This document shows, one piece after another, positions 1-64,000 of a stretch of DNA of 64,000 nt (positions are counted from its first letter, which is position 1; every line of letters begins with the position of its first letter). The DNA lies in NCBI GenBank assembly GCA_977017575.1, contig CDRNVI010000072.1:1-64000 (forward strand), written 5' to 3'. The notes beneath the pieces are model-generated. The model was given only the letters and a program-made list of their open reading frames with translations. It searched no databases and was not told the DNA's origin. The translations under genes were made by a program, and so were the position numbers. This DNA is from Paramoeba atlantica. Its lineage: Eukaryota > Protista > Discosea.

Positions 1-395
1 TTTCAAAAAATTTTTTCCGAAAAAATCCGAACTTGGCGGACCCGTCCTGCGGATACGCGGGGGGGTCACCCCCGGGTAGGGGGGTGGAAAATGCGCGCCA
101 AGACCCCGGCTACCCTTTCTGCGGTTTTTTTTCGAAAACTAATTTTTTCGAAAAAATTTGCTCGACCATGCCCCCCCCCCCTGGACCCCCCCCTGGACCC
201 CCCCCCCCCTGGACCCCCCCCCCATGGACCCCCCATTTTTTTCAAATTTTTTTTTCAGTTTTGGACCACCGGAGCCCCCTTTTATATTTTTTTCTTCTAT
301 TATATTACTGTGTTCCTCTTTATATTTTCACTGTTTTTGTTCACTTTTTTTTTCAATAATCGAGTGTAGAGCGGTAGTTTTACAACCACCGCAAT
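1..395 (-). mobile_element. Family-A non-autonomous element, copy cut by window start
   Basis: Near-identical to 900-1322; internal GGACCCCCC VNTR; ends on + with hairpin GCGGTAGTTTTACAACCACCGC followed by AAT. Confidence 0.8.
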
Positions 396-1322
396 AATTT
401 TCTTTTTTAGGCTCTTCGTTAAACGCGGTGGTTGCTTTCAACTTAGAAGTCACTCGTGCTGCGCGCTTCGCGTTGAAAACTACCGCCGCGTTTAAACGAA
501 GAGCCTAAAAAAGAAAATTTAGCCTGGAAAACGGAAAGATTGTATAGCCAAAAGTAGCCGAATTTCGGGTACAAATGGGGGTCATTTTCGCATATTTTTG
601 CTCTCAGAGCACTAAATCCGACATTTGCGCGTGGGAAATCACTCGCAGGCATGATTGAAAGCCTACCGAACGTATTGGGTAGAGAATGCGACTTCCAACC
701 ATACCATTCTTTCGACACAAAAATGCCCCTTTAGGTCCGAAAAATACTTTTTCACCTTTTTTAGTCAAAAATGGGTCATTTTGAGGGGCGCATCACGGTC
801 AGAAGAAGTGATACCTTGCGAAAACAACTGCGTAGAAAGCTAATGTAGGTCCCAAACTATCAAAATACAATAGGAGGAAACGGTTTTGGAAAAATAATTT
901 TTTTGTCAATTTTTTCGCCAAGTTGAAATTTTTTTCAAAAAAATTTTTCCGAAAAAATCCGAACTTGGCGGACCCGTCCTGCGGATACGCGGGGGGGTCA
1001 CCCCCGGGTAGGGGGGTGGAAAATGCGCGCCAAGACCCGGCTACCCTTTCTGCGGTTTTTTTTTCGAAAACTAATTTTTTCGAAAAAATTTGCTCGACCA
1101 TGCCCCCCCCCCCTGGACCCCCCCCCTGGACCCCCCCCATGGACCCCCCCCATGGACCCCCCATTTTTTTCAAAATTTTTTTTCTGTTTTGGACCACCGG
1201 AGCCCCCTTTTATATTTTTTTCTTCTATTATATTACTGTGTTCCTCTTTATATTTTCACTGTTTTTGTTCACTTTTTTTTCAATAATCGAGTGTAGAGCG
1301 GTAGTTTTACAACCACCGCAAT
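396..1322 (-). mobile_element. Family-A element, full copy (124-bp palindrome at 396-519, short hairpin+AAT at 1322)
   Basis: Palindrome arms AATTTTCTTTTTTAGGCTCTTCGTTAAACGCGG.../...CCGCGTTTAAACGAAGAGCCTAAAAAAGAAAATT; body recurs at 1385-2250 and 43706-44515. Confidence 0.85.
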
Positions 1323-1384
1323 GCATACTAAGCGGCACATTGATAATGCATACAGCACATTGATAATGCATATAGCACATTGAT
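1323..1384. repeat. ~3 x 20-bp repeat (GCACATTGATAATGCATATA) at the centre of a large inverted repeat
   Basis: Direct reading. Confidence 0.85.
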
Positions 1385-2250
1385 ATTGCGGTGGTTGTAA
1401 AACTACCGCTCTACACTCGATCATTGAAAAAAAAGGTGAACAAAAACAGTGAAAATATAAAGGGGAACACAGTAATATAATAGAAGAAAAAAATATAAAG
1501 GGGGCTCCCGGTGGTCCAAAACTGAAAAAAAAATTTGGGGGGGTCATGGTCGAGCAAATTTTTTCGAAAAAATTAGTTTTCGAAAAAAAAAACCGCAGAA
1601 AGGGTAGCCGGGGTCTTGGCGCGCATTTTCCACCCCCCTACCCGGGGGTGACCCCCCCGCGTATCCGCAGGACGGGTCCGCCAAGTTCGGATTTTTTCGG
1701 AAAAAAAAATTTGAAAAAAAATTCAACTTGGCGAAAAAAATGACAAAAAAAATATTTTTCCAAAATCGTTTCCCCCTATTGTATTTTGATAGTTTGGGAC
1801 CTACACTAGCTTTCTCCGCAGTTGTTTTCACAAGGTATCCCTTCTTCGAACCGTGGTGCGCCCCTCAAAATGACCCATTTTTTGACTAAAAAAGGTGAAA
1901 AAAGTATTTTTCGGACCTAAAGGGGCATTTTTATGTCGAAAGAATGGTATGGTTGGAGTCGCATTCTCTACCCAATACGTTCGGTAGGCTTCCATTCAGG
2001 CCTACAAGTGATTTCCCACTCGCAAATGTCGGATTTAGTGCTCTGAGAGCAAAAATATGCGAAAATGACACCATTTGTACCCCGAAATTCGGCTATTTTT
2101 GGCTATAATCTTTCCGTTTTCCAGGCCAAATTTTCTTTTTTAGGCTCTTCGTTAAACGCGGCGGTAGTTTTTCAACGCGAAGCGCGCAGCATGAGTGACT
2201 TCTAAGTTGAAAACAACCACCGCGTTTAACGAAGAGCCTAAAAAAGAATT
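1385..2250 (+). mobile_element. Family-A element, inverted relative to 396-1322
   Basis: Starts ATTGCGGTGGTTGTAAAACTACCGC, is the reverse complement of 396-1322, ends in the large palindrome. Confidence 0.85.
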
Positions 2251-2278
2251 ATCAATGTGCGAGTGGGGTGCTGTGTCA

Positions 2279-2363
2279 GCACGGTTTCGCGCGGTTTCGG
2301 TGCGGTTTCGCACGGTTTCGCCGCGGTTTCGTGCGGTTTCGCCGCGGTTTCGCGCGGTTTCGG
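2279..2363. repeat. 10-12-bp tandem repeat (GCGCGGTTTC-like)
   Basis: About 8 imperfect copies. Confidence 0.85.
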
Positions 2364-2630
2364 AGAGATCCGAACGCCTTCTGTACATAAAGGTGGGTAT
2401 CGGTGCGGCCTCAGTGCGATCTCGTTTGGTGTGGTGCGGCCTCAGTGCGGTCTCGGCCAATCTTCCTTGCGTCATATTTCAACAATTGCGTAGAAAAAAT
2501 CTGAGTTAAGATTGTATTGGATCAAAGGATAATCAAAAGCAAATATGTGTACATTTTTTATGTTCTAACCAAGATTCATACTTTTTTTTTATGAAATATC
2601 GGTAGTGCGGTAATTTAGAAAACGTGAACA

Positions 2631-3450
2631 TTATGACTTGGCGCACTTACCCGGTTTTTTAGGGTCGTACGCCACGTTATGGATATGCTCCTTAAGCCAG
2701 TCTCTGCGGGCTTTTGTACACTCAACCATACCGCACCCTTTACTACACAAACACTCATCCTCATCACTTTTAGGTTTTAAACTTGAATATATCATAGAAT
2801 CAAAATCATACTGCGGCTTGTTAACCAGCAGACCGTACGTTACTACAGATACAATTGAAGGGCGTCTCGGACCCAAGGAATATCATGGTCAGTACCATGA
2901 AAAAAAACGAAACCTGTCAAAATGAGCAAAACATCGATCAATTCGAGACCGAATCAATGAAATTCTTTGGTTAAGCTGCTTTTGCGATTTGGTCAGACCA
3001 GAGATTTTTTTATAGGGTACAAGGCAGTGTGCACAACCAATGTACCCTAAATCAGCCAAAAAAAGGTCGTCCTTGTGGTGATCAAATACAGGAGTACGAT
3101 GCACACTCGTACTTTGGTAAATTTTCGCATCGTGGATGCTACCAACAACGGGTCTCCGAAAAAAAATTGGAACCCCGCCAACGTCAGCCAAAACTCTACC
3201 TTAAGCAGTGCTGGCGATGCTTTCCAGAGTAGGTGCTCTCTCGGGAACAGAGTTCTCCCGATGTCTTGTCCCGTACTTCTTTTGGCTTTCGTGCACGACA
3301 CGGAATTGTCGTGACGTCGAGCATGCAAGTAACATCAGGGAGCCAGGCGATTGCTTGAGTAAAACGAAGGTTGGGGTCCATGAGGTTGGGTGAGTGGCAC
3401 AGCTGTGCGACACGAGCGAAATCTTGTCGGAGAGTCCGGATAGAAACTGA
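2631..3450 (-). pseudogene. PIF/Harbinger (DDE_Tnp_4) transposase pseudogene
   Basis: Motifs LDVTTIP, YSGKHRQHCL, GSIHDAKIY, LADLGYIG, PYKK..LTKSQKQLNQRISLIRSRI; frameshift near 3195, stops near 2890; N-terminus cut at 3451. Confidence 0.85.
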
Positions 3451-4158
3451 AGTCAAAGTATAGGAATATTGCATAAGTATAGGAATATTGCATAAGTATA
3501 GGAATATTGCATAACTCTATTTTTGACCCCCCACCCCTTAATATGAGTTTCTTGATTTCGGTAGACAATTATAACCGTTGTATAGATCTGCGATTACACT
3601 GTCGGGAAACCACCTATTTTTTGTAATTTGAAACAAATTTTTACAAAGTCAAGGGTGGTATATTTCTCGAAAATATGCGATTTTTTTTATTTGTTACGTG
3701 CCTCATAGACTTGTAACCCCGGGAAAATGGAATACTGAACATATGGACGCTATAACGTACCCTAATCTATCACTTTGAACTACTTTTACTTCGAATGAAG
3801 ACTTCACATATAAGGGGTGACCCTTCCAAAATGCCCTAAAATGGCCACTTTTCGTGGATTTTGCTTAAAAAAGCCCACTTTCACCTGTTTTTGGCTACTT
3901 TGGCGGGGTCACCCCCTATATGCAACTTTTCCATTTTTAGAAAATGTGATGTGCGTATATACTTTGGAGTCTCATCTACAAGGAAAAGGATTTGTAAGAT
4001 CCAATACAGGTGGGATCTTGCCAGGAGAAATTTTTCAAAAGTTAAAAAAAAATTAGAGGGGCTCTGCAATATTCCTATACTTATGCAATATTCCTATACT
4101 TATGCAATATTCCTATACTTATGCAATATTCCTATACTTATGCAATATTCCTATACTT
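3451..4158. mobile_element. Non-autonomous element bounded by inverted arrays of a 19-bp repeat (Merlin-type ends)
   Basis: 3 x AGTATAGGAATATTGCATA at 3457-3512, 5 inverted copies at 4064-4158; similar arrays bound the Merlin at 26609-28210; no TSD recognised. Confidence 0.65.
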
Positions 4159-4239
4159 CGGAACAGCACATTCACATGCATAAAGTTTTAGGCACCGATT
4201 TCAACTTTTGCCAAAAGTTGGTGCGGGGTGCTATGGGAA

Positions 4240-4599
4240 CTCACCTTTGCTCCCGGTGAGGCCCCGGAGTTGCGAGAGGCCTCCATACCCCACAACTACC
4301 ACCTTCCCCCCCCTATTTAGCGGGGGTTCGCGCGAGCGACCCCTGATAAATGGGGGGAAGGTGGTAGTTGTTTTGGGGAATATGAGAGGCCGAACGCACG
4401 GAGGGGCCGGCGGGCCACTGAGTCACGTGAAAGTGTGACACCCAAAAACTAAACCTAGATCTTGTTTGCACAACAGAACCGTAAATGGCACGTAAAGATA
4501 GTTGGCCGGGGATTGTGTATTTATTTTCCTATGCATTGTCACGTTCTTTACCTTTTGGGGGCAAATTGTGAACGTCGACCAGAAAAGGGGCATTCTAAA
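4240..4599. repeat. Family-D dispersed repeat with ~90-bp internal hairpin
   Basis: Reverse-complement copy at 8331-8740 and partial copy at 26765-26945; arms CAACTACCACCTTCCCCCC/GGGGGAAGGTGGTAGTTG. Confidence 0.8.
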
Positions 4600-5594
4600 C
4601 ACTGTCAACATGGGTAACCAACTTGAAGGTATACAGGATACGGAATGAAATAACCTGTACTTTCTGCGGGAAGAAATTTCCTCCTGCGTGAAGAAATAAC
4701 GACGGTACACATGGACACAAAAAATAACGAGCCTTACTCCGAGTCACTACTTTCGTCTTCTTGCCTGCACAAGGGGTGACCCTCGTAAAATGGGCGAAAA
4801 CGGCGAAAAACGACCATTTTTCACGAAATTGTCCAAAAATGGTCATTTTTTGCGATTTTCAAGGGGTTACCCCTTACATGAAAACCGCTCATTCAAAGTT
4901 TTGTGAGTACACACGAACAGTTTAAGACCTGAAGAAGGCCCTATGTGATCCCTTTTCAACATTACGCGCAGTACAGAGACATCGTAAGGTCAACATCGCC
5001 GAAAAAGGTATTTTTTTGGCAAAATGTCATGCACATTGTTGCCTCCAAATATTCTCCCCAGGACCCAAACCAGGGGGTAATTCGGTAGTATAATGACAGA
5101 TCTGTATGATGGTGCTATACATGAGTCGCAATGGACCAACTCATATAAAGGGGGTCCCTGCTAAAAATTGACTTCTGCAAAAGTCCTTGACTTATGCAAA
5201 AGTCCTTTACTTTGACCCAGTGTACTTGGTAGGCATGAAGTGATCTCTTTACGACTTCATGCCGCTCAAGGCTGAACGTAGCTAGTCCGGAAAGGTTTCA
5301 CCGAGGTTTTGCGAGGTTTCATCGAACTTTCGCGAGGCCCTCAAACGAAAAAAGGCGAATCACATCGGATTTCTCCGGTTGGGTTCTCCGCATTTGGTGT
5401 TTCGAGATCGACTAGGAACGCAACTCGGCCAAGCCTTGGCGATGGGAAGCAATACAATAGTTGGCAACAGTTAGCTGGTTACAGTAGTTGGTATTTTAGA
5501 GAGTTTTTTAGAGTTGGTATTTTTTAGAGCCGTGCGTGGAGTTATCGGAAATCCGGAACCTCGTCGCCCGCAGTCTTTGCATTTTTTCGGAAAA

Positions 5595-5667
5595 TGCGAA
5601 CTGTGAGGATCGAACTCACGACCTTGGGATTATGAGACCCACGCGCTGCCGACTGCGCCAAATTCGC
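5595..5667 (-). tRNA. tRNA-Met(CAT), elongator type
   Basis: Cloverleaf: acceptor GCGAATT/AGTTCGC, loop CTCATAA, T31-T39 pair, T-arm GTGAG-TTCGATC-CTCAC, downstream TTTT. Confidence 0.95.
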
Positions 5668-5742
5668 CCCTGTCGTTCGACGCACAAGCTCTAGATTCAT
5701 TCTTGTTTTCATGTCACAAGATGTGACGTCGCTGGCGGTGAT

Positions 5743-5815
5743 GCCCCAGTGGCCTAATGGTTAAGGCGTCGGATTTCTAATCCGGAGATTGCGGGTTCGA
5801 GTCCCGTCTGGGGTA
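5743..5815 (+). tRNA. tRNA-Arg(TCT)
   Basis: Acceptor GCCCCAG/CTGGGGT, loop TTTCTAA, GTTCGAGTC, downstream TTTT. Confidence 0.95.
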
Positions 5816-5828
5816 TTTTCATCGAAAA

Positions 5829-5910
5829 TGCTGGAGTTGGGATTCGAACCCACGAAGCAATCGCAGTGGATCTTAAGTCCACCCCCTTTGACCAACTCGG
5901 GTACCCCAGC
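5829..5910 (-). tRNA. tRNA-Leu(TAA)
   Basis: GTGGA-CTTAAGA-TCCAC anticodon arm, long variable arm, GTTCGAATC. Confidence 0.95.
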
Positions 5911-5967
5911 GTGCCATGCCTTCCTTTGAGACTCTGGGTAACCGAGTAGGCCAGCATTGACTAAAAA

Positions 5968-6049
5968 CGCAGACGGCAGGGTTCGAACCTACGCATGCAG
6001 AGCACAACTCCTTAGCAGGGAGTCCCGTTAACCACTTCGGTACGTCTGC
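5968..6049 (-). tRNA. tRNA-Ser(GCT)
   Basis: Acceptor GCAGACG/CGTCTGC, ACTCC-CTGCTAA-GGAGT, long variable arm, discriminator G. Confidence 0.95.
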
Positions 6050-6689
6050 TTGACGATGTTCCTGGCAGATTCTAACTGGCCGTGATACCGCTAAATTTTT
6101 GTCCAGTCGCGCATTGTTCCGTCACGGGCGCCTTTCATGACGTCCTTGTGCTTGGGATTAAGTGGGCGCCGTGACCTCTGGTAGCTCCTGCATTTTGCTT
6201 ACCCTCGCAATCAACTAAATATTTGGAACCGTCCCGACGGCGTTACTTTTTTTTCGCACGATAACACACTGAATTCCCTGAGTTTCCTCACAACGTTGCT
6301 TGTGTTTATGCATGCTGTTTCTGCGCCTTGGTACATTTTGCTAGCCCTTTCTTTTCCAGGAAACGGGCATATATTTTCCCTTTTCATGCCCGTTTACGGC
6401 TTTGTCGTGGAAGTAGGGGACGTACTTCCGACTCTTCACCCCTCCCCGGCTGACTCCTTGAGTGAGTTTTCTTCCCTCCCCGGCTCTCTGTGTCTCGTGC
6501 TCTCTTCTCCCGAGAGCTATGCGCCATAGTCGTCTTCTTTGAGGGCCACTGGGCCTGGCACTGTATCGTCTTATCTCGAAGCAGCGGTCGGTTACAGTAC
6601 GGCCCTCCGGCTGCGTAAAGAGGCAGTTTTGGCCTAAAACTCGAGTAAATACTCGAGGTATTTTCGCCCAAAAAAGCTAGATGTTCAAG

Positions 6690-7203
6690 CATGGGTCATT
6701 TTGGGAGGCGTGCCACGGCTCCAAGGAGGGGTATCTTGTGAAAAGAACGTTACCTTGTGAAAAATAGCCGATTTTCGGTTAAAATTGGGGTATTTTTGCT
6801 CTCTGAGCACTAAATCCGACATTTGCGTGTGGGAAATCACTCGTAGGCTAGAATCAAATCCTACAGAACGCAATCGGCAGAGAATGCGAATCCAACCACG
6901 CCATTCTTCCGGGACAAAAAGACCCCAAACTCCTCAAAATATAGGCAAAATGATTTAAAAAAAAATGTTGCTATTTTTTTCGCCGAGTTTAAATTTTATT
7001 CAATTTTGTTCTTCTAAAAAAACGAATTCTGAAAAAAGGTAAACAAAAACAGTGAAAACGGTGTAGAAAGCTAGAATAGGTCCCAAGCTATCAAAATACA
7101 ATAGGCGAAACGATTTTGGAAAAATATTTTTTTTACAATTTTTTTCGTCAAGTTGAAATTTTTTTCAAACAAAAAATTCGAAAAAATCCGAACTTGACGG
7201 ACC
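6690..7203 (-). mobile_element. Diverged internal fragment of family A
   Basis: Shares GCACTAAATCCGACATTTGCG..GTGGGAAATCACTCG and CTATCAAAATACAATAGG blocks with 520-970. Confidence 0.7.
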
Positions 7204-8068
7204 ATATCATATTCCCATATCATTTCGCGGGTCCATAAAATCTTTAAAAACAATTGCACAGCGAGGAGAAGAAGATGTACGAGGGCGTTGCAATCCGAAT
7301 GATATGAAGCGATGCGCAACGCTTATCTGCGGTGCTGGCGTGAAACTGGATAAAAATGGAAGTCCAACGAGTCATTTCTTTCTAAAACCTTTTATCGTGT
7401 GGAAAGGAGCTGGAAAAGGATCTAGTCACGAGATATTTGATGCAAGGACGGCTCGAGCTTTTACTCCGAAAGGTGTCGTGAACAAAGATTTTTTTCTCCA
7501 AGACTTTATTCCCTTTCTCAAACGTGAACTGGATATAAACGACGCAGGCCGCACTTTAATTTATCTAGACTCCTGCCGATCTCACATAACAAGTGACGTT
7601 CTCGATGCGTTTGCCACTGTGGCTAACTGCTATTGTGTCATATTACCCCCTGCAACAACATCCTGGATCCAATGGATTGATGTATTTTATGCTTCTTCGT
7701 ACAAACGCGAGCAAGTAAACATTTGGCACAGAGAACAACATGTCCGTCGGACCGCCCGCCAAAAAAGACACTGGATGGATAATGCCGTTGCCCGAGCGCA
7801 CGGACAAGTTATAAACCTCGACAACGACTCTCTTGATGAATCAGGGACCCTTTCCTCTTCTATGAACGTTGTTCAACAATTCAAAAGCTTGGGGTATATC
7901 GACCCTTGTGATGCATCGTGGTCGCATGTGAAATGTTTAGAAGGATATGTCTTTGTTCCACCAAGCGATGACGATGAGAGAGACGAAGCTAAGAGAATCG
8001 AAGATGCCTTTAAGCGTGGGAAAAGCGTCCAGGCACGAAAATCATTCCAAGGACGGCTCGATAAATAG
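7202..8068 (+). pseudogene. 5'-truncated pogo-like (DDE_1) transposase, DD36D
   Basis: Frame open upstream of the annotated ATG to ~7202 (KTIAQRGEEDV...KRCATLIC); LIYLDSCRSH and LPPATTSWIQWIDV; no DNA-binding N-terminus. Confidence 0.8.
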
Positions 8069-8330
8069 TGTAACCCACGACGCTCCACCGAATAAAGGTA
8101 AAGAAAAGAAAGATTTATGAAGTTTATGAAGTCGGGTAAAGATTCAGATAAAAAAAATATTGTTAAAGATTGCATACATAAAAAAACAATTTATTAATTT
8201 TATTACAAACTTAATAATAACCCGCCGACAAGTTAATATTAAGTTTCAAAACGTTGACAGGTTATTATTAAGTTTGACAGGTTATTATTAAGTTGTCAAG
8301 TTATTATTAAGTTTCAACAACTTAATATTA

Positions 8331-8740
8331 TTCCGTCCCCCGGTTTACCACCTTCCCCCCTATTTAGAATGCCCCTTTTCTGGTCGACGTTCACAATTTG
8401 CCCCCAAAAAGGTAAAGAACGTGACAATGCATAGGAAAATAAATACACAATCCTGCGGCCAAACCACAATCCCCGGCCAACCATCTTTACGTACCATTTG
8501 CGGTTCTGTTGTGCAAACAAGATCTAGGTTTAGTTTTTGGGTATCACACTTTCACGTGACTCAGTGGCCCGGCCGGCCCCTCCGTGCGTTCGGCCTCTCA
8601 TTTTCCCCAAAACAACTACCACCTTCCCCTCATTTACCAGGGGTCGCTCGCGCGACCCCCGCTAAATAGGGGGGGAAGGTGGTAGTTGTGGGGTATGGAG
8701 GCCTCTCGCAACACCGGGGCCTCACCTGGAGGAAAGGTGA
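8331..8740. repeat. Family-D repeat, inverted relative to 4240-4599
   Basis: Reverse-complement alignment by eye; extra copy of the hairpin-arm motif at the far end (~8346-8367). Confidence 0.8.
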
Positions 8741-8967
8741 ATTTATCTAATTCCATTTTTTGGCAATGTTAAAAACCTAAAATTTCTAGTCAACCTCAAA
8801 TTTCGCGAACGCCAACCGAAAATGATCATATTTTTTAAGGGTTCAATTTTTTTTTAATGGGTCAAAAAAATTTTAAGGGCTCAAAAAAAATTTGAAGGCT
8901 CGATTTTTTTTCAACTTTTATGCCAGATAAAGGTGCAGAATTTTTTTCACTATTTAGCGCTTTTTTA

Positions 8968-9745
8968 TTTAGGTTCTTCGTTATACGCGGTGGTTGTTTT
9001 CAACTTAGAAGTCACTAATGCTGCGCGCTTCACGTTGAAAACTACCACCGCGTATAACGAAGAGCCTAAAAAAGAAAAATCGCCAGAAAATCATGAATAA
9101 TCTAGTTTTTCGGGTGAAAACCCTCGATTTTTCGCCAAAAATTGCGAAACCCGAAATTGGGATGTTTTTGATGCCTTACCAGTAGGGGCAGGAGGTGAAT
9201 CTGTCAAACAAAAACGTCGTAGAATGGTAGCTGGGGTCCCAAACTCCTAAAACACGTTTTAGGAGTCGATTTTGGAAAAATAATATTTTTGCTCTTTTTT
9301 GGGTCAAAAAAAGATTTTTTTTGGTCATCCCAAAAAATTTCGGAATTTTTGACCTTGTCGGACCCCTCCCGCGCGTACCAGGGGGGGTTACCCCAAGGTG
9401 GGGGGGTGGAAAGTCATCGCCGCGGCCTACTCTACCACTTCCCTGCGCTCGATTTCGAAAATCAAGATCCCCCCCTGGATCCCCCCCTGGATCCCCCCCT
9501 GGATCCCCCCCTGGATCCCCCCCTGGACCCCCCCCCATGGACCCTCCCCATGGACCCCCCCCTTGGACCCCCCCCTTGACCCCCCATTTTTTTCAATTTT
9601 TTTTTTCAATTTTGGACCACCGGGCCCCCACTTTATATTTTTTTCTTCTATTATATTACTGTGTTCCTCTTTATATTTTCACTGTTTTTGTTCACTTTTT
9701 TTTCAATAATCGAGGGTAGAGCGGTAGTTATACAACCACCGCAAT
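8968..9745 (-). mobile_element. Family-A variant (same ends, different internal segment)
   Basis: Palindrome ~8968-9080, GGATCCCCCC VNTR, terminal CAACCACCGCAAT; internal segment shared with 13450-13680 and 47380-47600. Confidence 0.8.
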
Positions 9746-9884
9746 AAATTGCCCTATTCTTGGGATTTATAAATACTTCTTATTTATACAGGAAATCGTT
9801 GCTCCTCGATTATTATTATTTTCCTCGAAATGCAAAGCAAAGCGAATAGGTTTCAGATATTTTTTTTACTGAAAGCTAAGAATT

Positions 9885-10877
9885 ATGACCTCACGTCGGA
9901 AAAGAAGTGCTACAGAGTCTTTTGGAAACATGGAACACTTTACAAGTGTTGGCAACCGTCCTGCACCTCATTGGTTGGCAAAACAATTTGGCGTTACATA
10001 TGTATGTCGGTTACACATGTATGTCGGTAAAGCTCTGGAAAACTTATGCAAGGGTGACAAGCGCAGCGCTACGTTGATAGCTGCTGTTTCATTGGCAGGT
10101 TCCATATTAGACCCATTCATTATATGGAATGGTGTAGAAACCCATAGTGGTGCACATGTTCGTACTGCTTCTAGCTCCGTACAGTATCAAACTTCCAATC
10201 ACTACATTTCTACTGGGGCACTACTTGAGTTTATCCATTGCATTTTGCACCCCTATTACATTCAATTGCGTAATGAGAAGAAGTTTGTAATGAAGGTGCC
10301 TTTGATACTTCTCATCGACTGTTGCAGTGTTCACATTAGCTCGAGTACTAAAGAGCAGATTATTCATGAATGTCGAGAAGGTGGTGCATTTGACTGGTTA
10401 AGAATAGTGTATGTTCCTGCGAGATGCACTGGAAAATTTCAGCCTTGTGATGTTGGTGTTTATGATCGACTTAAACAAAGGTTACGTTATGAGCGCTCAA
10501 ACGTATTGCTAAAGTATTGCCGTTATTGTAAAATCAAAGGGAGAACAAATTGGGACAAAACGCTCGGGAACAAGATATCCAAGGAGCAGCTCCTTGAGTC
10601 CATCACACTCTCGTACAACCATATGAGAAGCCCTAAGCAATGTGCCGCTACTCCAAGCGCCTGGGAAAAGTGTGGAATAACTGTGGAGACATTAGAAGGC
10701 AGATCGAATTCCACGGAAGCTTGGACACGTCGCCGTGAATTGTTTCCTCATCTTTATGAGCAAGATATTGCAGCTACACAGGATGAAACAGATATCTCGG
10801 ACGAAGACTGGGAGGCCGAGGTGCCCAATGACCTTGATACACAATCACACTTGGGGTTTCCGGCAGTTAAAAATTAA
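9885..10877 (+). pseudogene. pogo-like (DDE_1) transposase remnant, DD43D
   Basis: DKRSATLIAAVSLAG...PFIIW, LLIDCCSVH, YVPARCTGKFQPCDVGV; no HTH or first Asp recognisable. Confidence 0.75.
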
Positions 10878-11227
10878 ATTAGCCTTATTCATAGTTTTCA
10901 CTATGGATTTCCGTGTACCAAAATATTTTGCTTTTTTAATTGGAAAGGTGTTTTATTTCTTCGATATCATTTTGAATTTGGGTTGAATTTGGGAAGACCC
11001 ACCAAAAAAACTAGGCAGAGAGAATCTTTCTCTTCCCCTATTCCGCTTTTTTACCTCTTTGTTTTTTATCTTCACAAAGATTTGGGTTACTTTACAATGG
11101 GCGGTACTGTATTGGTGTCATTTTTTATGTCTAAGAAGTATCAGTGCTAGGCTTTTTCTCCGGCTGAAGTTTCTGAATCCCTTTTTTGTCTTCGACGGAT
11201 AAAGATACCGTTTCTGTAAAGCACGCT

Positions 11228-11335
11228 TCACTGAAGCCTGACACACTCAGCATGGGGAAGTGTGGTCGAGACCTCCTCGCGGTCTTCCCTGGCACTACCA
11301 TCTTTCAGGTGCTAACTCCGACCTCTTTTGGCACC
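11228..11335. repeat. ~100-bp dispersed repeat E
   Basis: CAGCATGGGGAAG..GGTCG.GACCT.CTCGCGGTCTTCCCTGGCACTACCATCTT recurs at ~49885-49985. Confidence 0.75.
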
Positions 11336-11462
11336 ATAGTGACTAGACATACCTACGTCGTACTACCTACGTAGTAGCTAGTACTACTAGCTAGTACTAC
11401 TACCTAACTAGTAACTAGTACTATGAATACCGTTTACTTTGGACACCTCGGGTCTGCAGCAC

Positions 11463-12634
11463 TTAAAAACTAATTATAAATATAAATAAAAATTCAAAAA
11501 GTTTATAATTTATATTATAATTAGTTATTAGAGGGGGGTAATCTAATTCACTTGTAGCGATGTGTTGCGCGAGTTCAACGGTGCTAAGACCCAACACTTG
11601 GGTAGAGATGTTCAATTGTTCCGTACAATCCTCAGACTCTGAGGAGCTGTCCACCAAAAGGAGTGGACGAAGACCGGAAGGATACTCTTTCAAGATCATC
11701 TTCTCTAAATCAAGGGGGGAGTCATTTACCAGCACTTCCATGGGTCGCTTGTTAATCTCCTTGGCAACTTGACGAACTTCGTCTTGTGTCAATCCAGTGA
11801 AGAGAAATTTTTTGTGGAAAAACACACGCACACGACCATTAAAGTTTTCGACCCCCCCTTTCCCCAACTGGCATACGGCTTGCAGAAGAATGACTCGCAG
11901 CCATAAGTCCCATTCACCACTTCGTGCTTGGCAAACTCCGTACCATTATCGTATGTAATGGTCAGTACCTGATAACCCTGCAGAGCTTCCACTATTGATT
12001 GCGCAACGTGGTCTGACTTTTTGGAAGATATGCCGAATTTGAACAATGTGCCGAATCTGCTTTTCCGCTCAACAAGACTTAGCATATACTGGCTCTGCTT
12101 GGTACCTTCAATGAGGTCTGCCTCCCAGTCCCCGTAACGCTGACGATCATTCACAACCTGAGGTCGTTCACTAATATGCACCCTATTAGGAATTTTAAGA
12201 CGATTGACCCCACGGCGACGTTTATATCCACGCCTACCCCCACGGCGTAAAAGTTTCGACAAGTGACCTCCAGCTGCTTCATCTCGCTCTAAGAAGTTAT
12301 ATATTGCTTTGCGGGATACCTTGATTTTGTGCTCCTTCCACATAGTTACGCTGATCTGTTGTGGGCTGTAACGGCGCGTCAGAAGATCCGTCACAATTCC
12401 AATTACTTCGTTTTCAATTTTACGGGGTCGTACCATTCTTTGTTTCATTTTGTTCTGGGCAGTGCGCTCCGCCAAACGAGCATCGTACACTCCCTTTTTG
12501 CAACCACGTTTTGTCTCGCGACTTATACACGATTGATGGACATTCAAACGCTCCGCAATCTCTGCTTTAGACAACTCTTCGTTGTTATAAAGCAATTCGA
12601 TTTGCGCTCGGTCAGTTGAGTCAAGTCTCTTCAT
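11463..12634 (-). mobile_element. IS30-family transposase gene (~390 aa) split by one -1 frameshift at ~11858
   Basis: HTH (KAEIAERLNVHQSCISRETKRG), YSPQQIS, ISERP..R...GDWEADL, LVERKSRF, TITYDNGTEF, PYASW.KG.VEN.NG, INKRP; D-33-E spacing once frames are joined. Confidence 0.9.
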
Positions 12635-12682
12635 GCGAACGGTGAATAAAAAGGAAAACTGGTGTATACAATATCTAATTCT

Positions 12683-12920
12683 GCAATATGCAATATAATG
12701 GTGCATTATGCAATATAAACGTGATTATGCAATATAATGGTGCATTATGCAATATAAAGGTGATTATGCAATATAAAGGTGATTATGCAATATAAAGGTG
12801 CACTATGCAATACAAAGGTGATTATGCAATATAAAGGTGCATTATGCCAGATCAAGGTGTATTATGCCAGATAAAGGTGAATTCATGCCAGATAAATGTG
12901 AATTCATGCAATATAAAGAG
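12683..12920. repeat. ~12 x 19-20-bp repeat (GGTG(C)ATTATGCAATATAAA)
   Basis: Direct reading; starts ~50 bp upstream of the IS30 ATG. Confidence 0.9.
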
Positions 12921-12924
12921 CCAC

Positions 12925-13680
12925 TTTTTATGCAAGATAGTGGTGCGGGTGCCAACACGTTCGGTAGACTTGAATTCATGCGCACGAGTGATTTCCCACA
13001 TGCAAGTGTGGGGTTCGGTGCTCTCGGAGCAAAAATAAGCAAAAATACCCGAAAATAGGCTTTATAACTCCAATTTTTGACTCAAATCCTTCCGGTTTCT
13101 TCGGCTTTCCTGGCCAAATTTTTCTTTTTTAGGCTCTTCGTTAAACGCGGCGGTAGTTTTCAACGCGAAGCGCGCAGCAGGAGTGACTTCTAAGTTAAAA
13201 CCAACCACCGCGTTTAACGAAAAGTCTTTATGAGATATGCAAGTAGCGTCCGCCAGGTTCGGATTTTTTCGGAAAAAAAAATTTGAAAAAAAATTCAACA
13301 TGGCGAAGAAAATGGCAAAAGAAAAATTGTTTCGAAATCCTTTGTCCTATTATATTTTGATAGTTTGGGTCCTATACTAGCTTTCCACGCCGTTATTTTC
13401 GCAAGATATCCCTTCTTCGAGCCGTGGTAGGCCTCCTAAAATAATTTTCCACCCCACCTGGGGGTGACCCCCCCTGGTACGCGCAGGAGGAGTCCGACAA
13501 GGTCAAAGTTTTTGGGATGACCAAAAAAAAAACATTTGACCAAAAAAAGTAAAAATATATTTTGTCCAAAATTCACTCCTAAAACGTATTTTGAGAGTTT
13601 GTGACCTCAGCTACCATTCTGCGACGTTTTTTTCGACAGATTCGCCTCCTGCCCCTACTGGTAAGGCATCAAAAACGGAA
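12925..13680 (+). mobile_element. Rearranged family-A fragments, palindrome at ~13120-13220
   Basis: Blocks match 1660-2250 and the reverse complement of 9170-9400. Confidence 0.7.
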
Positions 13681-13819
13681 ACGCAAATCCTTTCCTCCAC
13701 TCAATTCCGAAGTTTAAAAGTAGATCCTAGTTTTTGTTTTGAACGTGACTTCGTCGCAGATGGCGGTGAATGTGGTGACGGCTTTTTTTTATTAATTGGG
13801 GGGAAAGAGTACGAGTTCT

Positions 13820-16800
13820 AGCTTTCTATGTATGTACGGTATCACTTTCTTACTTACTTTCCTACTTGCTCAACTTCTTTCCCTCACTTCGCCCCATTTT
13901 GAAAAAGATCAAAATATAAAACTAACGAATCTGCTTTCCCATCTTACCCACTTCCCCTTACCAATCTTTACAACTTTCCAGGGAGGGTAAGGTCTCCCTC
14001 TACTAGGGGGGGGCTTTCCCCTAACCATTCGCGCGTTCCGGACCGGGTCTTTCGACCTCTCCCAGCTTGCCTTGTGAACCCTTCTCTTGTTGTACGAGAG
14101 GGCGCAAGCAATTGGTCTGTGCCGACAGCGGCACGGTCGCGGAGCATGATGCTGGTCGACGGGGAGGAACAAAGTTCCCTACCCATATCCTACCTCACTT
14201 GGAGTACCTAGCCCTGACGGACTAGGCGTGAGCATAGATCCTGTCGGCATCGACCAGCATCCGGGCCAGCGGTTCATGTCCCAGTGGGTAGTCCCGAGAT
14301 CCCTTAGGCCCCTTCCAGGGGAGCGTCAGGGTCACTGACGACTATCCTAGAGACCATCATCCGGGCCTGGGAGCGCATGAGAGCCACGTTCAGATCTTTG
14401 AGAAGGTCATTTCGGGCTTGCGTGTCTGTGAGTAGACCGTTTGACGCGTTTGCGCGTAGCGTCCCCACATTCCACAACACAGCCATCGCGCTTTTACTCC
14501 ACGAGCCGAAGGATTCAACTACCATGGCCGTAAAAAGTAATTCCGCTTCCTCCGCTTCCTGGCGTTGTTTATCCTTCGTTGTTGAGTAGTGTTCAGCAAA
14601 AGATCCCGCAGCCACCCAGCTAGCATTCCGGACAGAGTCCAAATACTTTAGTTGCTGTGCGTGGGTGACTGCGAAGTCTAACACCATGCCACTTCCCAGG
14701 GTGCAATTCGGGAGAAACACGTCAGCAGGTCTGGTGAGACCCCCTCCTGGACCACGATTTCCCAGGCTTTTCTCCCTTTGCGGAGCGATGTCGGCTTTTC
14801 TGCAAAATGCTGTGAATTGCTCACAGACCGCGTTGTGACCGGTGGTGAGGCCATGCCCGTTCTTACATAACAATGCATGTTCCCCATTTTTCTGCACAGG
14901 TAATGCGCATACCTTCCGCTGGGCAAGGACGATCTTCTTGATAGATGTCGGATCCCAGCCACCAGCGGGACAACGTGCGGAACTCTGTTGTGAAGGCGTA
15001 TCCTTTGCTCCTAGAAGGCGTCACGAAATCCCAGCGACCTGCTCCCTTACCCGACTCTGAAACCCACCGTGCGCGAGTGCGAGGGTCAGCCTGCTCGTAT
15101 GCTGTGGTAAATTTCTGCTATGAGATAGCCTGGCTGAGTTGCTGCTGTCGAGGGATGACCATCTCCGGCGCGGTTGCCCTGTACGCTTCCATATTGTTTT
15201 GGGTGCTCCGTGGGTGTTTCCTTTTCGGGAGGAAGTTGTGATGGTGGCCTGAGTATGGGGGTGGCTTGTCCTGCTTGAGTGTGCGCCCCGTGCTGGGATC
15301 CACTAGCGCTACTCCTGCTTTACGGTTTACGTCTTGTACCGAAATGGCGAATCCATCAGCCTCTGTAGGATCCCAGTCGTCTATATCGGCGGCGTGCGCG
15401 ACGGAAGAAACGTAAGCGGCTGTCGCGTGGAGTGTTGCAGACCTAAGGCCGAAACCTCCGTGGCGTTTCCTTCGTTGGATTTGGTCACGTGCGTGGGGTT
15501 CCAGGGGGAAAAGTGTCCACTCGACAGCTTTAAGAACGGTTTCGTCTAGTAGGCTACAAAGTTAAAAAAGAGCCCGTGGGGGTGTGGTGTGGAGAGCGTA
15601 CACCATTTGGCAGAAGCCAGTGCACTGGCGGATGAGGGCGATGGCGACTTGTGGATCGCCTATTAGCCCTATTGCTGCGAGAGTCTCGCGTGCGGGTTCA
15701 ATGGCGTGAGACATTAGGAACTCCGCGCAGTGCTCCGCAGACCCAATCGGGGATCCGAGAATATCGAAATTCCCATCAACACGAATTTTGGCGGTGGGTA
15801 TTTCCGGAAATAAGTTGTGTGATGGGCTGAGGCAGGTGGCGTTATTATTTCACACTTGTTCTGATTCAGAAATAGCCCGCATTGTGAATCAACCTCGGAA
15901 AAAACATCAAGCGCCTTTCGAACCTCCGCCGCCTCCCCCATGAGAACTCCGTCGTCCATGTATGACGTCGTCCATGTATGAACTCCGTCGTCCATGTTCC
16001 TGCTGGCGTTGTTGAACGCATTTCTGAGGTCCACCTTACAGAAAACAAGACTGTCGCTCCCCTAGTTGTTTAGCATTGTTTTCCGGCACAGATGAATTAC
16101 TCGTTCGGCCCCCGCGGATGCAGCCACACCATACTGTCTTACCCGGAATAAAGTTTCAGCCTTCTCCTTTACGGCGACGCATGCCGCTTTGCTTACTAGA
16201 CGTCTGAGGGTTTCGCCCGCTTCTATGGGTCGGACATCTTCTTCACCTTTCTCCAGAGCGCAGAGATGGGCTCCTGCGTAGAACAGTTGTACCTCTGGCG
16301 GTGCCTTTCCTTGGAGCATGTGGTTCACGAGGCGAGTGAGGGCCGAAAGGGGACCCACCTTCTTGTCGGCATGTTCCAAAGTGGCGGCCTGGATATGTTC
16401 TGGACGTAGACCCATTGTTCCGGCAGAAGACCCTCTGCGAAAACTTTCGACCGCTTTCCAGACTTCCACTTCCTCCAGACGCAGGGGATTACCCCCAATC
16501 GGTGGAAGATCGTTCTCAAGAGGGTTTTCGTGAGGATTTGAGTGCTTTTCTAGAAGCTTCGCAAGGGTCTCCTCGTTGTCCAGCGCCATGGGTGCTGCGG
16601 TTAGAGCGGCTAGTCCCCTAGAGTATTCCCCTCGACGTGACAGTATTTCTGCCCTGATTGCCGCTCTTTCTTCTTCGTTTTCGGAATTTCTAGGCTTGGA
16701 GCGTTTTTTGGCGTGATCTTTCAGGGCCTGTTCCCAGAGTAAGAGGTACTCTCCTGCCAACCAAAGCTCCATGTTTTTTTCCACATGTGTAGAATATGAC

Positions 16801-17730
16801 ATACGAATATGTCTATGTCCTTTGCGTCCGCCTCGGTAAGGTGCAGGTAAGACGCATTTAGGGAGCATTGCGAGCAACGTCCATGCCTCCACCGTATTTT
16901 CTTGAACAGCAGAAGTAAAGACTTGTGTCAAAATGCTCGCCCACAGGAATGTGGGACGTCTTTACATGTACTTATGGGCAGTGCCCACACAGAGCTTAGC
17001 GTTGGTAGCAGGTTTTCCGGAGGAACATCCGCTGCGTTTCTAGGACATGTCGTTGGCCTAGGCGGGGTTGGAGATCTGACATGGTGGTTGCGGCCTTTGC
17101 AGTGCTTGGGGTGAGACTTTTCCTTGTTTTTGTCGTAGTGCCTGCCGCAATCCTTGCAGAGAAATCTTCCATCTCTCTCCCACCCGTCTGTGGGTCCGCT
17201 TTCGCCGTGTCGGTGGGCCACATGGTTGTAACACGCTTGCCATTGTCCACCATGTGGAGGCGTCTTCCAAGAGCATCCTTCCGCTGGACATACTCGTTGC
17301 GTGCTGTGTTGTAGAGACGGTAACGGTTTGCGTTCTTGCGCTTGTTTGGAGAAGAAATTTTCGCGCCAGAGACCTCCGGCGGGTTTCCTGCGCTCGCATC
17401 CATAACGCGAGAGTGATTGGTCTCTTCATCATCCGTCACTCTGCCCGTGTCCGGTGTGGGATTCTCTCCAGCGAACTTGGCGGCTCTTTCTGCCCAGTGT
17501 TACGGTATGTTCTTGGGAATAGGTGTCGTGTATAAAAGTTCATTGTAGGAGCTCTGTCCAGAGATTAAGTGTGCGTTACCTGCAAATTGGTCCCAATCAC
17601 CCGTGTTGTGAGAAATCTCTTCCTGGCGGAAAGAGTCGTCGTCCATGGGCAATGCATTCGCGCCGAAAAGATCGTCTTGTGGCATGATTATACCCTCTTG
17701 GGGAAAAAAGTGGGATAATTAAAATGTTGT
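13820..17730 (-). mobile_element. CRE/SLACS-like non-LTR retrotransposon, degenerate (N-terminal Zn finger, RT, CCHC + RLE endonuclease)
   Basis: CKDCGRHY..SHPKHC; DVRPIEAGETLRRLVSK; QYGV...GAERVIH; KVDLRNAFN; YMDD; HALLC..HN, RPADV, LDFAVT, VESFGSW. Stops, frameshifts and RT deletion; 3' boundary approximate. Confidence 0.85.
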
Positions 17731-17768
17731 CAACAAGGTACAGAAACTGTATCTTCATCGTTAAAGTT
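17731..17768 (-). other. Spliced-leader (mini-exon)-like sequence AACTTTAACGATGAAGATACAGTTTCTGTACCTTGTTG
   Basis: Exact CAGTTTCTGTAC core, AACT..AACG start and N4-TTG end as in kinetoplastid 39-nt SLs; not followed by a GT donor; 45 nt upstream of the ATG at 17685. Confidence 0.7.
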
Positions 17769-18421
17769 TTTTTATTTTTTCTTGTTTCTTTTAGCCATTC
17801 AGGTTGAGCCCTGAGTCCCTGAGTTATACAAATATTATAAAAATCCCTCGTAGTCCGATGCGCAACTATCGGAACTGAGTTCCTCAAATTCTTCGGGAAC
17901 GGGAAACCCGTAGTTATCCTTAATGCACTTCATTATATTCACAAAGCGACTCTGCCAAGACTGCTCGCGGCCATTATGTGTATCCCCATACTTTACACAC
18001 TGGAGCACGACGTTTCGCTGCAACTCCAACGTTGTTGCCCCAAAATTATAGTGTTGGAGTCTTGTTGTTGTTGCTACATCCCGTTTACCTGCGTCAGGTG
18101 TGTGCTCCTACTTCCCGCGTAGGTCGCAGTGCAGATGATGATACTCGAAGCATCGGCATCGACGTGAGAGGAGAGTTCGACCAGCTCTCTTCCATCACCA
18201 GAACGGCAATGGGCCCTCGACCACAGAAGATACGTACCTGACTTTATCTTCCTCTAGAGGAAGCCAATAAATAATACAATGGTGCTGTCAACCTTTCAGG
18301 AATTGCTTCCCTACAGATTGTTGGTAGCGCATCAAGGAGCTCAAGGAGGTGAGGTTCGCTGGGCCCTAACATCGCCTAACTTGGCGATGCCCCTGACCCA
18401 GTTATCACGGCAATATTGACT

Positions 18422-19365
18422 TTATGACGTATGACCTGGGGGAAAAGGCTCTTTTCGTTTCCTTCGTTTATTGCTGTATCTATTCTCTGCTTTATATTGT
18501 ATAATCTTGTCTTTTCCATTTTGCGCTTGAGTTTTCCATATAATTGGGTTTAGTCCAGCTCTTTCTGTGGAGCTTCTTATCGCCTGGTCCGCTGTTTTAT
18601 ATCTACCTCTTGGAATCCTTCCTTCATATGACCCAAAGAGGATTCGGTTAGGGAACCTTTCTGGGCCCATACGAGCCACGTGACCTGAGAATGATAGTAT
18701 TCTTACGTCTATTCGAACTTGCAAGGGTGGCATGTGCGCAATGCGTAAAATTTCCTCGTGCGATTTTCCGTGAAAATTTTGGTTGGCAGTTGGTTCCTTG
18801 CTTGGTGTAAACATCTTGTTCGTTTCCGTTTCTCCTTCCCAGGTCCTTATTTGGAAAGCTTGTTGTATCAGTTGGACGTAGGCCTGAGTTATCCTTGTAA
18901 ACTGCATTGGTGCAAGCTGCCAAATTGAGCATCCGTATATAAGGTGTGGGATGACATAGGCTTCAAACACCTTTGTCTTCGGCCATCTAGAAAGTGCTTT
19001 ATTTTTCCACACTGCTTTCGAGACCTGTAGAGCGTTAAAGGCGCTTCTTATTCTGTTATTAACTTCTTTTTCCAGTGACGTATCCTCTTGGATATACGAT
19101 CCCAAATATTTGAAGCTGCTTACTCTATTTGGACTCCATTCAGAAATATATCTACGGTGTGATACGTTTTTGAGTCAAAGAGTTGAATTACTTGACACTT
19201 CGTTTTTCCGCAATTCATCTGCATGCCCCAGTGGCTCGTGGTACTTGACACGTTTTCTAAAACCTCCTGTAATTCTGATGCGCTGTCTGACCAGATGGTC
19301 AGATCGTCGGCATACGCCAGTATACCAATCTTGTCTTCCCCTTTCACCTGGTCGCCCCGGTGTGT
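18422..19365 (-). pseudogene. RTE-like LINE RT, C-terminal part
   Basis: IGILAYADDL...GMQMNCGKTK, FKYLGS...EVNNRIRSAF, KTKVF..YV...LIYGCSIW, GHVARM...RFPNRILFG; frameshift at ~19120. Confidence 0.85.
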
Positions 19366-20504
19366 TCCATAATAGAGTAATTCCGACTCCGAAGAATATT
19401 CGGCGTGGAAAAATCGATGAAAAGGCTTCAAAGTCGCCAATCCGTAAATAGCCCGCGCCAAGTCATTTCTAGATGGAGAGTTGAAGGCATTCTTAACATC
19501 AATGGATAATATGCAAGAGCCACCTCGATATTTCGCATTCAATTCGTGTACCACCCGTTCGCAGCCTCCCTTTGAAAGCACGCCCTGTTAGATTGGTGTG
19601 AATAGTGGTTGTAATGTGTTTTCGAATTCCGAAATATTGTAAACTTACTTTTCCTTTTCCTGCCCTTCCTCGCACACTCTTCACTGTTCCTTTTGAGACG
19701 TTCAACTGATCTTGATCTCACCGGTTGAGACACGAATAGAGACTCTTTGGGGGTGCTTGTGCTCACAGCTACATATCGGACACCGTTCCATACAAATCTG
19801 GGAGATAAACGAGTAGAATAGCCTGTGAAATTCGCTCGCGGTCTCTTCGAGGCCGGAGCACGAGTGGTTGTTGGGGTGGGGAACAATCCCTAGTGGATGG
19901 TTCGTCTTTCGGCACGACCGTACGGGGTCTTCGCGCCGCCACTCGCCACCCCCCGACGAAAATCCTGCTGCAAACGGGGACAATTCGCACGTATGTGGCC
20001 TGGCATACGACAGTTATAACAGACAGGAGGCTGAGCCGGTCGCACCCGTCGTGATTGTTTGCTTGTCTCTTCGAGCATAAATTTACCATAAGTATCATCA
20101 GGGTTTTGGACCTGGTGCAAACGTTGTTGGACCTTTTCGACGGGAGCGCCGGCTGCCGCCTAGTAATGATTGCGAAGTTCCTGAATAACTATCTTGGCGA
20201 TGTTGTAAAAATTCTCATCAGTCCATTCAGCAAGCTTACGCGCGGCATAGGTCCATTGGATCAACATCTCAAAAAGCCTTTCGCGAACAAGGGGAGGATT
20301 GAAACGGACACCGAATTCCTTATACTCGCGAAGCTCGCGTACTAACTCACGTGGTTTGAATTCATCTAGAGCCTCGATCCAGGGCCCCCATGTTTTCGGT
20401 TCGATAGGAGAAAAGTTCTTTGGGTCCGATAAGGATAAGCGATCCAAGGAAGGAAGTCGTTCGACCCGTGCACCGCCCGGCATCCGGGCTTGAACCTTGG
20501 CCAA
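19366..20504 (-). pseudogene. Second CRE-like fragment: gag-like ORF with CCHC knuckle, Zn-finger remnant, RT N-half
   Basis: CYNCRMPGHIRANC; CPICSCEHKH; GGCERVVH..LSIDVKNAFNSPSR..FHAEYSSESELLY. Confidence 0.65.
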
Positions 20505-20779
20505 GGCAAGCGAATAGTAATCTATGTCTGAAAATGGGAAAGTGGAAGTGTTGGAGTCTTACCCAATACTTAATGGTGTTGTGGACACTCTCAGCACCAT
20601 TAGTATGGTATCCCTTCTCGTTCACAAACTCCTTAAATCAACTGTACGGATATTATTCGCATTTTTTTATTATTCGCAATACACTTATTATTCGCAAATA
20701 CACTTATTATTCGCATTTTCTATTATTCGCATTTTTTTGGTTTTGGGATTTTTTGTCCTTTTTATATCTGAATGAAGTG

Positions 20780-20985
20780 TTACAAGCTCACAATATTCGT
20801 CGGCTTAATGCAGGAGGAACCGTCAATTATATGCAAAAAGATGAGACTTGTACGAGTACGGTGAAGAGAGGGATGAAATTCCTCACGGAGTGTGTGAACG
20901 GAAAGTTGAAAGTAAACGGTGGGTCTAGATTTTGACGTATTTTGGCAGACATCCAACTCTTTTGTGAATCTGTGGAGATGCAATA
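20780..20985 (+). pseudogene. Internally deleted Merlin fragment (QKDETC subfamily)
   Basis: GTVNYMQKDETC and KVNGGSRF*RILADIQLFC match GTVVFMQKDETC and TVNGISRIRRIFQDIRMFC of the 27-kb Merlin. Confidence 0.7.
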
Positions 20986-21416
20986 AGCAAGGGTGATGCA
21001 ATAAGCAAAGATGGAGGAAGTGATTGGCAAAGGTGAGAGGAATAAGCAAAGGTGGAGGAAGATAGATGTAGTCATGTAACGAGAAGCACGATGCATTCGA
21101 GAATGATTTTAGGAAAAACCTTTTTTTGCGCAATTTAGGTACTAATTGTCCCATTCTTTTGACTGGAAGTGTGTGACCAAGCGCCGTAGAGGAGGTAGGA
21201 GGCGCAAGGACAGAAGCAGAAGGCGGAGAGTTCTGACTTTTTGCCGCGGCGACGACGACTTACTCGCGTGGGAATCTGTAAGCATACCTAGGGAACGTGT
21301 TTTCATGGCTCTGGAGCCCCTGCAACTTGGCGTCTTTTTTGGGTCCACTCGGGGTCACGGTGGGTCACTAGGGGCCATGGTGGGCCACTGCTACTGGTCC
21401 TTGTTGATCATTTTGT

Positions 21417-21719
21417 ATGTATGTAATTATTGTGATGGGAAAAATGTATTGTCCTCGCTGCAAGGTGGACCGCCACGTGTCTTTGGGGGAACCTATAAGG
21501 TGTGTAATGTGTGCATGCACCATTGAAAGTGATGCAAAAGATCCTTGCCTCCAATGTCAAAGGGTCTCTGTAATCATAGGTACGAACTACTGTCCTCTAT
21601 GTAATGCTCCACAGGACTCTGAACGACTTCTGCCCAGTGCCATCGACCATTTACACGCTCGTGAGCTTCAAGGGAAGCACAATTTTCGCGCTATATCTTG
21701 CGGATGGAGGGTTTTATGA
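21417..21719 (+). CDS. Cys-rich Zn-ribbon-like ORF, probably cargo or relic
   Basis: Four CxxC pairs (CPRC, CVMC, CLQC, CPLC) in 100 aa. Confidence 0.3.
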   Translation: MYVIIVMGKMYCPRCKVDRHVSLGEPIRCVMCACTIESDAKDPCLQCQRVSVIIGTNYCPLCNAPQDSERLLPSAIDHLHARELQGKHNFRAISCGWRVL

Positions 21720-22013
21720 AAGTCGCACCAATAGGCTGATACTGCCTCATTCAAAGACAATTCCCCTATCAGTTGTCCAAGCAAAAACAGGATCACAAGT
21801 GCGAACAATCTCTTTTACACTTTCATAGCTTTTTAGGTCATGTTTTCATAAAATCCTTCATTAATTCCTTAGTGGGGTATTATCAATGCCTAGCATCTGT
21901 CCCTCGCCGGAGGTATTTCTCGCCGGTTTTTGGGTCCACTCGGGGCCACTTGGGGCCACCAAGGCCCACTAGGGGCCACACTGGGCCACTCGGGCCCTGC
22001 ATTGGGTCCTCTG

Positions 22014-22203
22014 TAATCAAGGCTAAAGTGGGCGAGGGAGATACCGATAACACAGATGCGGCGGCTTCCTACAGAAAAAATGGCATTCCCCTTTTGATAT
22101 GAAAGCACTCGGGTACATACAAAGTAAGAGATACCATCTTTCCTGTGCGAAGCCGCCGCATCTGTGTTATCGGTATCTCCCTCGTCCACTTTAGCCTGGA
22201 TTA
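22014..22203 (+). repeat. Family-P 190-bp palindrome (body remnant at 21140-21300)
   Basis: ~75-bp arms with GAGGGAGATAC core; 21140-21300 is the reverse complement of 35030-35195. Confidence 0.8.
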
Positions 22204-22827
22204 TGTCGTTCTTCTGCGTTTTATGAACGCTTTTCCTTACATTTCTTTCGCATGAATGCACCGAATGCGAATAATAAGTGTAAAACACACTTATTATTCG
22301 CATTCGGTGCAAAATACATTTATTATTCGCATTTTTTTCTTATTCGCACGCGAATAATATCCGTACAGTCGGTTTACTATGATTTACGGAGTAGTGACGT
22401 CAAACTTGGTTCAAACCATTGTAAACCCTCCAACAATCGCTCACTACCACGGATGGCGCACTGGCAAGATGGGGAATGATGAAGCCATGGAGGGTAGGCG
22501 TATCACGACGCTTCACCAATTTCCAATGGGTCCGCCCCGTTTTACCAGTGCCTCGAGACTCCGTGACAGTTGCGAACCACCATCCTCTTTTCCGCTGTCT
22601 ACGGCCCCGATTATACTTCCGTTTGCCGACGAAAGTCTCATCGACCTGCACTCGACTGAATTCATAATTGGACATGGTTTCCTTACGGAGTGGAACGTGG
22701 GTGCAGGTGGACTGCACATCAAACACCCACATGAGAGACCGTGCGCCACCAGTGGCTGCACTGGTGTTCCATTTATAGAGTGTTGTTACAGATCGCCATG
22801 TTGTGGAAGGGTGGCCAGCTGGGAGAT

Positions 22828-23033
22828 AACCCAGATTGAAAGGGGCGAGGGAGATACGAAGCAACAGGCCTGGAAGATTCCCACTGAAAAGAAATGGTAT
22901 CTTCCCGCACGAGAAAAGCCTTTGCGCTTGCTAGCTCGGAGACGAACTTCGTGCGAGGAGATACCATTTCTTTTCAGTGGGAATCTTCCAGGCCTGTTGC
23001 TTCGTATCTCCCTCGCCCCTTTCAATCTGGGTT
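22828..23033 (+). repeat. Family-P 206-bp palindrome truncating the Merlin 5' end
   Basis: Near-identical to 44555-44760 including ~35 bp of adjacent body. Confidence 0.85.
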
Positions 23034-23072
23034 TATTATATTTACTTAACATACCTATACCTTGATAACATA

Positions 23073-23421
23073 AAGGGGGGTTCGTCTATTATTAACAACC
23101 ATCTATTATTAAAAATGGTATTATTTCATCTATTATTAACATTCATCTATTATTAACAAGAATTAATTTTCTTCATTTTTCGCATCTTCCCTAAAGGAAA
23201 ATTCGCTAAAACTAACTTTCATGGAGCTTTTTTTCGTAAAAGTTGGGTTATTCTTGGGGACAAGCGTAGTAAACAAGCCGAAAATAAGCCGAAAAGGTCT
23301 ATTGTTAATAATAGATGAAAAATTCATCTATTATTGAAAAAGGGGGTATTATTTCATCTATTATTAACAAACCGTCTATTATTAACAAAAACGTTTGTTA
23401 ATAATAGACGAACCCCCCCTT
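23073..23421. mobile_element. 349-bp MITE with ~26-bp TIR flanked by 21-bp direct repeats
   Basis: TIR AAGGGGGGTTCGTCTATTATTAACAA; TACCTATACCTTGATAACATA at 23052-23072 and 23422-23442; internal TCTATTATTAACA repeats. Confidence 0.9.
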
Positions 23422-24085
23422 TACCTATACCTTGATAACATACCGGGGGGTATGTTAAATGGGTATGTGGTTTATGTCCCAGGGCTACGCTCACAGTTGG
23501 GTATCTATAGAATTCAGATCTCCCAGTACTACGCTTTCATGGGGGTTAGAGCGAACGCGTACATGTGTCTATAAATTCAAGAAAAGAGGAAAAGACATTT
23601 CAATATATATTTTTGACTGGCACATTCTTGCTAAAGCCTCTCGCACTTTCACCCCTTGAGGATTGATCCTTGACGCAATGAAGCGCCGTTGCCTTTGATA
23701 CGTCGGACCGTTCGTAAACTGGTCCAATCTTTTTCACTACTTTTGAGTCCGAATCGCTAAGACAAACATTCAATTTCTCTTGCATCGTCAAACACACTTT
23801 AGAAGTCCTAGGTGTGCTGATAGAGAGAGAATGAAGTGCCTTGGTGGAGGACGGCTGACGACTGGGGGAACCAAATTATTTTTTGCGTTGAACGACATTT
23901 TCATGTCGTTCATCCCAAATTTTAATGACTTAAACAATTGAAAAACTAGAAGTCAGTATGGAAGGAAATACTTTTTTAATAGTTTTTTAGTGTCTCTATC
24001 ACACGTTCAACGTACGGCAACGATTCGTTTGAACGACCCCTATAAAATTTATCCACATAAGAATATCTTAATTCAGTAACGTGTA

Positions 24086-24820
24086 ATGGACTACCAGCCC
24101 TCCAAAGTGCGTCCCTCCAAAGTGCGAGGCGTAAATATGCCACAAGAAATGGACCTTGAACGTCTAATTAGTGGTGTTTCCAAACCACACGAAAGTTGGA
24201 GTTCACGGACACCAGCATGTCAGTGGATAGGCATAGAATGCAATCTCGACGAACAAGTCACGAAAATATTTTGGGCTCGTCGATCACTCCGTGGGCACTT
24301 GAATTTTTCGCACATCCCAATCTCAGTACTGCGTTTCGATGTTGAAGAAAACATGTTAACTGGTGGAGTATTTTTGAGTGGCTTGTCTCCGTTAGTGAAT
24401 CTTAAAGATTCCATTATTGGTAGGAATGAGTTTACTGGAAATCCGGACCTTACAGTTTTACCGCAAAATTTGTCGTCGACATGGATGGAGCAGAACAAAC
24501 TTTCGGGTGAAGTATGTCTTACCCAATTACCTACTGAATTGAAGCATCTCGACATCAGTTGCAATGAATTAACTGGGAATATTGATCTGCGGTCTCTCCC
24601 GAGTACTCTACGTAGTTTATATATGAACCAAAATTTATTTGAAGGAATTGTGGACTTGTCACATCTTCCACAAAAGCTTGATGACTTCTTTATTGATGAC
24701 AATGAACTGTTGGAAGGTACCATAATGTTAAGCAGCCTCCCTGCTAATTTAAAAGGTGAGGTTTTACGGATGACGAGAAATACTAAGCTTATTGTTGCTT
24801 CGGAATCTCTCTTGGGGTAA
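24086..24820 (+). CDS. LRR family protein (KVRG N-terminus, 22-aa LRRs)
   Basis: Intact 244-aa ORF; SKVRG..MPQE..PHESW..PACQWIGIEC; LPxxLxxLxLxxNxFxGxVDL repeats. Confidence 0.9.
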   Translation: MDYQPSKVRPSKVRGVNMPQEMDLERLISGVSKPHESWSSRTPACQWIGIECNLDEQVTKIFWARRSLRGHLNFSHIPISVLRFDVEENMLTGGVFLSGLSPLVNLKDSIIGRNEFTGNPDLTVLPQNLSSTWMEQNKLSGEVCLTQLPTELKHLDISCNELTGNIDLRSLPSTLRSLYMNQNLFEGIVDLSHLPQKLDDFFIDDNELLEGTIMLSSLPANLKGEVLRMTRNTKLIVASESLLG

Positions 24821-24919
24821 TCTACATAATCTCTCTCGGGGTAGAGTGTGTTTTGTTTTCGCAAATATCTCACTTTTCTTACACCGGACTGGATTTATAA
24901 ACATAAATCCAAAACGTAT

Positions 24920-25290
24920 ATAATTTAGTCGCTTCGTTAAACGCGGTGGTTGTTTTCAACATAGCAGTCACTCATGCTGCGAGCTTCGCGTTAAAAACTA
25001 CCTCCGGGTTCAAAACAAGCGACTAAAAAAGAAAAATTGAATAGGAAACCTAAAGATATCGGAAGGATTCGAGCCAAACATAGCAGATTTGGGGTAAAAA
25101 TGGGGGCATTTTCGCATTTTTTGGTTCTTAGAGCACTAAGTCCGACATTCGCGTGTGGGCAATCGCTCGTAGACATGAATTAAAACCTGCAGAACGTAAT
25201 GGGTAAAGAATGCGACTCCAACCACACCATTATTCCGACAGAAAAGTACCCCTTTGGAACCACGGCTCCAGGGAGCGGTATCTTAAAAAA
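24920..25290 (-). mobile_element. Diverged family-A palindrome plus partial body
   Basis: Similarity to 400-760. Confidence 0.7.
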
Positions 25291-26329
25291 ATATTGTTCT
25301 TTTTTATCTTCTTATCTGCTCATCTGTTCTTCTTATATGTGCATCTGTGCTTGCACTCGCCTACACTCACTGTTGATGGGGCAGCGCGCCTTGTGGGGGA
25401 AATATTTGCACTCCCCCCACAGGTCTATCAGATGCGCATTAAAATCTGTCGTGATGTTTGTTGTCCTTACTGGATCTGGAAGAGTTCGGTAAATGCCGTT
25501 TGCAGCATTCGTGTGGACATGCTTCCTTATCGGTACACTTATTTTGGCATTCAGTCGTGCGCACGTCAGGTCCGGTACACTTTGTGTCAACTGCTCCGTG
25601 GGTTGAAAAGGATACTTCTCTGGGAAGTATTGCCATTTGGAATCTGAAATGGCTCTGATTGTAGTGGCTGTGGCCTGCTCTGTGTGAAATGGTGGTATTG
25701 ACTCCCATCCTGTCCTACACTCTTCCGTATCTGTGTACCATTTCCGAAATCGACAGTATGTTGGTAGACGTTTCAAGTGTGGTGCGCACTTGGTCGGTCG
25801 TGTCCCATACCCACTCTGGAACTTTGTCCTCCGGGCTTGGTAAGAGGGGTCACAAGAGTCCACATCCGACCTTCAGGATCTCTTGGGCGTGGAGACGGAG
25901 GAGGGATTGGAGTAAACGATCAAGAGGAGTTACACTGGTGGATAGATAAGAGGGTGGGTAAAGTATTGATGAAAAAGGACGAAAGTTGAAAAAAGCACTG
26001 CTCCGTGCAATAATATTTTTTCGTCTATTATCCGACAAAAATCTACCCTAAATTGACCCTATTTTTTTGAGAAACAAATGCTTTTATTTTCGTTTTTTAC
26101 AATTCTTTTTCGTAATTTTGCGTACGTCTGGTACGTTCCTTTCGTATTTCCGCATTGATTTCGTCTATATGGGCTGTCTAGGGTGCGCACCATTAGCCGG
26201 AATAATATTGGTGACTTCAATTCTACTGAAAACTACTGAAAATGTTGTTCTATGGATGAAAAATCATTCTTCGGGGCGTACACTCCTTGTTTTCGCTGTG
26301 GAGAGCGGCTTCGCTAACTTTTTTAAAAG

Positions 26330-26608
26330 AATTTGAGGACGCACCCAAGTGTGGTTTAGAAGTGCCAGGATTCGGTCTCTTTTTTATCACCAAATGCCGA
26401 ATCGTTGATGAAACCCGTGGCTGGCTTCTTATTGCGAGCCACAGATCGCCGTTACCGTGTATACTGGCACCGGGGGAACTCAAGGTACGTGCCCAGACCA
26501 CCTTAGAGGGAACAGATGCAAGCATATTTATTTTGTTTTGATGAAGGAACTTCATGATGAAAAACATCTGGCTGTTTTGAAATCTGAATTCACTACACGG
26601 GAACTTTC
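26330..26608 (+). pseudogene. SWIM zinc-finger protein pseudogene, interrupted by a Merlin element
   Basis: TCPDHLRGNRCKHIYFVL SWIM signature; frameshifts upstream. Confidence 0.65.
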
Positions 26609-28210
26609 GGCCAAAGTAAAGGAATATTGCATAAGTCAAGGAATATTGCATAAGTCAAGGAATATTGCATAAGTCAAGGAATATTGCATAAGTCAAGGAA
26701 TATTGCATAAGTCAAGGAACATTGCGTAAGTCAGGGAATATTGCATAAATCAAGAAGCACTTCTGTCCTCCCGGTGAGGCCCCGGAGTTGCGAGAGGCCT
26801 CCATACCCCACAACTACCACCTTCCCCCCATATTTAGCGGGGGTCGCTCGAGCGACCCCTGATAAATGGGGGGAAAGTGGTAGTTGTTTCGAGGAATATG
26901 AAAGGCCGAACGCACGGAGGTGACGGCCGGGTCACTGAGGTAAGACAGTCCTAGGACCTCCTACGTTACTTCTAGCATGTCAACACGTACAACCGTTATA
27001 TGATAAATACTGTTACAAGATAGGGGAATGTAATATCTTTCAAATACGAGCGTAGAAGAATATGAGTGTTGCTAACGTGGACAATTCTGGAAGAAACAAT
27101 TCTGGAAGGAGTAGCATCTTGTTCCTGTTGTTTCCTCTTCGTCGTCCCGGAAAAAACACACCTGGGCGCAAAACATGCGGATGTCTTGAAAGATGCGACG
27201 AATACGGGAGATGCCATTGACCGTTAGAGAATCATTATCAAGTTCAGCAAAGAGCTTCATGCGGTTGGTACGGACGTCCTCTGCATTGCCAGGGCGACCG
27301 CCCCGACTTTTTAGCTCCTTTTTGAGACTTGAATTAGCTGCCTCCACGGTGTTCGTGTGAACACCAGTTGCAGCCACCTACTCCTTCTTGTGGTTTACTA
27401 CATCGCTGCGCCACTCTCTACTTAGGCACTTGCTTGCTGCGGCACCGTCCGTATATACGTATTTGGGTACGATAATTTTTAGCGGCATGTCGGACATGTG
27501 CTGTCATGGTGGCTGCGTCCGTCCTTTCCAGATACCGAACAAAGATTTCCTTCATGGGATAATGCACCTCTCCGGTGGTATCAAGCACTTGATCACAATT
27601 CACAAGTGTATGGTACCAGGAAGATCCATCACGATGTGCTCTTTTCCCTTTCCCACATCCCATGAGTTTACTCTTGGAAACACAAGTCTCGTCTTTTTGC
27701 ATAAAGACTACCGTTCCTTCCACCGCATCAAAGCGCATGTCGTGCGCCATGGCAATTATGAACTCAAGCATTTGCGTGACAGCCATAACAGTCACTCTAC
27801 TCAGCGTACTTTCGCGCAAAATATGCTTGACTGCTATTCTTTGAGCCAAACTATATAGGATCTGCAAAGTGTCTTTGATGCCCCGTTTGCTCTCCTGACT
27901 AAAAAGGGGTTCCATGATGCTGTACCGAGCTCGGCAACCGTTGGTCTCCAGGTCAGGGCAATACCAAAACTCTCCGTCGCAGACGCAGGATAACTCCTTA
28001 TTTCCATGGTACTTTTTTTGTTACACCGGACCTGTTGTTTCTCCACTCGTGTCCCCAAAATTGGTGAAAGACAGATGCTCAAAGCAAATAAAGTCGTCGC
28101 AAGCCTCACAAAACCAGTTCACACTACGCAGGCATGAAAAAAAAAGAAATAACACAATTTACGGCTTATGCAATATTCCTTTACTTATGCAATATTCTTT
28201 GACTTTCCCC
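26609..28210 (-). mobile_element. Merlin transposon (degenerate transposase, 8-bp TSD)
   Basis: Ends GG..AAAGT followed by 19-bp AAGGAATATTGCATAAGTC arrays; flanks GAACTTTC (26601-08)/GAATTTTC (28211-18); QKDETC, YTDG, VNHKKE, GVHTNTVE. Confidence 0.88.
26765..26945. repeat. Family-D partial copy inside the Merlin
   Basis: Matches 4250-4420. Confidence 0.8.
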
Positions 28211-28255
28211 GAATTTTCAATACATATTCTAAAGTGTTATGAAACAATGCATGTA

Positions 28256-29007
28256 AACCCTGTTCCGGGTTAATGTGTCTAGATCTACTTATTGTTCAGG
28301 GGGGGCACAATAAGTGGAAATGACCGCTATTATTGTGCCCCCCCTCCAAAATATTGGGGATCCCATATTTTGGAGGGGGGGTTTATTCCCATTGTCTCAA
28401 AATTAACTTTGTTCAACACCGCATTCCTTAAATATACTCCCCCTGTCATTAATAATGATAATCTTAAAAACATTGTCATTCTACGTGGTGAAGACTCTTA
28501 AAAGATTATCAACTTTATTTCATGCACGCAGGATTTTCTTACAAAAAATTTTGTGTCTTAAAAAAACAGTATTTTGAACTAAACAACTACTGGTAAGGTT
28601 TCAAAAACGGCCCAAATTTGGGCTAAAATTTCGCAATTTTTGCCGAAAAATCGCGCTTTTTCACCCAAAAAAGGAGATTGTTCACAATGTTTTGGCAATT
28701 TTTCTTTTTTAGGCTCTTCGTTAAACGCGGAGGTAGTTTTCAACGCGAAGCGCACAGCGTGAGTGACTTCTAAGTTGAAAACAACCGCCGCGTTTAACGA
28801 AGAGCCTAAAATTAATGACAGGGGGAGTAACTAATTCTGCACATAAAGAGGTTTGTCCATAAAAAAAAGCGCCGCGAATTGTTTTAATCTTTTTTTGGTT
28901 TTTCCAGTATTTAGTTATTGTTCCTAGAGCCACGTATTGTGCCTAGAGCCAGTTATTGTGCAGGGGGTGGGGGGGGGGGGGGGGGCACAATAACCCGGAA
29001 CACGGTT
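28256..29007. mobile_element. TA-flanked MITE (TIR AACCSTGTTCCGGGTTA)
   Basis: 17-bp TIR, TA at both sides, palindromic target CATG-TA-CATG. Confidence 0.75.
28437..28827. mobile_element. Nested TA-flanked MITE (TIR CTCCCCCTGTCATTAAT) containing a family-A palindrome
   Basis: Perfect 17-bp TIR with TA; palindrome at ~28700-28810. Confidence 0.8.
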
Positions 29008-29288
29008 TACATGACATTTGTGAACGTTTGTAACTGCCTATTGTTCTGGAAATGTGTTGAAATGTGTTTTAGAAGTGTTGAAGCTATAAGCTTTATTCAA
29101 AAATTAATAAAACAATTAGTGAAAAAAATTACCTGTTTTTGAACTTTAGGGTTCATTTTTTCCGGAATACTTTCCTTTTTTGTCCCTTCGTTACAAACCG
29201 TGGTTCTTTTCAACCTTCAAAAGGCACTACATCTTACCCGCTTTTTTTCTTTTCCCTTCCTTTTCCCTCTTTCCTGTATATTCCCCCT

Positions 29289-29933
29289 ATGTCTCCCCTC
29301 TTTATCATGGCCTCGGACCCCTCCCCCCCACCGGGACGTGGCTCCACACCCTCCAAGCTTGCCTCCACCACACTCCCCCCGGAGTTTCACCTCTCCCGTT
29401 TCCTCCATCCCCTCACCAACCCGCACAGCTCATGGGAGACCTCCCACGCGGCCTGTGAATGGGAGGGGGTGAAGTGTAACGACCAGAAGCAACTCGTCGC
29501 GTTGCTCTGGCAGGGGAGGGGGTTGAAAGGGGGGGTGGCCTGGGAGCACCTGCGGGTACTCCCGGCTACCCTAGTGGAGATCCACCTCGGGGAGGGTCAC
29601 TTGTTTGACCGGAATGAGCTGCACGGGACGGTGGACTGGGGCGCGCTTCCGCGGGCCCTGGAGAAGCTGTCGTTGTCGTACAACCAGTTTGAGGGGGGTG
29701 TGGTGTTTTCGGAGCTCCCGCGGACGCTGCGGGAGTTGGATGTGGAGGCGAATCGGTTTTCGGGGGAGGTGGATTTTGAGGCGATCCCGGAGGATATGTT
29801 TGCGTGTGTGTTGTCGCATAATTGGAAACTGCGGGGGACGTTGGATTATTCGAAGTTACGAAAACGGGTTATTTTTATGGTATCGAGTACGGAGATTGAG
29901 GTAAAGGAAAGGATGATGCAGTTTAGGTTTTAA
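29289..29933 (+). CDS. LRR family protein, GC-rich paralog
   Basis: ATG at 29289; SKLAST.LPPE..NPHSSW..ACEWEGVKC; LRR repeats; 214 aa. Confidence 0.85.
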   Translation: MSPLFIMASDPSPPPGRGSTPSKLASTTLPPEFHLSRFLHPLTNPHSSWETSHAACEWEGVKCNDQKQLVALLWQGRGLKGGVAWEHLRVLPATLVEIHLGEGHLFDRNELHGTVDWGALPRALEKLSLSYNQFEGGVVFSELPRTLRELDVEANRFSGEVDFEAIPEDMFACVLSHNWKLRGTLDYSKLRKRVIFMVSSTEIEVKERMMQFRF

Positions 29934-30376
29934 TGGGAATGCGGTGTGAAGAGTTTCAAAAAAAATTGAAGAAGAGTTTCTTTGCTGTTTCCTACGCTGT
30001 GTTATGGGAAGATGATTTACATAAAAAGTTGCTAAAATAGTGGTCGCGTAACTCCTTTTAATAGAAAGAGTAATTTTGGTATCTCATTTGTTTACGCTAA
30101 TTTTGGTTGGAGCAATTTTGTTGGAGCTCATTGGAGCAATGAGCAATTGGAGCGAATGTTCATCGTAAAAATTTGTCACATGCTTTTTTCTTTCCCACTT
30201 TTCTCCTTTCTATTTTTCGCTGAAAAGTATCCTAAACTTATCATTGTATTGTTTTTTTCTATTATTTACATGTATAGACGCTTATAAAAGAGTCCGGTGA
30301 AGAGCATTCCTTTCAATACGCTGTATGCACTTTTTACTTTCTGCTTTCATTACTTTTCTTCATTTTTCTTGTTTTC

Positions 30377-30658
30377 ATGACAACTGCAAAAGTATTAAAA
30401 TTGTATCGCTCGTCTTTGAAAGCGGCACGCGATTTCGTAGATTACAATTTTCGTGAATATGCGCTGCGTTCCGTGCGAAACCGATACCGTAGTAACCGTT
30501 CAGTCACGAATCCGCAACAGATTGAAGACCTGATCCGTGAAGGAGAGAAAAACTTGCAAATTCTTCGCCGACAAGTTCTTATAGGAAAGCTATACGCGTC
30601 TAACTCTGTATTTCTGTCTCGCAACTCTGAAAAATCGGACTCTGAAAAAGTGACTTAG
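30377..30658 (+). CDS. ISD11: LYR-motif protein ISD11/LYRM4
   Basis: LKLYRSSLK.A..F.DYNFREYA.R......F-equivalent, LQILRRQ..I.KLY; intronless. Confidence 0.9.
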   Translation: MTTAKVLKLYRSSLKAARDFVDYNFREYALRSVRNRYRSNRSVTNPQQIEDLIREGEKNLQILRRQVLIGKLYASNSVFLSRNSEKSDSEKVT

Positions 30659-30862
30659 CCCTCATATTTGCTCCCTTTAGACAACTGTATATGGACGGAG
30701 TAGTTAGTATCTTTTGTGTACGTTCATTCTGGATGTGAAAATACATTGAATGTGTTTTTGAATTTTATGTCGTTGTAAAAACGGAAGTATTCTTTCAACT
30801 CTATCTAAAGCATACACACAAGTACCAGATCTTTCTTCATACATTTATACACCCATATTTTC

Positions 30863-31474
30863 ATGAAATCAGAAAAGAAATGTTCTCCATCCAATTCTTT
30901 ACCAAAAAAGCGATCCGTCTCTTTCGCTACTACCATACCTCAGCGCAATGAGTACGTAACCCTTAACCCCTCCAACGTATTTGGCACTTCTCTGTTTGAT
31001 TACAACATTGCTCGCAAGAAGGAAGAGGACGAAATTGTGAAACGAAGAATTTTACGTGGATCCCACAGTTTTCACACATCCTTACCCCTCGAAACTCTAA
31101 AATCGGCTCCAATCCAAAACGACGGGAGCAATAAAATAATAAAAAAAAGCAGCAAGCGTAAAAAGGGTGGGAATCCCTTTATCGATGTAAAAGATTTGAA
31201 GGCTACGAAAACCAATGCTAAGAGAACTAAAATCCAAGACATATCGAATTGTGAAGACAAATTGATATTCCCTGCCGTGCTAGAAGAAGACTCCACTCAC
31301 ATTCCGATCACTTCTCAGCAAGTGTTTCACCCTTTTCAGATTCCTACCGCTTTAGACACAAACTGGCTTACGGTTCTGGAGCTAAAGCGGGAACTCTCGA
31401 CAAGAGCGCTTCCTGTTTTCGGGAATAAAGCTTCTCTAAGGAAAAGATTAGAAAAAGCACTTAAGGAGTCGTGA
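30863..31474 (+). CDS. Protein with C-terminal SAP domain
   Basis: LTVLELKRELSTRALPVFGNKASLRKRLEKAL. Confidence 0.75.
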   Translation: MKSEKKCSPSNSLPKKRSVSFATTIPQRNEYVTLNPSNVFGTSLFDYNIARKKEEDEIVKRRILRGSHSFHTSLPLETLKSAPIQNDGSNKIIKKSSKRKKGGNPFIDVKDLKATKTNAKRTKIQDISNCEDKLIFPAVLEEDSTHIPITSQQVFHPFQIPTALDTNWLTVLELKRELSTRALPVFGNKASLRKRLEKALKES

Positions 31475-31572
31475 ATGGCAAAAAGGGGTCATTAGTCCAC
31501 TCGATCGGTCTTCAATTTGATATTTCGTTCAAATTGATAAAAATATCTTTATGAAAACGCATCTTTAAAATA

Positions 31573-32113
31573 CCGTGGAAACATTAATTAAGAGACACAT
31601 TAAATAAGGGAACACTAAATAAGGGAATAATTATTTTTTGTCGATTTTTGTCATTTTCAGACAATTAATAATTAATAATTATTTTTTCCACCCATGGCCC
31701 AGGCACCCCCAAACCCTGCTGAGCGCGCATAGCAATATTTCAGAGTTTAGGTGAAAAAAACGAAATATGCAACCGAAACGTTCTAATACGTGAAGTATCC
31801 ACTTATTAACACACTTTCTCGAATTTTCACTTGTTATCACACAATTCGCTTATTATCACACCTTATTATTATCAAAAAGGTGTGATAATGGGTGTGATAA
31901 TGTGATAATGGGTGTGATAATAAGGTGTGATCAAAACGGTGTGATAATGGGTGGTCCCCCCTCTACTTATCTCGTCATCTTTGGCTATTTTCAACTTGAT
32001 TCCCGCAAAACAATTAAGGGAACATAAAATAAGGGAACACTAATTAAGGGAATAATTTTTTTTGAAAACCATTTTCCCTTAATTAGTGTAATTCTTAATT
32101 AAAGTTTCCACGG
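31573..32113. mobile_element. 541-bp TA-flanked MITE (TIR CCGTGGAAAC.TTAATTAAGA)
   Basis: TIR and TA seen at both ends; internal AATAAGGGAAC and GTGTGATAAT repeats. Confidence 0.85.
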
Positions 32114-32295
32114 TATGTATTTTTAAAATGATCTTTCATCTATTTTCTCTCACTCTCTTGATTTAATAAAAACTAGTGATTAGTTTTGTACAAACACATA
32201 TACCAAAATCTCATTATCTCTTTATTCTTTATTTCAAAGGTCCTTTTCTTTAATCCTTCTCCTCACACAACAAACACAACCGCACCGTCCGTTTC

Positions 32296-33399
32296 ATGGC
32301 ACATTTTTCAAACCTCCCTATTCCCGAAAAATCGTTTCCTGCGCAAGAGGCAAAACCTTTGCCTCCTTGTTTCACCTTTTCTTTTTGTTCTTCAACAACA
32401 ACAGCAACGACTAAAAAACAATCTTTTAAAACGCAACCCACAAAACATATTCAGTGGTCACACAAACTGATTGGGAGCTCGACTGAAAAATTGCTGCCAT
32501 CGCCGATTCACAAATCGCGCCTCTGGTGGGCACAAAAACAAAAAATTTGCTCTCGTCCTCAATCTGCAATTATTCCTTTAGCGGGTACAAAAGGCATCGT
32601 TCTTCGCTGTCCTGTTGGGGGAAGTGTCACGCTTTCCTTTGCCGCGCTCTCCCGTGATTTTTGTGACGAATGGATAAACGAAAGTCAACCGAATGTGAGG
32701 GGAGCGAAATCTCGGCGAACGCAAGTCGTAGAACTCGAACGAAGTCCCGTTTTAGCAAAAACACAAAAAACCAAAGGCTTCCCGGTTTCACCATTTTTTT
32801 CACCGGAAAAGACAAGTCCCCAACAGGACACACACAGAAATACAAAATATAGGACTGGACGCAAAGTGCGACTTATGATTTCACCTCTTTCTTCATTTTC
32901 GTCCAACGCATCACTTGAAGCGTACAACACAGCATCCTTTTCAAAACACGGCCATCGAGAAGAAACACAATCGAATTTTTCGTCTTCTTCGGACAGCTTT
33001 TCACCGGATGGGCGGGATTCTTTTTTTCGCCCACCTTCTTCTTTTTTTTCTTTTTCTTCTTCTTCTTCATGTTCTTCAGTACCTCGTTCTTTTACTCTCG
33101 CTACCTTAACGGCACAACGCCCAAGCCAAGGCTTGTCTTTTTGCCTACCCCCAGGGTCGTATTCGGTGTATGGCATAAAATACGACGAGAGGAATCCGAG
33201 TCCAAACTCTGATTCTTCTTCTCGAGCTTTCGGTTCTCTAGAACGTTTCAAAAATAAAGAAAACTCGAAAATGGATTTTCGGGATTTCATAAAAACTAAA
33301 AGGAGAAGAAAACAACAAAAGGAAGAAAGCAGAGATTTCTCTTTTTCTGGTGTTTATCTTCAATGGAAACAGAAAGGTATTCGGGTGTATAATGCGTGA
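32296..33399 (+). CDS. Hypothetical Ser-rich protein
   Basis: 367-aa ORF co-oriented with neighbours; no domain recognised. Confidence 0.55.
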   Translation: MAHFSNLPIPEKSFPAQEAKPLPPCFTFSFCSSTTTATTKKQSFKTQPTKHIQWSHKLIGSSTEKLLPSPIHKSRLWWAQKQKICSRPQSAIIPLAGTKGIVLRCPVGGSVTLSFAALSRDFCDEWINESQPNVRGAKSRRTQVVELERSPVLAKTQKTKGFPVSPFFSPEKTSPQQDTHRNTKYRTGRKVRLMISPLSSFSSNASLEAYNTASFSKHGHREETQSNFSSSSDSFSPDGRDSFFRPPSSFFSFSSSSSCSSVPRSFTLATLTAQRPSQGLSFCLPPGSYSVYGIKYDERNPSPNSDSSSRAFGSLERFKNKENSKMDFRDFIKTKRRRKQQKEESRDFSFSGVYLQWKQKGIRVYNA

Positions 33400-33822
33400 G
33401 CGTTGAGTGTTTACTCTTTATAAACGCAAGTAAACTAATGAATGATATGAACTTACTTTTCGCATGCATCTATCTACGGAGTCAGAGTATACAGCATATT
33501 ATATTTGTGAGTGGCATTTGATTGCACGTTACTCCGATGACAGTCCTGTAGATATGCAACGTCCTGTAGCATGACAATAGTATGGCTCATTGGCTGGTAG
33601 ATTTGGTGTTAGATTCTTCTATAGAGGATGTGCGGTGATCCTTTTATGCATTTATGTATGTGCTTATGTGCTTCTTATTTATTCCCTATAGTAAATTTCT
33701 TGCGCTTTATTTTGTTGCCATTGCTCGCGCTTAAACTTATGGTTCGAATCACTATAATCACTGTCTGAATTACTTCACAATTTTTTACGAGCACTGTAAG
33801 TAGTTCTTAGACGTGGTTATGC

Positions 33823-34701
33823 ATGTATGTTATTCTAAAACTATCTACGATGTTTGCACCTCAAATGCAGTTAGCAGATACGCAGCAGTCGCAGAATACA
33901 CGACAGAGACATGATGGAACTTCTTTGTTGTCTGTAGCACGGGGAAACCTATCAGAAGCCACAACACCCGTTGTTTGTCTCGGTAAGGTTCGAGGATCGA
34001 GTTTACCACAGGAATATGAACTTGCACGATTGATTGCAGATGTTAGAAATTCACATTCCTCCTGGAATGTTTCAATAGCTGCGTGCAAATGGCAAGGTGT
34101 GACGTGTGATGAAGAATTACGCGTCACACAAATTTACTGGACAAAGAGACTTTGGAATGAATATTTGACTTACGTAAAAGTAAATTTAAAGCCTCTTGCA
34201 GGACCCCTTCACTGGCATTATTTGCCCCGTACACTGCTTCGTTTTTCTGTTGCGTCTAATAAGCTCATAGGAACAGTTCCGCTTGATTCGTTGCCTCCGG
34301 ACCTTTTGTTCTTTTACGCATCCGACAATACGTTTACTGGTGAATTAAACTTGACAAGCTTGCCGTTAACGTTGAAGGGACTGAGTCTTAAAGCTAACAT
34401 GTTTGAAGGATGTGTGGACTTTACTCAGCTACCACCGAACCTAACATTCTTGACCGTTTCTGGCAACGAACTTTCCGGAATCGTTGACTTATCTTCTTTG
34501 CCGGACACGATGTTCGAACTTGATTTGTCCAACAATCAATTCGAGGGTCCAATAGTATTGGGAGAAATCCCTTCAAGATTAGAGATGCTAAAACTTGAGA
34601 ATAATGCAAAACTTTGCGGTGAGATTGATGTGGGCTCTTTTGATGAGAAAGACATAGTCATAGAATACAGCCAGACCAATATCAGAGCTAAAATGATTTG
34701 A
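33823..34701 (+). CDS. LRR family protein
   Basis: GKVRGSSLPQEYEL..SHSSW..AACKWQGVTC; LRR repeats; true start may be 33850. Confidence 0.9.
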   Translation: MYVILKLSTMFAPQMQLADTQQSQNTRQRHDGTSLLSVARGNLSEATTPVVCLGKVRGSSLPQEYELARLIADVRNSHSSWNVSIAACKWQGVTCDEELRVTQIYWTKRLWNEYLTYVKVNLKPLAGPLHWHYLPRTLLRFSVASNKLIGTVPLDSLPPDLLFFYASDNTFTGELNLTSLPLTLKGLSLKANMFEGCVDFTQLPPNLTFLTVSGNELSGIVDLSSLPDTMFELDLSNNQFEGPIVLGEIPSRLEMLKLENNAKLCGEIDVGSFDEKDIVIEYSQTNIRAKMI

Positions 34702-34849
34702 CTTACTTGGCGAACCGTATAAATCGCACAGAATGCCGACATATGGTAAATTTCCCCTAAATTGGTGAAAAAGAGATGTTCAATTCAATTAAAGTCGTCA
34801 TAAGCTTTACAAAATCTATTCACACGGCGCTCGGGAATGAAAAAACAGA

Positions 34850-35373
34850 CAGGGTAAAGTGGACGATGGAGATACCAGTAGTGTAGGTGCGGCTGTTTCG
34901 CACAGGATAAACGGCATCTCCACCTTTTTAGGTGCCTGTCTTCATGCTATAAGGGAGATTTTTTCTGTGGGAAACTTCCGCACCTACACTATTGGTATCT
35001 CCCTCGTCCACTTTACCCTGGGTTACAAAGTAAAAACACATTCCCTAGGACTCCTTACATCTTCCCACGCGAGGAAGTCGTCGTCGCACGGCGAAAAGAC
35101 AGAGGGCTCCGCTTTCTTCTTTTTGCCTTGCGCCTCCTCCTTCCTCCAAGGTCTTGCGTACCACAAACTTCCAGTTGAAAAAAGCAATTGGGGTTTTCAA
35201 ATCACTTCCGAAGAAGGTAGTCTCAAGCCGTCCAAAAGGTACGTTTATCTTTCTTAAAACTATCAGTTTATGGTGTTGTCCTTGATTCTTTGCGAAAAAA
35301 CTATTTCCGGAAACTTTTTCGTCGGGTCAAACTTATTAATATACGATAGCGAGGGAGTAGTATCTCCCTCAAT
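34850..35373 (-). mobile_element. Family-P element, apparently complete
   Basis: 170-bp palindrome 34850-35020; other end GAGGGAG-TAGTAT-CTCCCTC-AAT. Confidence 0.75.
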
Positions 35374-35585
35374 AAGCAATTTATGGTTCATGCAATATTT
35401 CTTGACTCTCCCCGTCATCGGCTCTGCGTCGTTTTCCCAATCGCACGCCCTTCTTATTGATTTCGTATATCACCGGTATCGCTTTATTCATTTATCTTTC
35501 CCTAAGCACTGTACTTGTTCGCTTCCTCCTCTTCTCTTTCTGTGGTTTTTCTTTATGAATATATGTACCTTTTCTCCTTTGCCTC

Positions 35586-36992
35586 ATGATTCTACAATCT
35601 ACATCCTGTGCTGACACGTCTGCCTCAAGACGTGGTAAAATAGCAAACGTTGCATTCCCCCCTGAGCTGCAAGTACTGCGGTTCCTCTCAGGTGTGACCA
35701 ATCCACACAGTGCTTGGGTCCCGTCTGTCCCCCTCGAACTGTGGGGGGGCGTTGTGGTTGACGGCGACAGAAAACTTTACGGATTCGAATTTATAGACTC
35801 GCTCGACCTAGAAGGCACATTGAATTGGCAACATTTTCCAGACAAGCTTGAAAGTTGTAACTACTCGCTTACCATGTAAGCGAGTCCCCCCATACAGCTC
35901 TCTCTCATTTCGACCTACCTGGCATGCGACGCCCTCCAACGTGGCTAGCCGATAATGACGGTATGCTACGTCCGGATGGGTGGGTAAAGCTAAGGGACGG
36001 GAAAGAGTTCATTATTGAACTAATTTGCCCATGGGAGGAGAATATGCAGGTCGCGCACGAGCGGAAAATTCTGAAATACCACCACCTGTGGCATACGCGA
36101 AAAGAAAATCATCCCGAAACATACCTATTCGCCCTAGAGATTGGGGCTCGCGGAAGTCTCCAAGACTCGACGAGTAAATTAGACATGCTCTTCTGCGAGG
36201 AAATAAAGCTTGCGAAAGAGTGTCGCTAACACTTGGTGACGAGAGCATTTAGGGGGAGTTTCACTATATACCAAAATCGGGACCGCGCAAACTGGAACCC
36301 CATGGATGTTTGTATTTCGGATGAGTAAACGGGAATAGCCAAACACGTCGTATGCGTGTACGGGATCATATATTGTGTGATCCCAGGCTATTTGACTTAA
36401 TCTCTACAGTATAACTGTATGAATCCTTCTTCTTTTCTACACAAGTCTGACGGGTGCCGTGCAGTGTGGTTCTCTCCCTTCTTGCTTAGTCACACTTGAA
36501 TTAGCAAACAACAACTTTTCTGGGCCTCTGCCTTCGGGCTCTAATCCCCTTCCAGAACGTTTTCATACCTTTGATCTTTATTCAAATCGCTTTTCAGGTC
36601 CAGTTGATCTGGAAGCTCTGCCGCAAGAGATCAAGTTATTCTCTTTTTCCATGAATCGTATAATTGGGGAGCTTGACTTGACCCTACTGCCTCCTGTTCT
36701 TGAAACTCTTTATGCTTACGAAAACAATTTGGAAGGTGTCGCCGACCTTACATGTCTTCCGAAAACAATCGAGGATTTAGTTTTACGCGGCAATTCTTTT
36801 TCTGGAACCATCGATTTAACATGCTTGCCGGCAGGTATGGAAGAATTAGATCTCAGCCATAATGAATTTTCCGGCGTTGTTCGCTGGGCAGACCTTCCCC
36901 CCGCTCTTTACTATATTTATTTAGATGGAAACAAGATTACTGCTGCCGATCCTAACCCTCATCCAGATGCCATAAGAATTTCTCTATGGTAG
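35586..36992 (+). pseudogene. LRR family gene disrupted by a retroelement fragment
   Basis: N-part RRGKIAN..FPPE..NPHSAW to ~35855; LRRs resume ~36425-36992. Confidence 0.8.
35860..36410 (+). mobile_element. 3' fragment of an RLE-type non-LTR element (HERO/R4-like)
   Basis: LRPDG....IIELICPWEENM..AHERKILKY...LEIGARG; boundaries approximate. Confidence 0.75.
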
Positions 36993-37221
36993 CGGTTGTT
37001 TTAGTGGGGCGAAGTTCCCATAAAGCATCCATACCCTAAATCATTGGCATGTACCGTTCCTTTTTTGTGCAACATTTAAGTTTTCACGAGATATGAAATC
37101 ACGTCTTTAAACTCGTATCATTCTGTTGTAACGGGCAGATGTAAATCTAACTTGCATCACCACATAAACTCAATCGAATTCGTTTTTCTTTCGTGCCTTC
37201 GTTCTTTCTTTCACCAAACAC

Positions 37222-39588
37222 ATGTCATATACGAATTGGCAGCGCTCCCTGCGCGAACCTATCTTCCTTCAAAACACAATAAAGAAAAACGTTTACCCCT
37301 CCAGCGACACGACGCTTCCCCCCATCGCACCCTATCCTCTATCCTTCAAAAACAAAAGTCGTGCTCCCTCTTCCTCAAAACAAAATCTTTGTCTACATGT
37401 CACAACCCGTGACATTCCTTCACACGCTACGAATCGCTCATCCGTTTCTTCCTCTCCTTCCCCACGGTCGTGTGTAAAACGTAAATCGTTCTCTCCACAA
37501 CACAACCCCTCTCGAAATCGAAATTTTAGAAAGTTCGAGAGCATTCAAAAGTTGGCATCCCCCGAGACGTGCGACCATGAGGTCTTGTCCCCTTCTTCTT
37601 CTTCCTCTTCTTTTCGGTCGAATACAAAGTTAAATGCGCGAACCTCTAAAGTCTCTTTAAAGACTTTAGAGACTTCACTTTCTTTTGTCTCTTTTTTACG
37701 TTACGGTCTAAAAGAGTATTCAAAAGGGCTGAAAATGGGAAAAACTTTTTTGAGGAATAAAGAGACGTCTGGAGTGCACGCTTCTTGGAGCGGTTCCCAT
37801 TCTTCGCAGCCTTCTTCTTCTTCTTGTGAAAGGGGAAAAGGGATTTCAATGCATGAAAAGGATCATGTTTTGGTTTTTTCCTATCAAGAGGTCCAAGAGG
37901 ATTGTAGGATTAATAACCCTAAAGGGAGTGAAACAATTTCGTATACTCAAGAAGGGGAGAGCAAGAAGGAAAAGAGGGATTTTCAAGAATGGAAGAGCAA
38001 GAATGAAAGTGTGGATTTTCTAGAACGCAAGTTCGAAAATGAAAATAGACCTTTTCAAGAAAAAGAACATTTTAACATCCAAAACGCGGAATCTCATGCT
38101 GCAGACAAGAACCCTCAACCCCCAAATCTCTCCAAAACCATCGCTTTATGTTCTCCACAATCCCACAACGCTACGGTTGTAAAAGACGAGGCTAATAGGC
38201 CAATTACCGGCTCTCCCTGCACGTCTTTTCATTCTGTAAAGAAGGCATCGAATGTCGTAAAAAATTCAAATCACAACTCTTCTCTCCTTTCCTTCACCTC
38301 TCACGCTCCTTATCTTTTTCAAAAAATCCATCGCCTTTTTGGTTGGGACTTGGAGGAAATTTGCACTCAACTTTTTCACCCGATTTGGGAAAACACAAAA
38401 ACACCGGGAAAATCAAAAGCTCGGATTTATTACGCTGGAGCGCACTGGGTAGTAAAAACGGTGACTGAAAACGAGCAGAGCTTTCTGTGTCGCTTGTTAC
38501 CACATTATGTACGTTATGTCGAGGCTCATCCGAATACAAGGCTTCCGATATTCGTTGGGCATTTTTCGGTGAGTTATGATGCAAGTCTTACGAAACATGA
38601 AAACGCAAAGTCATTTTTTGGAAGCTTATTCGATAAGAAACTGTGTTGTAATTCATCTTGTAGAACAACACGAACCGCGCATGTTGTGGTCATGCGAACG
38701 GTTTTTGAATCCAGTCTTCCGCTCTTCTGTGTGTATGATTTAAAAGGAAGTACAACCGGTCGAAGCTATGGGGTACGGAAAGACAAAGATGTGGGGATAA
38801 AAAAAGAGAGCCACAAAAACTCTCTTTTTGTAACGGAGAATACGAGAATCGGATTATCTCCTTCTCATGCCTCTCTTTCTCTTTCTTCCGCTACAGATCT
38901 GAACGAAAAAGAATTTTTTAGTAAACCTCGAGATGCATCAACTCTTGCAGCCCTTCTTTCTGTGCAATCTTTTAAAAAACCTTTCTTTCTAGACGCCCAA
39001 CTTGCGTCTTCTTCTTTGCCCTCTCCTCCCATGTTTTACGATTCCGATCTTCTACCCACCATGAAAGTCCATTTAGCTCTCGAAGACAGTGAGCTTGTGA
39101 TCTCGCAAATCCAAAAGGACTGCAATTTTCTGCAATCGTTTTCGGTCATGGATTACAGTCTTCTGTTGGGCGTCAGTCGAATTTTCGATACTCATTCACA
39201 TTCTTCTTCACAGAAAACAGAGACTGGACCTAAAGAGTTATCGAAAGGAGAAAATTCTGTTTTGGATAGCACAAAGCGCAGGGCTTCAACCTCCTTTCGA
39301 AATTTACGCAATGGCATGAGGGAAATCGATGTGAATTCTGCTTTGTCTCATGCCATGATCAATGGAATTTGCTCCCCTCCACTTCGCTCCAGTGAGGGAC
39401 ATCTCTATTATGAGATCTACTTTTTTCGAATGATTGATGTTTTACAACAATATACCCTTCGAAAAAAGTTGGAGCATTTCTTTAGAGGAATGTGCTATGG
39501 GTTTCATTCCATCAGTGCAGTTCCGCCGGCCGCGTACGCGAAACGTTTTCAGAAATTAATGAAGCGTACTTTTGCGTGCCAAACGTGA
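37222..39588 (+). CDS. PIP5K: Phosphatidylinositol-phosphate kinase (PIP5K family)
   Basis: GKS...VVKT, VVVM..VF, YDLKGS, DC.FL....VMDYSLLLG, IDVLQQY...KKLEH, SAVPP..YA.RF; long low-complexity N-terminus. Confidence 0.92.
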   Translation: MSYTNWQRSLREPIFLQNTIKKNVYPSSDTTLPPIAPYPLSFKNKSRAPSSSKQNLCLHVTTRDIPSHATNRSSVSSSPSPRSCVKRKSFSPQHNPSRNRNFRKFESIQKLASPETCDHEVLSPSSSSSSFRSNTKLNARTSKVSLKTLETSLSFVSFLRYGLKEYSKGLKMGKTFLRNKETSGVHASWSGSHSSQPSSSSCERGKGISMHEKDHVLVFSYQEVQEDCRINNPKGSETISYTQEGESKKEKRDFQEWKSKNESVDFLERKFENENRPFQEKEHFNIQNAESHAADKNPQPPNLSKTIALCSPQSHNATVVKDEANRPITGSPCTSFHSVKKASNVVKNSNHNSSLLSFTSHAPYLFQKIHRLFGWDLEEICTQLFHPIWENTKTPGKSKARIYYAGAHWVVKTVTENEQSFLCRLLPHYVRYVEAHPNTRLPIFVGHFSVSYDASLTKHENAKSFFGSLFDKKLCCNSSCRTTRTAHVVVMRTVFESSLPLFCVYDLKGSTTGRSYGVRKDKDVGIKKESHKNSLFVTENTRIGLSPSHASLSLSSATDLNEKEFFSKPRDASTLAALLSVQSFKKPFFLDAQLASSSLPSPPMFYDSDLLPTMKVHLALEDSELVISQIQKDCNFLQSFSVMDYSLLLGVSRIFDTHSHSSSQKTETGPKELSKGENSVLDSTKRRASTSFRNLRNGMREIDVNSALSHAMINGICSPPLRSSEGHLYYEIYFFRMIDVLQQYTLRKKLEHFFRGMCYGFHSISAVPPAAYAKRFQKLMKRTFACQT

Positions 39589-39619
39589 ATTTCACAGATA
39601 AACTGTTTATCTAATCCAG

Positions 39620-39922
39620 ATGTATGTTCTCCAGACTGGAAAACACAACCTCACGCGTTTACCCTCCACCATGGAACATTTGAGTGTCTCGAACAATCGT
39701 TTTACGGGCCCTCTTGACTTACAACATTTGTCTCCATCTCTCAAGTCTCTCCAGTGTGCTTTTAATGATTTCAGCGGCCGAGTAATGTTTGATTCTCTTC
39801 CTGTAGGCTTGCACCATCTGACTTTGGGACATAATTCTAATCTTCGTGGTGATGGTTCAAAGATCCCGGTCCTCCCTATGGGTGTGGATGTGTCCAGTAC
39901 AAAGATATCCATGAAACATTAA
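39620..39922 (+). pseudogene. 5'-truncated LRR family fragment
   Basis: Only ~3 C-terminal LRRs, no KVRG/cap region. Confidence 0.7.
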
Positions 39923-40127
39923 CAGGTACTTAAGCGCTGAATCCAAAAAGCATACAAAAGATAACGTTACATTTGACAAGTGCTCTTTTAATCTCTTAAA
40001 GAACTTTTTTTCCACTTGTCTTTGTAAACATTTTTCTCATCTTTTACCGTAATATCCGTACATTGTAATATTTATACTTTTTTTAGCGTTTCACTTCTAT
40101 TCTCTTACTGATTTCAATTCTGCCTTC

Positions 40128-40988
40128 ATGATCTTTCCATCATGCCGGCGTTATGATGCTGTCGAGGATTCACATCCTCCTAGGCAACACAATCACATCG
40201 GTAAGATACGGGGCTCCACCTTACCACAGGAATATGACCTCTCCCGTCTACTCCAAAATTTTGAAATTCTCCATCCCTCATGGAATACGCTAACACCTGC
40301 CTGTGAGTGGCAAGGCATCACTTGTGGAAGTGACTTTCCACACTTGTGTGTAAGTAACTCACAAGTAACACAGATTTATTGGAATGAGATGAGTCTTCGA
40401 GGGTCTCTTCAATGGGATTATCTTCCCCTCTCTGTGCATTCTTTTCACATTGGAAATAACTGGATAACCGGTTCGGTCCCTTTTCACACACTGCCTTCTC
40501 ATTTTACCTGTCTTCAGCTTTTAAACAATCAATTTACGGGTCCTGTCGACTTTGTCCGTCTTCCACAATCGCTACGAAATCTTTGTTTAAATTCTAATTT
40601 GTTTTACGGCGAAGCGGATTTGACACACTTGCCACCCGGTTTGGTCTCTCTGCAGTTCTCTTCGAATAAATTTTCTGGTACTCTTGATCTTTGCAGTTTG
40701 CCACATGGTCTCGCTCTTCTTGAGCTACGCGACAATGCGCTTTCCGGTCCTCTTGACCTTAGACAGTTGCCCTCCTCTCTTGTAACGTTGAATTGTGAGG
40801 CCAATCGTTTCTGTGGTTTGGTGCAGTTTGATAAACTGCCTAAACAATTGCTCTCCGTATATCTCAGTGAAAACACTGAACTTTGTGGTAAAGTGGACAC
40901 TTATCCAAGTTCTGGTTTCCCGTTCGTGTCCGTCAAAAACACAAACATACGCGAGACATTCAGAAACGCGACTTTTGAATTTTTCTGA
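40128..40988 (+). CDS. LRR family protein
   Basis: GKIRGSTLPQEYDL..LHPSW..PACEWQGITC; 286 aa. Confidence 0.9.
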   Translation: MIFPSCRRYDAVEDSHPPRQHNHIGKIRGSTLPQEYDLSRLLQNFEILHPSWNTLTPACEWQGITCGSDFPHLCVSNSQVTQIYWNEMSLRGSLQWDYLPLSVHSFHIGNNWITGSVPFHTLPSHFTCLQLLNNQFTGPVDFVRLPQSLRNLCLNSNLFYGEADLTHLPPGLVSLQFSSNKFSGTLDLCSLPHGLALLELRDNALSGPLDLRQLPSSLVTLNCEANRFCGLVQFDKLPKQLLSVYLSENTELCGKVDTYPSSGFPFVSVKNTNIRETFRNATFEFF

Positions 40989-41422
40989 TTTTCTCCCTTA
41001 GTTTACTTTCCTTTCACTAATCGACTAAAAAAAGGCAGCTGTAAGTTGGTACAGTATTTCCTGTTTTGGTTGGCATGAGTTTGCATGAATTAGCACAAGG
41101 AAGGCACACTGGATGGAACCGATTAACAGCACACTTTCCCTAGTTAAAACTAGTCCATAATTTTCCTGTGTCCCCGTTTAGTATGTATTATGTACAGTCA
41201 CAGCTACTGATTTTGAAAACGCAGTGGAGTGCAAGTGTTTTTCCGATCGCATGGATATATTTTCCTTGTCCACTCTTTTTTTTCGAGGCTACCATTTTTT
41301 ATTTCACTCTATGATCACGGTTTACGCCCGTGTTGTCTTCCTGTTTTACGCTTCGGATGCCCCAAAATCAGATGATTTAATTTGTAATCATTGATTCCAA
41401 ACGAAGCCGCTCTCCTGCAGGT

Positions 41423-42190
41423 ATGGACAATACTTCACACAGTCGCCCCAGTAAAGTACGAGGAGCTCTTTTACCCTCTGAATACGAACTTACACGCTTT
41501 GTATCAAAGATAGAAAATCCGCATATTTCTTGGAGCGCATCGACTCCTGCATGCGAGTGGAAAGGAGTCACCTGTGTTGACTCTCGTATTCAAATAGTGG
41601 ATTGGGGACGTAGCGGTCTTAAGGGGTCTCTTCTCTTCGAGTGGATGCCCCGTGCATCCCGTTTCTTTTATTTATTTAACAATCAGGTTGGAGATTTTGT
41701 TAAACTTGACTCTTTACCACCTCAACTGACGTGTCTGGATCTTGATATCAATACATTCAGTGGTTCGATCGATCTGATTCACATACCCTCCACCTTTCGT
41801 ACTCTTTCATTGCGTAATAATGCATTTGCAGGATCTGTGGATCTTAATCACTTGCCACCGAATCTGGAGGAATTATATCTTAACAACAACAATTTAAGTG
41901 GTAGAGTCGATCTCGATCGTTTGCCTCTGTGCATGATCTCTCTAGATTTGTCCCATAATCGATTCACCGGTTTCCTCTCGCTGGAAAAGCTTCCTCCTTT
42001 GCTTGAGTATGCCTTCTTTGATTGCAATTGTTTTTACGGTCTTGTTCAATTTGAAACCCTTCCTGTGACTTTAGAATCTTTGAGCATCAAAAGTAACTTG
42101 GAACTTGTTGGCGAAATCAAGAGGCACTCACTTCCCGACAAATTGACAAGTATTGACATCGAAGATACCCAAATAAGTTTAATTCCCTGA
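41423..42190 (+). CDS. LRR family protein
   Basis: SKVRGALLPSEYEL..NPHISW..PACEWKGVTC; 255 aa. Confidence 0.9.
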   Translation: MDNTSHSRPSKVRGALLPSEYELTRFVSKIENPHISWSASTPACEWKGVTCVDSRIQIVDWGRSGLKGSLLFEWMPRASRFFYLFNNQVGDFVKLDSLPPQLTCLDLDINTFSGSIDLIHIPSTFRTLSLRNNAFAGSVDLNHLPPNLEELYLNNNNLSGRVDLDRLPLCMISLDLSHNRFTGFLSLEKLPPLLEYAFFDCNCFYGLVQFETLPVTLESLSIKSNLELVGEIKRHSLPDKLTSIDIEDTQISLIP

Positions 42191-43705
42191 ATAAACAAAA
42201 CAAAGGTCATTATTCTTTTTTTCTCCTCTTTGCTACTTTTTTCTCGTTATTTTTACCTTACCTACAATTCGGTTTAATATTCCTGTAGCCCGATAACATT
42301 CCGGAACAGGTCGTGATGTGCCCGGATTAATTCCGAACAAGTCTTACAAACGTACAACTCCGTGTTACACGGCTACTCATCATACACCCACCTTAATGGG
42401 ACGTATCTACGAACACGAACCACTATTTTTTATCAACAATATTTTATCAAATGCCTCCCTTCCGCTTTTCAGCAATAGGGCCCTTGAAATTGAGCCCCAC
42501 CCCGATGATCTTGGAAAATACGGTTGTCATGTTCGGAAACTTTCGCTCCGACTGCGCTGGATACGCATTTGCACTTAAACCCCGCGCACACAAGGCGATA
42601 CAACCAGTACTCTGGGGGCCCTAGTAGGTGAGACCTCCGGGAAACACCCTATGGCAGCGCTATCTCTCGTTCGACAGTGGGATTAGCCCACTTAGACGTA
42701 AAAAATAAATTTTATCCGCGATTGGCCAAATACAGTGGTCGTCACTATTCTCAGAATCCGTAATTGAACATTGACAGGATTTTTTTATTCTCATTCTCAG
42801 TTTCGCGACCATTCTCATTTTCGCGTTGATTTTGCCGTTTTTGAACGTTGACAAGAAATAGAAAAAAATCGGAAAAAAAAATCTTTTTTTTTATTTCCAT
42901 CTTTTTGTTCCTTGCTTATTAACGAATCCTCTAAAATATATTTTTCCACATGGTCGTAACGAACTATAGAAAGCTTGCAATCATGAAGAAGGTTCAGGTG
43001 ATGCCTGATGACACTCTCCTGGAAAAAATTACTTCTGCTCGGTCCGAGCGCAAGGTCGAAACACCTGTATCGACCTTGTTTTGATGGTTTCAAAACGAAG
43101 AGCCATCCGTATGGCGGACCCTAGGAAAAATCACACGCGAGACCGGAGTGCTACGAATTCCTTGGAAGATGTAGTAGCCAGTTGAATGCAAAATCAACAC
43201 GAGTTCACCAAGAAGTCCCGAAAGCGCTTCATCATTAGTGCTACTGGTGATCGCTCTGGGGATAGTAGTCGTTCCAACGCTCTTGATTGTTGGATACGTC
43301 GAATACTGAAAATAATTCTCATGTAATGTACATAGAAAACATATTTACTCAATCTATATAATGTTGCCTATTTAATAACACCCGTGCATTCCTCTCTCAT
43401 TCCACAACCCTCATAACAAATTCATATCGAAAAGTTGGATCCCTATTTACTCAGCATATCCTTTCACACACCTACCTCCACACATCCTATAACTTACGAC
43501 TGGGATATCAAAAGTTTCGCGTCGCACGTCCCGCCCGCGACGTCCTCGCCCGCGACCCCGTGCTGCATACGTCGAGACGGGAGGCTGGCGTATATAATTC
43601 ACATTTGGCTCACGCCGTCCTCTCCCGTACTCGATACTATGGCGCAACTTGTTTCCAAGGCCGTCATTAGGATCTCGCGCATTTCGGTAGTGTACTCCCC
43701 TTATA

Positions 43706-44515
43706 ATTGCGGTGGTTGTAAAACTACCGCTCTACCCTCGATTATTGAAAAAAAGGTGAACAAAAACAGTGAAAATAAAAAAGTAAATATAAAGAGTAAC
43801 ACAGTAATAAAGTAATAATAGAAGAAAAATTTATAAAAGGGGGCCCCGGTGGTCCAAAATTGAAAACACTGGGGGGTCTAGGGGTAGCCGGGGTCTTGGC
43901 GCGTATTTTCCACCCCCCTACCCGGGGGTGACCCCCCCCGCGTATCCGCAGGACGGGCCCGCCAAGTGCGGATTTTCTCAGAAAAAACATTTTGAAAAAA
44001 AAGTCAACTTGGCGAAAAAGATAGCAAAAAAAATATTTTTCCAAAATCGTTTCCCCTATTGTATTTTTATAGTTTGGGACTTATACTAGCTTTCTGCGCA
44101 GTTGTTTTCGCAGGCTATCTCTTCTTCGAGCCGTGGTATGCCCGCGAAAATGGCCCATTTTTGATTAAAAAAGGTGAAAAGGTATTTTTCGGACCCCAAG
44201 GGGCCTTTTTGTGTTGAAAGAATGGTGTGGTTGGAGTCGCATTCTCTACCCATTACGTTTGGTGGGCTTTCATTCATACCTGCAAGTGATTTCCCATACG
44301 CAAATGTCGGATTTAGTGCTCTGAGAGCAAAACTAGCTAAAATTGGCCCCATTTTTATCCGACAATCGGCTATTTTTGGCTATAATGTTTCCGTTTTCTT
44401 GAGCTTTCCAGGCCAAATTTTCTTTTTTAGGCTCTTCGTTAAACGCGGTGATAGTTTTCAACGCGAAGAGCGCAGCACGAGTGACTTCTAAGTTGAAAAC
44501 AACCACCGCGTTTAA
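43706..44515 (+). mobile_element. Family-A element, near-full copy
   Basis: Starts ATTGCGGTGGTTGTAAAACTACCGC, ends in palindrome truncated at CAACCACCGCGTTTAA. Confidence 0.85.
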
Positions 44516-44814
44516 TTAATTTTTATAAATGGGTCATTTAGGGGCATTTATAAAAACCCAGATTGAAGGAGGCGAGGGAGATACGAAGCAACAGGCGTGG
44601 CAGATTCCCACTGAAAAGAAATGGTATATCCCTGCACGAAGTTTGCCTCCGAGCTAGCAAGCGCAAAGGCTTTTCTCGTGCGGGGAGATACCATTTCTTT
44701 TCAGTGGGAATCTGCCACGCCTGTTGCTTCGTATCTCCCTCGCCCCTTTCAATCTGGGTTATCTACAAGCTGGTCGCCCTTCCACAACATGGCCAGCTGG
44801 CTTGTGTGCAGATG

Positions 44815-45590
44815 GCCACTGCAGCTACATTGCATTACTGCAGTCACTTCCTCACGTGGCAGTGCACTTACTCTCGCACGTGCCACTGCAGCTACACTAC
44901 AGTCACTGACTCTCTCGCGCGCCACTGCATCTACACTGTGTTCACTGTCTCACGTGGAAGTAGGCTTACTCGCGCACGTGCCACTGCATCTACACTGCGT
45001 TCACTGCCTCACGTGGCAGTACTCTGTCACTTACCACTGTACTTACAGTGGTAGTGCACGTACTCTTGCACGTGCCACTGCAGCTGCAATGCATCACTGC
45101 AGTCACTTCACGCGGCAGTGCAGCTGCATTGCATCAATACAGTCACTGCCTCACGTCGCAGTACACTTACTCTCTCACGTGCCACTGAAGCTACACTGCA
45201 GTCACCGACTCTCGCACGTGCCACTGCATCTACACTGCGTTCGCTTCCTCACGTGGCAGTAGACGTACTCGCGCACGTGCCACTGCAGCTACACTGCGTT
45301 CTCTGCCTCACGTGGCAGTACACTTACTCTCTCACGCGCCACTGCAGATCCACTGCATCAATACAGTCACTGCCTCACGTGGCAGTACACTTACTCTCTC
45401 AAGTGCCACTGCAGCTACACTGCATTACTGCAGGCACTTCCTCACGTGGCAGTGCACTTACTCTCGCACGTGCCACTGCAGCTACACTGCAGTCACTGCC
45501 TCTCTCACGCGCCACTGCGTCTACACTGTGTTCACTGCCTCACGTGGCAGTACACTTACTCTCTCAAGGGCACTGTATCTGCACACTACC
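44815..45590. repeat. Modular minisatellite (GCCACTGCAGCTACACTGC / CTCACGTGGCAGTACACTTACTCTCGCACGT blocks)
   Basis: Shuffled ~25-60-bp modules. Confidence 0.9.
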
Positions 45591-45762
45591 ACTCGGACCT
45601 GCTCATTATTTTTCTCTCTATATATATACAAAATGCAAACCGTGTTTTTGGTGGCCAGCTGGCCACTTTTTCGAGAAAAAAAATTCTGAAAAAAAAAATT
45701 GTTCTGAATATGTTTTTTGCGATCTTGAGCAAATAATTTTTCTTGCGATTTTTTTAGTAAAA

Positions 45763-45838
45763 TGTCGATGTCGGGAATCGAACCGCGGACGTCCAGCGTC
45801 AAAATGGAACCCCTTTACCAACTGGACTACTCAAAGGA
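45763..45838 (-). other. tRNA-like relic (A-box/B-box-like, no acceptor stem)
   Basis: TAGTCCAGTTGGTAAAG and GGTTCGATTCC, followed by TTTT; ends do not pair. Confidence 0.4.
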
Positions 45839-47173
45839 CGCTCCTTAGTCAACCAGTTTGTCGTATCGCAGGCCTTTGCACACGCACCTTTTTTTGCCAA
45901 AGGTGTTCTAAAATTTGGGAAATAAGGTTGTTTTAGATGATTTTTAGAGTATTGAAGAGTTCATCTAATGACCTACTGCTCTGTTTCGGAATTTTGAAAA
46001 AACTCGATCTTATGCTTCTTTGATGATCTTTTTCAATTTTTGGAATTAACCTTAGTAAGCGAGTTAGATACTCCATATCTCCCTCAATATATTATTTATA
46101 CTGTGCCCCCCCCACTTATAGTGCCGCGGTTTTCGACCAAACGGCACTATAAGTGGGGGGGCTAGTATGTTTCAGGTCGAGGGTGAAAATTTTCCTCCCC
46201 CCAAAAAAAAGCGCAGCGCTTCGCGGCGCAATTCTTTCTATCATGTGGTTTTGAGTGCCTAAGCGCTGTAAATGTTTGTGAAATATTAATTCGTGAACAA
46301 ATTTCGAAATGGCGAGCTGTATTCCGCATGTTTCCATAACGAAAAAGATGTTTTCACCTTTTTTGCATTAACACGACTTTTGTTGACACAACTTTTGTTG
46401 CCTCGACTTTTGTTGCGAAAACTTTTTTCCCCCCAGTAGGGGAGAAGAAAGATCAACGCACTCATGAGCCAAAAAAGGTCTTTGCCCACCAAAAAAGCGT
46501 ACCCCAGTAACAAGGATTCTAGTAGTCCATCCTAGTAGTCCAACAAGGATTCTAGAGTCCAAAATGAGGGAGTTGCTATGCTCTGTCCATGGTATCATGT
46601 TCAGGGGAACAGCAACTCCCCATTATCCCGGCGTAGTAAACACGCCTTGGCTTGCCTGGCACTACGATTGCCGAAAAAAAAAATCGGTTCATTTCGCAGC
46701 CCAGTCGCTTCCCACTTAAGGGGCCCGTTCCCACAACCGAGTGATCTCCCCGGCAGCACGGTTTTACCCATGCGTTGAGAAGGCTGGGGTGTGAGACCAG
46801 GGTGCATTAGTAGAAAATTTTCGGAGGAAGAAATACGAAGGAGATTTTACTGTATAAGGGAGTTTGAGTGCAATAGGAAAAAAAGGGGGTTGGCTTAAAT
46901 GTTTTGGTACCGACTCATACCAATTACTCTAAATTCGTTCATGATAAGATTTAAACCAGGTGACGGTTAAGTGTTTATTAGGAACCATAAGTCTGGACAT
47001 TTGGAACAGGGCCCGCGGTCGGAGTTTGGCTACTCCCCATTCCTGCTCAAGGGGTAGGAACAGGTTTCCTCGACAACACGTCGCCGTCCGGAGTCTTTCC
47101 GTCTGGAGACGCGTTGTTAAGTCCAAACCTTGTTGACGCAACCAGTGTGTATAAAACTGTTCTGTATATTATG

Positions 47174-47600
47174 CTCTTCGTTAAACTCGGTGGTTGTCTT
47201 CAACTTAAAAGTCACTCATGCTGCGCGCTTCGCGTTGAAAACTACCACCGCGTTTAACGAAGACCCTAAAAAAGAAAAATCTCCAAAAGATCATGAATAA
47301 TCTACTTTTTTTGGGGGAAAAAGCTTGACTTTTCGGCAAAAATTGCGAAATTTTACACCAAATTTGGTCCGTTTTGGATGCCTTACCAGTAGGGGCAGGA
47401 GGCAAATCTGACGAAAAAAACGTCGTAGAATAGTAGGTGAGGTCCTAAACTCTCCAAATACGGTTTAGAAGTCGATTTCGGAAAAATAAATATTTACTTT
47501 TTTCCGGGTCAAAAGAAATTTGTTTTGGTCATCCCAAAAATTTCAGAATTTTTGACCTTTTCGGACCCCTCCAGCGCGTACCAGGGTACCCTCAGGTGGG
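47174..47600 (-). mobile_element. Family-A variant fragment
   Basis: Palindrome plus segment matching 8975-9400. Confidence 0.75.
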
Positions 47601-47780
47601 GGGAATCGTTTTTTTAATTTATTACATTTTTACCAGCGAAGACATGAAAATAGAGGAGCCCCGGCGCCGCGAAGCGGCGCCAATTTTTTTTTTGCACTAT
47701 TTTCGTTGTTTTTCGGAATTTTTATTGTACCTGTAGCTACGTATTGTACCTGTAGCTAGTTATTGTACCGGTGGGGTACA

Positions 47781-48326
47781 TTAACCCGGACGGGGGTTTA
47801 GTTGGCCTCTTCGGGCTTCACAGATTCGACAAAGATTTTTGAGATGACCGGAGATTGTACCAATTAACCCTTGTAAAGGGCTTAAATTCTCCTTTTCTGC
47901 CTCACATCCTTTGCTCACCGTGGGAATTTCTTTTTCAGCCTCCATCTTGTCAAGAGTGTGCTTCCGTTGTTTCAAGATGGAGGCTGTTCGCAGTAAAATG
48001 TTTCCTGTGATTTGGTCATGATCATAATTTCCTTTCTCTATGAGTTCGACAACTTTTAATTTTGGTAACTCAGCCACCGTTTCTCCAATATCTTTCAACA
48101 CAGCTGAAGGATAGTCTAGATCTTGAGGCCATTTCTCTTGCATTGCAGTGAAAAAGGGAATCCTAACCTTTTTGTCTTTAATCTTCAATGTAGTGTACTT
48201 CATAATGAGTCCCAATTCATCTTTCAAAGCCTTGGATAGCACGACATTAACTGTAGCTTCTGTGGAGGCCATGAGCAAAATAAAGGACACAGTAAGAAAG
48301 GTGTCGGTAAGCTCCATGCATATCAA
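47781..48326 (-). CDS. Hypothetical ORF, possibly mobile-element cargo
   Basis: 181 aa, opposite to host genes, no domain recognised. Confidence 0.3.
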   Translation of the reverse strand: MICMELTDTFLTVSFILLMASTEATVNVVLSKALKDELGLIMKYTTLKIKDKKVRIPFFTAMQEKWPQDLDYPSAVLKDIGETVAELPKLKVVELIEKGNYDHDQITGNILLRTASILKQRKHTLDKMEAEKEIPTVSKGCEAEKENLSPLQGLIGTISGHLKNLCRICEARRGQLNPRPG

Positions 48327-48423
48327 TCAAAACTCATTTTTTTCCCCTTGAACGCTAACAGCTCAATGAAAATTACAATTGAAAAACTTATATTTGCCTA
48401 TCTAATCTTTGCCTTCAAGTTTC

Positions 48424-49242
48424 ATGTCCCCAAGACTTCTTTCTGGGGTTGTGAAATCGAGTGACACTCAACCCCCTATAAGTTCATCTCGACGTGGCAA
48501 AGTTCGTGGCGCTATTCTCCCACAACACGTGATGATGCGTCGATTTGTTTCTGAAATGGAAATTCCGCAATTTGCTGAGCGCGACGATGTCTGCACTTGG
48601 GAAGGTGTTACTTGTAACGACCATGGTGAGGTTAAGGGGATTGATTGGTCGTATAAAATTATGTTTGGAAACCTTAAGATTATGGTAGGAAATCTTACCT
48701 GGGAGTGTTTACCCTCGACCGTTTCAAGACTTAATTTATCGAGCAACCGTCTCTCTGGAGAGCTCCCCACACGAGTGTTACCTTCAGTCTTGGAATATTT
48801 GAATATACAAGAGAATGGATTCCTTGGACCTTTTGACGCAACGGAACTTCCAAACAAACTAAGAAAATTTTTCTCTGCAGACACAAACTTTTCAGGGATT
48901 CTAGACTTATCATCACTGCCTCCTGTTATAAATGCGTTTTCCGTTGTGAACAATATGTTTGCAGGACATATCGATCTCACGTGCCTTCCGTCATCTTTGC
49001 GAAGTTTGTACCTGCAAGAAAACTCTTTTAGTGGTCCCATTGATTTGACGAAGCTTCCACACAGAATGGACATCTTGTCGCTTCACCAAAACAATCTTAT
49101 AGGCAATCTTGATCTGCGATGCCTTCCGACAACACTGAGGAGACTTGATCTCAATTCAAACTGCTTTTCTGGTGAGCTTTACGTGAACACACTACCCGAT
49201 TCGGTGGCTGAAGTAAATATAACTATAACTATAAATAAATAA
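48424..49242 (+). CDS. LRR family protein
   Basis: RRGKVRGAILPQH...VCTWEGVTC; LRR repeats; first ATG at 48424. Confidence 0.9.
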   Translation: MSPRLLSGVVKSSDTQPPISSSRRGKVRGAILPQHVMMRRFVSEMEIPQFAERDDVCTWEGVTCNDHGEVKGIDWSYKIMFGNLKIMVGNLTWECLPSTVSRLNLSSNRLSGELPTRVLPSVLEYLNIQENGFLGPFDATELPNKLRKFFSADTNFSGILDLSSLPPVINAFSVVNNMFAGHIDLTCLPSSLRSLYLQENSFSGPIDLTKLPHRMDILSLHQNNLIGNLDLRCLPTTLRRLDLNSNCFSGELYVNTLPDSVAEVNITITINK

Positions 49243-49391
49243 TGGCAACCTGTTGTTACCTTCACCATTGCCGAGCAATATTAAAATGGGGGTCATTTCG
49301 AATAAAATAGTTTGCAATCCAGAATGGAGCTCTAATTAGTGGTCATCTTCATGTTTTTTGTTATTGATTTTATCTACACTCAAAACAATTA

Positions 49392-50096
49392 CTCCCTCTC
49401 TCATTAATTTTTATAAATGGATTTCGTGTTATAAAAATTTAGTTTGTGCGGGATCATTAATTTTTATAAATCAGAAATTAATCGAACGCTATTTCTTAAT
49501 TTTTTTCTAAGCCAAAGAATTTTTTCTTTTATTCTACTTAAGATGGATTATTTTGTGAACGTGGATGGACGCCCTTCGAAGAAATTTCTTACAGAAAAGC
49601 GCAAATGGTTGATTTATATGCTGCAGGCAGATGGTGAGAAAAAACAAACTTTATTTAGCAATTTATGGGAATACTATCTCCGTTTAACACGTGCTTGACT
49701 CACAGCTTCAGATAGGTATTGATATTCGTTTATAGTACATTACCTCTATGTGATTTCTTTTGCTTATTTGACTCTCAGCTTCAGATATTGATTCATGAAA
49801 AATGCTCATGTAGGGGAAAAGACAATCTTTTTGGGGGGGATTTTCTTCCTGAGATGAAGATACTGATTTTTGTAAAACGCGATTCACTGAAAAAAATCAG
49901 CATGGGGAAGCATGGTCGGGACCTACTCGCGGTCTTCCCTGGCACTACCATCTTACAGATCGTACTAACGCCGACCTGTTTTTGGAATAGCGGTCATTTA
50001 TACGGGATTATTAATTTTTATAATTACATATAACAAAGTAGTATAACTCACTTTTTGTTATAATTTATAATTTATAAAAATTAATGAGAGGGAGAG
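49392..50096. mobile_element. 705-bp TA-flanked MITE (TIR CTCYCYCTCTCATTAATTTTTATAAA)
   Basis: TIR and TA at both ends; contains repeat E. Confidence 0.75.
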
Positions 50097-50740
50097 TATT
50101 TGTGTAAGAAAAAACGGGAAATTTTAGTGAATTTTTTATTGTGCAACATTTTTAGAAATGGAAATTTTACTTTTGTTTTTTTGATCCAAATTCTAAACAA
50201 GAATTTTTTAGCCAACTTTGAGTAACAATGAGGGTGAAATAGAGGCCCTTGTCATTGGACACTATGCAGTTGTCCACTGCCATCCAGTGCCATGCGCTGC
50301 CATCCAGTGCCATCCAGTGCCATCCAAAACAGAGATATGAGCGAGGACCGAAGACCTTTTTTTTGATTTGGAGGACCCAAGAACTTTCCATTTCCGCCGG
50401 ATGTTGTAGGACAAGTGATGGCCATGATATGAAAAAGCGTCTAATGTCGGATTCAATTGTACTCATTTTTCAAAAACACGTCTTTTTCTTTGCTTTTGCA
50501 AAATAGAATATTTTCTCGGTCTCTTCTTGTGCGTCCTCTGTCATGTACATGTGCGGACCTGAGTTGAATTTTAAAGTGAAAGCATGATGGGACACACCAA
50601 AAATTTTTGAAGATTTTTTGCTTTGTGACCGAAAAGAATGTCCTTACGATCACGAGGGTTGGAAAGTTCGTGACTCTGTTTCTAGTATTTGTTGGAGGCG
50701 ATGTAAGCACGTAAGTTTTAGAAAAAGATTGTCTCGACTA

Positions 50741-53513
50741 CTGTGCCCCCCTAGTTATCTGTAACACGTCACCCCCCTAGTTATCTATCACTTTTTGGAA
50801 CTTCGATTTTTTTTTTCGTCGACCTCATAAAATGAAACTTACATTTTTTCTTTTTGTGTTTCAAGCCAATGGTCGTGCGTGGTGCTATTATAAACCGTTT
50901 CTGTAATTCCATGTTCTGACTTTTTTTGTGACAGACACCCTCCCTAGGTATCTGTCGCACACTGATCCGCCTACCGTTACCCCCCCCTTACTTAGCCCCC
51001 ACTTTTTGGCCCAAAACCCATACTTTGTGGTGAAGTAAGGGGGGGTGGGGGGGGGGAAGTAAGGGGGGTGGTGAAGTAAGGGGGTGGTGAAGTAAGGGGG
51101 GTGGTGAAGTAAGGGGGGATTATTAAGTTGTCAAGTTCCTCCAGTAAAATCCTTATCGCCCGTCATGCTCACTTCAGGGTTGAACGAAACTTTCTGTTTC
51201 ACGCTTGCCATAGTTCGGAAAGATCATTGACTTTATAAAATGAATTAAAAGATCATTGACTTCTACAGAAAGTAACTAACATCATGAAAATACGCTACGC
51301 CCAAATTTAGTTTCTAATGTGCCGGCTTAAATATATAAAATAATGACAGAAAATATGATACCTATAGAGGCTTTGCAAGGCACTAAGTAGAACCACAGAA
51401 AAACTTAGATACGACGAATATTAAAAACGGTGCTGTGGACGTAAAACGCTGGGGAAGGTGAGGTGCGCTAAGCCCCAACACTGCCGAAAATATATGCAGT
51501 GGCCCTGACCTGCGGCCATCGTTAGTGCTTTGCGCAGAAATTGTCACTCTCTTCCCCCTTTTCTTCAATTGCACACATGTGATGAAATTTCGTTAAACAC
51601 CCAGGTTCACTACACTCGCGTAGAGTTAAATTCACTCGCGTGCAACAATAACACTCCTGTACTGGGGTTGCGTTAAGCGCTGAGTTCCTGTTACGCGCTG
51701 ACTCTATCGCGGACTTCATGGCTTTCGCTGCGATTGTGGGACTAATTCGATTTTTTATAGGAACGCGCGTTGGCAGACGAGGGACCTGATTTGGTTCAAG
51801 AGATTCCTCGACAATGCTCAGTTGTGATACGCGTGAAGCGATGGCTGATGCATCCACCATCGATTCCGTGATAACGCTTGAGGAGAGTCTGAGCTCGGCT
51901 CTGGATTCTATGGGAATCTGTGCGAGATTTTTGGTAAGTGCTGGAACAAGCAACTTATTAAATTCGATTTCGTATTCTTCTGAATTCACTTTTGCCAGAG
52001 CCTGGGTGGCAAATTTTGTTATAAGACTTCGCGTCGGCCGGACAATTTCATGATGCGTCGACGCACGCCATGAGGCAAAACACTCCTTGTAGTACTTTTT
52101 AAAAGGCTGGTTGATGGCCATATCCATGAGCTGTCCTTTGGAAGTGCAACCTCCTGGAACGAATTGAACATCGATTTTTCTCTCACGAAAGAACAATAAT
52201 AATTCCGCTGTCCGATGAGCAGCGTACAGATCCAAAATAATAAGTGTCTTCCGCGGACGATACTTCATTCTGTCAAAGAATTCCGCTTCAGCCCATTTTT
52301 TAAATGACTCTGCTGTGTTCCACCCGCTTGTCGTTGTTGCCGTACAATTGTACTTTTCTGCCGCCCGTAGCACCTCTTTGGAAACCTTCCCAGAATCTGA
52401 ATGGGCTTCCCAAATTAAGTGCGGAGGAAACACCTTATGCTCCCACGTGCTTTCTGCATGTTGGTTCGTAACAGAGCGGCCCCAAAACCACGCAGTCAGT
52501 GTCTTCTTCTCCTTCCCTGTAGTTAAAACCTTTACACGCTTTGTCCCTTTAGTGTCGTATGTGATTTCATTGACGGGCTCCCACACAACACAGGTCTCAG
52601 ACCACAATTTCGCAGAGCTATCATATTCAAAAAGGCTTCTATACGCTCGTCCATGTCTTTTGGGACCATTTGGGTTGCTCCATTGACTCTTCGTCGCGAA
52701 ATATTGGCGAAGGTGCAAAAACGAATCCAAAATTTTTCTTTTCCTTTGTCGGTAAGGGAACAGAAGTGCTCTGAAATTACAGCAAAGTACCCCAACATTG
52801 TCGGTTTCGTGACTGCCGAAAGAGACTCGCGTAGCAAAAGCAGTTGCGTCAACCCTTTTTCATATAATTCTTTATTTGCTCGGGGGGGATGATACTGAAA
52901 CAATTTCCCGAAGCCAAGTTGAGTAAATTTATGCCAATCTTCTTTTTTCCGATAAACTCTATGAACCGTGCTTACCTCGACCTTGTAATCTCGGGCGGCC
53001 ACGCTTACAGACTTGCCGGCATCTATACTAGCACATAGGTTGTTTTTTTGCTGTATGGTAAGATCCACCCGAACCTTCCGCGGCTGCTCAGCAAGCTGGT
53101 TAGATGCATTCAATATTAATGTGGTGGATGGCGTAGCTGAAGTATCATCGGGGAAGGGCAGTACGGCAACAGTTTCGTGTGGCAACGGTGAGGATAGAGT
53201 CACTTGGCTCGCGTTAAAGAATAGAAGTGGTGGGGCCATCGTGTATTGAATAAATATTGAAATCAATGAAAATTTACAGTTTCTGACCTGGGTTAACTAT
53301 CATCACAGAGTAGGAATCGGGGGAAAATTCTGGCACCCCCCTTACTTCACCACATACGGAGTGGCTAAATGTGGTGAAGTAAGGGGGGAGGTGAAGTAAG
53401 GGGGGAGGTGAAGTAAAGGGGGGTAACGGTAGTTATCTGTCACACCCCTACCCCCCCTAGTTATCTGTCACCTTTTCGCGAAAAGTAGTGACAGATAAGT
53501 AGGGGTGGTACAG
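50741..53513 (-). mobile_element. Near-complete pogo-like transposon (TA|CTGT termini, GTGGTGAAGTAAGGGGG subterminal arrays)
   Basis: ~25-bp imperfect TIR, TA flanks, internal transposase. Confidence 0.85.
51522..53266 (-). pseudogene. pogo-like DD35D transposase with C-terminal PHD-like finger, frameshifted at ~52600
   Basis: HTH (LTIQQK..AARDYKVEVSTV), ETCVVWE, ILDLYAAH, FVPGGCTSKGQLMD, C-terminal CYCC..C....C..KFHHMC..CAKH; lesion falls on the expected NCDET Asp. Confidence 0.88.
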
Positions 53514-54049
53514 TACTTCCTTACTTTCATTCAGATGTGCGCAAACCGTCCCACAAATTTTAGTTTTGGGTACTTGTAGTACACAAGTACATAAAAATTA
53601 GTCATCCAGTGCCATCCGCTGCCATCCAGTGCCATCCAAATCTTCATAGTGTCCATTTATACCCATGATGATCGGGATACCGAACACCATGATCCTCTGT
53701 ACAAAACTTTGTGCAATAAAAATATTCGTGACTTTTTATTACGCAACAATTTCAAATGTTGCACAACGTCAGGGCACCAAATCCGACATTTTCGTGTGCG
53801 CACATAAGATGTGCACATAATCCTACAGAACATAACCGGTGTTGAATGCGATCCTATCCGCACTACTCTTGCGACAGCTAAGGACCCCTTTGGGTCCGCA
53901 AATTACTTTTACGCATTTTTTATTCATACAGGGTGATCAGCTAACTCTGGCGGGGGTCTAAGATTTGTGAACGTGTTTAACAATTTGCGATTTTTTTTGC
54001 TTCATTTCCTTTGCTCATTTATGCCACAAAGACAGGTGCATTCACGTTT

Positions 54050-57000
54050 TTCGTAAACCCCATCGTCTTTGGTAAGACCATCGTTTTTAGTAATTATCGT
54101 TTTTGGTAAGACTATTGCTTTTGGTAAGACCATCGCTTTGGTAAAACCATCGTCTTTTGCAGGAATATCATCTTTTGTAAGACCATCGCTTTTGGTAGGA
54201 CCATCACTTTTTATAAGAGCATCCTTTTTGGTACGCCCATCGTTTTTGGTAAGACCATCGTTTTTGGTAAGACCATCGCTTTTGGTAAACCATCGTTTTT
54301 GGTAAGATCATCGCTTTTGGTAAGACCATCGTTTTTGGTAAGACCATCGTTTTTTGTAAGCCCATCGTTTTTTGCAAGACCATCGTTTTTGGTAACACCA
54401 TCGTTTTTTGTAAGATCATCGCTTTTGGTAAACCATCGTTTTTGGTAAGACCATCGTTTTTGGCAAGACCATCGGTTTTGGTAAGACCATCGTTTTTGGT
54501 AAACCATAGTTTTTGATAAGACCATCGTTTTTGGTAAACCATCGTTTTTGATAAGACCATCGTTTTTGGTAAGACCATCGTTTTTGGTAAGACCATCGTT
54601 CTTGGTAACACCATCGTTTTTTGTAAGACCATCGTTTTTTGTAAGACCATCGTTTTTGGTAAGACCATCGTTTTTAGTAAGCATCGTTTTTGTTAAGACC
54701 ATTCCTTTTGGTAACACCATCGTTTTTGGTAAGATCATCGCTTTTGGTAAACCATCGTTTTTGGTAAGATCATCGGTTTTGGTAAGACCATCGTTTTTGG
54801 TAAGACCATCGTTTTTCGTAAGCCCATCGTTTTTTGCAAGACCATCGTTTTTGGTAACACCATCGTTTTTTGTAAGACCATCGTTTTTGGTAACACCATC
54901 GTTTTTTGTAAGACCATCGTTTTTGGTAAACCATCGTTTTTGGTAAGACCATCGTTTTTTGTAAGACCATCGCTTTTGGTAAACCATCGTTTTTGGTAAG
55001 ATCATCGCTTTTGGTAAGACCATCGTTCTTGGTAAGACCATCGTTTTTCGTAAGCCCATCGTTTTTTGCAAGACCATCGTTTTTGGTAACACCATCGTTT
55101 TTTGTAAGACCATCGTTTTTTGCAAGACCATCGTTTTTGGTAACACCATCGTTTTTTGTAAGACCATCGTTTTTGGTAACACCATCGTTTTTTGTAAGAC
55201 CATCGTTTTTGGTAAACCATCGTTTTTGGTAAGACCATCGTTTTTGGCAAGACCATCGGTTTTGGTAAGACCATCGTTTTTGGTAAACCATAGTTTTTGA
55301 TAAGACCATCGTTTTTGGTAAACCATCGTTTTTGATAAGACCATCGTTTTTGGTAAGACCATCGTTTTTGGTAAGACCATCGTTCTTGGTAACACCATCG
55401 TTTTTTGTAAGACCATCGTTTTTTGTAAGACCATCGTTTTTGGTAAGACCATCGTTTTTAGTAAGCATCGTTTTTGGTAAGACCATCGTTTTTAGTAAGG
55501 ATCGTTTTTGTTAAGACCATTCCTTTTGGTAACACCATCGTTTTTGGTAAGACCATCGTTTTTGGTAAGATCATCGTTTTTGGTAACACCATCGTTTTTG
55601 GTAAGACCATCGTTTTTTGTAAGACCATCGTTTTTGGTAAGACCATCGTTTTAATAAGCATCGTTTTTGGTAAGACCATCGTTTTTGGTAAACCATCGTT
55701 TTTCGTAAGACCATCGTTTTTGGTAAGACCATCGCTTTTGGTAAACCATCGTTTTTGGTAAGATCATCGCTTTTGGTAAGACCATCGTTTTTGGTAAGAC
55801 CATCGTTTTTCGTAAGCCCATCGTTTTTTGCAAGACCATCGTTTTTGGTAACACCATCGTTTTTTGTAAGACCATCGTTTTGGGTAACACCATCGTTTTT
55901 GGTGAGACCATCGTTTTTTGTAAGACCATCGCTTTTGGTAAATCATCGTTTTTGGTAAGATCATCGCTTTTGGTAAGACCATCGTTTTTGGTAAGACCAT
56001 CGTTTTTCGTAAGCCCATCGTTTTTTGCAAGACCATCGTTTTTGGTAACACCATCGTTTTTTGTAAGACCATCGTTTTGGGTAACACCATCGTTTTTTGT
56101 AAGACCATCGTTTTTGGCAAGACCATCGGTTTTGGTAAGACCATCGTTTTTGGTAAACCATAGTTTTTGATAAGACCATCGTTTTTGGTAAACCATGGTT
56201 TTTGATAAGACCATCGTTTTTGGTAAGACCATCGTTTTTGGTAAGACCATCGTTTTTGGTAACACCATCGTTTTTGGTAAGACCATCGTTTTTGGTAAGA
56301 CCATCGTTTTAATAAGCATCGTTTTTGGTAAGACCATTCCTTTTGGTAACACCATCGTTTTTGGTAAGACCATCGTTTTTGGCAAGACCATCGTTTTTGG
56401 TAAGACCATCGTTTTTGGTAACACCATCGTTTTTTGTAAGACCATCGTTTTTGGTAAACCATCGTTTTTGGTAAGACCATCGTTTTTGGCAAGACCATCG
56501 GTTTTGGTAAGACCATCGTTTTTGGTAAGACCATCGTTTTTGGTAACACCATCGTTTTTGGTAAGACCATCGTTTTTGGTAAGACCATCGTTTTAATAAG
56601 CATCGTTTTTGGTAAGACCATTCCTTTTGGTAACACCATCGTTTTTGGTAAGACCATCGTTTTTGGCAAGACCATCGTTTTTGGTAAGACCATCGTTTTT
56701 GGTAAACCATAGTTTTTGATAAGACCATCGTTTTTGGTAAACCATCGTTTTTGATAAGACCATCGTTTTTGGTAAGACCATCGTTTTTGGTAAGACCATC
56801 GTTCTTGGTAACACCATCGTTTTTTGTAAGACCATCGTTTTTTGTAAGACCATCGTTTTTGGTAAGACCATCGTTTTTAGTAAGCATCGTTTTTGGTAAG
56901 ACCATCGTTTTTAGTAAGGATCGTTTTTGTTAAGACCATTCCTTTTGGTAACACCATCGTTTTTGGTAAGACCATCGTTTTTGGTAAGATCATCGTTTTT

Positions 57001-60000
57001 GGTAACACCATCGTTTTTGGTAAGACCATCGTTTTTTGTAAGACCATCGTTTTTGGTAAGACCATCGTTTTTGGTAAGACCATCGTTTTAATAAGCATCG
57101 TTTTTGGTAAGACCATCGTTTTTGGTAAACCATCGTTTTTCGTAAGACCATCGTTTTTTGTAAGACCATCGCTTTTGGTAAACCATCGTTTTTGGTAAGA
57201 TCATCGCTTTTGGTAAGACCATCGTTTTTGGTAAGACCATCGTTTTTGGTAACACCATCGTTTTTTGTAAGACCATCGTTTTTGGTAAACCATCGCTTTT
57301 GGTAAACCATCGTTTTTGGTAAGATCATCGCTTTTGGTAAGACCATCGTTTTTGGTAAGACCATCGTTTTTCGTAAGCCCATCGTTTTTTGCAAGACCAT
57401 CGTTTTTGGTAACACCATCGTTTTTTGTAAGACCATCGTTTTGGGTAACACCATCGTTTTTGGTGAGACCATCGTTTTTTGTAAGACCATCGCTTTTGGT
57501 AAATCATCGTTTTTGGTAAGATCATCGCTTTTGGTAAGACCATCGTTTTTGGTAAGACCATCGTTTTTCGTAAGCCCATCGTTTTTTGCAAGACCATCGT
57601 TTTTGGTAACACCATCGTTTTTTGTAAGACCATCGTTTTGGGTAACACCATCGTTTTTTGTAAGACCATCGTTTTTGGCAAGACCATCGGTTTTGGTAAG
57701 ACCATCGTTTTTGGTAAACCATAGTTTTTGATAAGACCATCGTTTTTGGTAAACCATGGTTTTTGATAAGACCATCGTTTTTGGTAAGACCATCGTTTTT
57801 GGTAAGACCATCGTTTTTGGTAACACCATCGTTTTTGGTAAGACCATCGTTTTTGGTAAGACCATCGTTTTAATAAGCATCGTTTTTGGTAAGACCATTC
57901 CTTTTGGTAACACCATCGTTTTTGGTAAGACCATCGTTTTTGGCAAGACCATCGGTTTTGGTAAGACCATCGTTTTTGGTAAACCATAGTTTTTGATAAG
58001 ACCATCGTTTTTGGTAAACCATCGTTTTTGATAAGACCATCGTTTTTGGTAAGACCATCGTTTTTGGTAAGACCATCGTTCTTGGTAACACCATCGTTTT
58101 TTGTAAGACCATCGTTTTTTGTAAGACCATCGTTTTTGGTAACACCATCGTTTTTAGTAAGCATCGTTTTTGGTAAGACCATCGTTTTTAGTAAGGATCG
58201 TTTTTGTTAAGACCATTCCTTTTGGTAACACCATCGTTTTTGGTAAGACCATCGTTTTTGGTAAGATGATCGTTTTTGGTAACACCATCGTTTTTGGTAA
58301 GACCATCGTTTTTTGTAAGACCATCGTTTTTGGTAAGACCATCGTTTTAATAAGCATCGTTTTTGGTAAGACCATCGTTTTTGGTAAACCATCGTTTTTC
58401 GTAAGACCATCGTTTTTTGTAAGACCATCGCTTTTGGTAAACCATCGTTTTTGGTAAGATCATCGCTTTTGGTAAGACCATCGTTTTTGGTAAGACCATC
58501 GTTTTTGGTAACACCATCGTTTTTTGTAAGACCATCGTTTTTGGTAAACCATCGTTTTTGGTAAGACCATCGTTTTTGGCAAGACCATCGGTTTTGGTAA
58601 GACCATCGTTTTTGGTAAACCATAGTTTTTGATAAAACCATCGTTTTTGGTAAACCATCGTTTTTGATAAGACCATCGTTTTTGGTAAGACCATCGTTTT
58701 TGGTAAGACCATCGTTTTTGGTAACACCATCGTTTTTTGTAAGACCATCGTTTTTGGTAAACCATCGTTTTTGGTAAGACCATCGTTTTTGGCAAGACCA
58801 TCGGTTTTGGTAAGACCATCGTTTTTGGTAAACCATAGTTTTTGATAAGACCATCGTTTTTGGTAAACCATCGTTTTTGGTAAGATCATCGCTTTTGTTA
58901 AGACCATCGCTTTTGGTAAGATCATCGCTTTTTGAAAGACTGTTTTTTGTAAGACCATCGTTTTTAGTAAGCCATCGTTTCTGGTGATATCATCGTTTTT
59001 GGTACGCCCATCGCTTTTGGCAAGATCATCGTTTTTGATAGGACTATTGCTTTTCGTAAGACCATCGTTTTTGGTAAGACCATCGTTTTTGGCAAGATCA
59101 TCGTTTTTGGTACGATCATCCTTTTTGGTAAGACTATTGCTTTTGGTAAGCCATCGTTATTCGTACTATCATCGTTTTTGGTAAGACCATCGCTTTTGGT
59201 AAGATCATCGCTTTTTGTAAGACCGTTTTTTGTAAGACCATCGTTTTTCGTAAGCCCATCGTTTTTTGCAAGACCATCGTTTTTGGCAAGACCATCGTTT
59301 TTGGTAACACCATCGTTTTTTGCAAGACCATCGTTTTTGGTAAGACCATCGTTTTTAGTAGGCATGGGTTTTGGTAAGACTATTGCTTTTGGTAAGACCA
59401 TCGTTTTTGGTAGGACGATCGTTTTTGGTAAGGCCATCGTTTTTGGTAAGACCATCGTTTTTTGTAACACCATCGTTTTTTGTAGGACCATCGTTTTCAG
59501 TAAGCATCGTTTTTGGTAAGACCATTGCCGTTGGGAAGCCATCGTTTTTGGTAAAGACATTGCTTTTGTGAAGCCATCGTTTCTGGTGCTATCATCGCTT
59601 TTGGCAAGATCATCGTTTTTGGTACGATCATCGTTTTTGGTAAGACTTTTGCTTTTCGTAAGCCATCGTTTTTGGTACTATCATCCTTTTTGGTAAGACC
59701 ATCGTTTGTGGTAAGAACATCCTTTTTGGTAAGACCATCGTTTTTGATAAGACCATCTTTTTTTGTAAGACTAACACCATCTTTTGTAAGACCATCGTTT
59801 TTGGTAGGACCATCGCTTTTTATATGAGCATCGTTTTTGGTACGACCATCGTTTTTGGTAACACCATCGTTTTTTGTAAGACCATCGTTTTTGGTAAACC
59901 ACCGTTTTTGGTACTATCATCCTTTTTGGTAAGACCATCGTTTTTGGTAAAACCATCGTTTTTGGTAAGACCATCGTTTTTGGTAAACCATCGTTTTTTG

Positions 60001-60413
60001 CAAGACCATCGTTTTTGGTAAGACCATCGTTTTTGGTAACACCAATCTTTTTTTGTAAGGGCATCGTTTTTGGTAAACCACCGTTTTTGGTACTATCATC
60101 CTTTTTGATAAGACCATTGTTTTTGGTAAACCATAGTTTTTGGTAAGACCATCGTTTTTGGTAAAACCATCGTTTTTGGTAAGACCATCGTTTTTGGTAA
60201 GCCCATCGTTTTTGGTAAACCATAGTTTTTGGTAAGACCATCGTTTTTGGTAAAACCATCGTTTTTGGTAAGACCATCGTTTTTGGTAAGCCCATCGTTT
60301 TTGGTAAGACAATCGTTTTTGGTAAAACCAACGCTTTTTATAAGACCATCGTTTTTGGTAAGACCATTGCTGTTGAGAAGCCATCGTTTTTCGTAACATC
60401 ATCTTTTTTGGTA
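54050..60413. repeat. 18-bp satellite (GGTAAGACCATCGTTTTT) with 17/19-bp variants and higher-order duplications
   Basis: ~350 monomers by length; homogeneous core ~54230-58900, diverged edges. Confidence 0.98.
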
Positions 60414-60441
60414 GGCCGCTGTGAACACACAATCGACGGAA

Positions 60442-60504
60442 GCGTCCATACCCAAGTGGTTAAGGGGCCTGACTTGAAATCAGGTGTGTTCTCACGCGCA
60501 GGTT
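60442..60504 (+). pseudogene. 3'-truncated tRNA-Ser(TGA)
   Basis: Identical to the 61748 copy up to GGTT, then rearranged. Confidence 0.9.
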
Positions 60505-61747
60505 GACGCGTAGGATGTGTTCTCACGCGCAGGATGAAAGTCACGCTCAGGAAAAGTGTACCGCTTTTTAGAGCATCCTATCTCAAAATTCAAAATGACG
60601 TCAGATTTACCTCTTTCCGCCTGCACGGTGAAGGGGCGTTTTCAAAAATCTCTGGACGCGACGTTTGCATGACTTCCGTGCATGGCGTGCGTCGATTGCG
60701 AAACGCCGAACCAGCAAGCTACATCTCCTGAGTGGTCGTGCTTCGAGCGATATTTTCTGTAGAGATAGAGTTTTTCCGTTAGTGAGTATGATTGCGAATC
60801 AAAACGTGGGTTTCGCCAGTCCACTTTTTGTCCGTTCTTCCCTGAACCAAATCTTAAAAAATTTTAACCCTTTCTACTTGATGAGTGTTCTGAGCGCTCG
60901 TGGTTTGCTCTGATATTTGCTTTGGGCACTATTTTCACATGATTTCACTGATACTATAAGCCTTCCCCTCTTCTAACGCAAGAATTTGTTGTCATCGGAC
61001 ATTATTTTAGTCAAACCAATGCTTGATTGCACAAGCTTCCTGCATCTCAAGGGGGGGTGGTTGTATTTCTCTATACTTCTTTTACATTTCACCTGCTCTT
61101 CCAAGCAACAGAATCGCAGGGCGCGCGCGTACTGTAATAGTGTGGTGGAAAAACGTCGGTTTCACACGAAACTCGCATCCACCGTGCGACCCCATTCCGT
61201 GGAGAATGATCTTTGTCTTCTTCGATACCACTGATTCCGTTAGATGCACAGGGCGTGATTTCACGTGCATCGAACAATTCCGCTAGATGTTTTACTTGGG
61301 GCAAGGCAGGGCAGCACATGAACAATGAAAACAGGACGCACAATGGCGCGGAAAACCTTCCACGTGACACCTTCCGAAACACGTTCTGCACAATCCAGGT
61401 ATAAAACAACGAATTTCTTCGCCCGGCCGTTGCAAAGACCCACCCCTTCCCGATAGATTTCGTAGCTCTGTTCAAAACGTGAACGCATCGTGCTCAACCT
61501 CTCTTCCCGACTATGTCATCGCCAAAATTATATGTGTCACTTCTTGGTCGTTCGCACGGGCACACTCAAACCACCATTGCATTCATCAATGCGACCTACG
61601 GTGGTGGATGTCGCCTTGCTTGGGGGGGGGGGGGGGCTGTAAGGATCGTTCAGCGAGGGAAATCGTGGAGTTTCCATTATGACATGAAAAAGCAAGGTAA
61701 AGTGCACCGCTATGAACGCACAAAACTCGAGACACACCACGACGGAA

Positions 61748-61828
61748 GCGTCCATACCCAAGTGGTTAAGGGGCCTGACTTGAAATCAGGTGTGTTCTCA
61801 CGCGCAGGTTCGAACCCTGCTGGGCGCG
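61748..61828 (+). tRNA. tRNA-Ser(TGA)
   Basis: Acceptor GCGTCCA/TGGGCGC, CCTGA-CTTGAAA-TCAGG, long variable arm, GTTCGAACC, T5 terminator. Confidence 0.95.
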
Positions 61829-63224
61829 TTTTTCCGATTCTCTTCGTTCACAAGCGTGTGGCCGCTTTTGGGCGCGCGGGAGAGACGCAACGTGAATCGC
61901 AGAAGCAATGGTACATTTTAGTGTATTTTCTTTGCTGAAATGAAGTCTTTTTGTCCTGTGTAGCAGATGACGTTTTGGCGGCAGAAACGGTGAATGAGTA
62001 GATGGCCGTGCGCGTGTCGAATGAAAAAGCCCGAAAAGTGTACCGCTTTTTAGCGCATCCTATCTCAAAATTCAAAATGACCTCAGATTTACCTCTTTCC
62101 GCCTGCACGGTGAAGGGGGGTTTTCAAATATCTCTGGACGCGACGTTTGCATGACTTCCGTGCATGGCGTGCGTCGATTGCTAAACGCCGAACCAGCAAG
62201 CTACATCTCCTGAGTGGTCGTGCTTCGAGCGATATTTTCTGTAGAGATAGAGTTTTTCCGTTAGTCAGTATGATTGCGAATCAAAACGTGGGTTTCGCCA
62301 GTCCACTTTTTGTCCGTTCTTCCCTGAACCAAATCTTAAAAAATTTTAACCCTTTCTACTTGATGAGTGTTCTGAGCGCTCGTGGTTTGCTCTGATATTT
62401 GCTTTGGGCACTATTTTCACATGATTTCACTGATACTATAAGCCTTCCCCTCTTCTAACGCAAGAATTTGTTGTCATCGGACATTATTTTAGTCAAACCA
62501 ATGCTTGATTGCACAAGCTTCCTGCATCTCAAGGGGGGGCGGTTGTATTTCTCTATACTTCTTTTACATTTCACCTGCTCTTCCAAGCAACAGAATCGCA
62601 GGGCGCGCGCGTACTGTAATAGTGTGGTGGAAAAACGTCGGTTTCACACGAAACTCGCATCCACCGTGCGACCCCATTCCGTGGAGAATGATCTTTGTCT
62701 TCTTCGATCCCACTGATTCCGTTAGATGCACAGGGCGTGATTTCACGTGCATCGAACAATTCCGCTAGATGTTTTACTTGGGGCAAGGCAGGGCAGCACA
62801 TGAACAATGAAAACAGGACGCACAATGGCGCGGAACACCTTCCACGTGACACCTTCCGAAACACGTTCTGCACAATCCAGGTATAAAACAACGAATTTCT
62901 TCGCCCGGCCGTTGCAAAGACCCACCCCTTCCCGATAGATTTCGTAGCTCTGTTCAAAACGTGAACGCATCGTGCTCAACCTCTCTTCCCGACTATGTCA
63001 TCGCCAAAATTGTATGTGTCACTTCTTGGTCGTTCGCACGGGCACACTCAAACCACCATTGCATTCATCAATGCGACCTACGGTGGTGAATGTCGCCTTG
63101 CTTGGGGGGGGGGCTGTAAGGATCGTTCAGCGAGGGAAATCGTGGAGTTTCCATTATCACATGAAAAAGCAAGGTAAAGTGCACCGCTATGAACGCACAA
63201 AACTCGAGACACACCACGACGGAA

Positions 63225-63305
63225 GCGTCCATACCCAAGTGGTTAAGGGGACTGACTTGAAATCAGGTGTGTTCTCACGCGCAGGTTCGAACCCTGCTGG
63301 GCGCG
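63225..63305 (+). tRNA. tRNA-Ser(TGA), C-to-A change at the top of the anticodon stem
   Basis: Same as the 61748 copy except GGGGACTGA vs GGGCCTGA. Confidence 0.85.
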
Positions 63306-64000
63306 TTTTTCCGATTCTCTTCGTTCACAAGCGTGTGGCCGCTTTTGGGCGCGCGGGAGAGACGCAACGTGAATCGCAGAAGCAATGGTACATTTTAGGG
63401 TATTTTCTTTGCTGAAATGAAGTCTTTTTGTCCTGTGTAGCAGATGACGTTTTGGCGGCAGAAACGGTGAATGAGTAGATGGCCGTGCGCGTGTCGAATG
63501 AAAAAGCCCGAAAAGTGTACCGCTTTTTAGCGCATCCTATCTCAAAATTCAAAATGACCTCAGATTTACCTCTTTCCGCCTGCACGGTGAAGGGGGGTTT
63601 TCAAATATCTCTGGACGCGACGTTTGCATGACTTCCGTGCATGGCGTGCGTCGATTGCGAAACGCCGAACCAGCAAGCTACATCTCCTGAGTGGTCGTGC
63701 TTCGAGCGATATTTTCTGTAGAGATAGAGTTTTTCCGCTAGTCAGTATGATTGCGAATCAAAACGTGGGTTTCGCCAGTCCACTTTTTGTCCGTTCTTCC
63801 CTGAACCAAATCTTAAAAAATTTTAACCCTTTCTACTTGATGAGTGTTCTGAGCGCTCGTGGTTTGCTCTGATATTTGCTTTGGGCACTATTTTCACATG
63901 ATTTCACTGATACTATAAGCCTTCCCCTCTTCTAACGCAAGAATTTGTTGTCATCGGACATTATTTTAGTCAAACCAATGCTTGATTGCACAAGCTTCCT

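Follow-up and report, generated by a model that had tools for sequence, protein, structure and literature searches.

The window analysed here, i.e. the whole 64,000-nucleotide stretch of contig CDRNVI010000072.1, contains reading frames in which Pfam scans identified PIP5K, LRR and LYR domains, two DDE_1 domains, an IS30-like frame, an IS1595 fragment and a reverse transcriptase. In addition, it carries three repeat families (A, P1 and P2), which are mutually unrelated and non-coding, and which share a single end design: ATT, followed by a hairpin with its foot at the next G, a variable body with a VNTR, and a long 3'-terminal palindrome. All copies listed in the original prediction were found in the window, and the features are as follows.

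1–395, minus strand: A1, family A, 3' part cut by the window edge; 5' ATT at 393–395; directly follows A2 head-to-tail
396–1322, minus strand: A2, family A, full length; terminal palindrome at 396–519, 5' ATT plus hairpin at 1301–1322
1323–1384, no strand: spacer of 62 bp in 20-bp units, separating the facing 5' ends of A2 and A3
1385–2250, plus strand: A3, family A, full length; ATT at 1385–1387, 5' hairpin at 1388–1409, palindrome at 2129–2250
6691–7203, minus strand: internal A body fragments, with neither end kept
8961–9745, minus strand: A subfamily b; its body differs, with C-rich 12-bp VNTR units at 9469–9585
12952–13679, plus strand: rearranged A pieces, among them a 3' palindrome (~13105–13225)
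22015–22202, plus strand: solo P1-like terminal palindrome, ending in ...CCTGGATT
22789–23034, plus strand: 5'-truncated P2, last 250 bp only, ending in ...CTGGGTTT, as the full P2 copy does
24921–25257, minus strand: 5'-truncated A, last 335 bp with palindrome
28587–28810, plus strand: 5'-truncated A subfamily b, last 224 bp
34850–35373, minus strand: P1, 524 bp; ATT at 35371–35373, 5' hairpin at 35351–35370, terminal palindrome at 34850–35020
43706–44517, plus strand: A subfamily c; right arm of the palindrome ~20 nt short, still ending in ATT
44554–46088, minus strand: P2, 1535 bp; ATT at 46086–46088, weak 5' hairpin at 46061–46085, terminal palindrome at 44554–44762
47165–47605, minus strand: 5'-truncated A subfamily b, last 420 bp with palindrome

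The prediction of two unrelated families, A and P, was upheld in that only low-complexity A/T runs are common to both, and required amendment in that P itself represents two families: P1 and P2 did not match each other at an E value of 0.01, their bodies are unrelated and they have only a 13-base end motif in common. Family A elements are ~870–950 bp in size and, as judged from contig depth, number at least in the hundreds. When contig depth was summed over A, the value, which does not represent a copy number, exceeded that of unique flanks by a factor ranging from roughly 150 to well over 1000, and peaked over the 5' end and the palindrome. A pattern of conserved ends and swapped bodies was also observed within this family, as A subfamilies a and b share only their first 220 bp and the palindrome; for the copy at 8961–9745, these regions display 92–93% identity to those of A2 and A3. 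The VNTRs expected within the variable bodies were located at 171–234, 1098–1162, 9469–9585 and 44844–45563 (the last being the 67/98-bp VNTR of P2), while A3 contains a poly-G/C region near 1530–1550. Tandem repeats within bodies are described for HINE and DINE-1 elements (PMC4067079), and the families analysed here likewise combine central microsatellites or tandem repeats with abundance and a lack of coding capacity. Fragments consisting of a 3' end alone are common. A P1 body piece (21162–21303) and the palindrome at 22015–22202 both lie within a TIR element (20644–22370), and the interval 28456–28810 is flanked by a 19-bp inverted repeat (28437–28455 and 28811–28829). Position 45757–45830 of P2 appeared tRNA-like by eye; a reading of P2 as a tRNA-derived SINE was rejected, as neither an ARAGORN match nor an Rfam match at an E value of 1 was obtained.

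At the 5' end, the inverted repeat was shown to correspond to GCGGTGGTTGT in A and GAGGGAGATAC in P. Allowing up to three mismatches, ATTGCGGTGGTTGT was matched 19 times in comparison with 6.55 expected matches, a number reached by none of 100 shuffles, and its five exact matches are the five 5' ends; for ATTGAGGGAGATAC, 12 matches were obtained versus 4.61 expected. The 5'-ATTG had been described as invariant. Conservation of ATT followed by a hairpin was borne out across the window and nine loci (201 kb), where ATT precedes the hairpin in 18 of 19 A ends and in all five P ends; invariance was not, given a single GTT. ATT is also present at the target. Counted as independent 5' ends, the hairpin follows ATT in 22 of 23 cases and GTT in one. 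Folding, computed as single-stranded DNA, agreed with the proposed placement of an 11-bp motif in a short hairpin, the foot of which is at base 4 (the G after ATT) in A (–8.0 kcal/mol, z –4.3), P1 (–6.6 kcal/mol, z –3.7) and P2, in which it is weak (–3.2 kcal/mol, z –1.6). The 5' repeat is offset from the 5' end by 1 nt if the cut is made at AT^T, or by 3 nt if ATT is counted as part of the element; the former value, together with pairing into a hairpin, falls within the 0–2 nt known from Helitron2. A census of perfect-stem hairpins yielded nothing informative, because the A stem has a mismatch.

The 3' terminus is formed by a near-perfect palindrome of 120–230 nt, with predicted folding energies of –45.6 kcal/mol (z –9.7) for A and –106.3 kcal/mol (z –22) for P2. 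These palindromes had been called unusually long, and the 3' structure indeed far exceeds that of known elements. Reuse of the 5' motif in the palindrome arms was likewise confirmed, the inverted copy being located in the distal arm. This 3' repeat lies 28–29 nt from the 3' end in A, 19–20 nt in P2 and 15–19 nt in P1-type copies, i.e. it occupies a subterminal position comparable to the ~20–30 nt of Helitron2. In Helitron2, the 3' repeat is followed by a short hairpin; the 15–29-nt tail found here forms no hairpin of its own, its sole pairing partner being sequence that lies upstream of the proximal arm, and the 3' repeat is thus enclosed in the 120–230-nt palindrome. The description of the palindrome end as ragged applied in part: nine of 22 A 3' ends are shortened and the other 13 have kept nearly their full length, and in all three P2 copies the end is precise. 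Sixteen of the 22 tabulated A 3' ends still terminate in ATT; those of P2 and P1 are TTT and CTG, respectively, and ATT following the 3' end is missing in three of the five P1/P2 copies.

The target was characterized using uninterrupted paralogues of four insertion sites, namely (i) an A copy with a P1-like element inserted, (ii) a P1-like element with A inserted, (iii) a TTATTATTAAG repeat adjoining an A 3' end and (iv) a paralogue of an LRR gene at locus L006, where 93 bp of the target is missing. In each case ATT is already present at the junction, and all four sites are compatible with insertion at T^T with nothing else duplicated. In line with the prediction that no TSD would be visible, no direct repeat longer than 3 bp was detected at 10 complete copies, and each full A copy is bracketed by ATT...ATT. 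Read as AT^T, the junctions conform to the published Helitron2 definitions, in that the element starts with T, inserts between T and T, where Helitron2 may also use T/C, and carries its 5' repeat 1 nt from one end and its 3' repeat 15–29 nt from the other; insertion at T^T, a 5' T and the lack of a TSD are here indistinguishable from a 3-bp ATT duplication, as such a duplication or a 3-bp crossover gives the same pattern (X-ATT-Y to X-ATT-G...ATT-Y). In the contigs of four runs from three samples, no true empty allele was found and no joint skipping A or P at 43706–46088 was observed.

Copies had been reported to abut head-to-tail or to invert, and both arrangements were recovered. The A1/A2 junction at 395/396 reads ...GAAAATT|ATTGCGG, i.e. 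ATT ATT, and at positions 2349–2352 of locus L011 a head-to-tail junction of exactly one unit length has just one ATT. The 5' ends of A2 and A3 face each other across the spacer at 1323–1384, the 20-bp unit of which includes ...GCATT^ATCAATGTGC; a flank homologous to this spacer also precedes another A copy (locus L003). Many copies in the genome have the same 5' boundary as the one at 43706, and 25, 15 and 4 contigs with unlike flanks start exactly there.

Such unit-length dimers, together with the ATT-element-ATT arrangement at a target ATT, are also the outcome expected of a tyrosine recombinase, by which a circle with an ATT junction would recombine with a target ATT through a 3-bp crossover, the elements being Crypton-like or non-autonomous partners of DIRS/VIPER-like retroelements. 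We regard this as quite improbable: precise ends would be expected, yet the shortened A 3' ends and the frequency of 3'-only fragments depart from this, as do P2 and P1 3' ends other than ATT, and strand-specific hairpins with their foot at the junction, as well as asymmetric inverted repeats, would be left unexplained. A DIRS-like splint was also considered and dropped, as the 3'-5' junction has no complementary stretch within the elements.

The same ATT brackets around A copies could be read as the 3-bp TSD of cut-and-paste MITEs mobilized by DDE transposons of the window, for which there are pogo-like DDE_1 frames (9885–10877 and 51522–52730), an IS30-like frame (11789–12706) and an IS1595/Merlin-like candidate, the IS1595-type fragment at 22400–22654, which adjoins a P2 fragment. 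MITEs of this type would have TIRs at their very ends and a TSD of fixed length. Once ATT is removed, however, the termini are not mutual inverted repeats (GCGGTGG... versus ...AAAAAAGAAA): the outermost bases are non-complementary, and the repeat is asymmetric, located 15–29 nt inside the 3' end. In view of this, of the P1/P2 copies that lack ATT after the 3' end, of the exact head-to-tail units and of the very high copy number with swapped bodies, a DDE origin is considered very improbable.

The predicted absence of RepHel, Y1 and Fanzor genes from the window was corroborated by Pfam scans of its 49 reading frames, which revealed no RepHel, PIF1-helicase or HUH domain. The search for an autonomous partner covered ~0.2 Mb of genome, and the called genes of 11 distinct fetched loci, three of which represent the window's own contig, were also devoid of RepHel, PIF1 and HUH domains. 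Eight loci reached through family A frames contained only reverse transcriptase, rve and DDE_3 as neighbours. A protein search with the frame across the P2 palindrome returned one match (L004), a P2-like 3' end of greater length, which extends beyond its contig and lacks a coding frame; no match was obtained in a protein search with the P2 5' module, and an exact search with the 47-aa frame located at the 5' end of P2 matched only the window's own contig. Both 25-nt 5' ends yielded zero matches in two metagenome scans.

An alternative source of mobility would be a single-strand HUH transposase other than RepHel, as in the 'peel and paste' transposition of IS200/IS605, with the hairpins at both ends being recognized, the cut made after a fixed word and insertion directed 3' of ATT. 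Bacterial members such as IS608 and ISDra2 also have hairpins at both ends, which are recognized as single strands, insert 3' of a fixed short word that is not duplicated, and have their cleavage sequence adjoining the hairpins. Correspondingly, the elements described here have hairpins at both ends with one common stem, always insert directly after ATT, with (A/T)TT also at their own 3' end, lack a TSD longer than 3 bp, and are unaccompanied by RepHel in ~200 kb. Unlike these elements, the IS200/IS605 members use bacterial Y1 enzymes and short hairpins and have no long terminal palindrome. To our knowledge, no eukaryotic Y1 transposon has been established. As the window and the fetched loci, where all copies seen are non-coding, yielded neither a Y1 transposase nor a TnpB/Fanzor-like frame, and as the end geometry closely matches the Helitron2 numbers (PMC3627910), an IS200/IS605-like mechanism is deemed unlikely.

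The anatomy of A, P1 and P2, their target, their dimers and their abundance are established by the present analysis, and these elements are probably non-autonomous rolling-circle transposons of the Helitron2/Helentron (HLE2) kind. The Helitron2/HINE-type reading advanced in the original prediction is supported, its literature-derived features having been checked against PMC3627910, PMC4067079 and PMC11417382: a 5' hairpin repeat, a subterminal 3' repeat, T^T insertion with no TSD other than the ambiguous ATT, mini- and microsatellites, head-to-tail units and an excess of 3'-end fragments were all observed. Among the closest known systems are non-autonomous Helitron2 elements, such as Helitron-1N1_CRe and CRe-1/2/3 of Chlamydomonas (Bao and Jurka 2013, PMC3627910). 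Common to these and to the present families are a 5' repeat located 0–2 nt from the 5' end and folding into the 5' hairpin, a subterminal 3' inverted repeat (~20–30 nt from the terminus), a T at the 5' end, insertion after a T run without a TSD, and an excess of copies keeping the 3' end alone. In contrast to Helitron2, with its short hairpin downstream of the repeat, the palindrome found here encloses the 3' repeat and extends precisely to the terminus. Further differences are the target, (A/G)T^T, in which 22 of 23 independent ends have A, and the host, a spliced-leader protist. Structurally, the elements would represent a new variant within the known Helitron2 kind, in which the usual small 3' hairpin is replaced by a terminal palindrome of 120–230 bases.

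A second comparison is offered by HINE/DINE-1 elements (Thomas et al. 2014, PMC4067079), including the tandem-repeat carriers of oyster (PMC7492417). Shared properties are subterminal inverted repeats that are themselves palindromic, central micro- or minisatellites, insertion at TT, and a non-coding nature with very high copy number and arrays. The 3' palindromes of HINEs differ in being 5–10 bp long and 8–35 bp from the end, as do their subTIRs, at 38–60 bp from the 3' end. The Helentron transposase carries an apurinic/apyrimidinic endonuclease domain, and, unlike for HINEs, no endonuclease-bearing Helentron was seen here.

Since the 3' repeat lies inside the palindrome and no RepHel partner was found in the ~0.2 Mb covered, we infer, rather than observe, a rolling-circle mechanism, of which the enzyme, the single-stranded intermediate and the direction of movement are presumptive. 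Each unit would begin at T^T, which in every case reads (A/G)TT with a G next to it, where a RepHel-type HUH enzyme supplied in trans would nick after TT beside the 5' hairpin. Unwinding would then proceed 5' to 3' and stop at the TT where the 3' palindrome has its foot, after which the strand would be joined into an AT^T target. The distal arm holds an inverted copy of the 5' repeat, and both single-stranded ends therefore present the same stem. Head-to-tail dimers may arise from failed termination or from re-insertion beside a resident copy, and shortened 3' ends from termination that is imprecise or from slippage within the A-rich tail. The two inverted-repeat motifs suggest two related but distinct transposase specificities with one nick preference.

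There is also a small chance that the elements belong to a eukaryotic single-strand (HUH) lineage other than conventional Helitrons, or to an HLE2 branch that is deep and found in Euglenozoa-like protists. Under both readings, the long terminal fold-back would have a function, and the (A)TT nick/target word would be common to families with unrelated recognition hairpins. Conceivable roles for the fold-back would be self-priming of second-strand synthesis, or that of a terminator.

Among 57 trypanosomatid genomes, curation revealed no DNA transposons and Helitron calls were judged to be false, and the first report of DNA transposons from kinetoplastids concerned Merlin elements in Bodo saltans and Perkinsela (PMC12278014); for Diplonema, Helitron-like proteins are only mentioned (PMC10161547). 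If the Helitron2-like assignment is correct, a very abundant system of this kind in a spliced-leader protist would widen the known host range. The three families would then constitute three natural 'swap' experiments, presenting one architecture with different recognition hairpins, which could separate the parts of a Helitron2 end that are read as structure from those read as sequence. Location of the 3' repeat within a long fold-back would provide a testable variant of the published idea that pairing between the two repeats determines where replication ends. Helitron finders now in use look for TIRs of 11–18 nt and a small 3' hairpin, and may miss these elements or assign them incorrect boundaries. 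ENA contigs were found to end inside or beside these repeats, by which the assemblies are broken.

Every repeat copy listed in the original prediction was recovered at its position in the window. ENA assembly ERZ24900291 holds the same DNA, and nine more loci of the genome (designated here by L numbers) were read, giving a total of 201 kb together with the window. The non-coding family A measures 812-950 bp in the ATT-to-palindrome orientation and comprises three subfamilies, which exhibit 92-97% identity over 150-220 bp at the 5' end and 120 bp at the 3' end. The predicted lack of sequence similarity between A and P was borne out in that the two have only A/T-rich low-complexity runs in common, but P itself represents two families, P1 and P2, which gave no mutual BLAST hit at E 0.01. 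Both P1 and P2 start with ATTGAGGGAGATA, and CGAGGGAGATAC is found in both palindrome arms of each.

Repeat families and subfamilies in the window
1385-2250 (plus strand): family A, subfamily a
8961-9745: family A, subfamily b, with a body that differs from the other subfamilies
43706-44517: family A, subfamily c
34850-35373: P1
44554-46088: P2

Exact matches to ATTGCGGTGGTTGT correspond to the five 5' ends of family A in the window, and looser matches represent motif copies within the palindromes (19 matches in the window versus 6.55 expected). Inside P2, a stretch resembling a tRNA 3' half (TTCGATTCC; window 45757-45830, minus strand) lies in the sense orientation of the element; a tRNA reading of this stretch was rejected, with no ARAGORN call and no Rfam match at E 1.

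In single-strand DNA folding, a hairpin arises at each 5' end, with pairing starting at the G that follows ATT. The 3' ends give near-perfect hairpins; that of A is 122 nt long (-45.6 kcal/mol, z -9.7), and that of P2 measures 206 nt (-106.3 kcal/mol, z -22). The A 5' hairpin has the order GCGGTGGTTGT, loop, ACTACCGC, and the A palindrome is the reverse complement of this hairpin opened in its loop, with GCGGCGGTAGT in the proximal arm, ACAACCACCGC in the distal arm and ~29 more paired bases extending outward to the terminus. A like relation of 5' hairpin to palindrome was observed for P1 and P2, with GAGGGAGATAC and GTATCTCCCTC. The 3' motif copy is situated 28-29 nt from the end in A, 19-20 nt in P2 and 15-19 nt in P1-type elements. 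In one A copy, the second hairpin arm (L010 6953-6974) reads ACCACC, not ACTACC, rendering the 5' stem perfect.

In Helitron2 elements, a hairpin-forming repeat is located 0-2 nt from the 5' end, and its 3' counterpart, at 20-30 nt from the 3' end, precedes a hairpin; these elements have T at the 5' end, insert after T runs and leave an excess of 3'-end fragments (PMC3627910). HINE and DINE-1 elements possess palindromic subterminal repeats, a TT target, a variable number of terminal Ts and central repeats (PMC4067079), while HLE2 elements insert between T and T and carry TIRs of 11-18 nt (PMC11417382; Paramecium preprint). The A and P elements display all of these defining features apart from one: in place of a small 3' hairpin beyond the repeat, they have a palindrome 10-20 times longer, which surrounds the repeat and runs to the terminus. 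The original prediction had assigned A and P a common end architecture of the Helitron2/Helentron (HINE) kind; their anatomy, target and arrays are probably those of a rolling-circle system of the Helitron2 type whose right end is an unusual fold-back. Such a fold-back-ended variant is a structurally new form of a known kind of transposon, and elements of this sort are essentially undescribed in the host lineage.

The 5' end was predicted to be an invariant ATTG. Across the 201 kb, ATT precedes 18 of 19 A-type and all five P-type 5' hairpins, with one hairpin following GTT instead; as two pairs of 5' ends are copies of a single inverted duplication in L009, 23 independent ends remain, 22 of which have ATT. 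Four insertion sites were compared with uninterrupted paralogues.

Insertion sites and their uninterrupted paralogues
Site 1: P1-like 5' end within an A copy; intact in five A copies, ...CTTCTATTATATT; filled, ...CTTCTATT then GAGGG
Site 2: A 5' end within a P1-like element; intact copy 2 kb off, ...GGTTAATTCGCC; filled, ...GGTTAATT then GTGG
Site 3: A 3' end adjoining a TTATTATTAAG repeat; intact (window 8270-8300), GGTTATT then ATTAAG; filled, GAAAATT then ATTAAG
Site 4: A copy (L006 15146-16039) in an LRR-gene paralogue; compared with L006 17111-17323

At site 4, the 3' flank begins directly after the GACATT of the paralogue and the 5' flank ends in ACC ATTG versus ACC ACTG; 93 bp of the target, present in the paralogue between ACT(G) and ATT, are missing, which may reflect a two-site integration with deletion or an unrelated indel. 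Taken together, the four comparisons therefore give the conversion of X-ATT-Y into X-ATT-G...ATT-Y. These letters can be read as AT^T, whereby an element starting with T would go in between T and T and duplicate nothing. Two other events would leave the same letters: a 3-bp duplication, as for a DDE MITE duplicating ATT, an origin we regard as scarcely probable at all, and a 3-bp crossover, as for a tyrosine-recombinase system, which we consider very unlikely. The absence of a target site duplication, as originally noted, holds beyond ATT, with no longer direct repeat flanking any of 10 complete copies; the three letters themselves fit either reading. Three P2 copies terminate in ...CTGGGTTT, with TTAT, ATTA and GAAA as the next bases, and two P1-type copies terminate in ...CCTGGATT; TT, not ATT, is therefore the constant 3' junction feature.

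Two A insertions have inverted flanks: 19 bp at window 28437-28455 and 28811-28829 (TACTCCCCCTGTCATTAAT and its complement), and 10 bp around A3, the copy of subfamily a, at 1375-1384 and 2251-2260 (GCACATTGAT and ATCAATGTGC). The 10-bp pair could be explained by an inversion between A3 and the facing A copy A2 (396-1322, minus strand).

In agreement with the reported lack of a RepHel gene in the window, no Helitron-type gene was detected there or in any fetched locus, and searches designed to reach one were likewise without result. Among the main rival readings, a non-Helitron HUH system as the source of these elements appears unlikely.

Head-to-tail copies, as described previously, were found with an exact unit-length junction at L011 2349-2352 (...GAAAATT then GCGG, with a single ATT) and with ATT ATT at window junction 395/396. 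The latter is consistent with another insertion into the AT^T located three bases downstream, because A 3' flanks often begin with TATT. In the L009 arrays, the 5' hairpin has been lost at the junction via ATT microhomology. A perfect inverted duplication at L009 8700-9050 has arms that each run from A (base 95 outward) through the initial 37 nt of a P1-like element into the initial 100-155 nt of A, the trace of two nested insertions and a subsequent fold-back rearrangement. At L003 11150-11116 and L009 10763-10799, only 33-37 unrelated bases separate a 3' end from the following 5' end, both of one family, which suggests insertion near resident copies.

The palindrome end, originally considered ragged, reaches ...CCTAAAAAAGAAAATT in full or to within 2-3 bases in 13 of 22 A 3' ends (a tally without a twenty-third end, in L012) and shortened by 7-24 nt in the other nine; terminal ATT is kept in 16 of the 22. 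Much of this raggedness therefore represents length change within the A-rich tail that spares the terminal ATT. Fragments consisting of the 3' end only are frequent (22789-23034, 24921-25257, 28587-28810 and 47165-47605). In Logan contigs from four runs, summed depth, which is not a copy number, was ~150-fold to well over 1000-fold that of unique flanks over A and 10- to 30-fold over P2. Contigs with a match starting exactly at 43706 numbered 25, 15 and 4 in Logan runs, with AT-rich, mutually unlike flanks.

A third palindrome type, family C, was observed at window 4292-4371, 8610-8690 and 26800-26890 and at L006 7456-7532. Its arms contain GGTGGTAGTTGT and ACAACTACCACC, both similar to the A motif. 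It comes after an A 3' end at window 8961; the L006 copy is preceded by a 265-bp A 5' module together with a 20-bp VNTR. This palindrome is not terminal, as homology continues 65-230 bp past it. Small palindromes capped by a G-run/C-run also adjoin elements (window 46104-46165, 28300-28345 and 28350-28390); the first matched microRNA families on both strands, but only below threshold (31 bits versus a cut-off of 80), which we take as a palindrome artefact.

The window is eukaryotic in character (G+C 37-55%), with long intron-free genes (a 788-aa PIP5K and an LRR gene array), a tRNA cluster and a 6.3-kb satellite of 18-bp units (54060-60413), which adjoins a 1.48-kb tandem unit with tRNA-Ser(TGA) (60420-64000). 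Transposon remains are many, including a reverse transcriptase, two pogo-like DDE_1 frames, an IS30-like frame and an IS1595/Merlin-like fragment. The latter type is represented at 22400-22654 (minus strand) by a frame matching an ISXO2/IS1595-type DDE domain (E 8e-6, narrowly missing the Pfam cut-off), directly adjoining a 5'-truncated P2 copy. An element at 20644-22370 has inverted CTGTACGGATATTATTCGC ends and several subterminal TTATTATTCGCA repeats; P1-like pieces occupy 21162-21303 and 22015-22202 within it. Finally, paired inverted 19-bp tandem arrays (AAGTMAAGGAATATTGCAT) enclose 0.55 kb (3456-3514 with 4065-4158) and 1.4 kb (26614-26754 with 28165-28213), and look like transposon ends built of subterminal repeats.

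Follow-up and report, generated by a model that had tools for sequence, protein, structure and literature searches.

How does a gene for a bacterial-type transposase come to lie among eukaryotic repeats? The question was raised by the interval 11463-12634 of the window, that is, the whole 64,000-nucleotide stretch of protist DNA that we analysed. A first-pass annotation, made from the sequence alone, had recognised an IS30 transposase there and had offered two readings of it: either the gene had arrived recently by horizontal transfer, or it stood for a eukaryotic lineage of IS30 not yet described. Our analysis indicates that the locus is very probably a decayed copy belonging to a family of DNA transposons that use an IS30 transposase and reside in the nuclear genome of a protist. 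Taken by itself, the locus is an ordinary dead copy of a transposon; the interest lies in the family it reveals.

The minus strand of 11463-12634 encodes an IS30-family DDE transposase, in two overlapping open reading frames that lie in different frames. ORF A runs from an ATG at 12634 to a stop at 11789 and has an upstream in-frame ATG at 12706, which sits within a repeat array; ORF B extends from 11867 to 11463. The NCBIfam model transpos_IS30 (NF033563, cutoff of 80 bits) matched ORF A with 191 bits over model positions 1-227 of 267 and ORF B with 30 bits over positions 226-266, and jointly the two pieces represent positions 1-266. The Pfam domain HTH_38 (PF13936) was found at residues 26-68, with 32 bits against a cutoff of 27, and the Pfam rve and HTH_32 matches were below their cutoffs. 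According to these ORF, Pfam and NCBIfam data, frame A (11859-12634) carries HTH_38, HTH_32 and the two D residues of the catalytic core. The catalytic motifs read GDWEADL, TYDNGTEF and GGVENFNG. Counted on the uninterrupted paralog P0005, 33 residues separate DNGTEF from GGVENFNG, giving a DD(33)E arrangement that occupies the same alignment columns elsewhere. The presence of all IS30 motifs and of the D-33-E spacing, as the first-pass annotation had it, was thus borne out.

The annotation had also counted a single frameshift, and exactly one was found, a 1-nt shortening of a homopolymer. Indeed, pairwise DNA alignment showed a C7 at 11852-11858 (+ strand coordinates of this minus-strand gene) where a 97%-identical copy, L005, has eight, and L005 reads straight through the same junction with no frame break. 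The shift lies inside the W-E-K-G-G-V-E-N motif (WEKGGVENFNG), 2-3 codons before the catalytic E, and relative to L005 the window copy also bears an E>G change within that motif. The contig derived from the reads of run X1 crosses this site with 0 differences from the window; the site is a homopolymer, and run X1 may be the source data of the assembly.

Downstream of the shift, frame B (11538-11851) supplies the catalytic E of VENFNG and the remainder of the IS30 core, followed by a conserved tail with RPLLLVDSSSESED, as defined by the model match, the L005 homology and the alignment. ORF B continues for 91 residues beyond the IS30 model. Of these, the leading 67 are kept in L005 and, partly, in four other subfamilies, and the final ~24 codons (11463-11537) are read-through into unrelated DNA outside the element. 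The latter do not belong to the gene, because the homology with L005 stops at 11538, exactly at the L005 stop codon. The extra C-terminus of about 75 residues noted earlier therefore held for the 67 family-conserved residues and not for the last ~24 codons. Equivalents of the tail were found in L001 (after an inserted retroelement), L002, L003 and P0004, with the motif RP-x-LLVDSS-x-E across the family. Its LLVDSSSESED stretch, hydrophobic and then acidic and serine-rich, may resemble a phospho-regulated SUMO-interaction motif.

On the 5' side of the ATG, direct reading of the leader (12635-12681, minus strand) showed no Shine-Dalgarno-like sequence and a pyrimidine-rich stretch, TTTTCCTTTTTATTCACC, in agreement with the initial description. 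In L002 and L003 a polypyrimidine tract followed by AG stands just before the ATG and is a possible trans-splice acceptor; no clear acceptor was seen 5' of the ATG in the window copy or in L001.

Since the protein family is otherwise prokaryotic, a bacterial contamination or a chimeric join in the assembly had to be considered. The read-derived contig of run X1 covered the gene and both of its sides (11274-12670) at a depth of 25, as compared with 20-21 in the unique flanks, and across this interval the reads contained no joint to foreign sequence, including the join to bacterial DNA that the first-pass annotation had named as the observation that would undo its reading. Neighbouring repeats reached depths of up to tens of thousands in the same run. 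As had been proposed, the flanks of the window copy are host repeats, found also on contigs with eukaryotic genes. The window itself holds LRR genes, ORFs of the pogo-like DDE_1 type and an uninterrupted 788-aa ORF for a phosphatidylinositol-4-phosphate 5-kinase (PIP5K, 191 bits). Nine related copies, with unrelated flanks, were found on contigs bearing kinesin, PIG-P, HSP90, adaptin, DEAH helicase, hAT, PIF and RT genes, which makes ten independent loci. The neighbouring HSP90 (compared with the PDB) and helicase (compared with the ESM Atlas) were eukaryotic, and Rfam matches were to tRNAs only. Host repeats are also nested in the copies: the ORF of L001 is interrupted by an SL-like insertion headed by CAGTTTCTGTACCTTGTT, and L005 is cut short by a palindromic MITE. 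Collectively, these data reduce contamination or misassembly to a negligible probability.

The closest database proteins, 53-86% identical, were all located on contigs of the ENA assembly ERZ24900291. These contigs carry the interspersed repeats of the window at 75-100% identity, which indicates that they derive from the organism of the window or from one very close to it. Among ~15 billion database proteins, all members of the clade come from this assembly, and a profile search of 1.84 billion representatives yielded further clade members in ERZ24900291 only.

Several features of the surroundings were recorded in passing. The pogo-like DDE_1 transposase ORFs lie at 9885-10877 and 51522-52730, the first being separated by 0.6 kb from the point where the IS30 copy is truncated. 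The insertion in L001 spans 8938-~9495, and the motif that heads it recurs at 17731-17749 (minus strand) of the window, at the head of a retroelement relic. This SL-like CAGTTTCTGTACCTTGTT would fit a spliced leader of the kinetoplastid or diplonemid type. The palindromic MITE, ~110 bp long, occurs in the window at 13117-13227 and 8961-9078 and is the same as the one truncating L005; its depth of ~50,000 in run X1, against 20-25 for single-copy sequence, implies thousands of copies. A 12-bp C-rich minisatellite, CCCCCCCTGGAC, forms ~9 copies at 9469-9585. In run X4, contig depth was zero over 11978-12508, within the IS30 body, and 19-35 over parts of the flanks; runs X3 and X4 carry an L005-type variant. 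The gap in X4 could be a strain difference, in data whose coverage is patchy.

How far does the element reach? The gene does lie at 11463-12634, the extent given at first, but the element ends at 11538 on one side and on the other continues through a 12-unit array to ~12951. Tandem Repeats Finder (TRF) and repeat analysis placed this 5' subterminal array at 12682-12946 (minus strand), with ~12 tandem units of 19-21 bp reading GCACCTTTATATTGCATAAT in gene orientation. The upstream minisatellite, which the first-pass annotation had missed along with the loss of a 3' arm and the foreign nature of the last codons, thus belongs to the element. A search of the window with a degenerate form of the unit, GCACNYTKATMNKKCATA, gave 12 matches where 0.01 were expected, all of them at three places. 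The 5' terminus in gene orientation lies at 12943-12951 (minus strand), where the + strand reads GTGCGGGTG and the element begins CACCCGCAC; homology between the window and L001 ends at 12953. The motif CAC(N)CGCAC / GTGCG(N)GTG is common to the 10 catalogued termini, which come from L001, L002, L003, L005, L006 and L092.

Homologous arrays stand directly 5' of the gene in L001, L002, L003 (24 units), L006 and L090, and inverted arrays lie 3' of it in L001, L002, L005, L006 and L092. Consequently, L001, L002 and L006 have inverted arrays on both sides, and the window copy, L003, L005, L090 and L092 have a single arm. An end comprises 2 to 24 tandem units of ~20 bp. The skeleton of the unit, GCAC-N8-TGCATAAT, that is, GCAC-N8-(T)GCATAAT, is kept throughout and the rest differs subfamily by subfamily, with versions reading GCACCTTTATATTGCATAAT, GCACCCTTATCTGTCATAAT, GCACATTCACATGCATAWAG, GCACACTGATAATGCATAAT and GCACATTGATAATGCATATA, so that unit and transposase vary together. 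The inverted repeats of bacterial IS30 are recognised by the N-terminal domain of its transposase. The array units are, from their position and their co-variation, probably binding sites of the transposase.

Between the ORF and the 3' array, the relatives have T-rich 19-bp repeats (TTTTTTAAGGGSTCRAA) and a ~170-bp palindrome. Complete elements measure 2.1 kb (L002), 2.5 kb (L001, including its inserted retroelement) and 4 kb (L006). L001 is alone in having both canonical ends, and the GGG on either side of it (GGG/GGG) says little about a target duplication, which in the IS30 family measures 2-3 bp. A G-rich (GG-rich) flank adjoins 9 of the 10 termini. In L002 the inverted repeat reaches past the arrays to an outer CCCCC(C/T)CGTTTAAGCGCAC pair at 7679-7697 / 9806-9824, so that the true terminus of this subfamily may lie further out.

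The palindrome deserves a separate description. It was found at 8561-8746 and 4240-4439 of the window, at 9939-10146 in L001, 9356-9537 in L002 and 9385-9548 in L003. It stands between ORF and 3' array in every IS30-type subfamily and occurs also away from IS30 copies. Its nucleotide identity is 84-96%, despite saturated synonymous sites in the ORFs. Precisely at its centre, the homology between L003 and L092 passes from one strand to the other. The palindrome could be an independent MITE with an insertion preference, a cis element under constraint or a hotspot of recombination. As for L092, its contig holds two IS30-type copies of different subfamilies, tail to tail, at 3331-4790 and 5451-6919, as well as, at 8927, one more 3' end, this one of L001 type.

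The window copy is decayed and immobile. The 3' UTR, the T-rich repeats and the inverted 3' array of its relatives are all missing, no inverted array unit was found within 10 kb downstream and a search for terminal inverted repeats (TIRs) around the copy returned no partner end. Since the family does have such ends, this reflects the loss of the 3' arm. An autonomous copy would have an uninterrupted ORF and two ends, and the window copy has neither. With its frame shifted just before the catalytic E and its entire 3' arm absent, the copy is dead, and with one end left it is immobile even in trans. No joint of abutted ends, such as a circle or an IS dimer would give, was present in the read data at this copy.

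Two relics elsewhere in the window carry pieces of the same family. A 3' subterminal arm of the same subfamily, made up of the palindrome, the T-rich 19-bp repeats and one array unit, lies at 8561-8943 (+ strand), is 87-92% identical to 3333-3622 of L005 and is cut off by the MITE at 8961. Its orientation is opposite to that expected for the lost arm of the copy at 11538-12951, so that, as judged from the sequence, it would be the wrong way round to be the missing arm unless an inversion occurred. The other relic, detected by repeat and unit-pattern searches at 1335-1372 (+ strand), consists of L006-type array units at the centre of a ~0.9-kb foldback (396-2248), whose inverted repeat arms are 396-1323 and 1385-2248.

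Read joints between 9650-9750 and 13117-13129 could have been taken for the sides of one large insertion at 9747-13116. We rejected this reading on three grounds: each side measures only 20-30 nt, the intervening letters are not constant, and the two points coincide with repeat boundaries at ~50,000x.

Most of the other copies are also damaged. The L001 ORF is split by the inserted retroelement, L002 has a premature stop, L004 has exchanged the catalytic glutamate (E>K), L005 combines a nonsense codon with a 5' truncation and L006 is frameshifted. One copy, L003, is apparently intact, with a 333-aa ORF that has all motifs and the tail, preceded by a 5' array; its contig ends before a 3' array would be reached. 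A sequence search of the intact ORF against the PDB gave no match.

To which lineage do these copies belong, and for how long has it been in the eukaryote? In maximum-likelihood trees, 8 of 8 eukaryote-borne sequences formed one clade with 100/100 support, on a stem of 0.88-0.92 substitutions per site. This clade was nested in another 100/100 clade with all 15 Verrucomicrobiota-labelled sequences. The phylogeny with bacterial IS30 that the first-pass annotation had suggested as a check thus placed the copies together within a Verrucomicrobiota-dominated part of bacterial IS30. The nearest bacterial IS30s came from Akkermansiaceae, Verrucomicrobiae and Opitutales MAGs, and the bacterial labels of these sister sequences rest on MAG binning. 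The best prokaryotic identity was <=48%, mostly to Verrucomicrobiota MAGs, and named plasmid IS30s such as ISAeca1 were <=39% identical.

Within the eukaryote-borne clade, at least four subfamilies were distinguished, namely window/L005, L001, L003/L091/L092 and L002/L004/L006, with L090 apart. Proteins of the eukaryote-borne copies differ by 33-48%. Between subfamilies, synonymous differences are saturated (pS 0.80-0.90) and nonsynonymous ones are much fewer (pN 0.16-0.30). Between the window and L005, in contrast, pS = pN = 0.023, on few sites. This pattern points to selection on an active lineage, followed by neutral decay of the inserted copies.

These values bear on the idea that a bacterial IS30 landed not long ago and is now decaying. 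It is true that membership of the IS30 protein family is as strong as in bacterial elements, the intact L003 ORF scoring 253 bits with transpos_IS30 over positions 1-266 of 267 and a verrucomicrobial IS 258 bits, and that the clade is known from a single organism. Yet a recent arrival would sit badly with a best bacterial identity of <=48%, a stem of ~0.9, deeply diverged subfamilies with saturated synonymous sites and rebuilt ends. The G+C content also speaks against it: that of the ORF is 47-48%, near the 42-43% of the surrounding window, whereas a verrucomicrobial relative has 57%. We therefore consider a recent horizontal transfer, the first of the two readings offered initially, very unlikely.

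Another possibility was that the subfamilies go back to several separate transfers, from bacterial donors related to one another, with no diversification inside the eukaryote. Synonymous saturation between subfamilies does not tell where the divergence happened, and to that extent it leaves room for such a history. However, all subfamilies fall in one 100/100 clade that excludes every sampled bacterial sequence, and they share derived characters that the tested bacterial relatives do not have: the arrays, ends in CAC(N)CGCAC, T-rich repeats on the 3' side and the tail with LLVDSS. Repeated transfer is thus unlikely.

Could the gene instead be a host gene domesticated from a transposase? The strong purifying selection between subfamilies and the conserved, eukaryote-specific tail would fit. 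But the gene exists in multiple copies, every one with terminal arrays of its own; the majority are broken (window, L001, L002, L004, L005 and L006), and the youngest pair evolves neutrally. Domestication accordingly appears highly unlikely, slightly more so than a recent transfer. The resident transposon family is the reading we retain.

To see what distinguishes this family from its bacterial counterparts, three sets of closest relatives were examined in the same way, L016-L019 in detail. The closest bacterial relatives are 1,214-1,219 bp long. L016-L019 have a single ORF and imperfect inverted repeats of ~25 bp, and at each of four independent sites the target duplication is a clean 3 bp. 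The eukaryote-borne elements resemble them in having one ORF of ~320-340 aa with an N-terminal HTH_38 and a second HTH, a DD(33)E core with DWE-D, TxDNGxEF and WEKGxxENxNG, and a full-length HMM match of ~250 bits. In other respects they depart from bacterial IS30, beyond the limited protein identity. They are not compact elements of ~1.0-1.25 kb with a single 20-30-bp TIR per end, since they measure 2.1-4 kb, against 1.2 kb, and have 2-24 units of ~20 bp per end in place of one ~25-bp inverted repeat. They also have a long 3' non-coding region, the RP-x-LLVDSS-x-E tail and a host-like G+C, and they are housed in a eukaryotic nuclear genome. The match to the IS30 model, set beside these 1.2-kb relatives with single inverted repeats, indicates that the transposase is a bona fide IS30 enzyme and that the ends have been rebuilt.

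Few prokaryotic IS families are known to have eukaryotic branches, namely IS630, IS5, IS256, IS1016/IS1595, IS1380, IS3 and IS481. Membership in the IS481EU or IS3EU groups was ruled out: the IS481 model gave 45-63 bits (cutoff of 224) and the IS3 model 26 bits (cutoff of 160), as compared with 191-253 for IS30, and the tree position was inside bacterial IS30. For these two groups, the grouping with an already described eukaryotic family that the first-pass annotation had said would contradict it was thus not observed. Still, there is a likeness with IS481EU, and with IS3EU/GingerRoot, in that a prokaryotic IS family with an integrase-like DDE enzyme has a clade of its own resident in a protist, beside particular prokaryotic members. 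The differences are the IS family, as told by the model scores, and the ends, which here are repeat arrays finishing in CAC..GTG, whereas IS481EU has TIRs of <50 bp, TNT..AYA ends and target site duplications (TSDs) of ~4, 15 or 25 bp (Kojima and Bao 2023, PMC10045372). The eukaryotic IS607-like sequences likewise represent a prokaryote-to-eukaryote transfer of an IS, with copies flanked by eukaryotic genes, but the enzyme of IS607 is a serine recombinase, and neither TIRs nor TSDs were detected (PMC3673617).

In the P element, Ac/Ds, En/Spm and Foldback, many short repeats in inverted orientation lie near both ends. The likeness with the present arrays is architectural only, the transposases being unrelated, and by analogy the arrays would be a plausible platform for multi-site binding.

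Earlier surveys did not report such a group. A search of all IS families against 430 eukaryote genomes recovered IS607 only, and no IS30 (Gilbert and Cordaux 2013, PMC3673617). Links of IS630, IS3 and IS481 to eukaryotic elements are listed by Kojima and Bao (PMC10045372) and in a 2026 archaeal survey (PMC13343696), with IS30 absent from both, and in Bao et al. 2010 IS30 figures solely among the bacterial relatives of integrases (PMC2836005). We found no paper describing eukaryotic IS30-type transposons in the full-text literature, a coverage that leaves out most subscription journals and Repbase, and the term "undescribed" is therefore provisional. With this proviso, the second reading of the first-pass annotation, an undescribed eukaryotic IS30 lineage, is the one that stood, on the multiple copies in subfamilies, the co-varying arrays, the nested host retroelements and MITEs and the lack of a matching group in the literature. 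A fuller proposal is that the family is a previously undescribed eukaryotic class II superfamily ("IS30EU"), derived from a Verrucomicrobiota-type IS30, rebuilt with multi-unit inverted arrays and a eukaryote-specific tail, and maybe, given the intact L003, still active in an SL-trans-splicing protist. Taken jointly, these parts make a proposal that we regard as moderately probable.

We saw neither an empty site nor an excision footprint nor an insertion polymorphism, contig coverage between samples being patchy, and transposition in the eukaryote is thus deduced from the structure of the copies. In the scenario that we envisage, an IS30 of the kind now common in Verrucomicrobiota would have entered an ancestor of the host once, become a eukaryotic cut-and-paste (or copy-out/paste-in) element and split into the subfamilies, at least four in number. 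The two N-terminal helix-turn-helix domains would bind the repeated ~20-bp units, and this binding would bring both ends of the element together. The DD(33)E core would then cleave at the CAC termini. Integration may take place in G-rich sites with a short duplication, as the GGG/GGG flanks of L001 and the GG-rich flanks of 9/10 termini suggest.

At the level of annotation, the family accounts for some of the foldbacks of this genome and for one class of ~20-bp minisatellites. If the proposal is true, IS30 would be added to the few prokaryotic IS families that have a eukaryotic branch. With the nearest bacterial relatives in hand, a direct before/after comparison is available, in which a 1.2-kb IS with single 25-bp ends would have changed into a 2-4-kb element with binding-site-like repeat arrays and an extended protein. 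Such a before/after pair would open to experiment the ways in which a bacterial transposase adjusts to chromatin, to import into the nucleus and to expression by trans-splicing.
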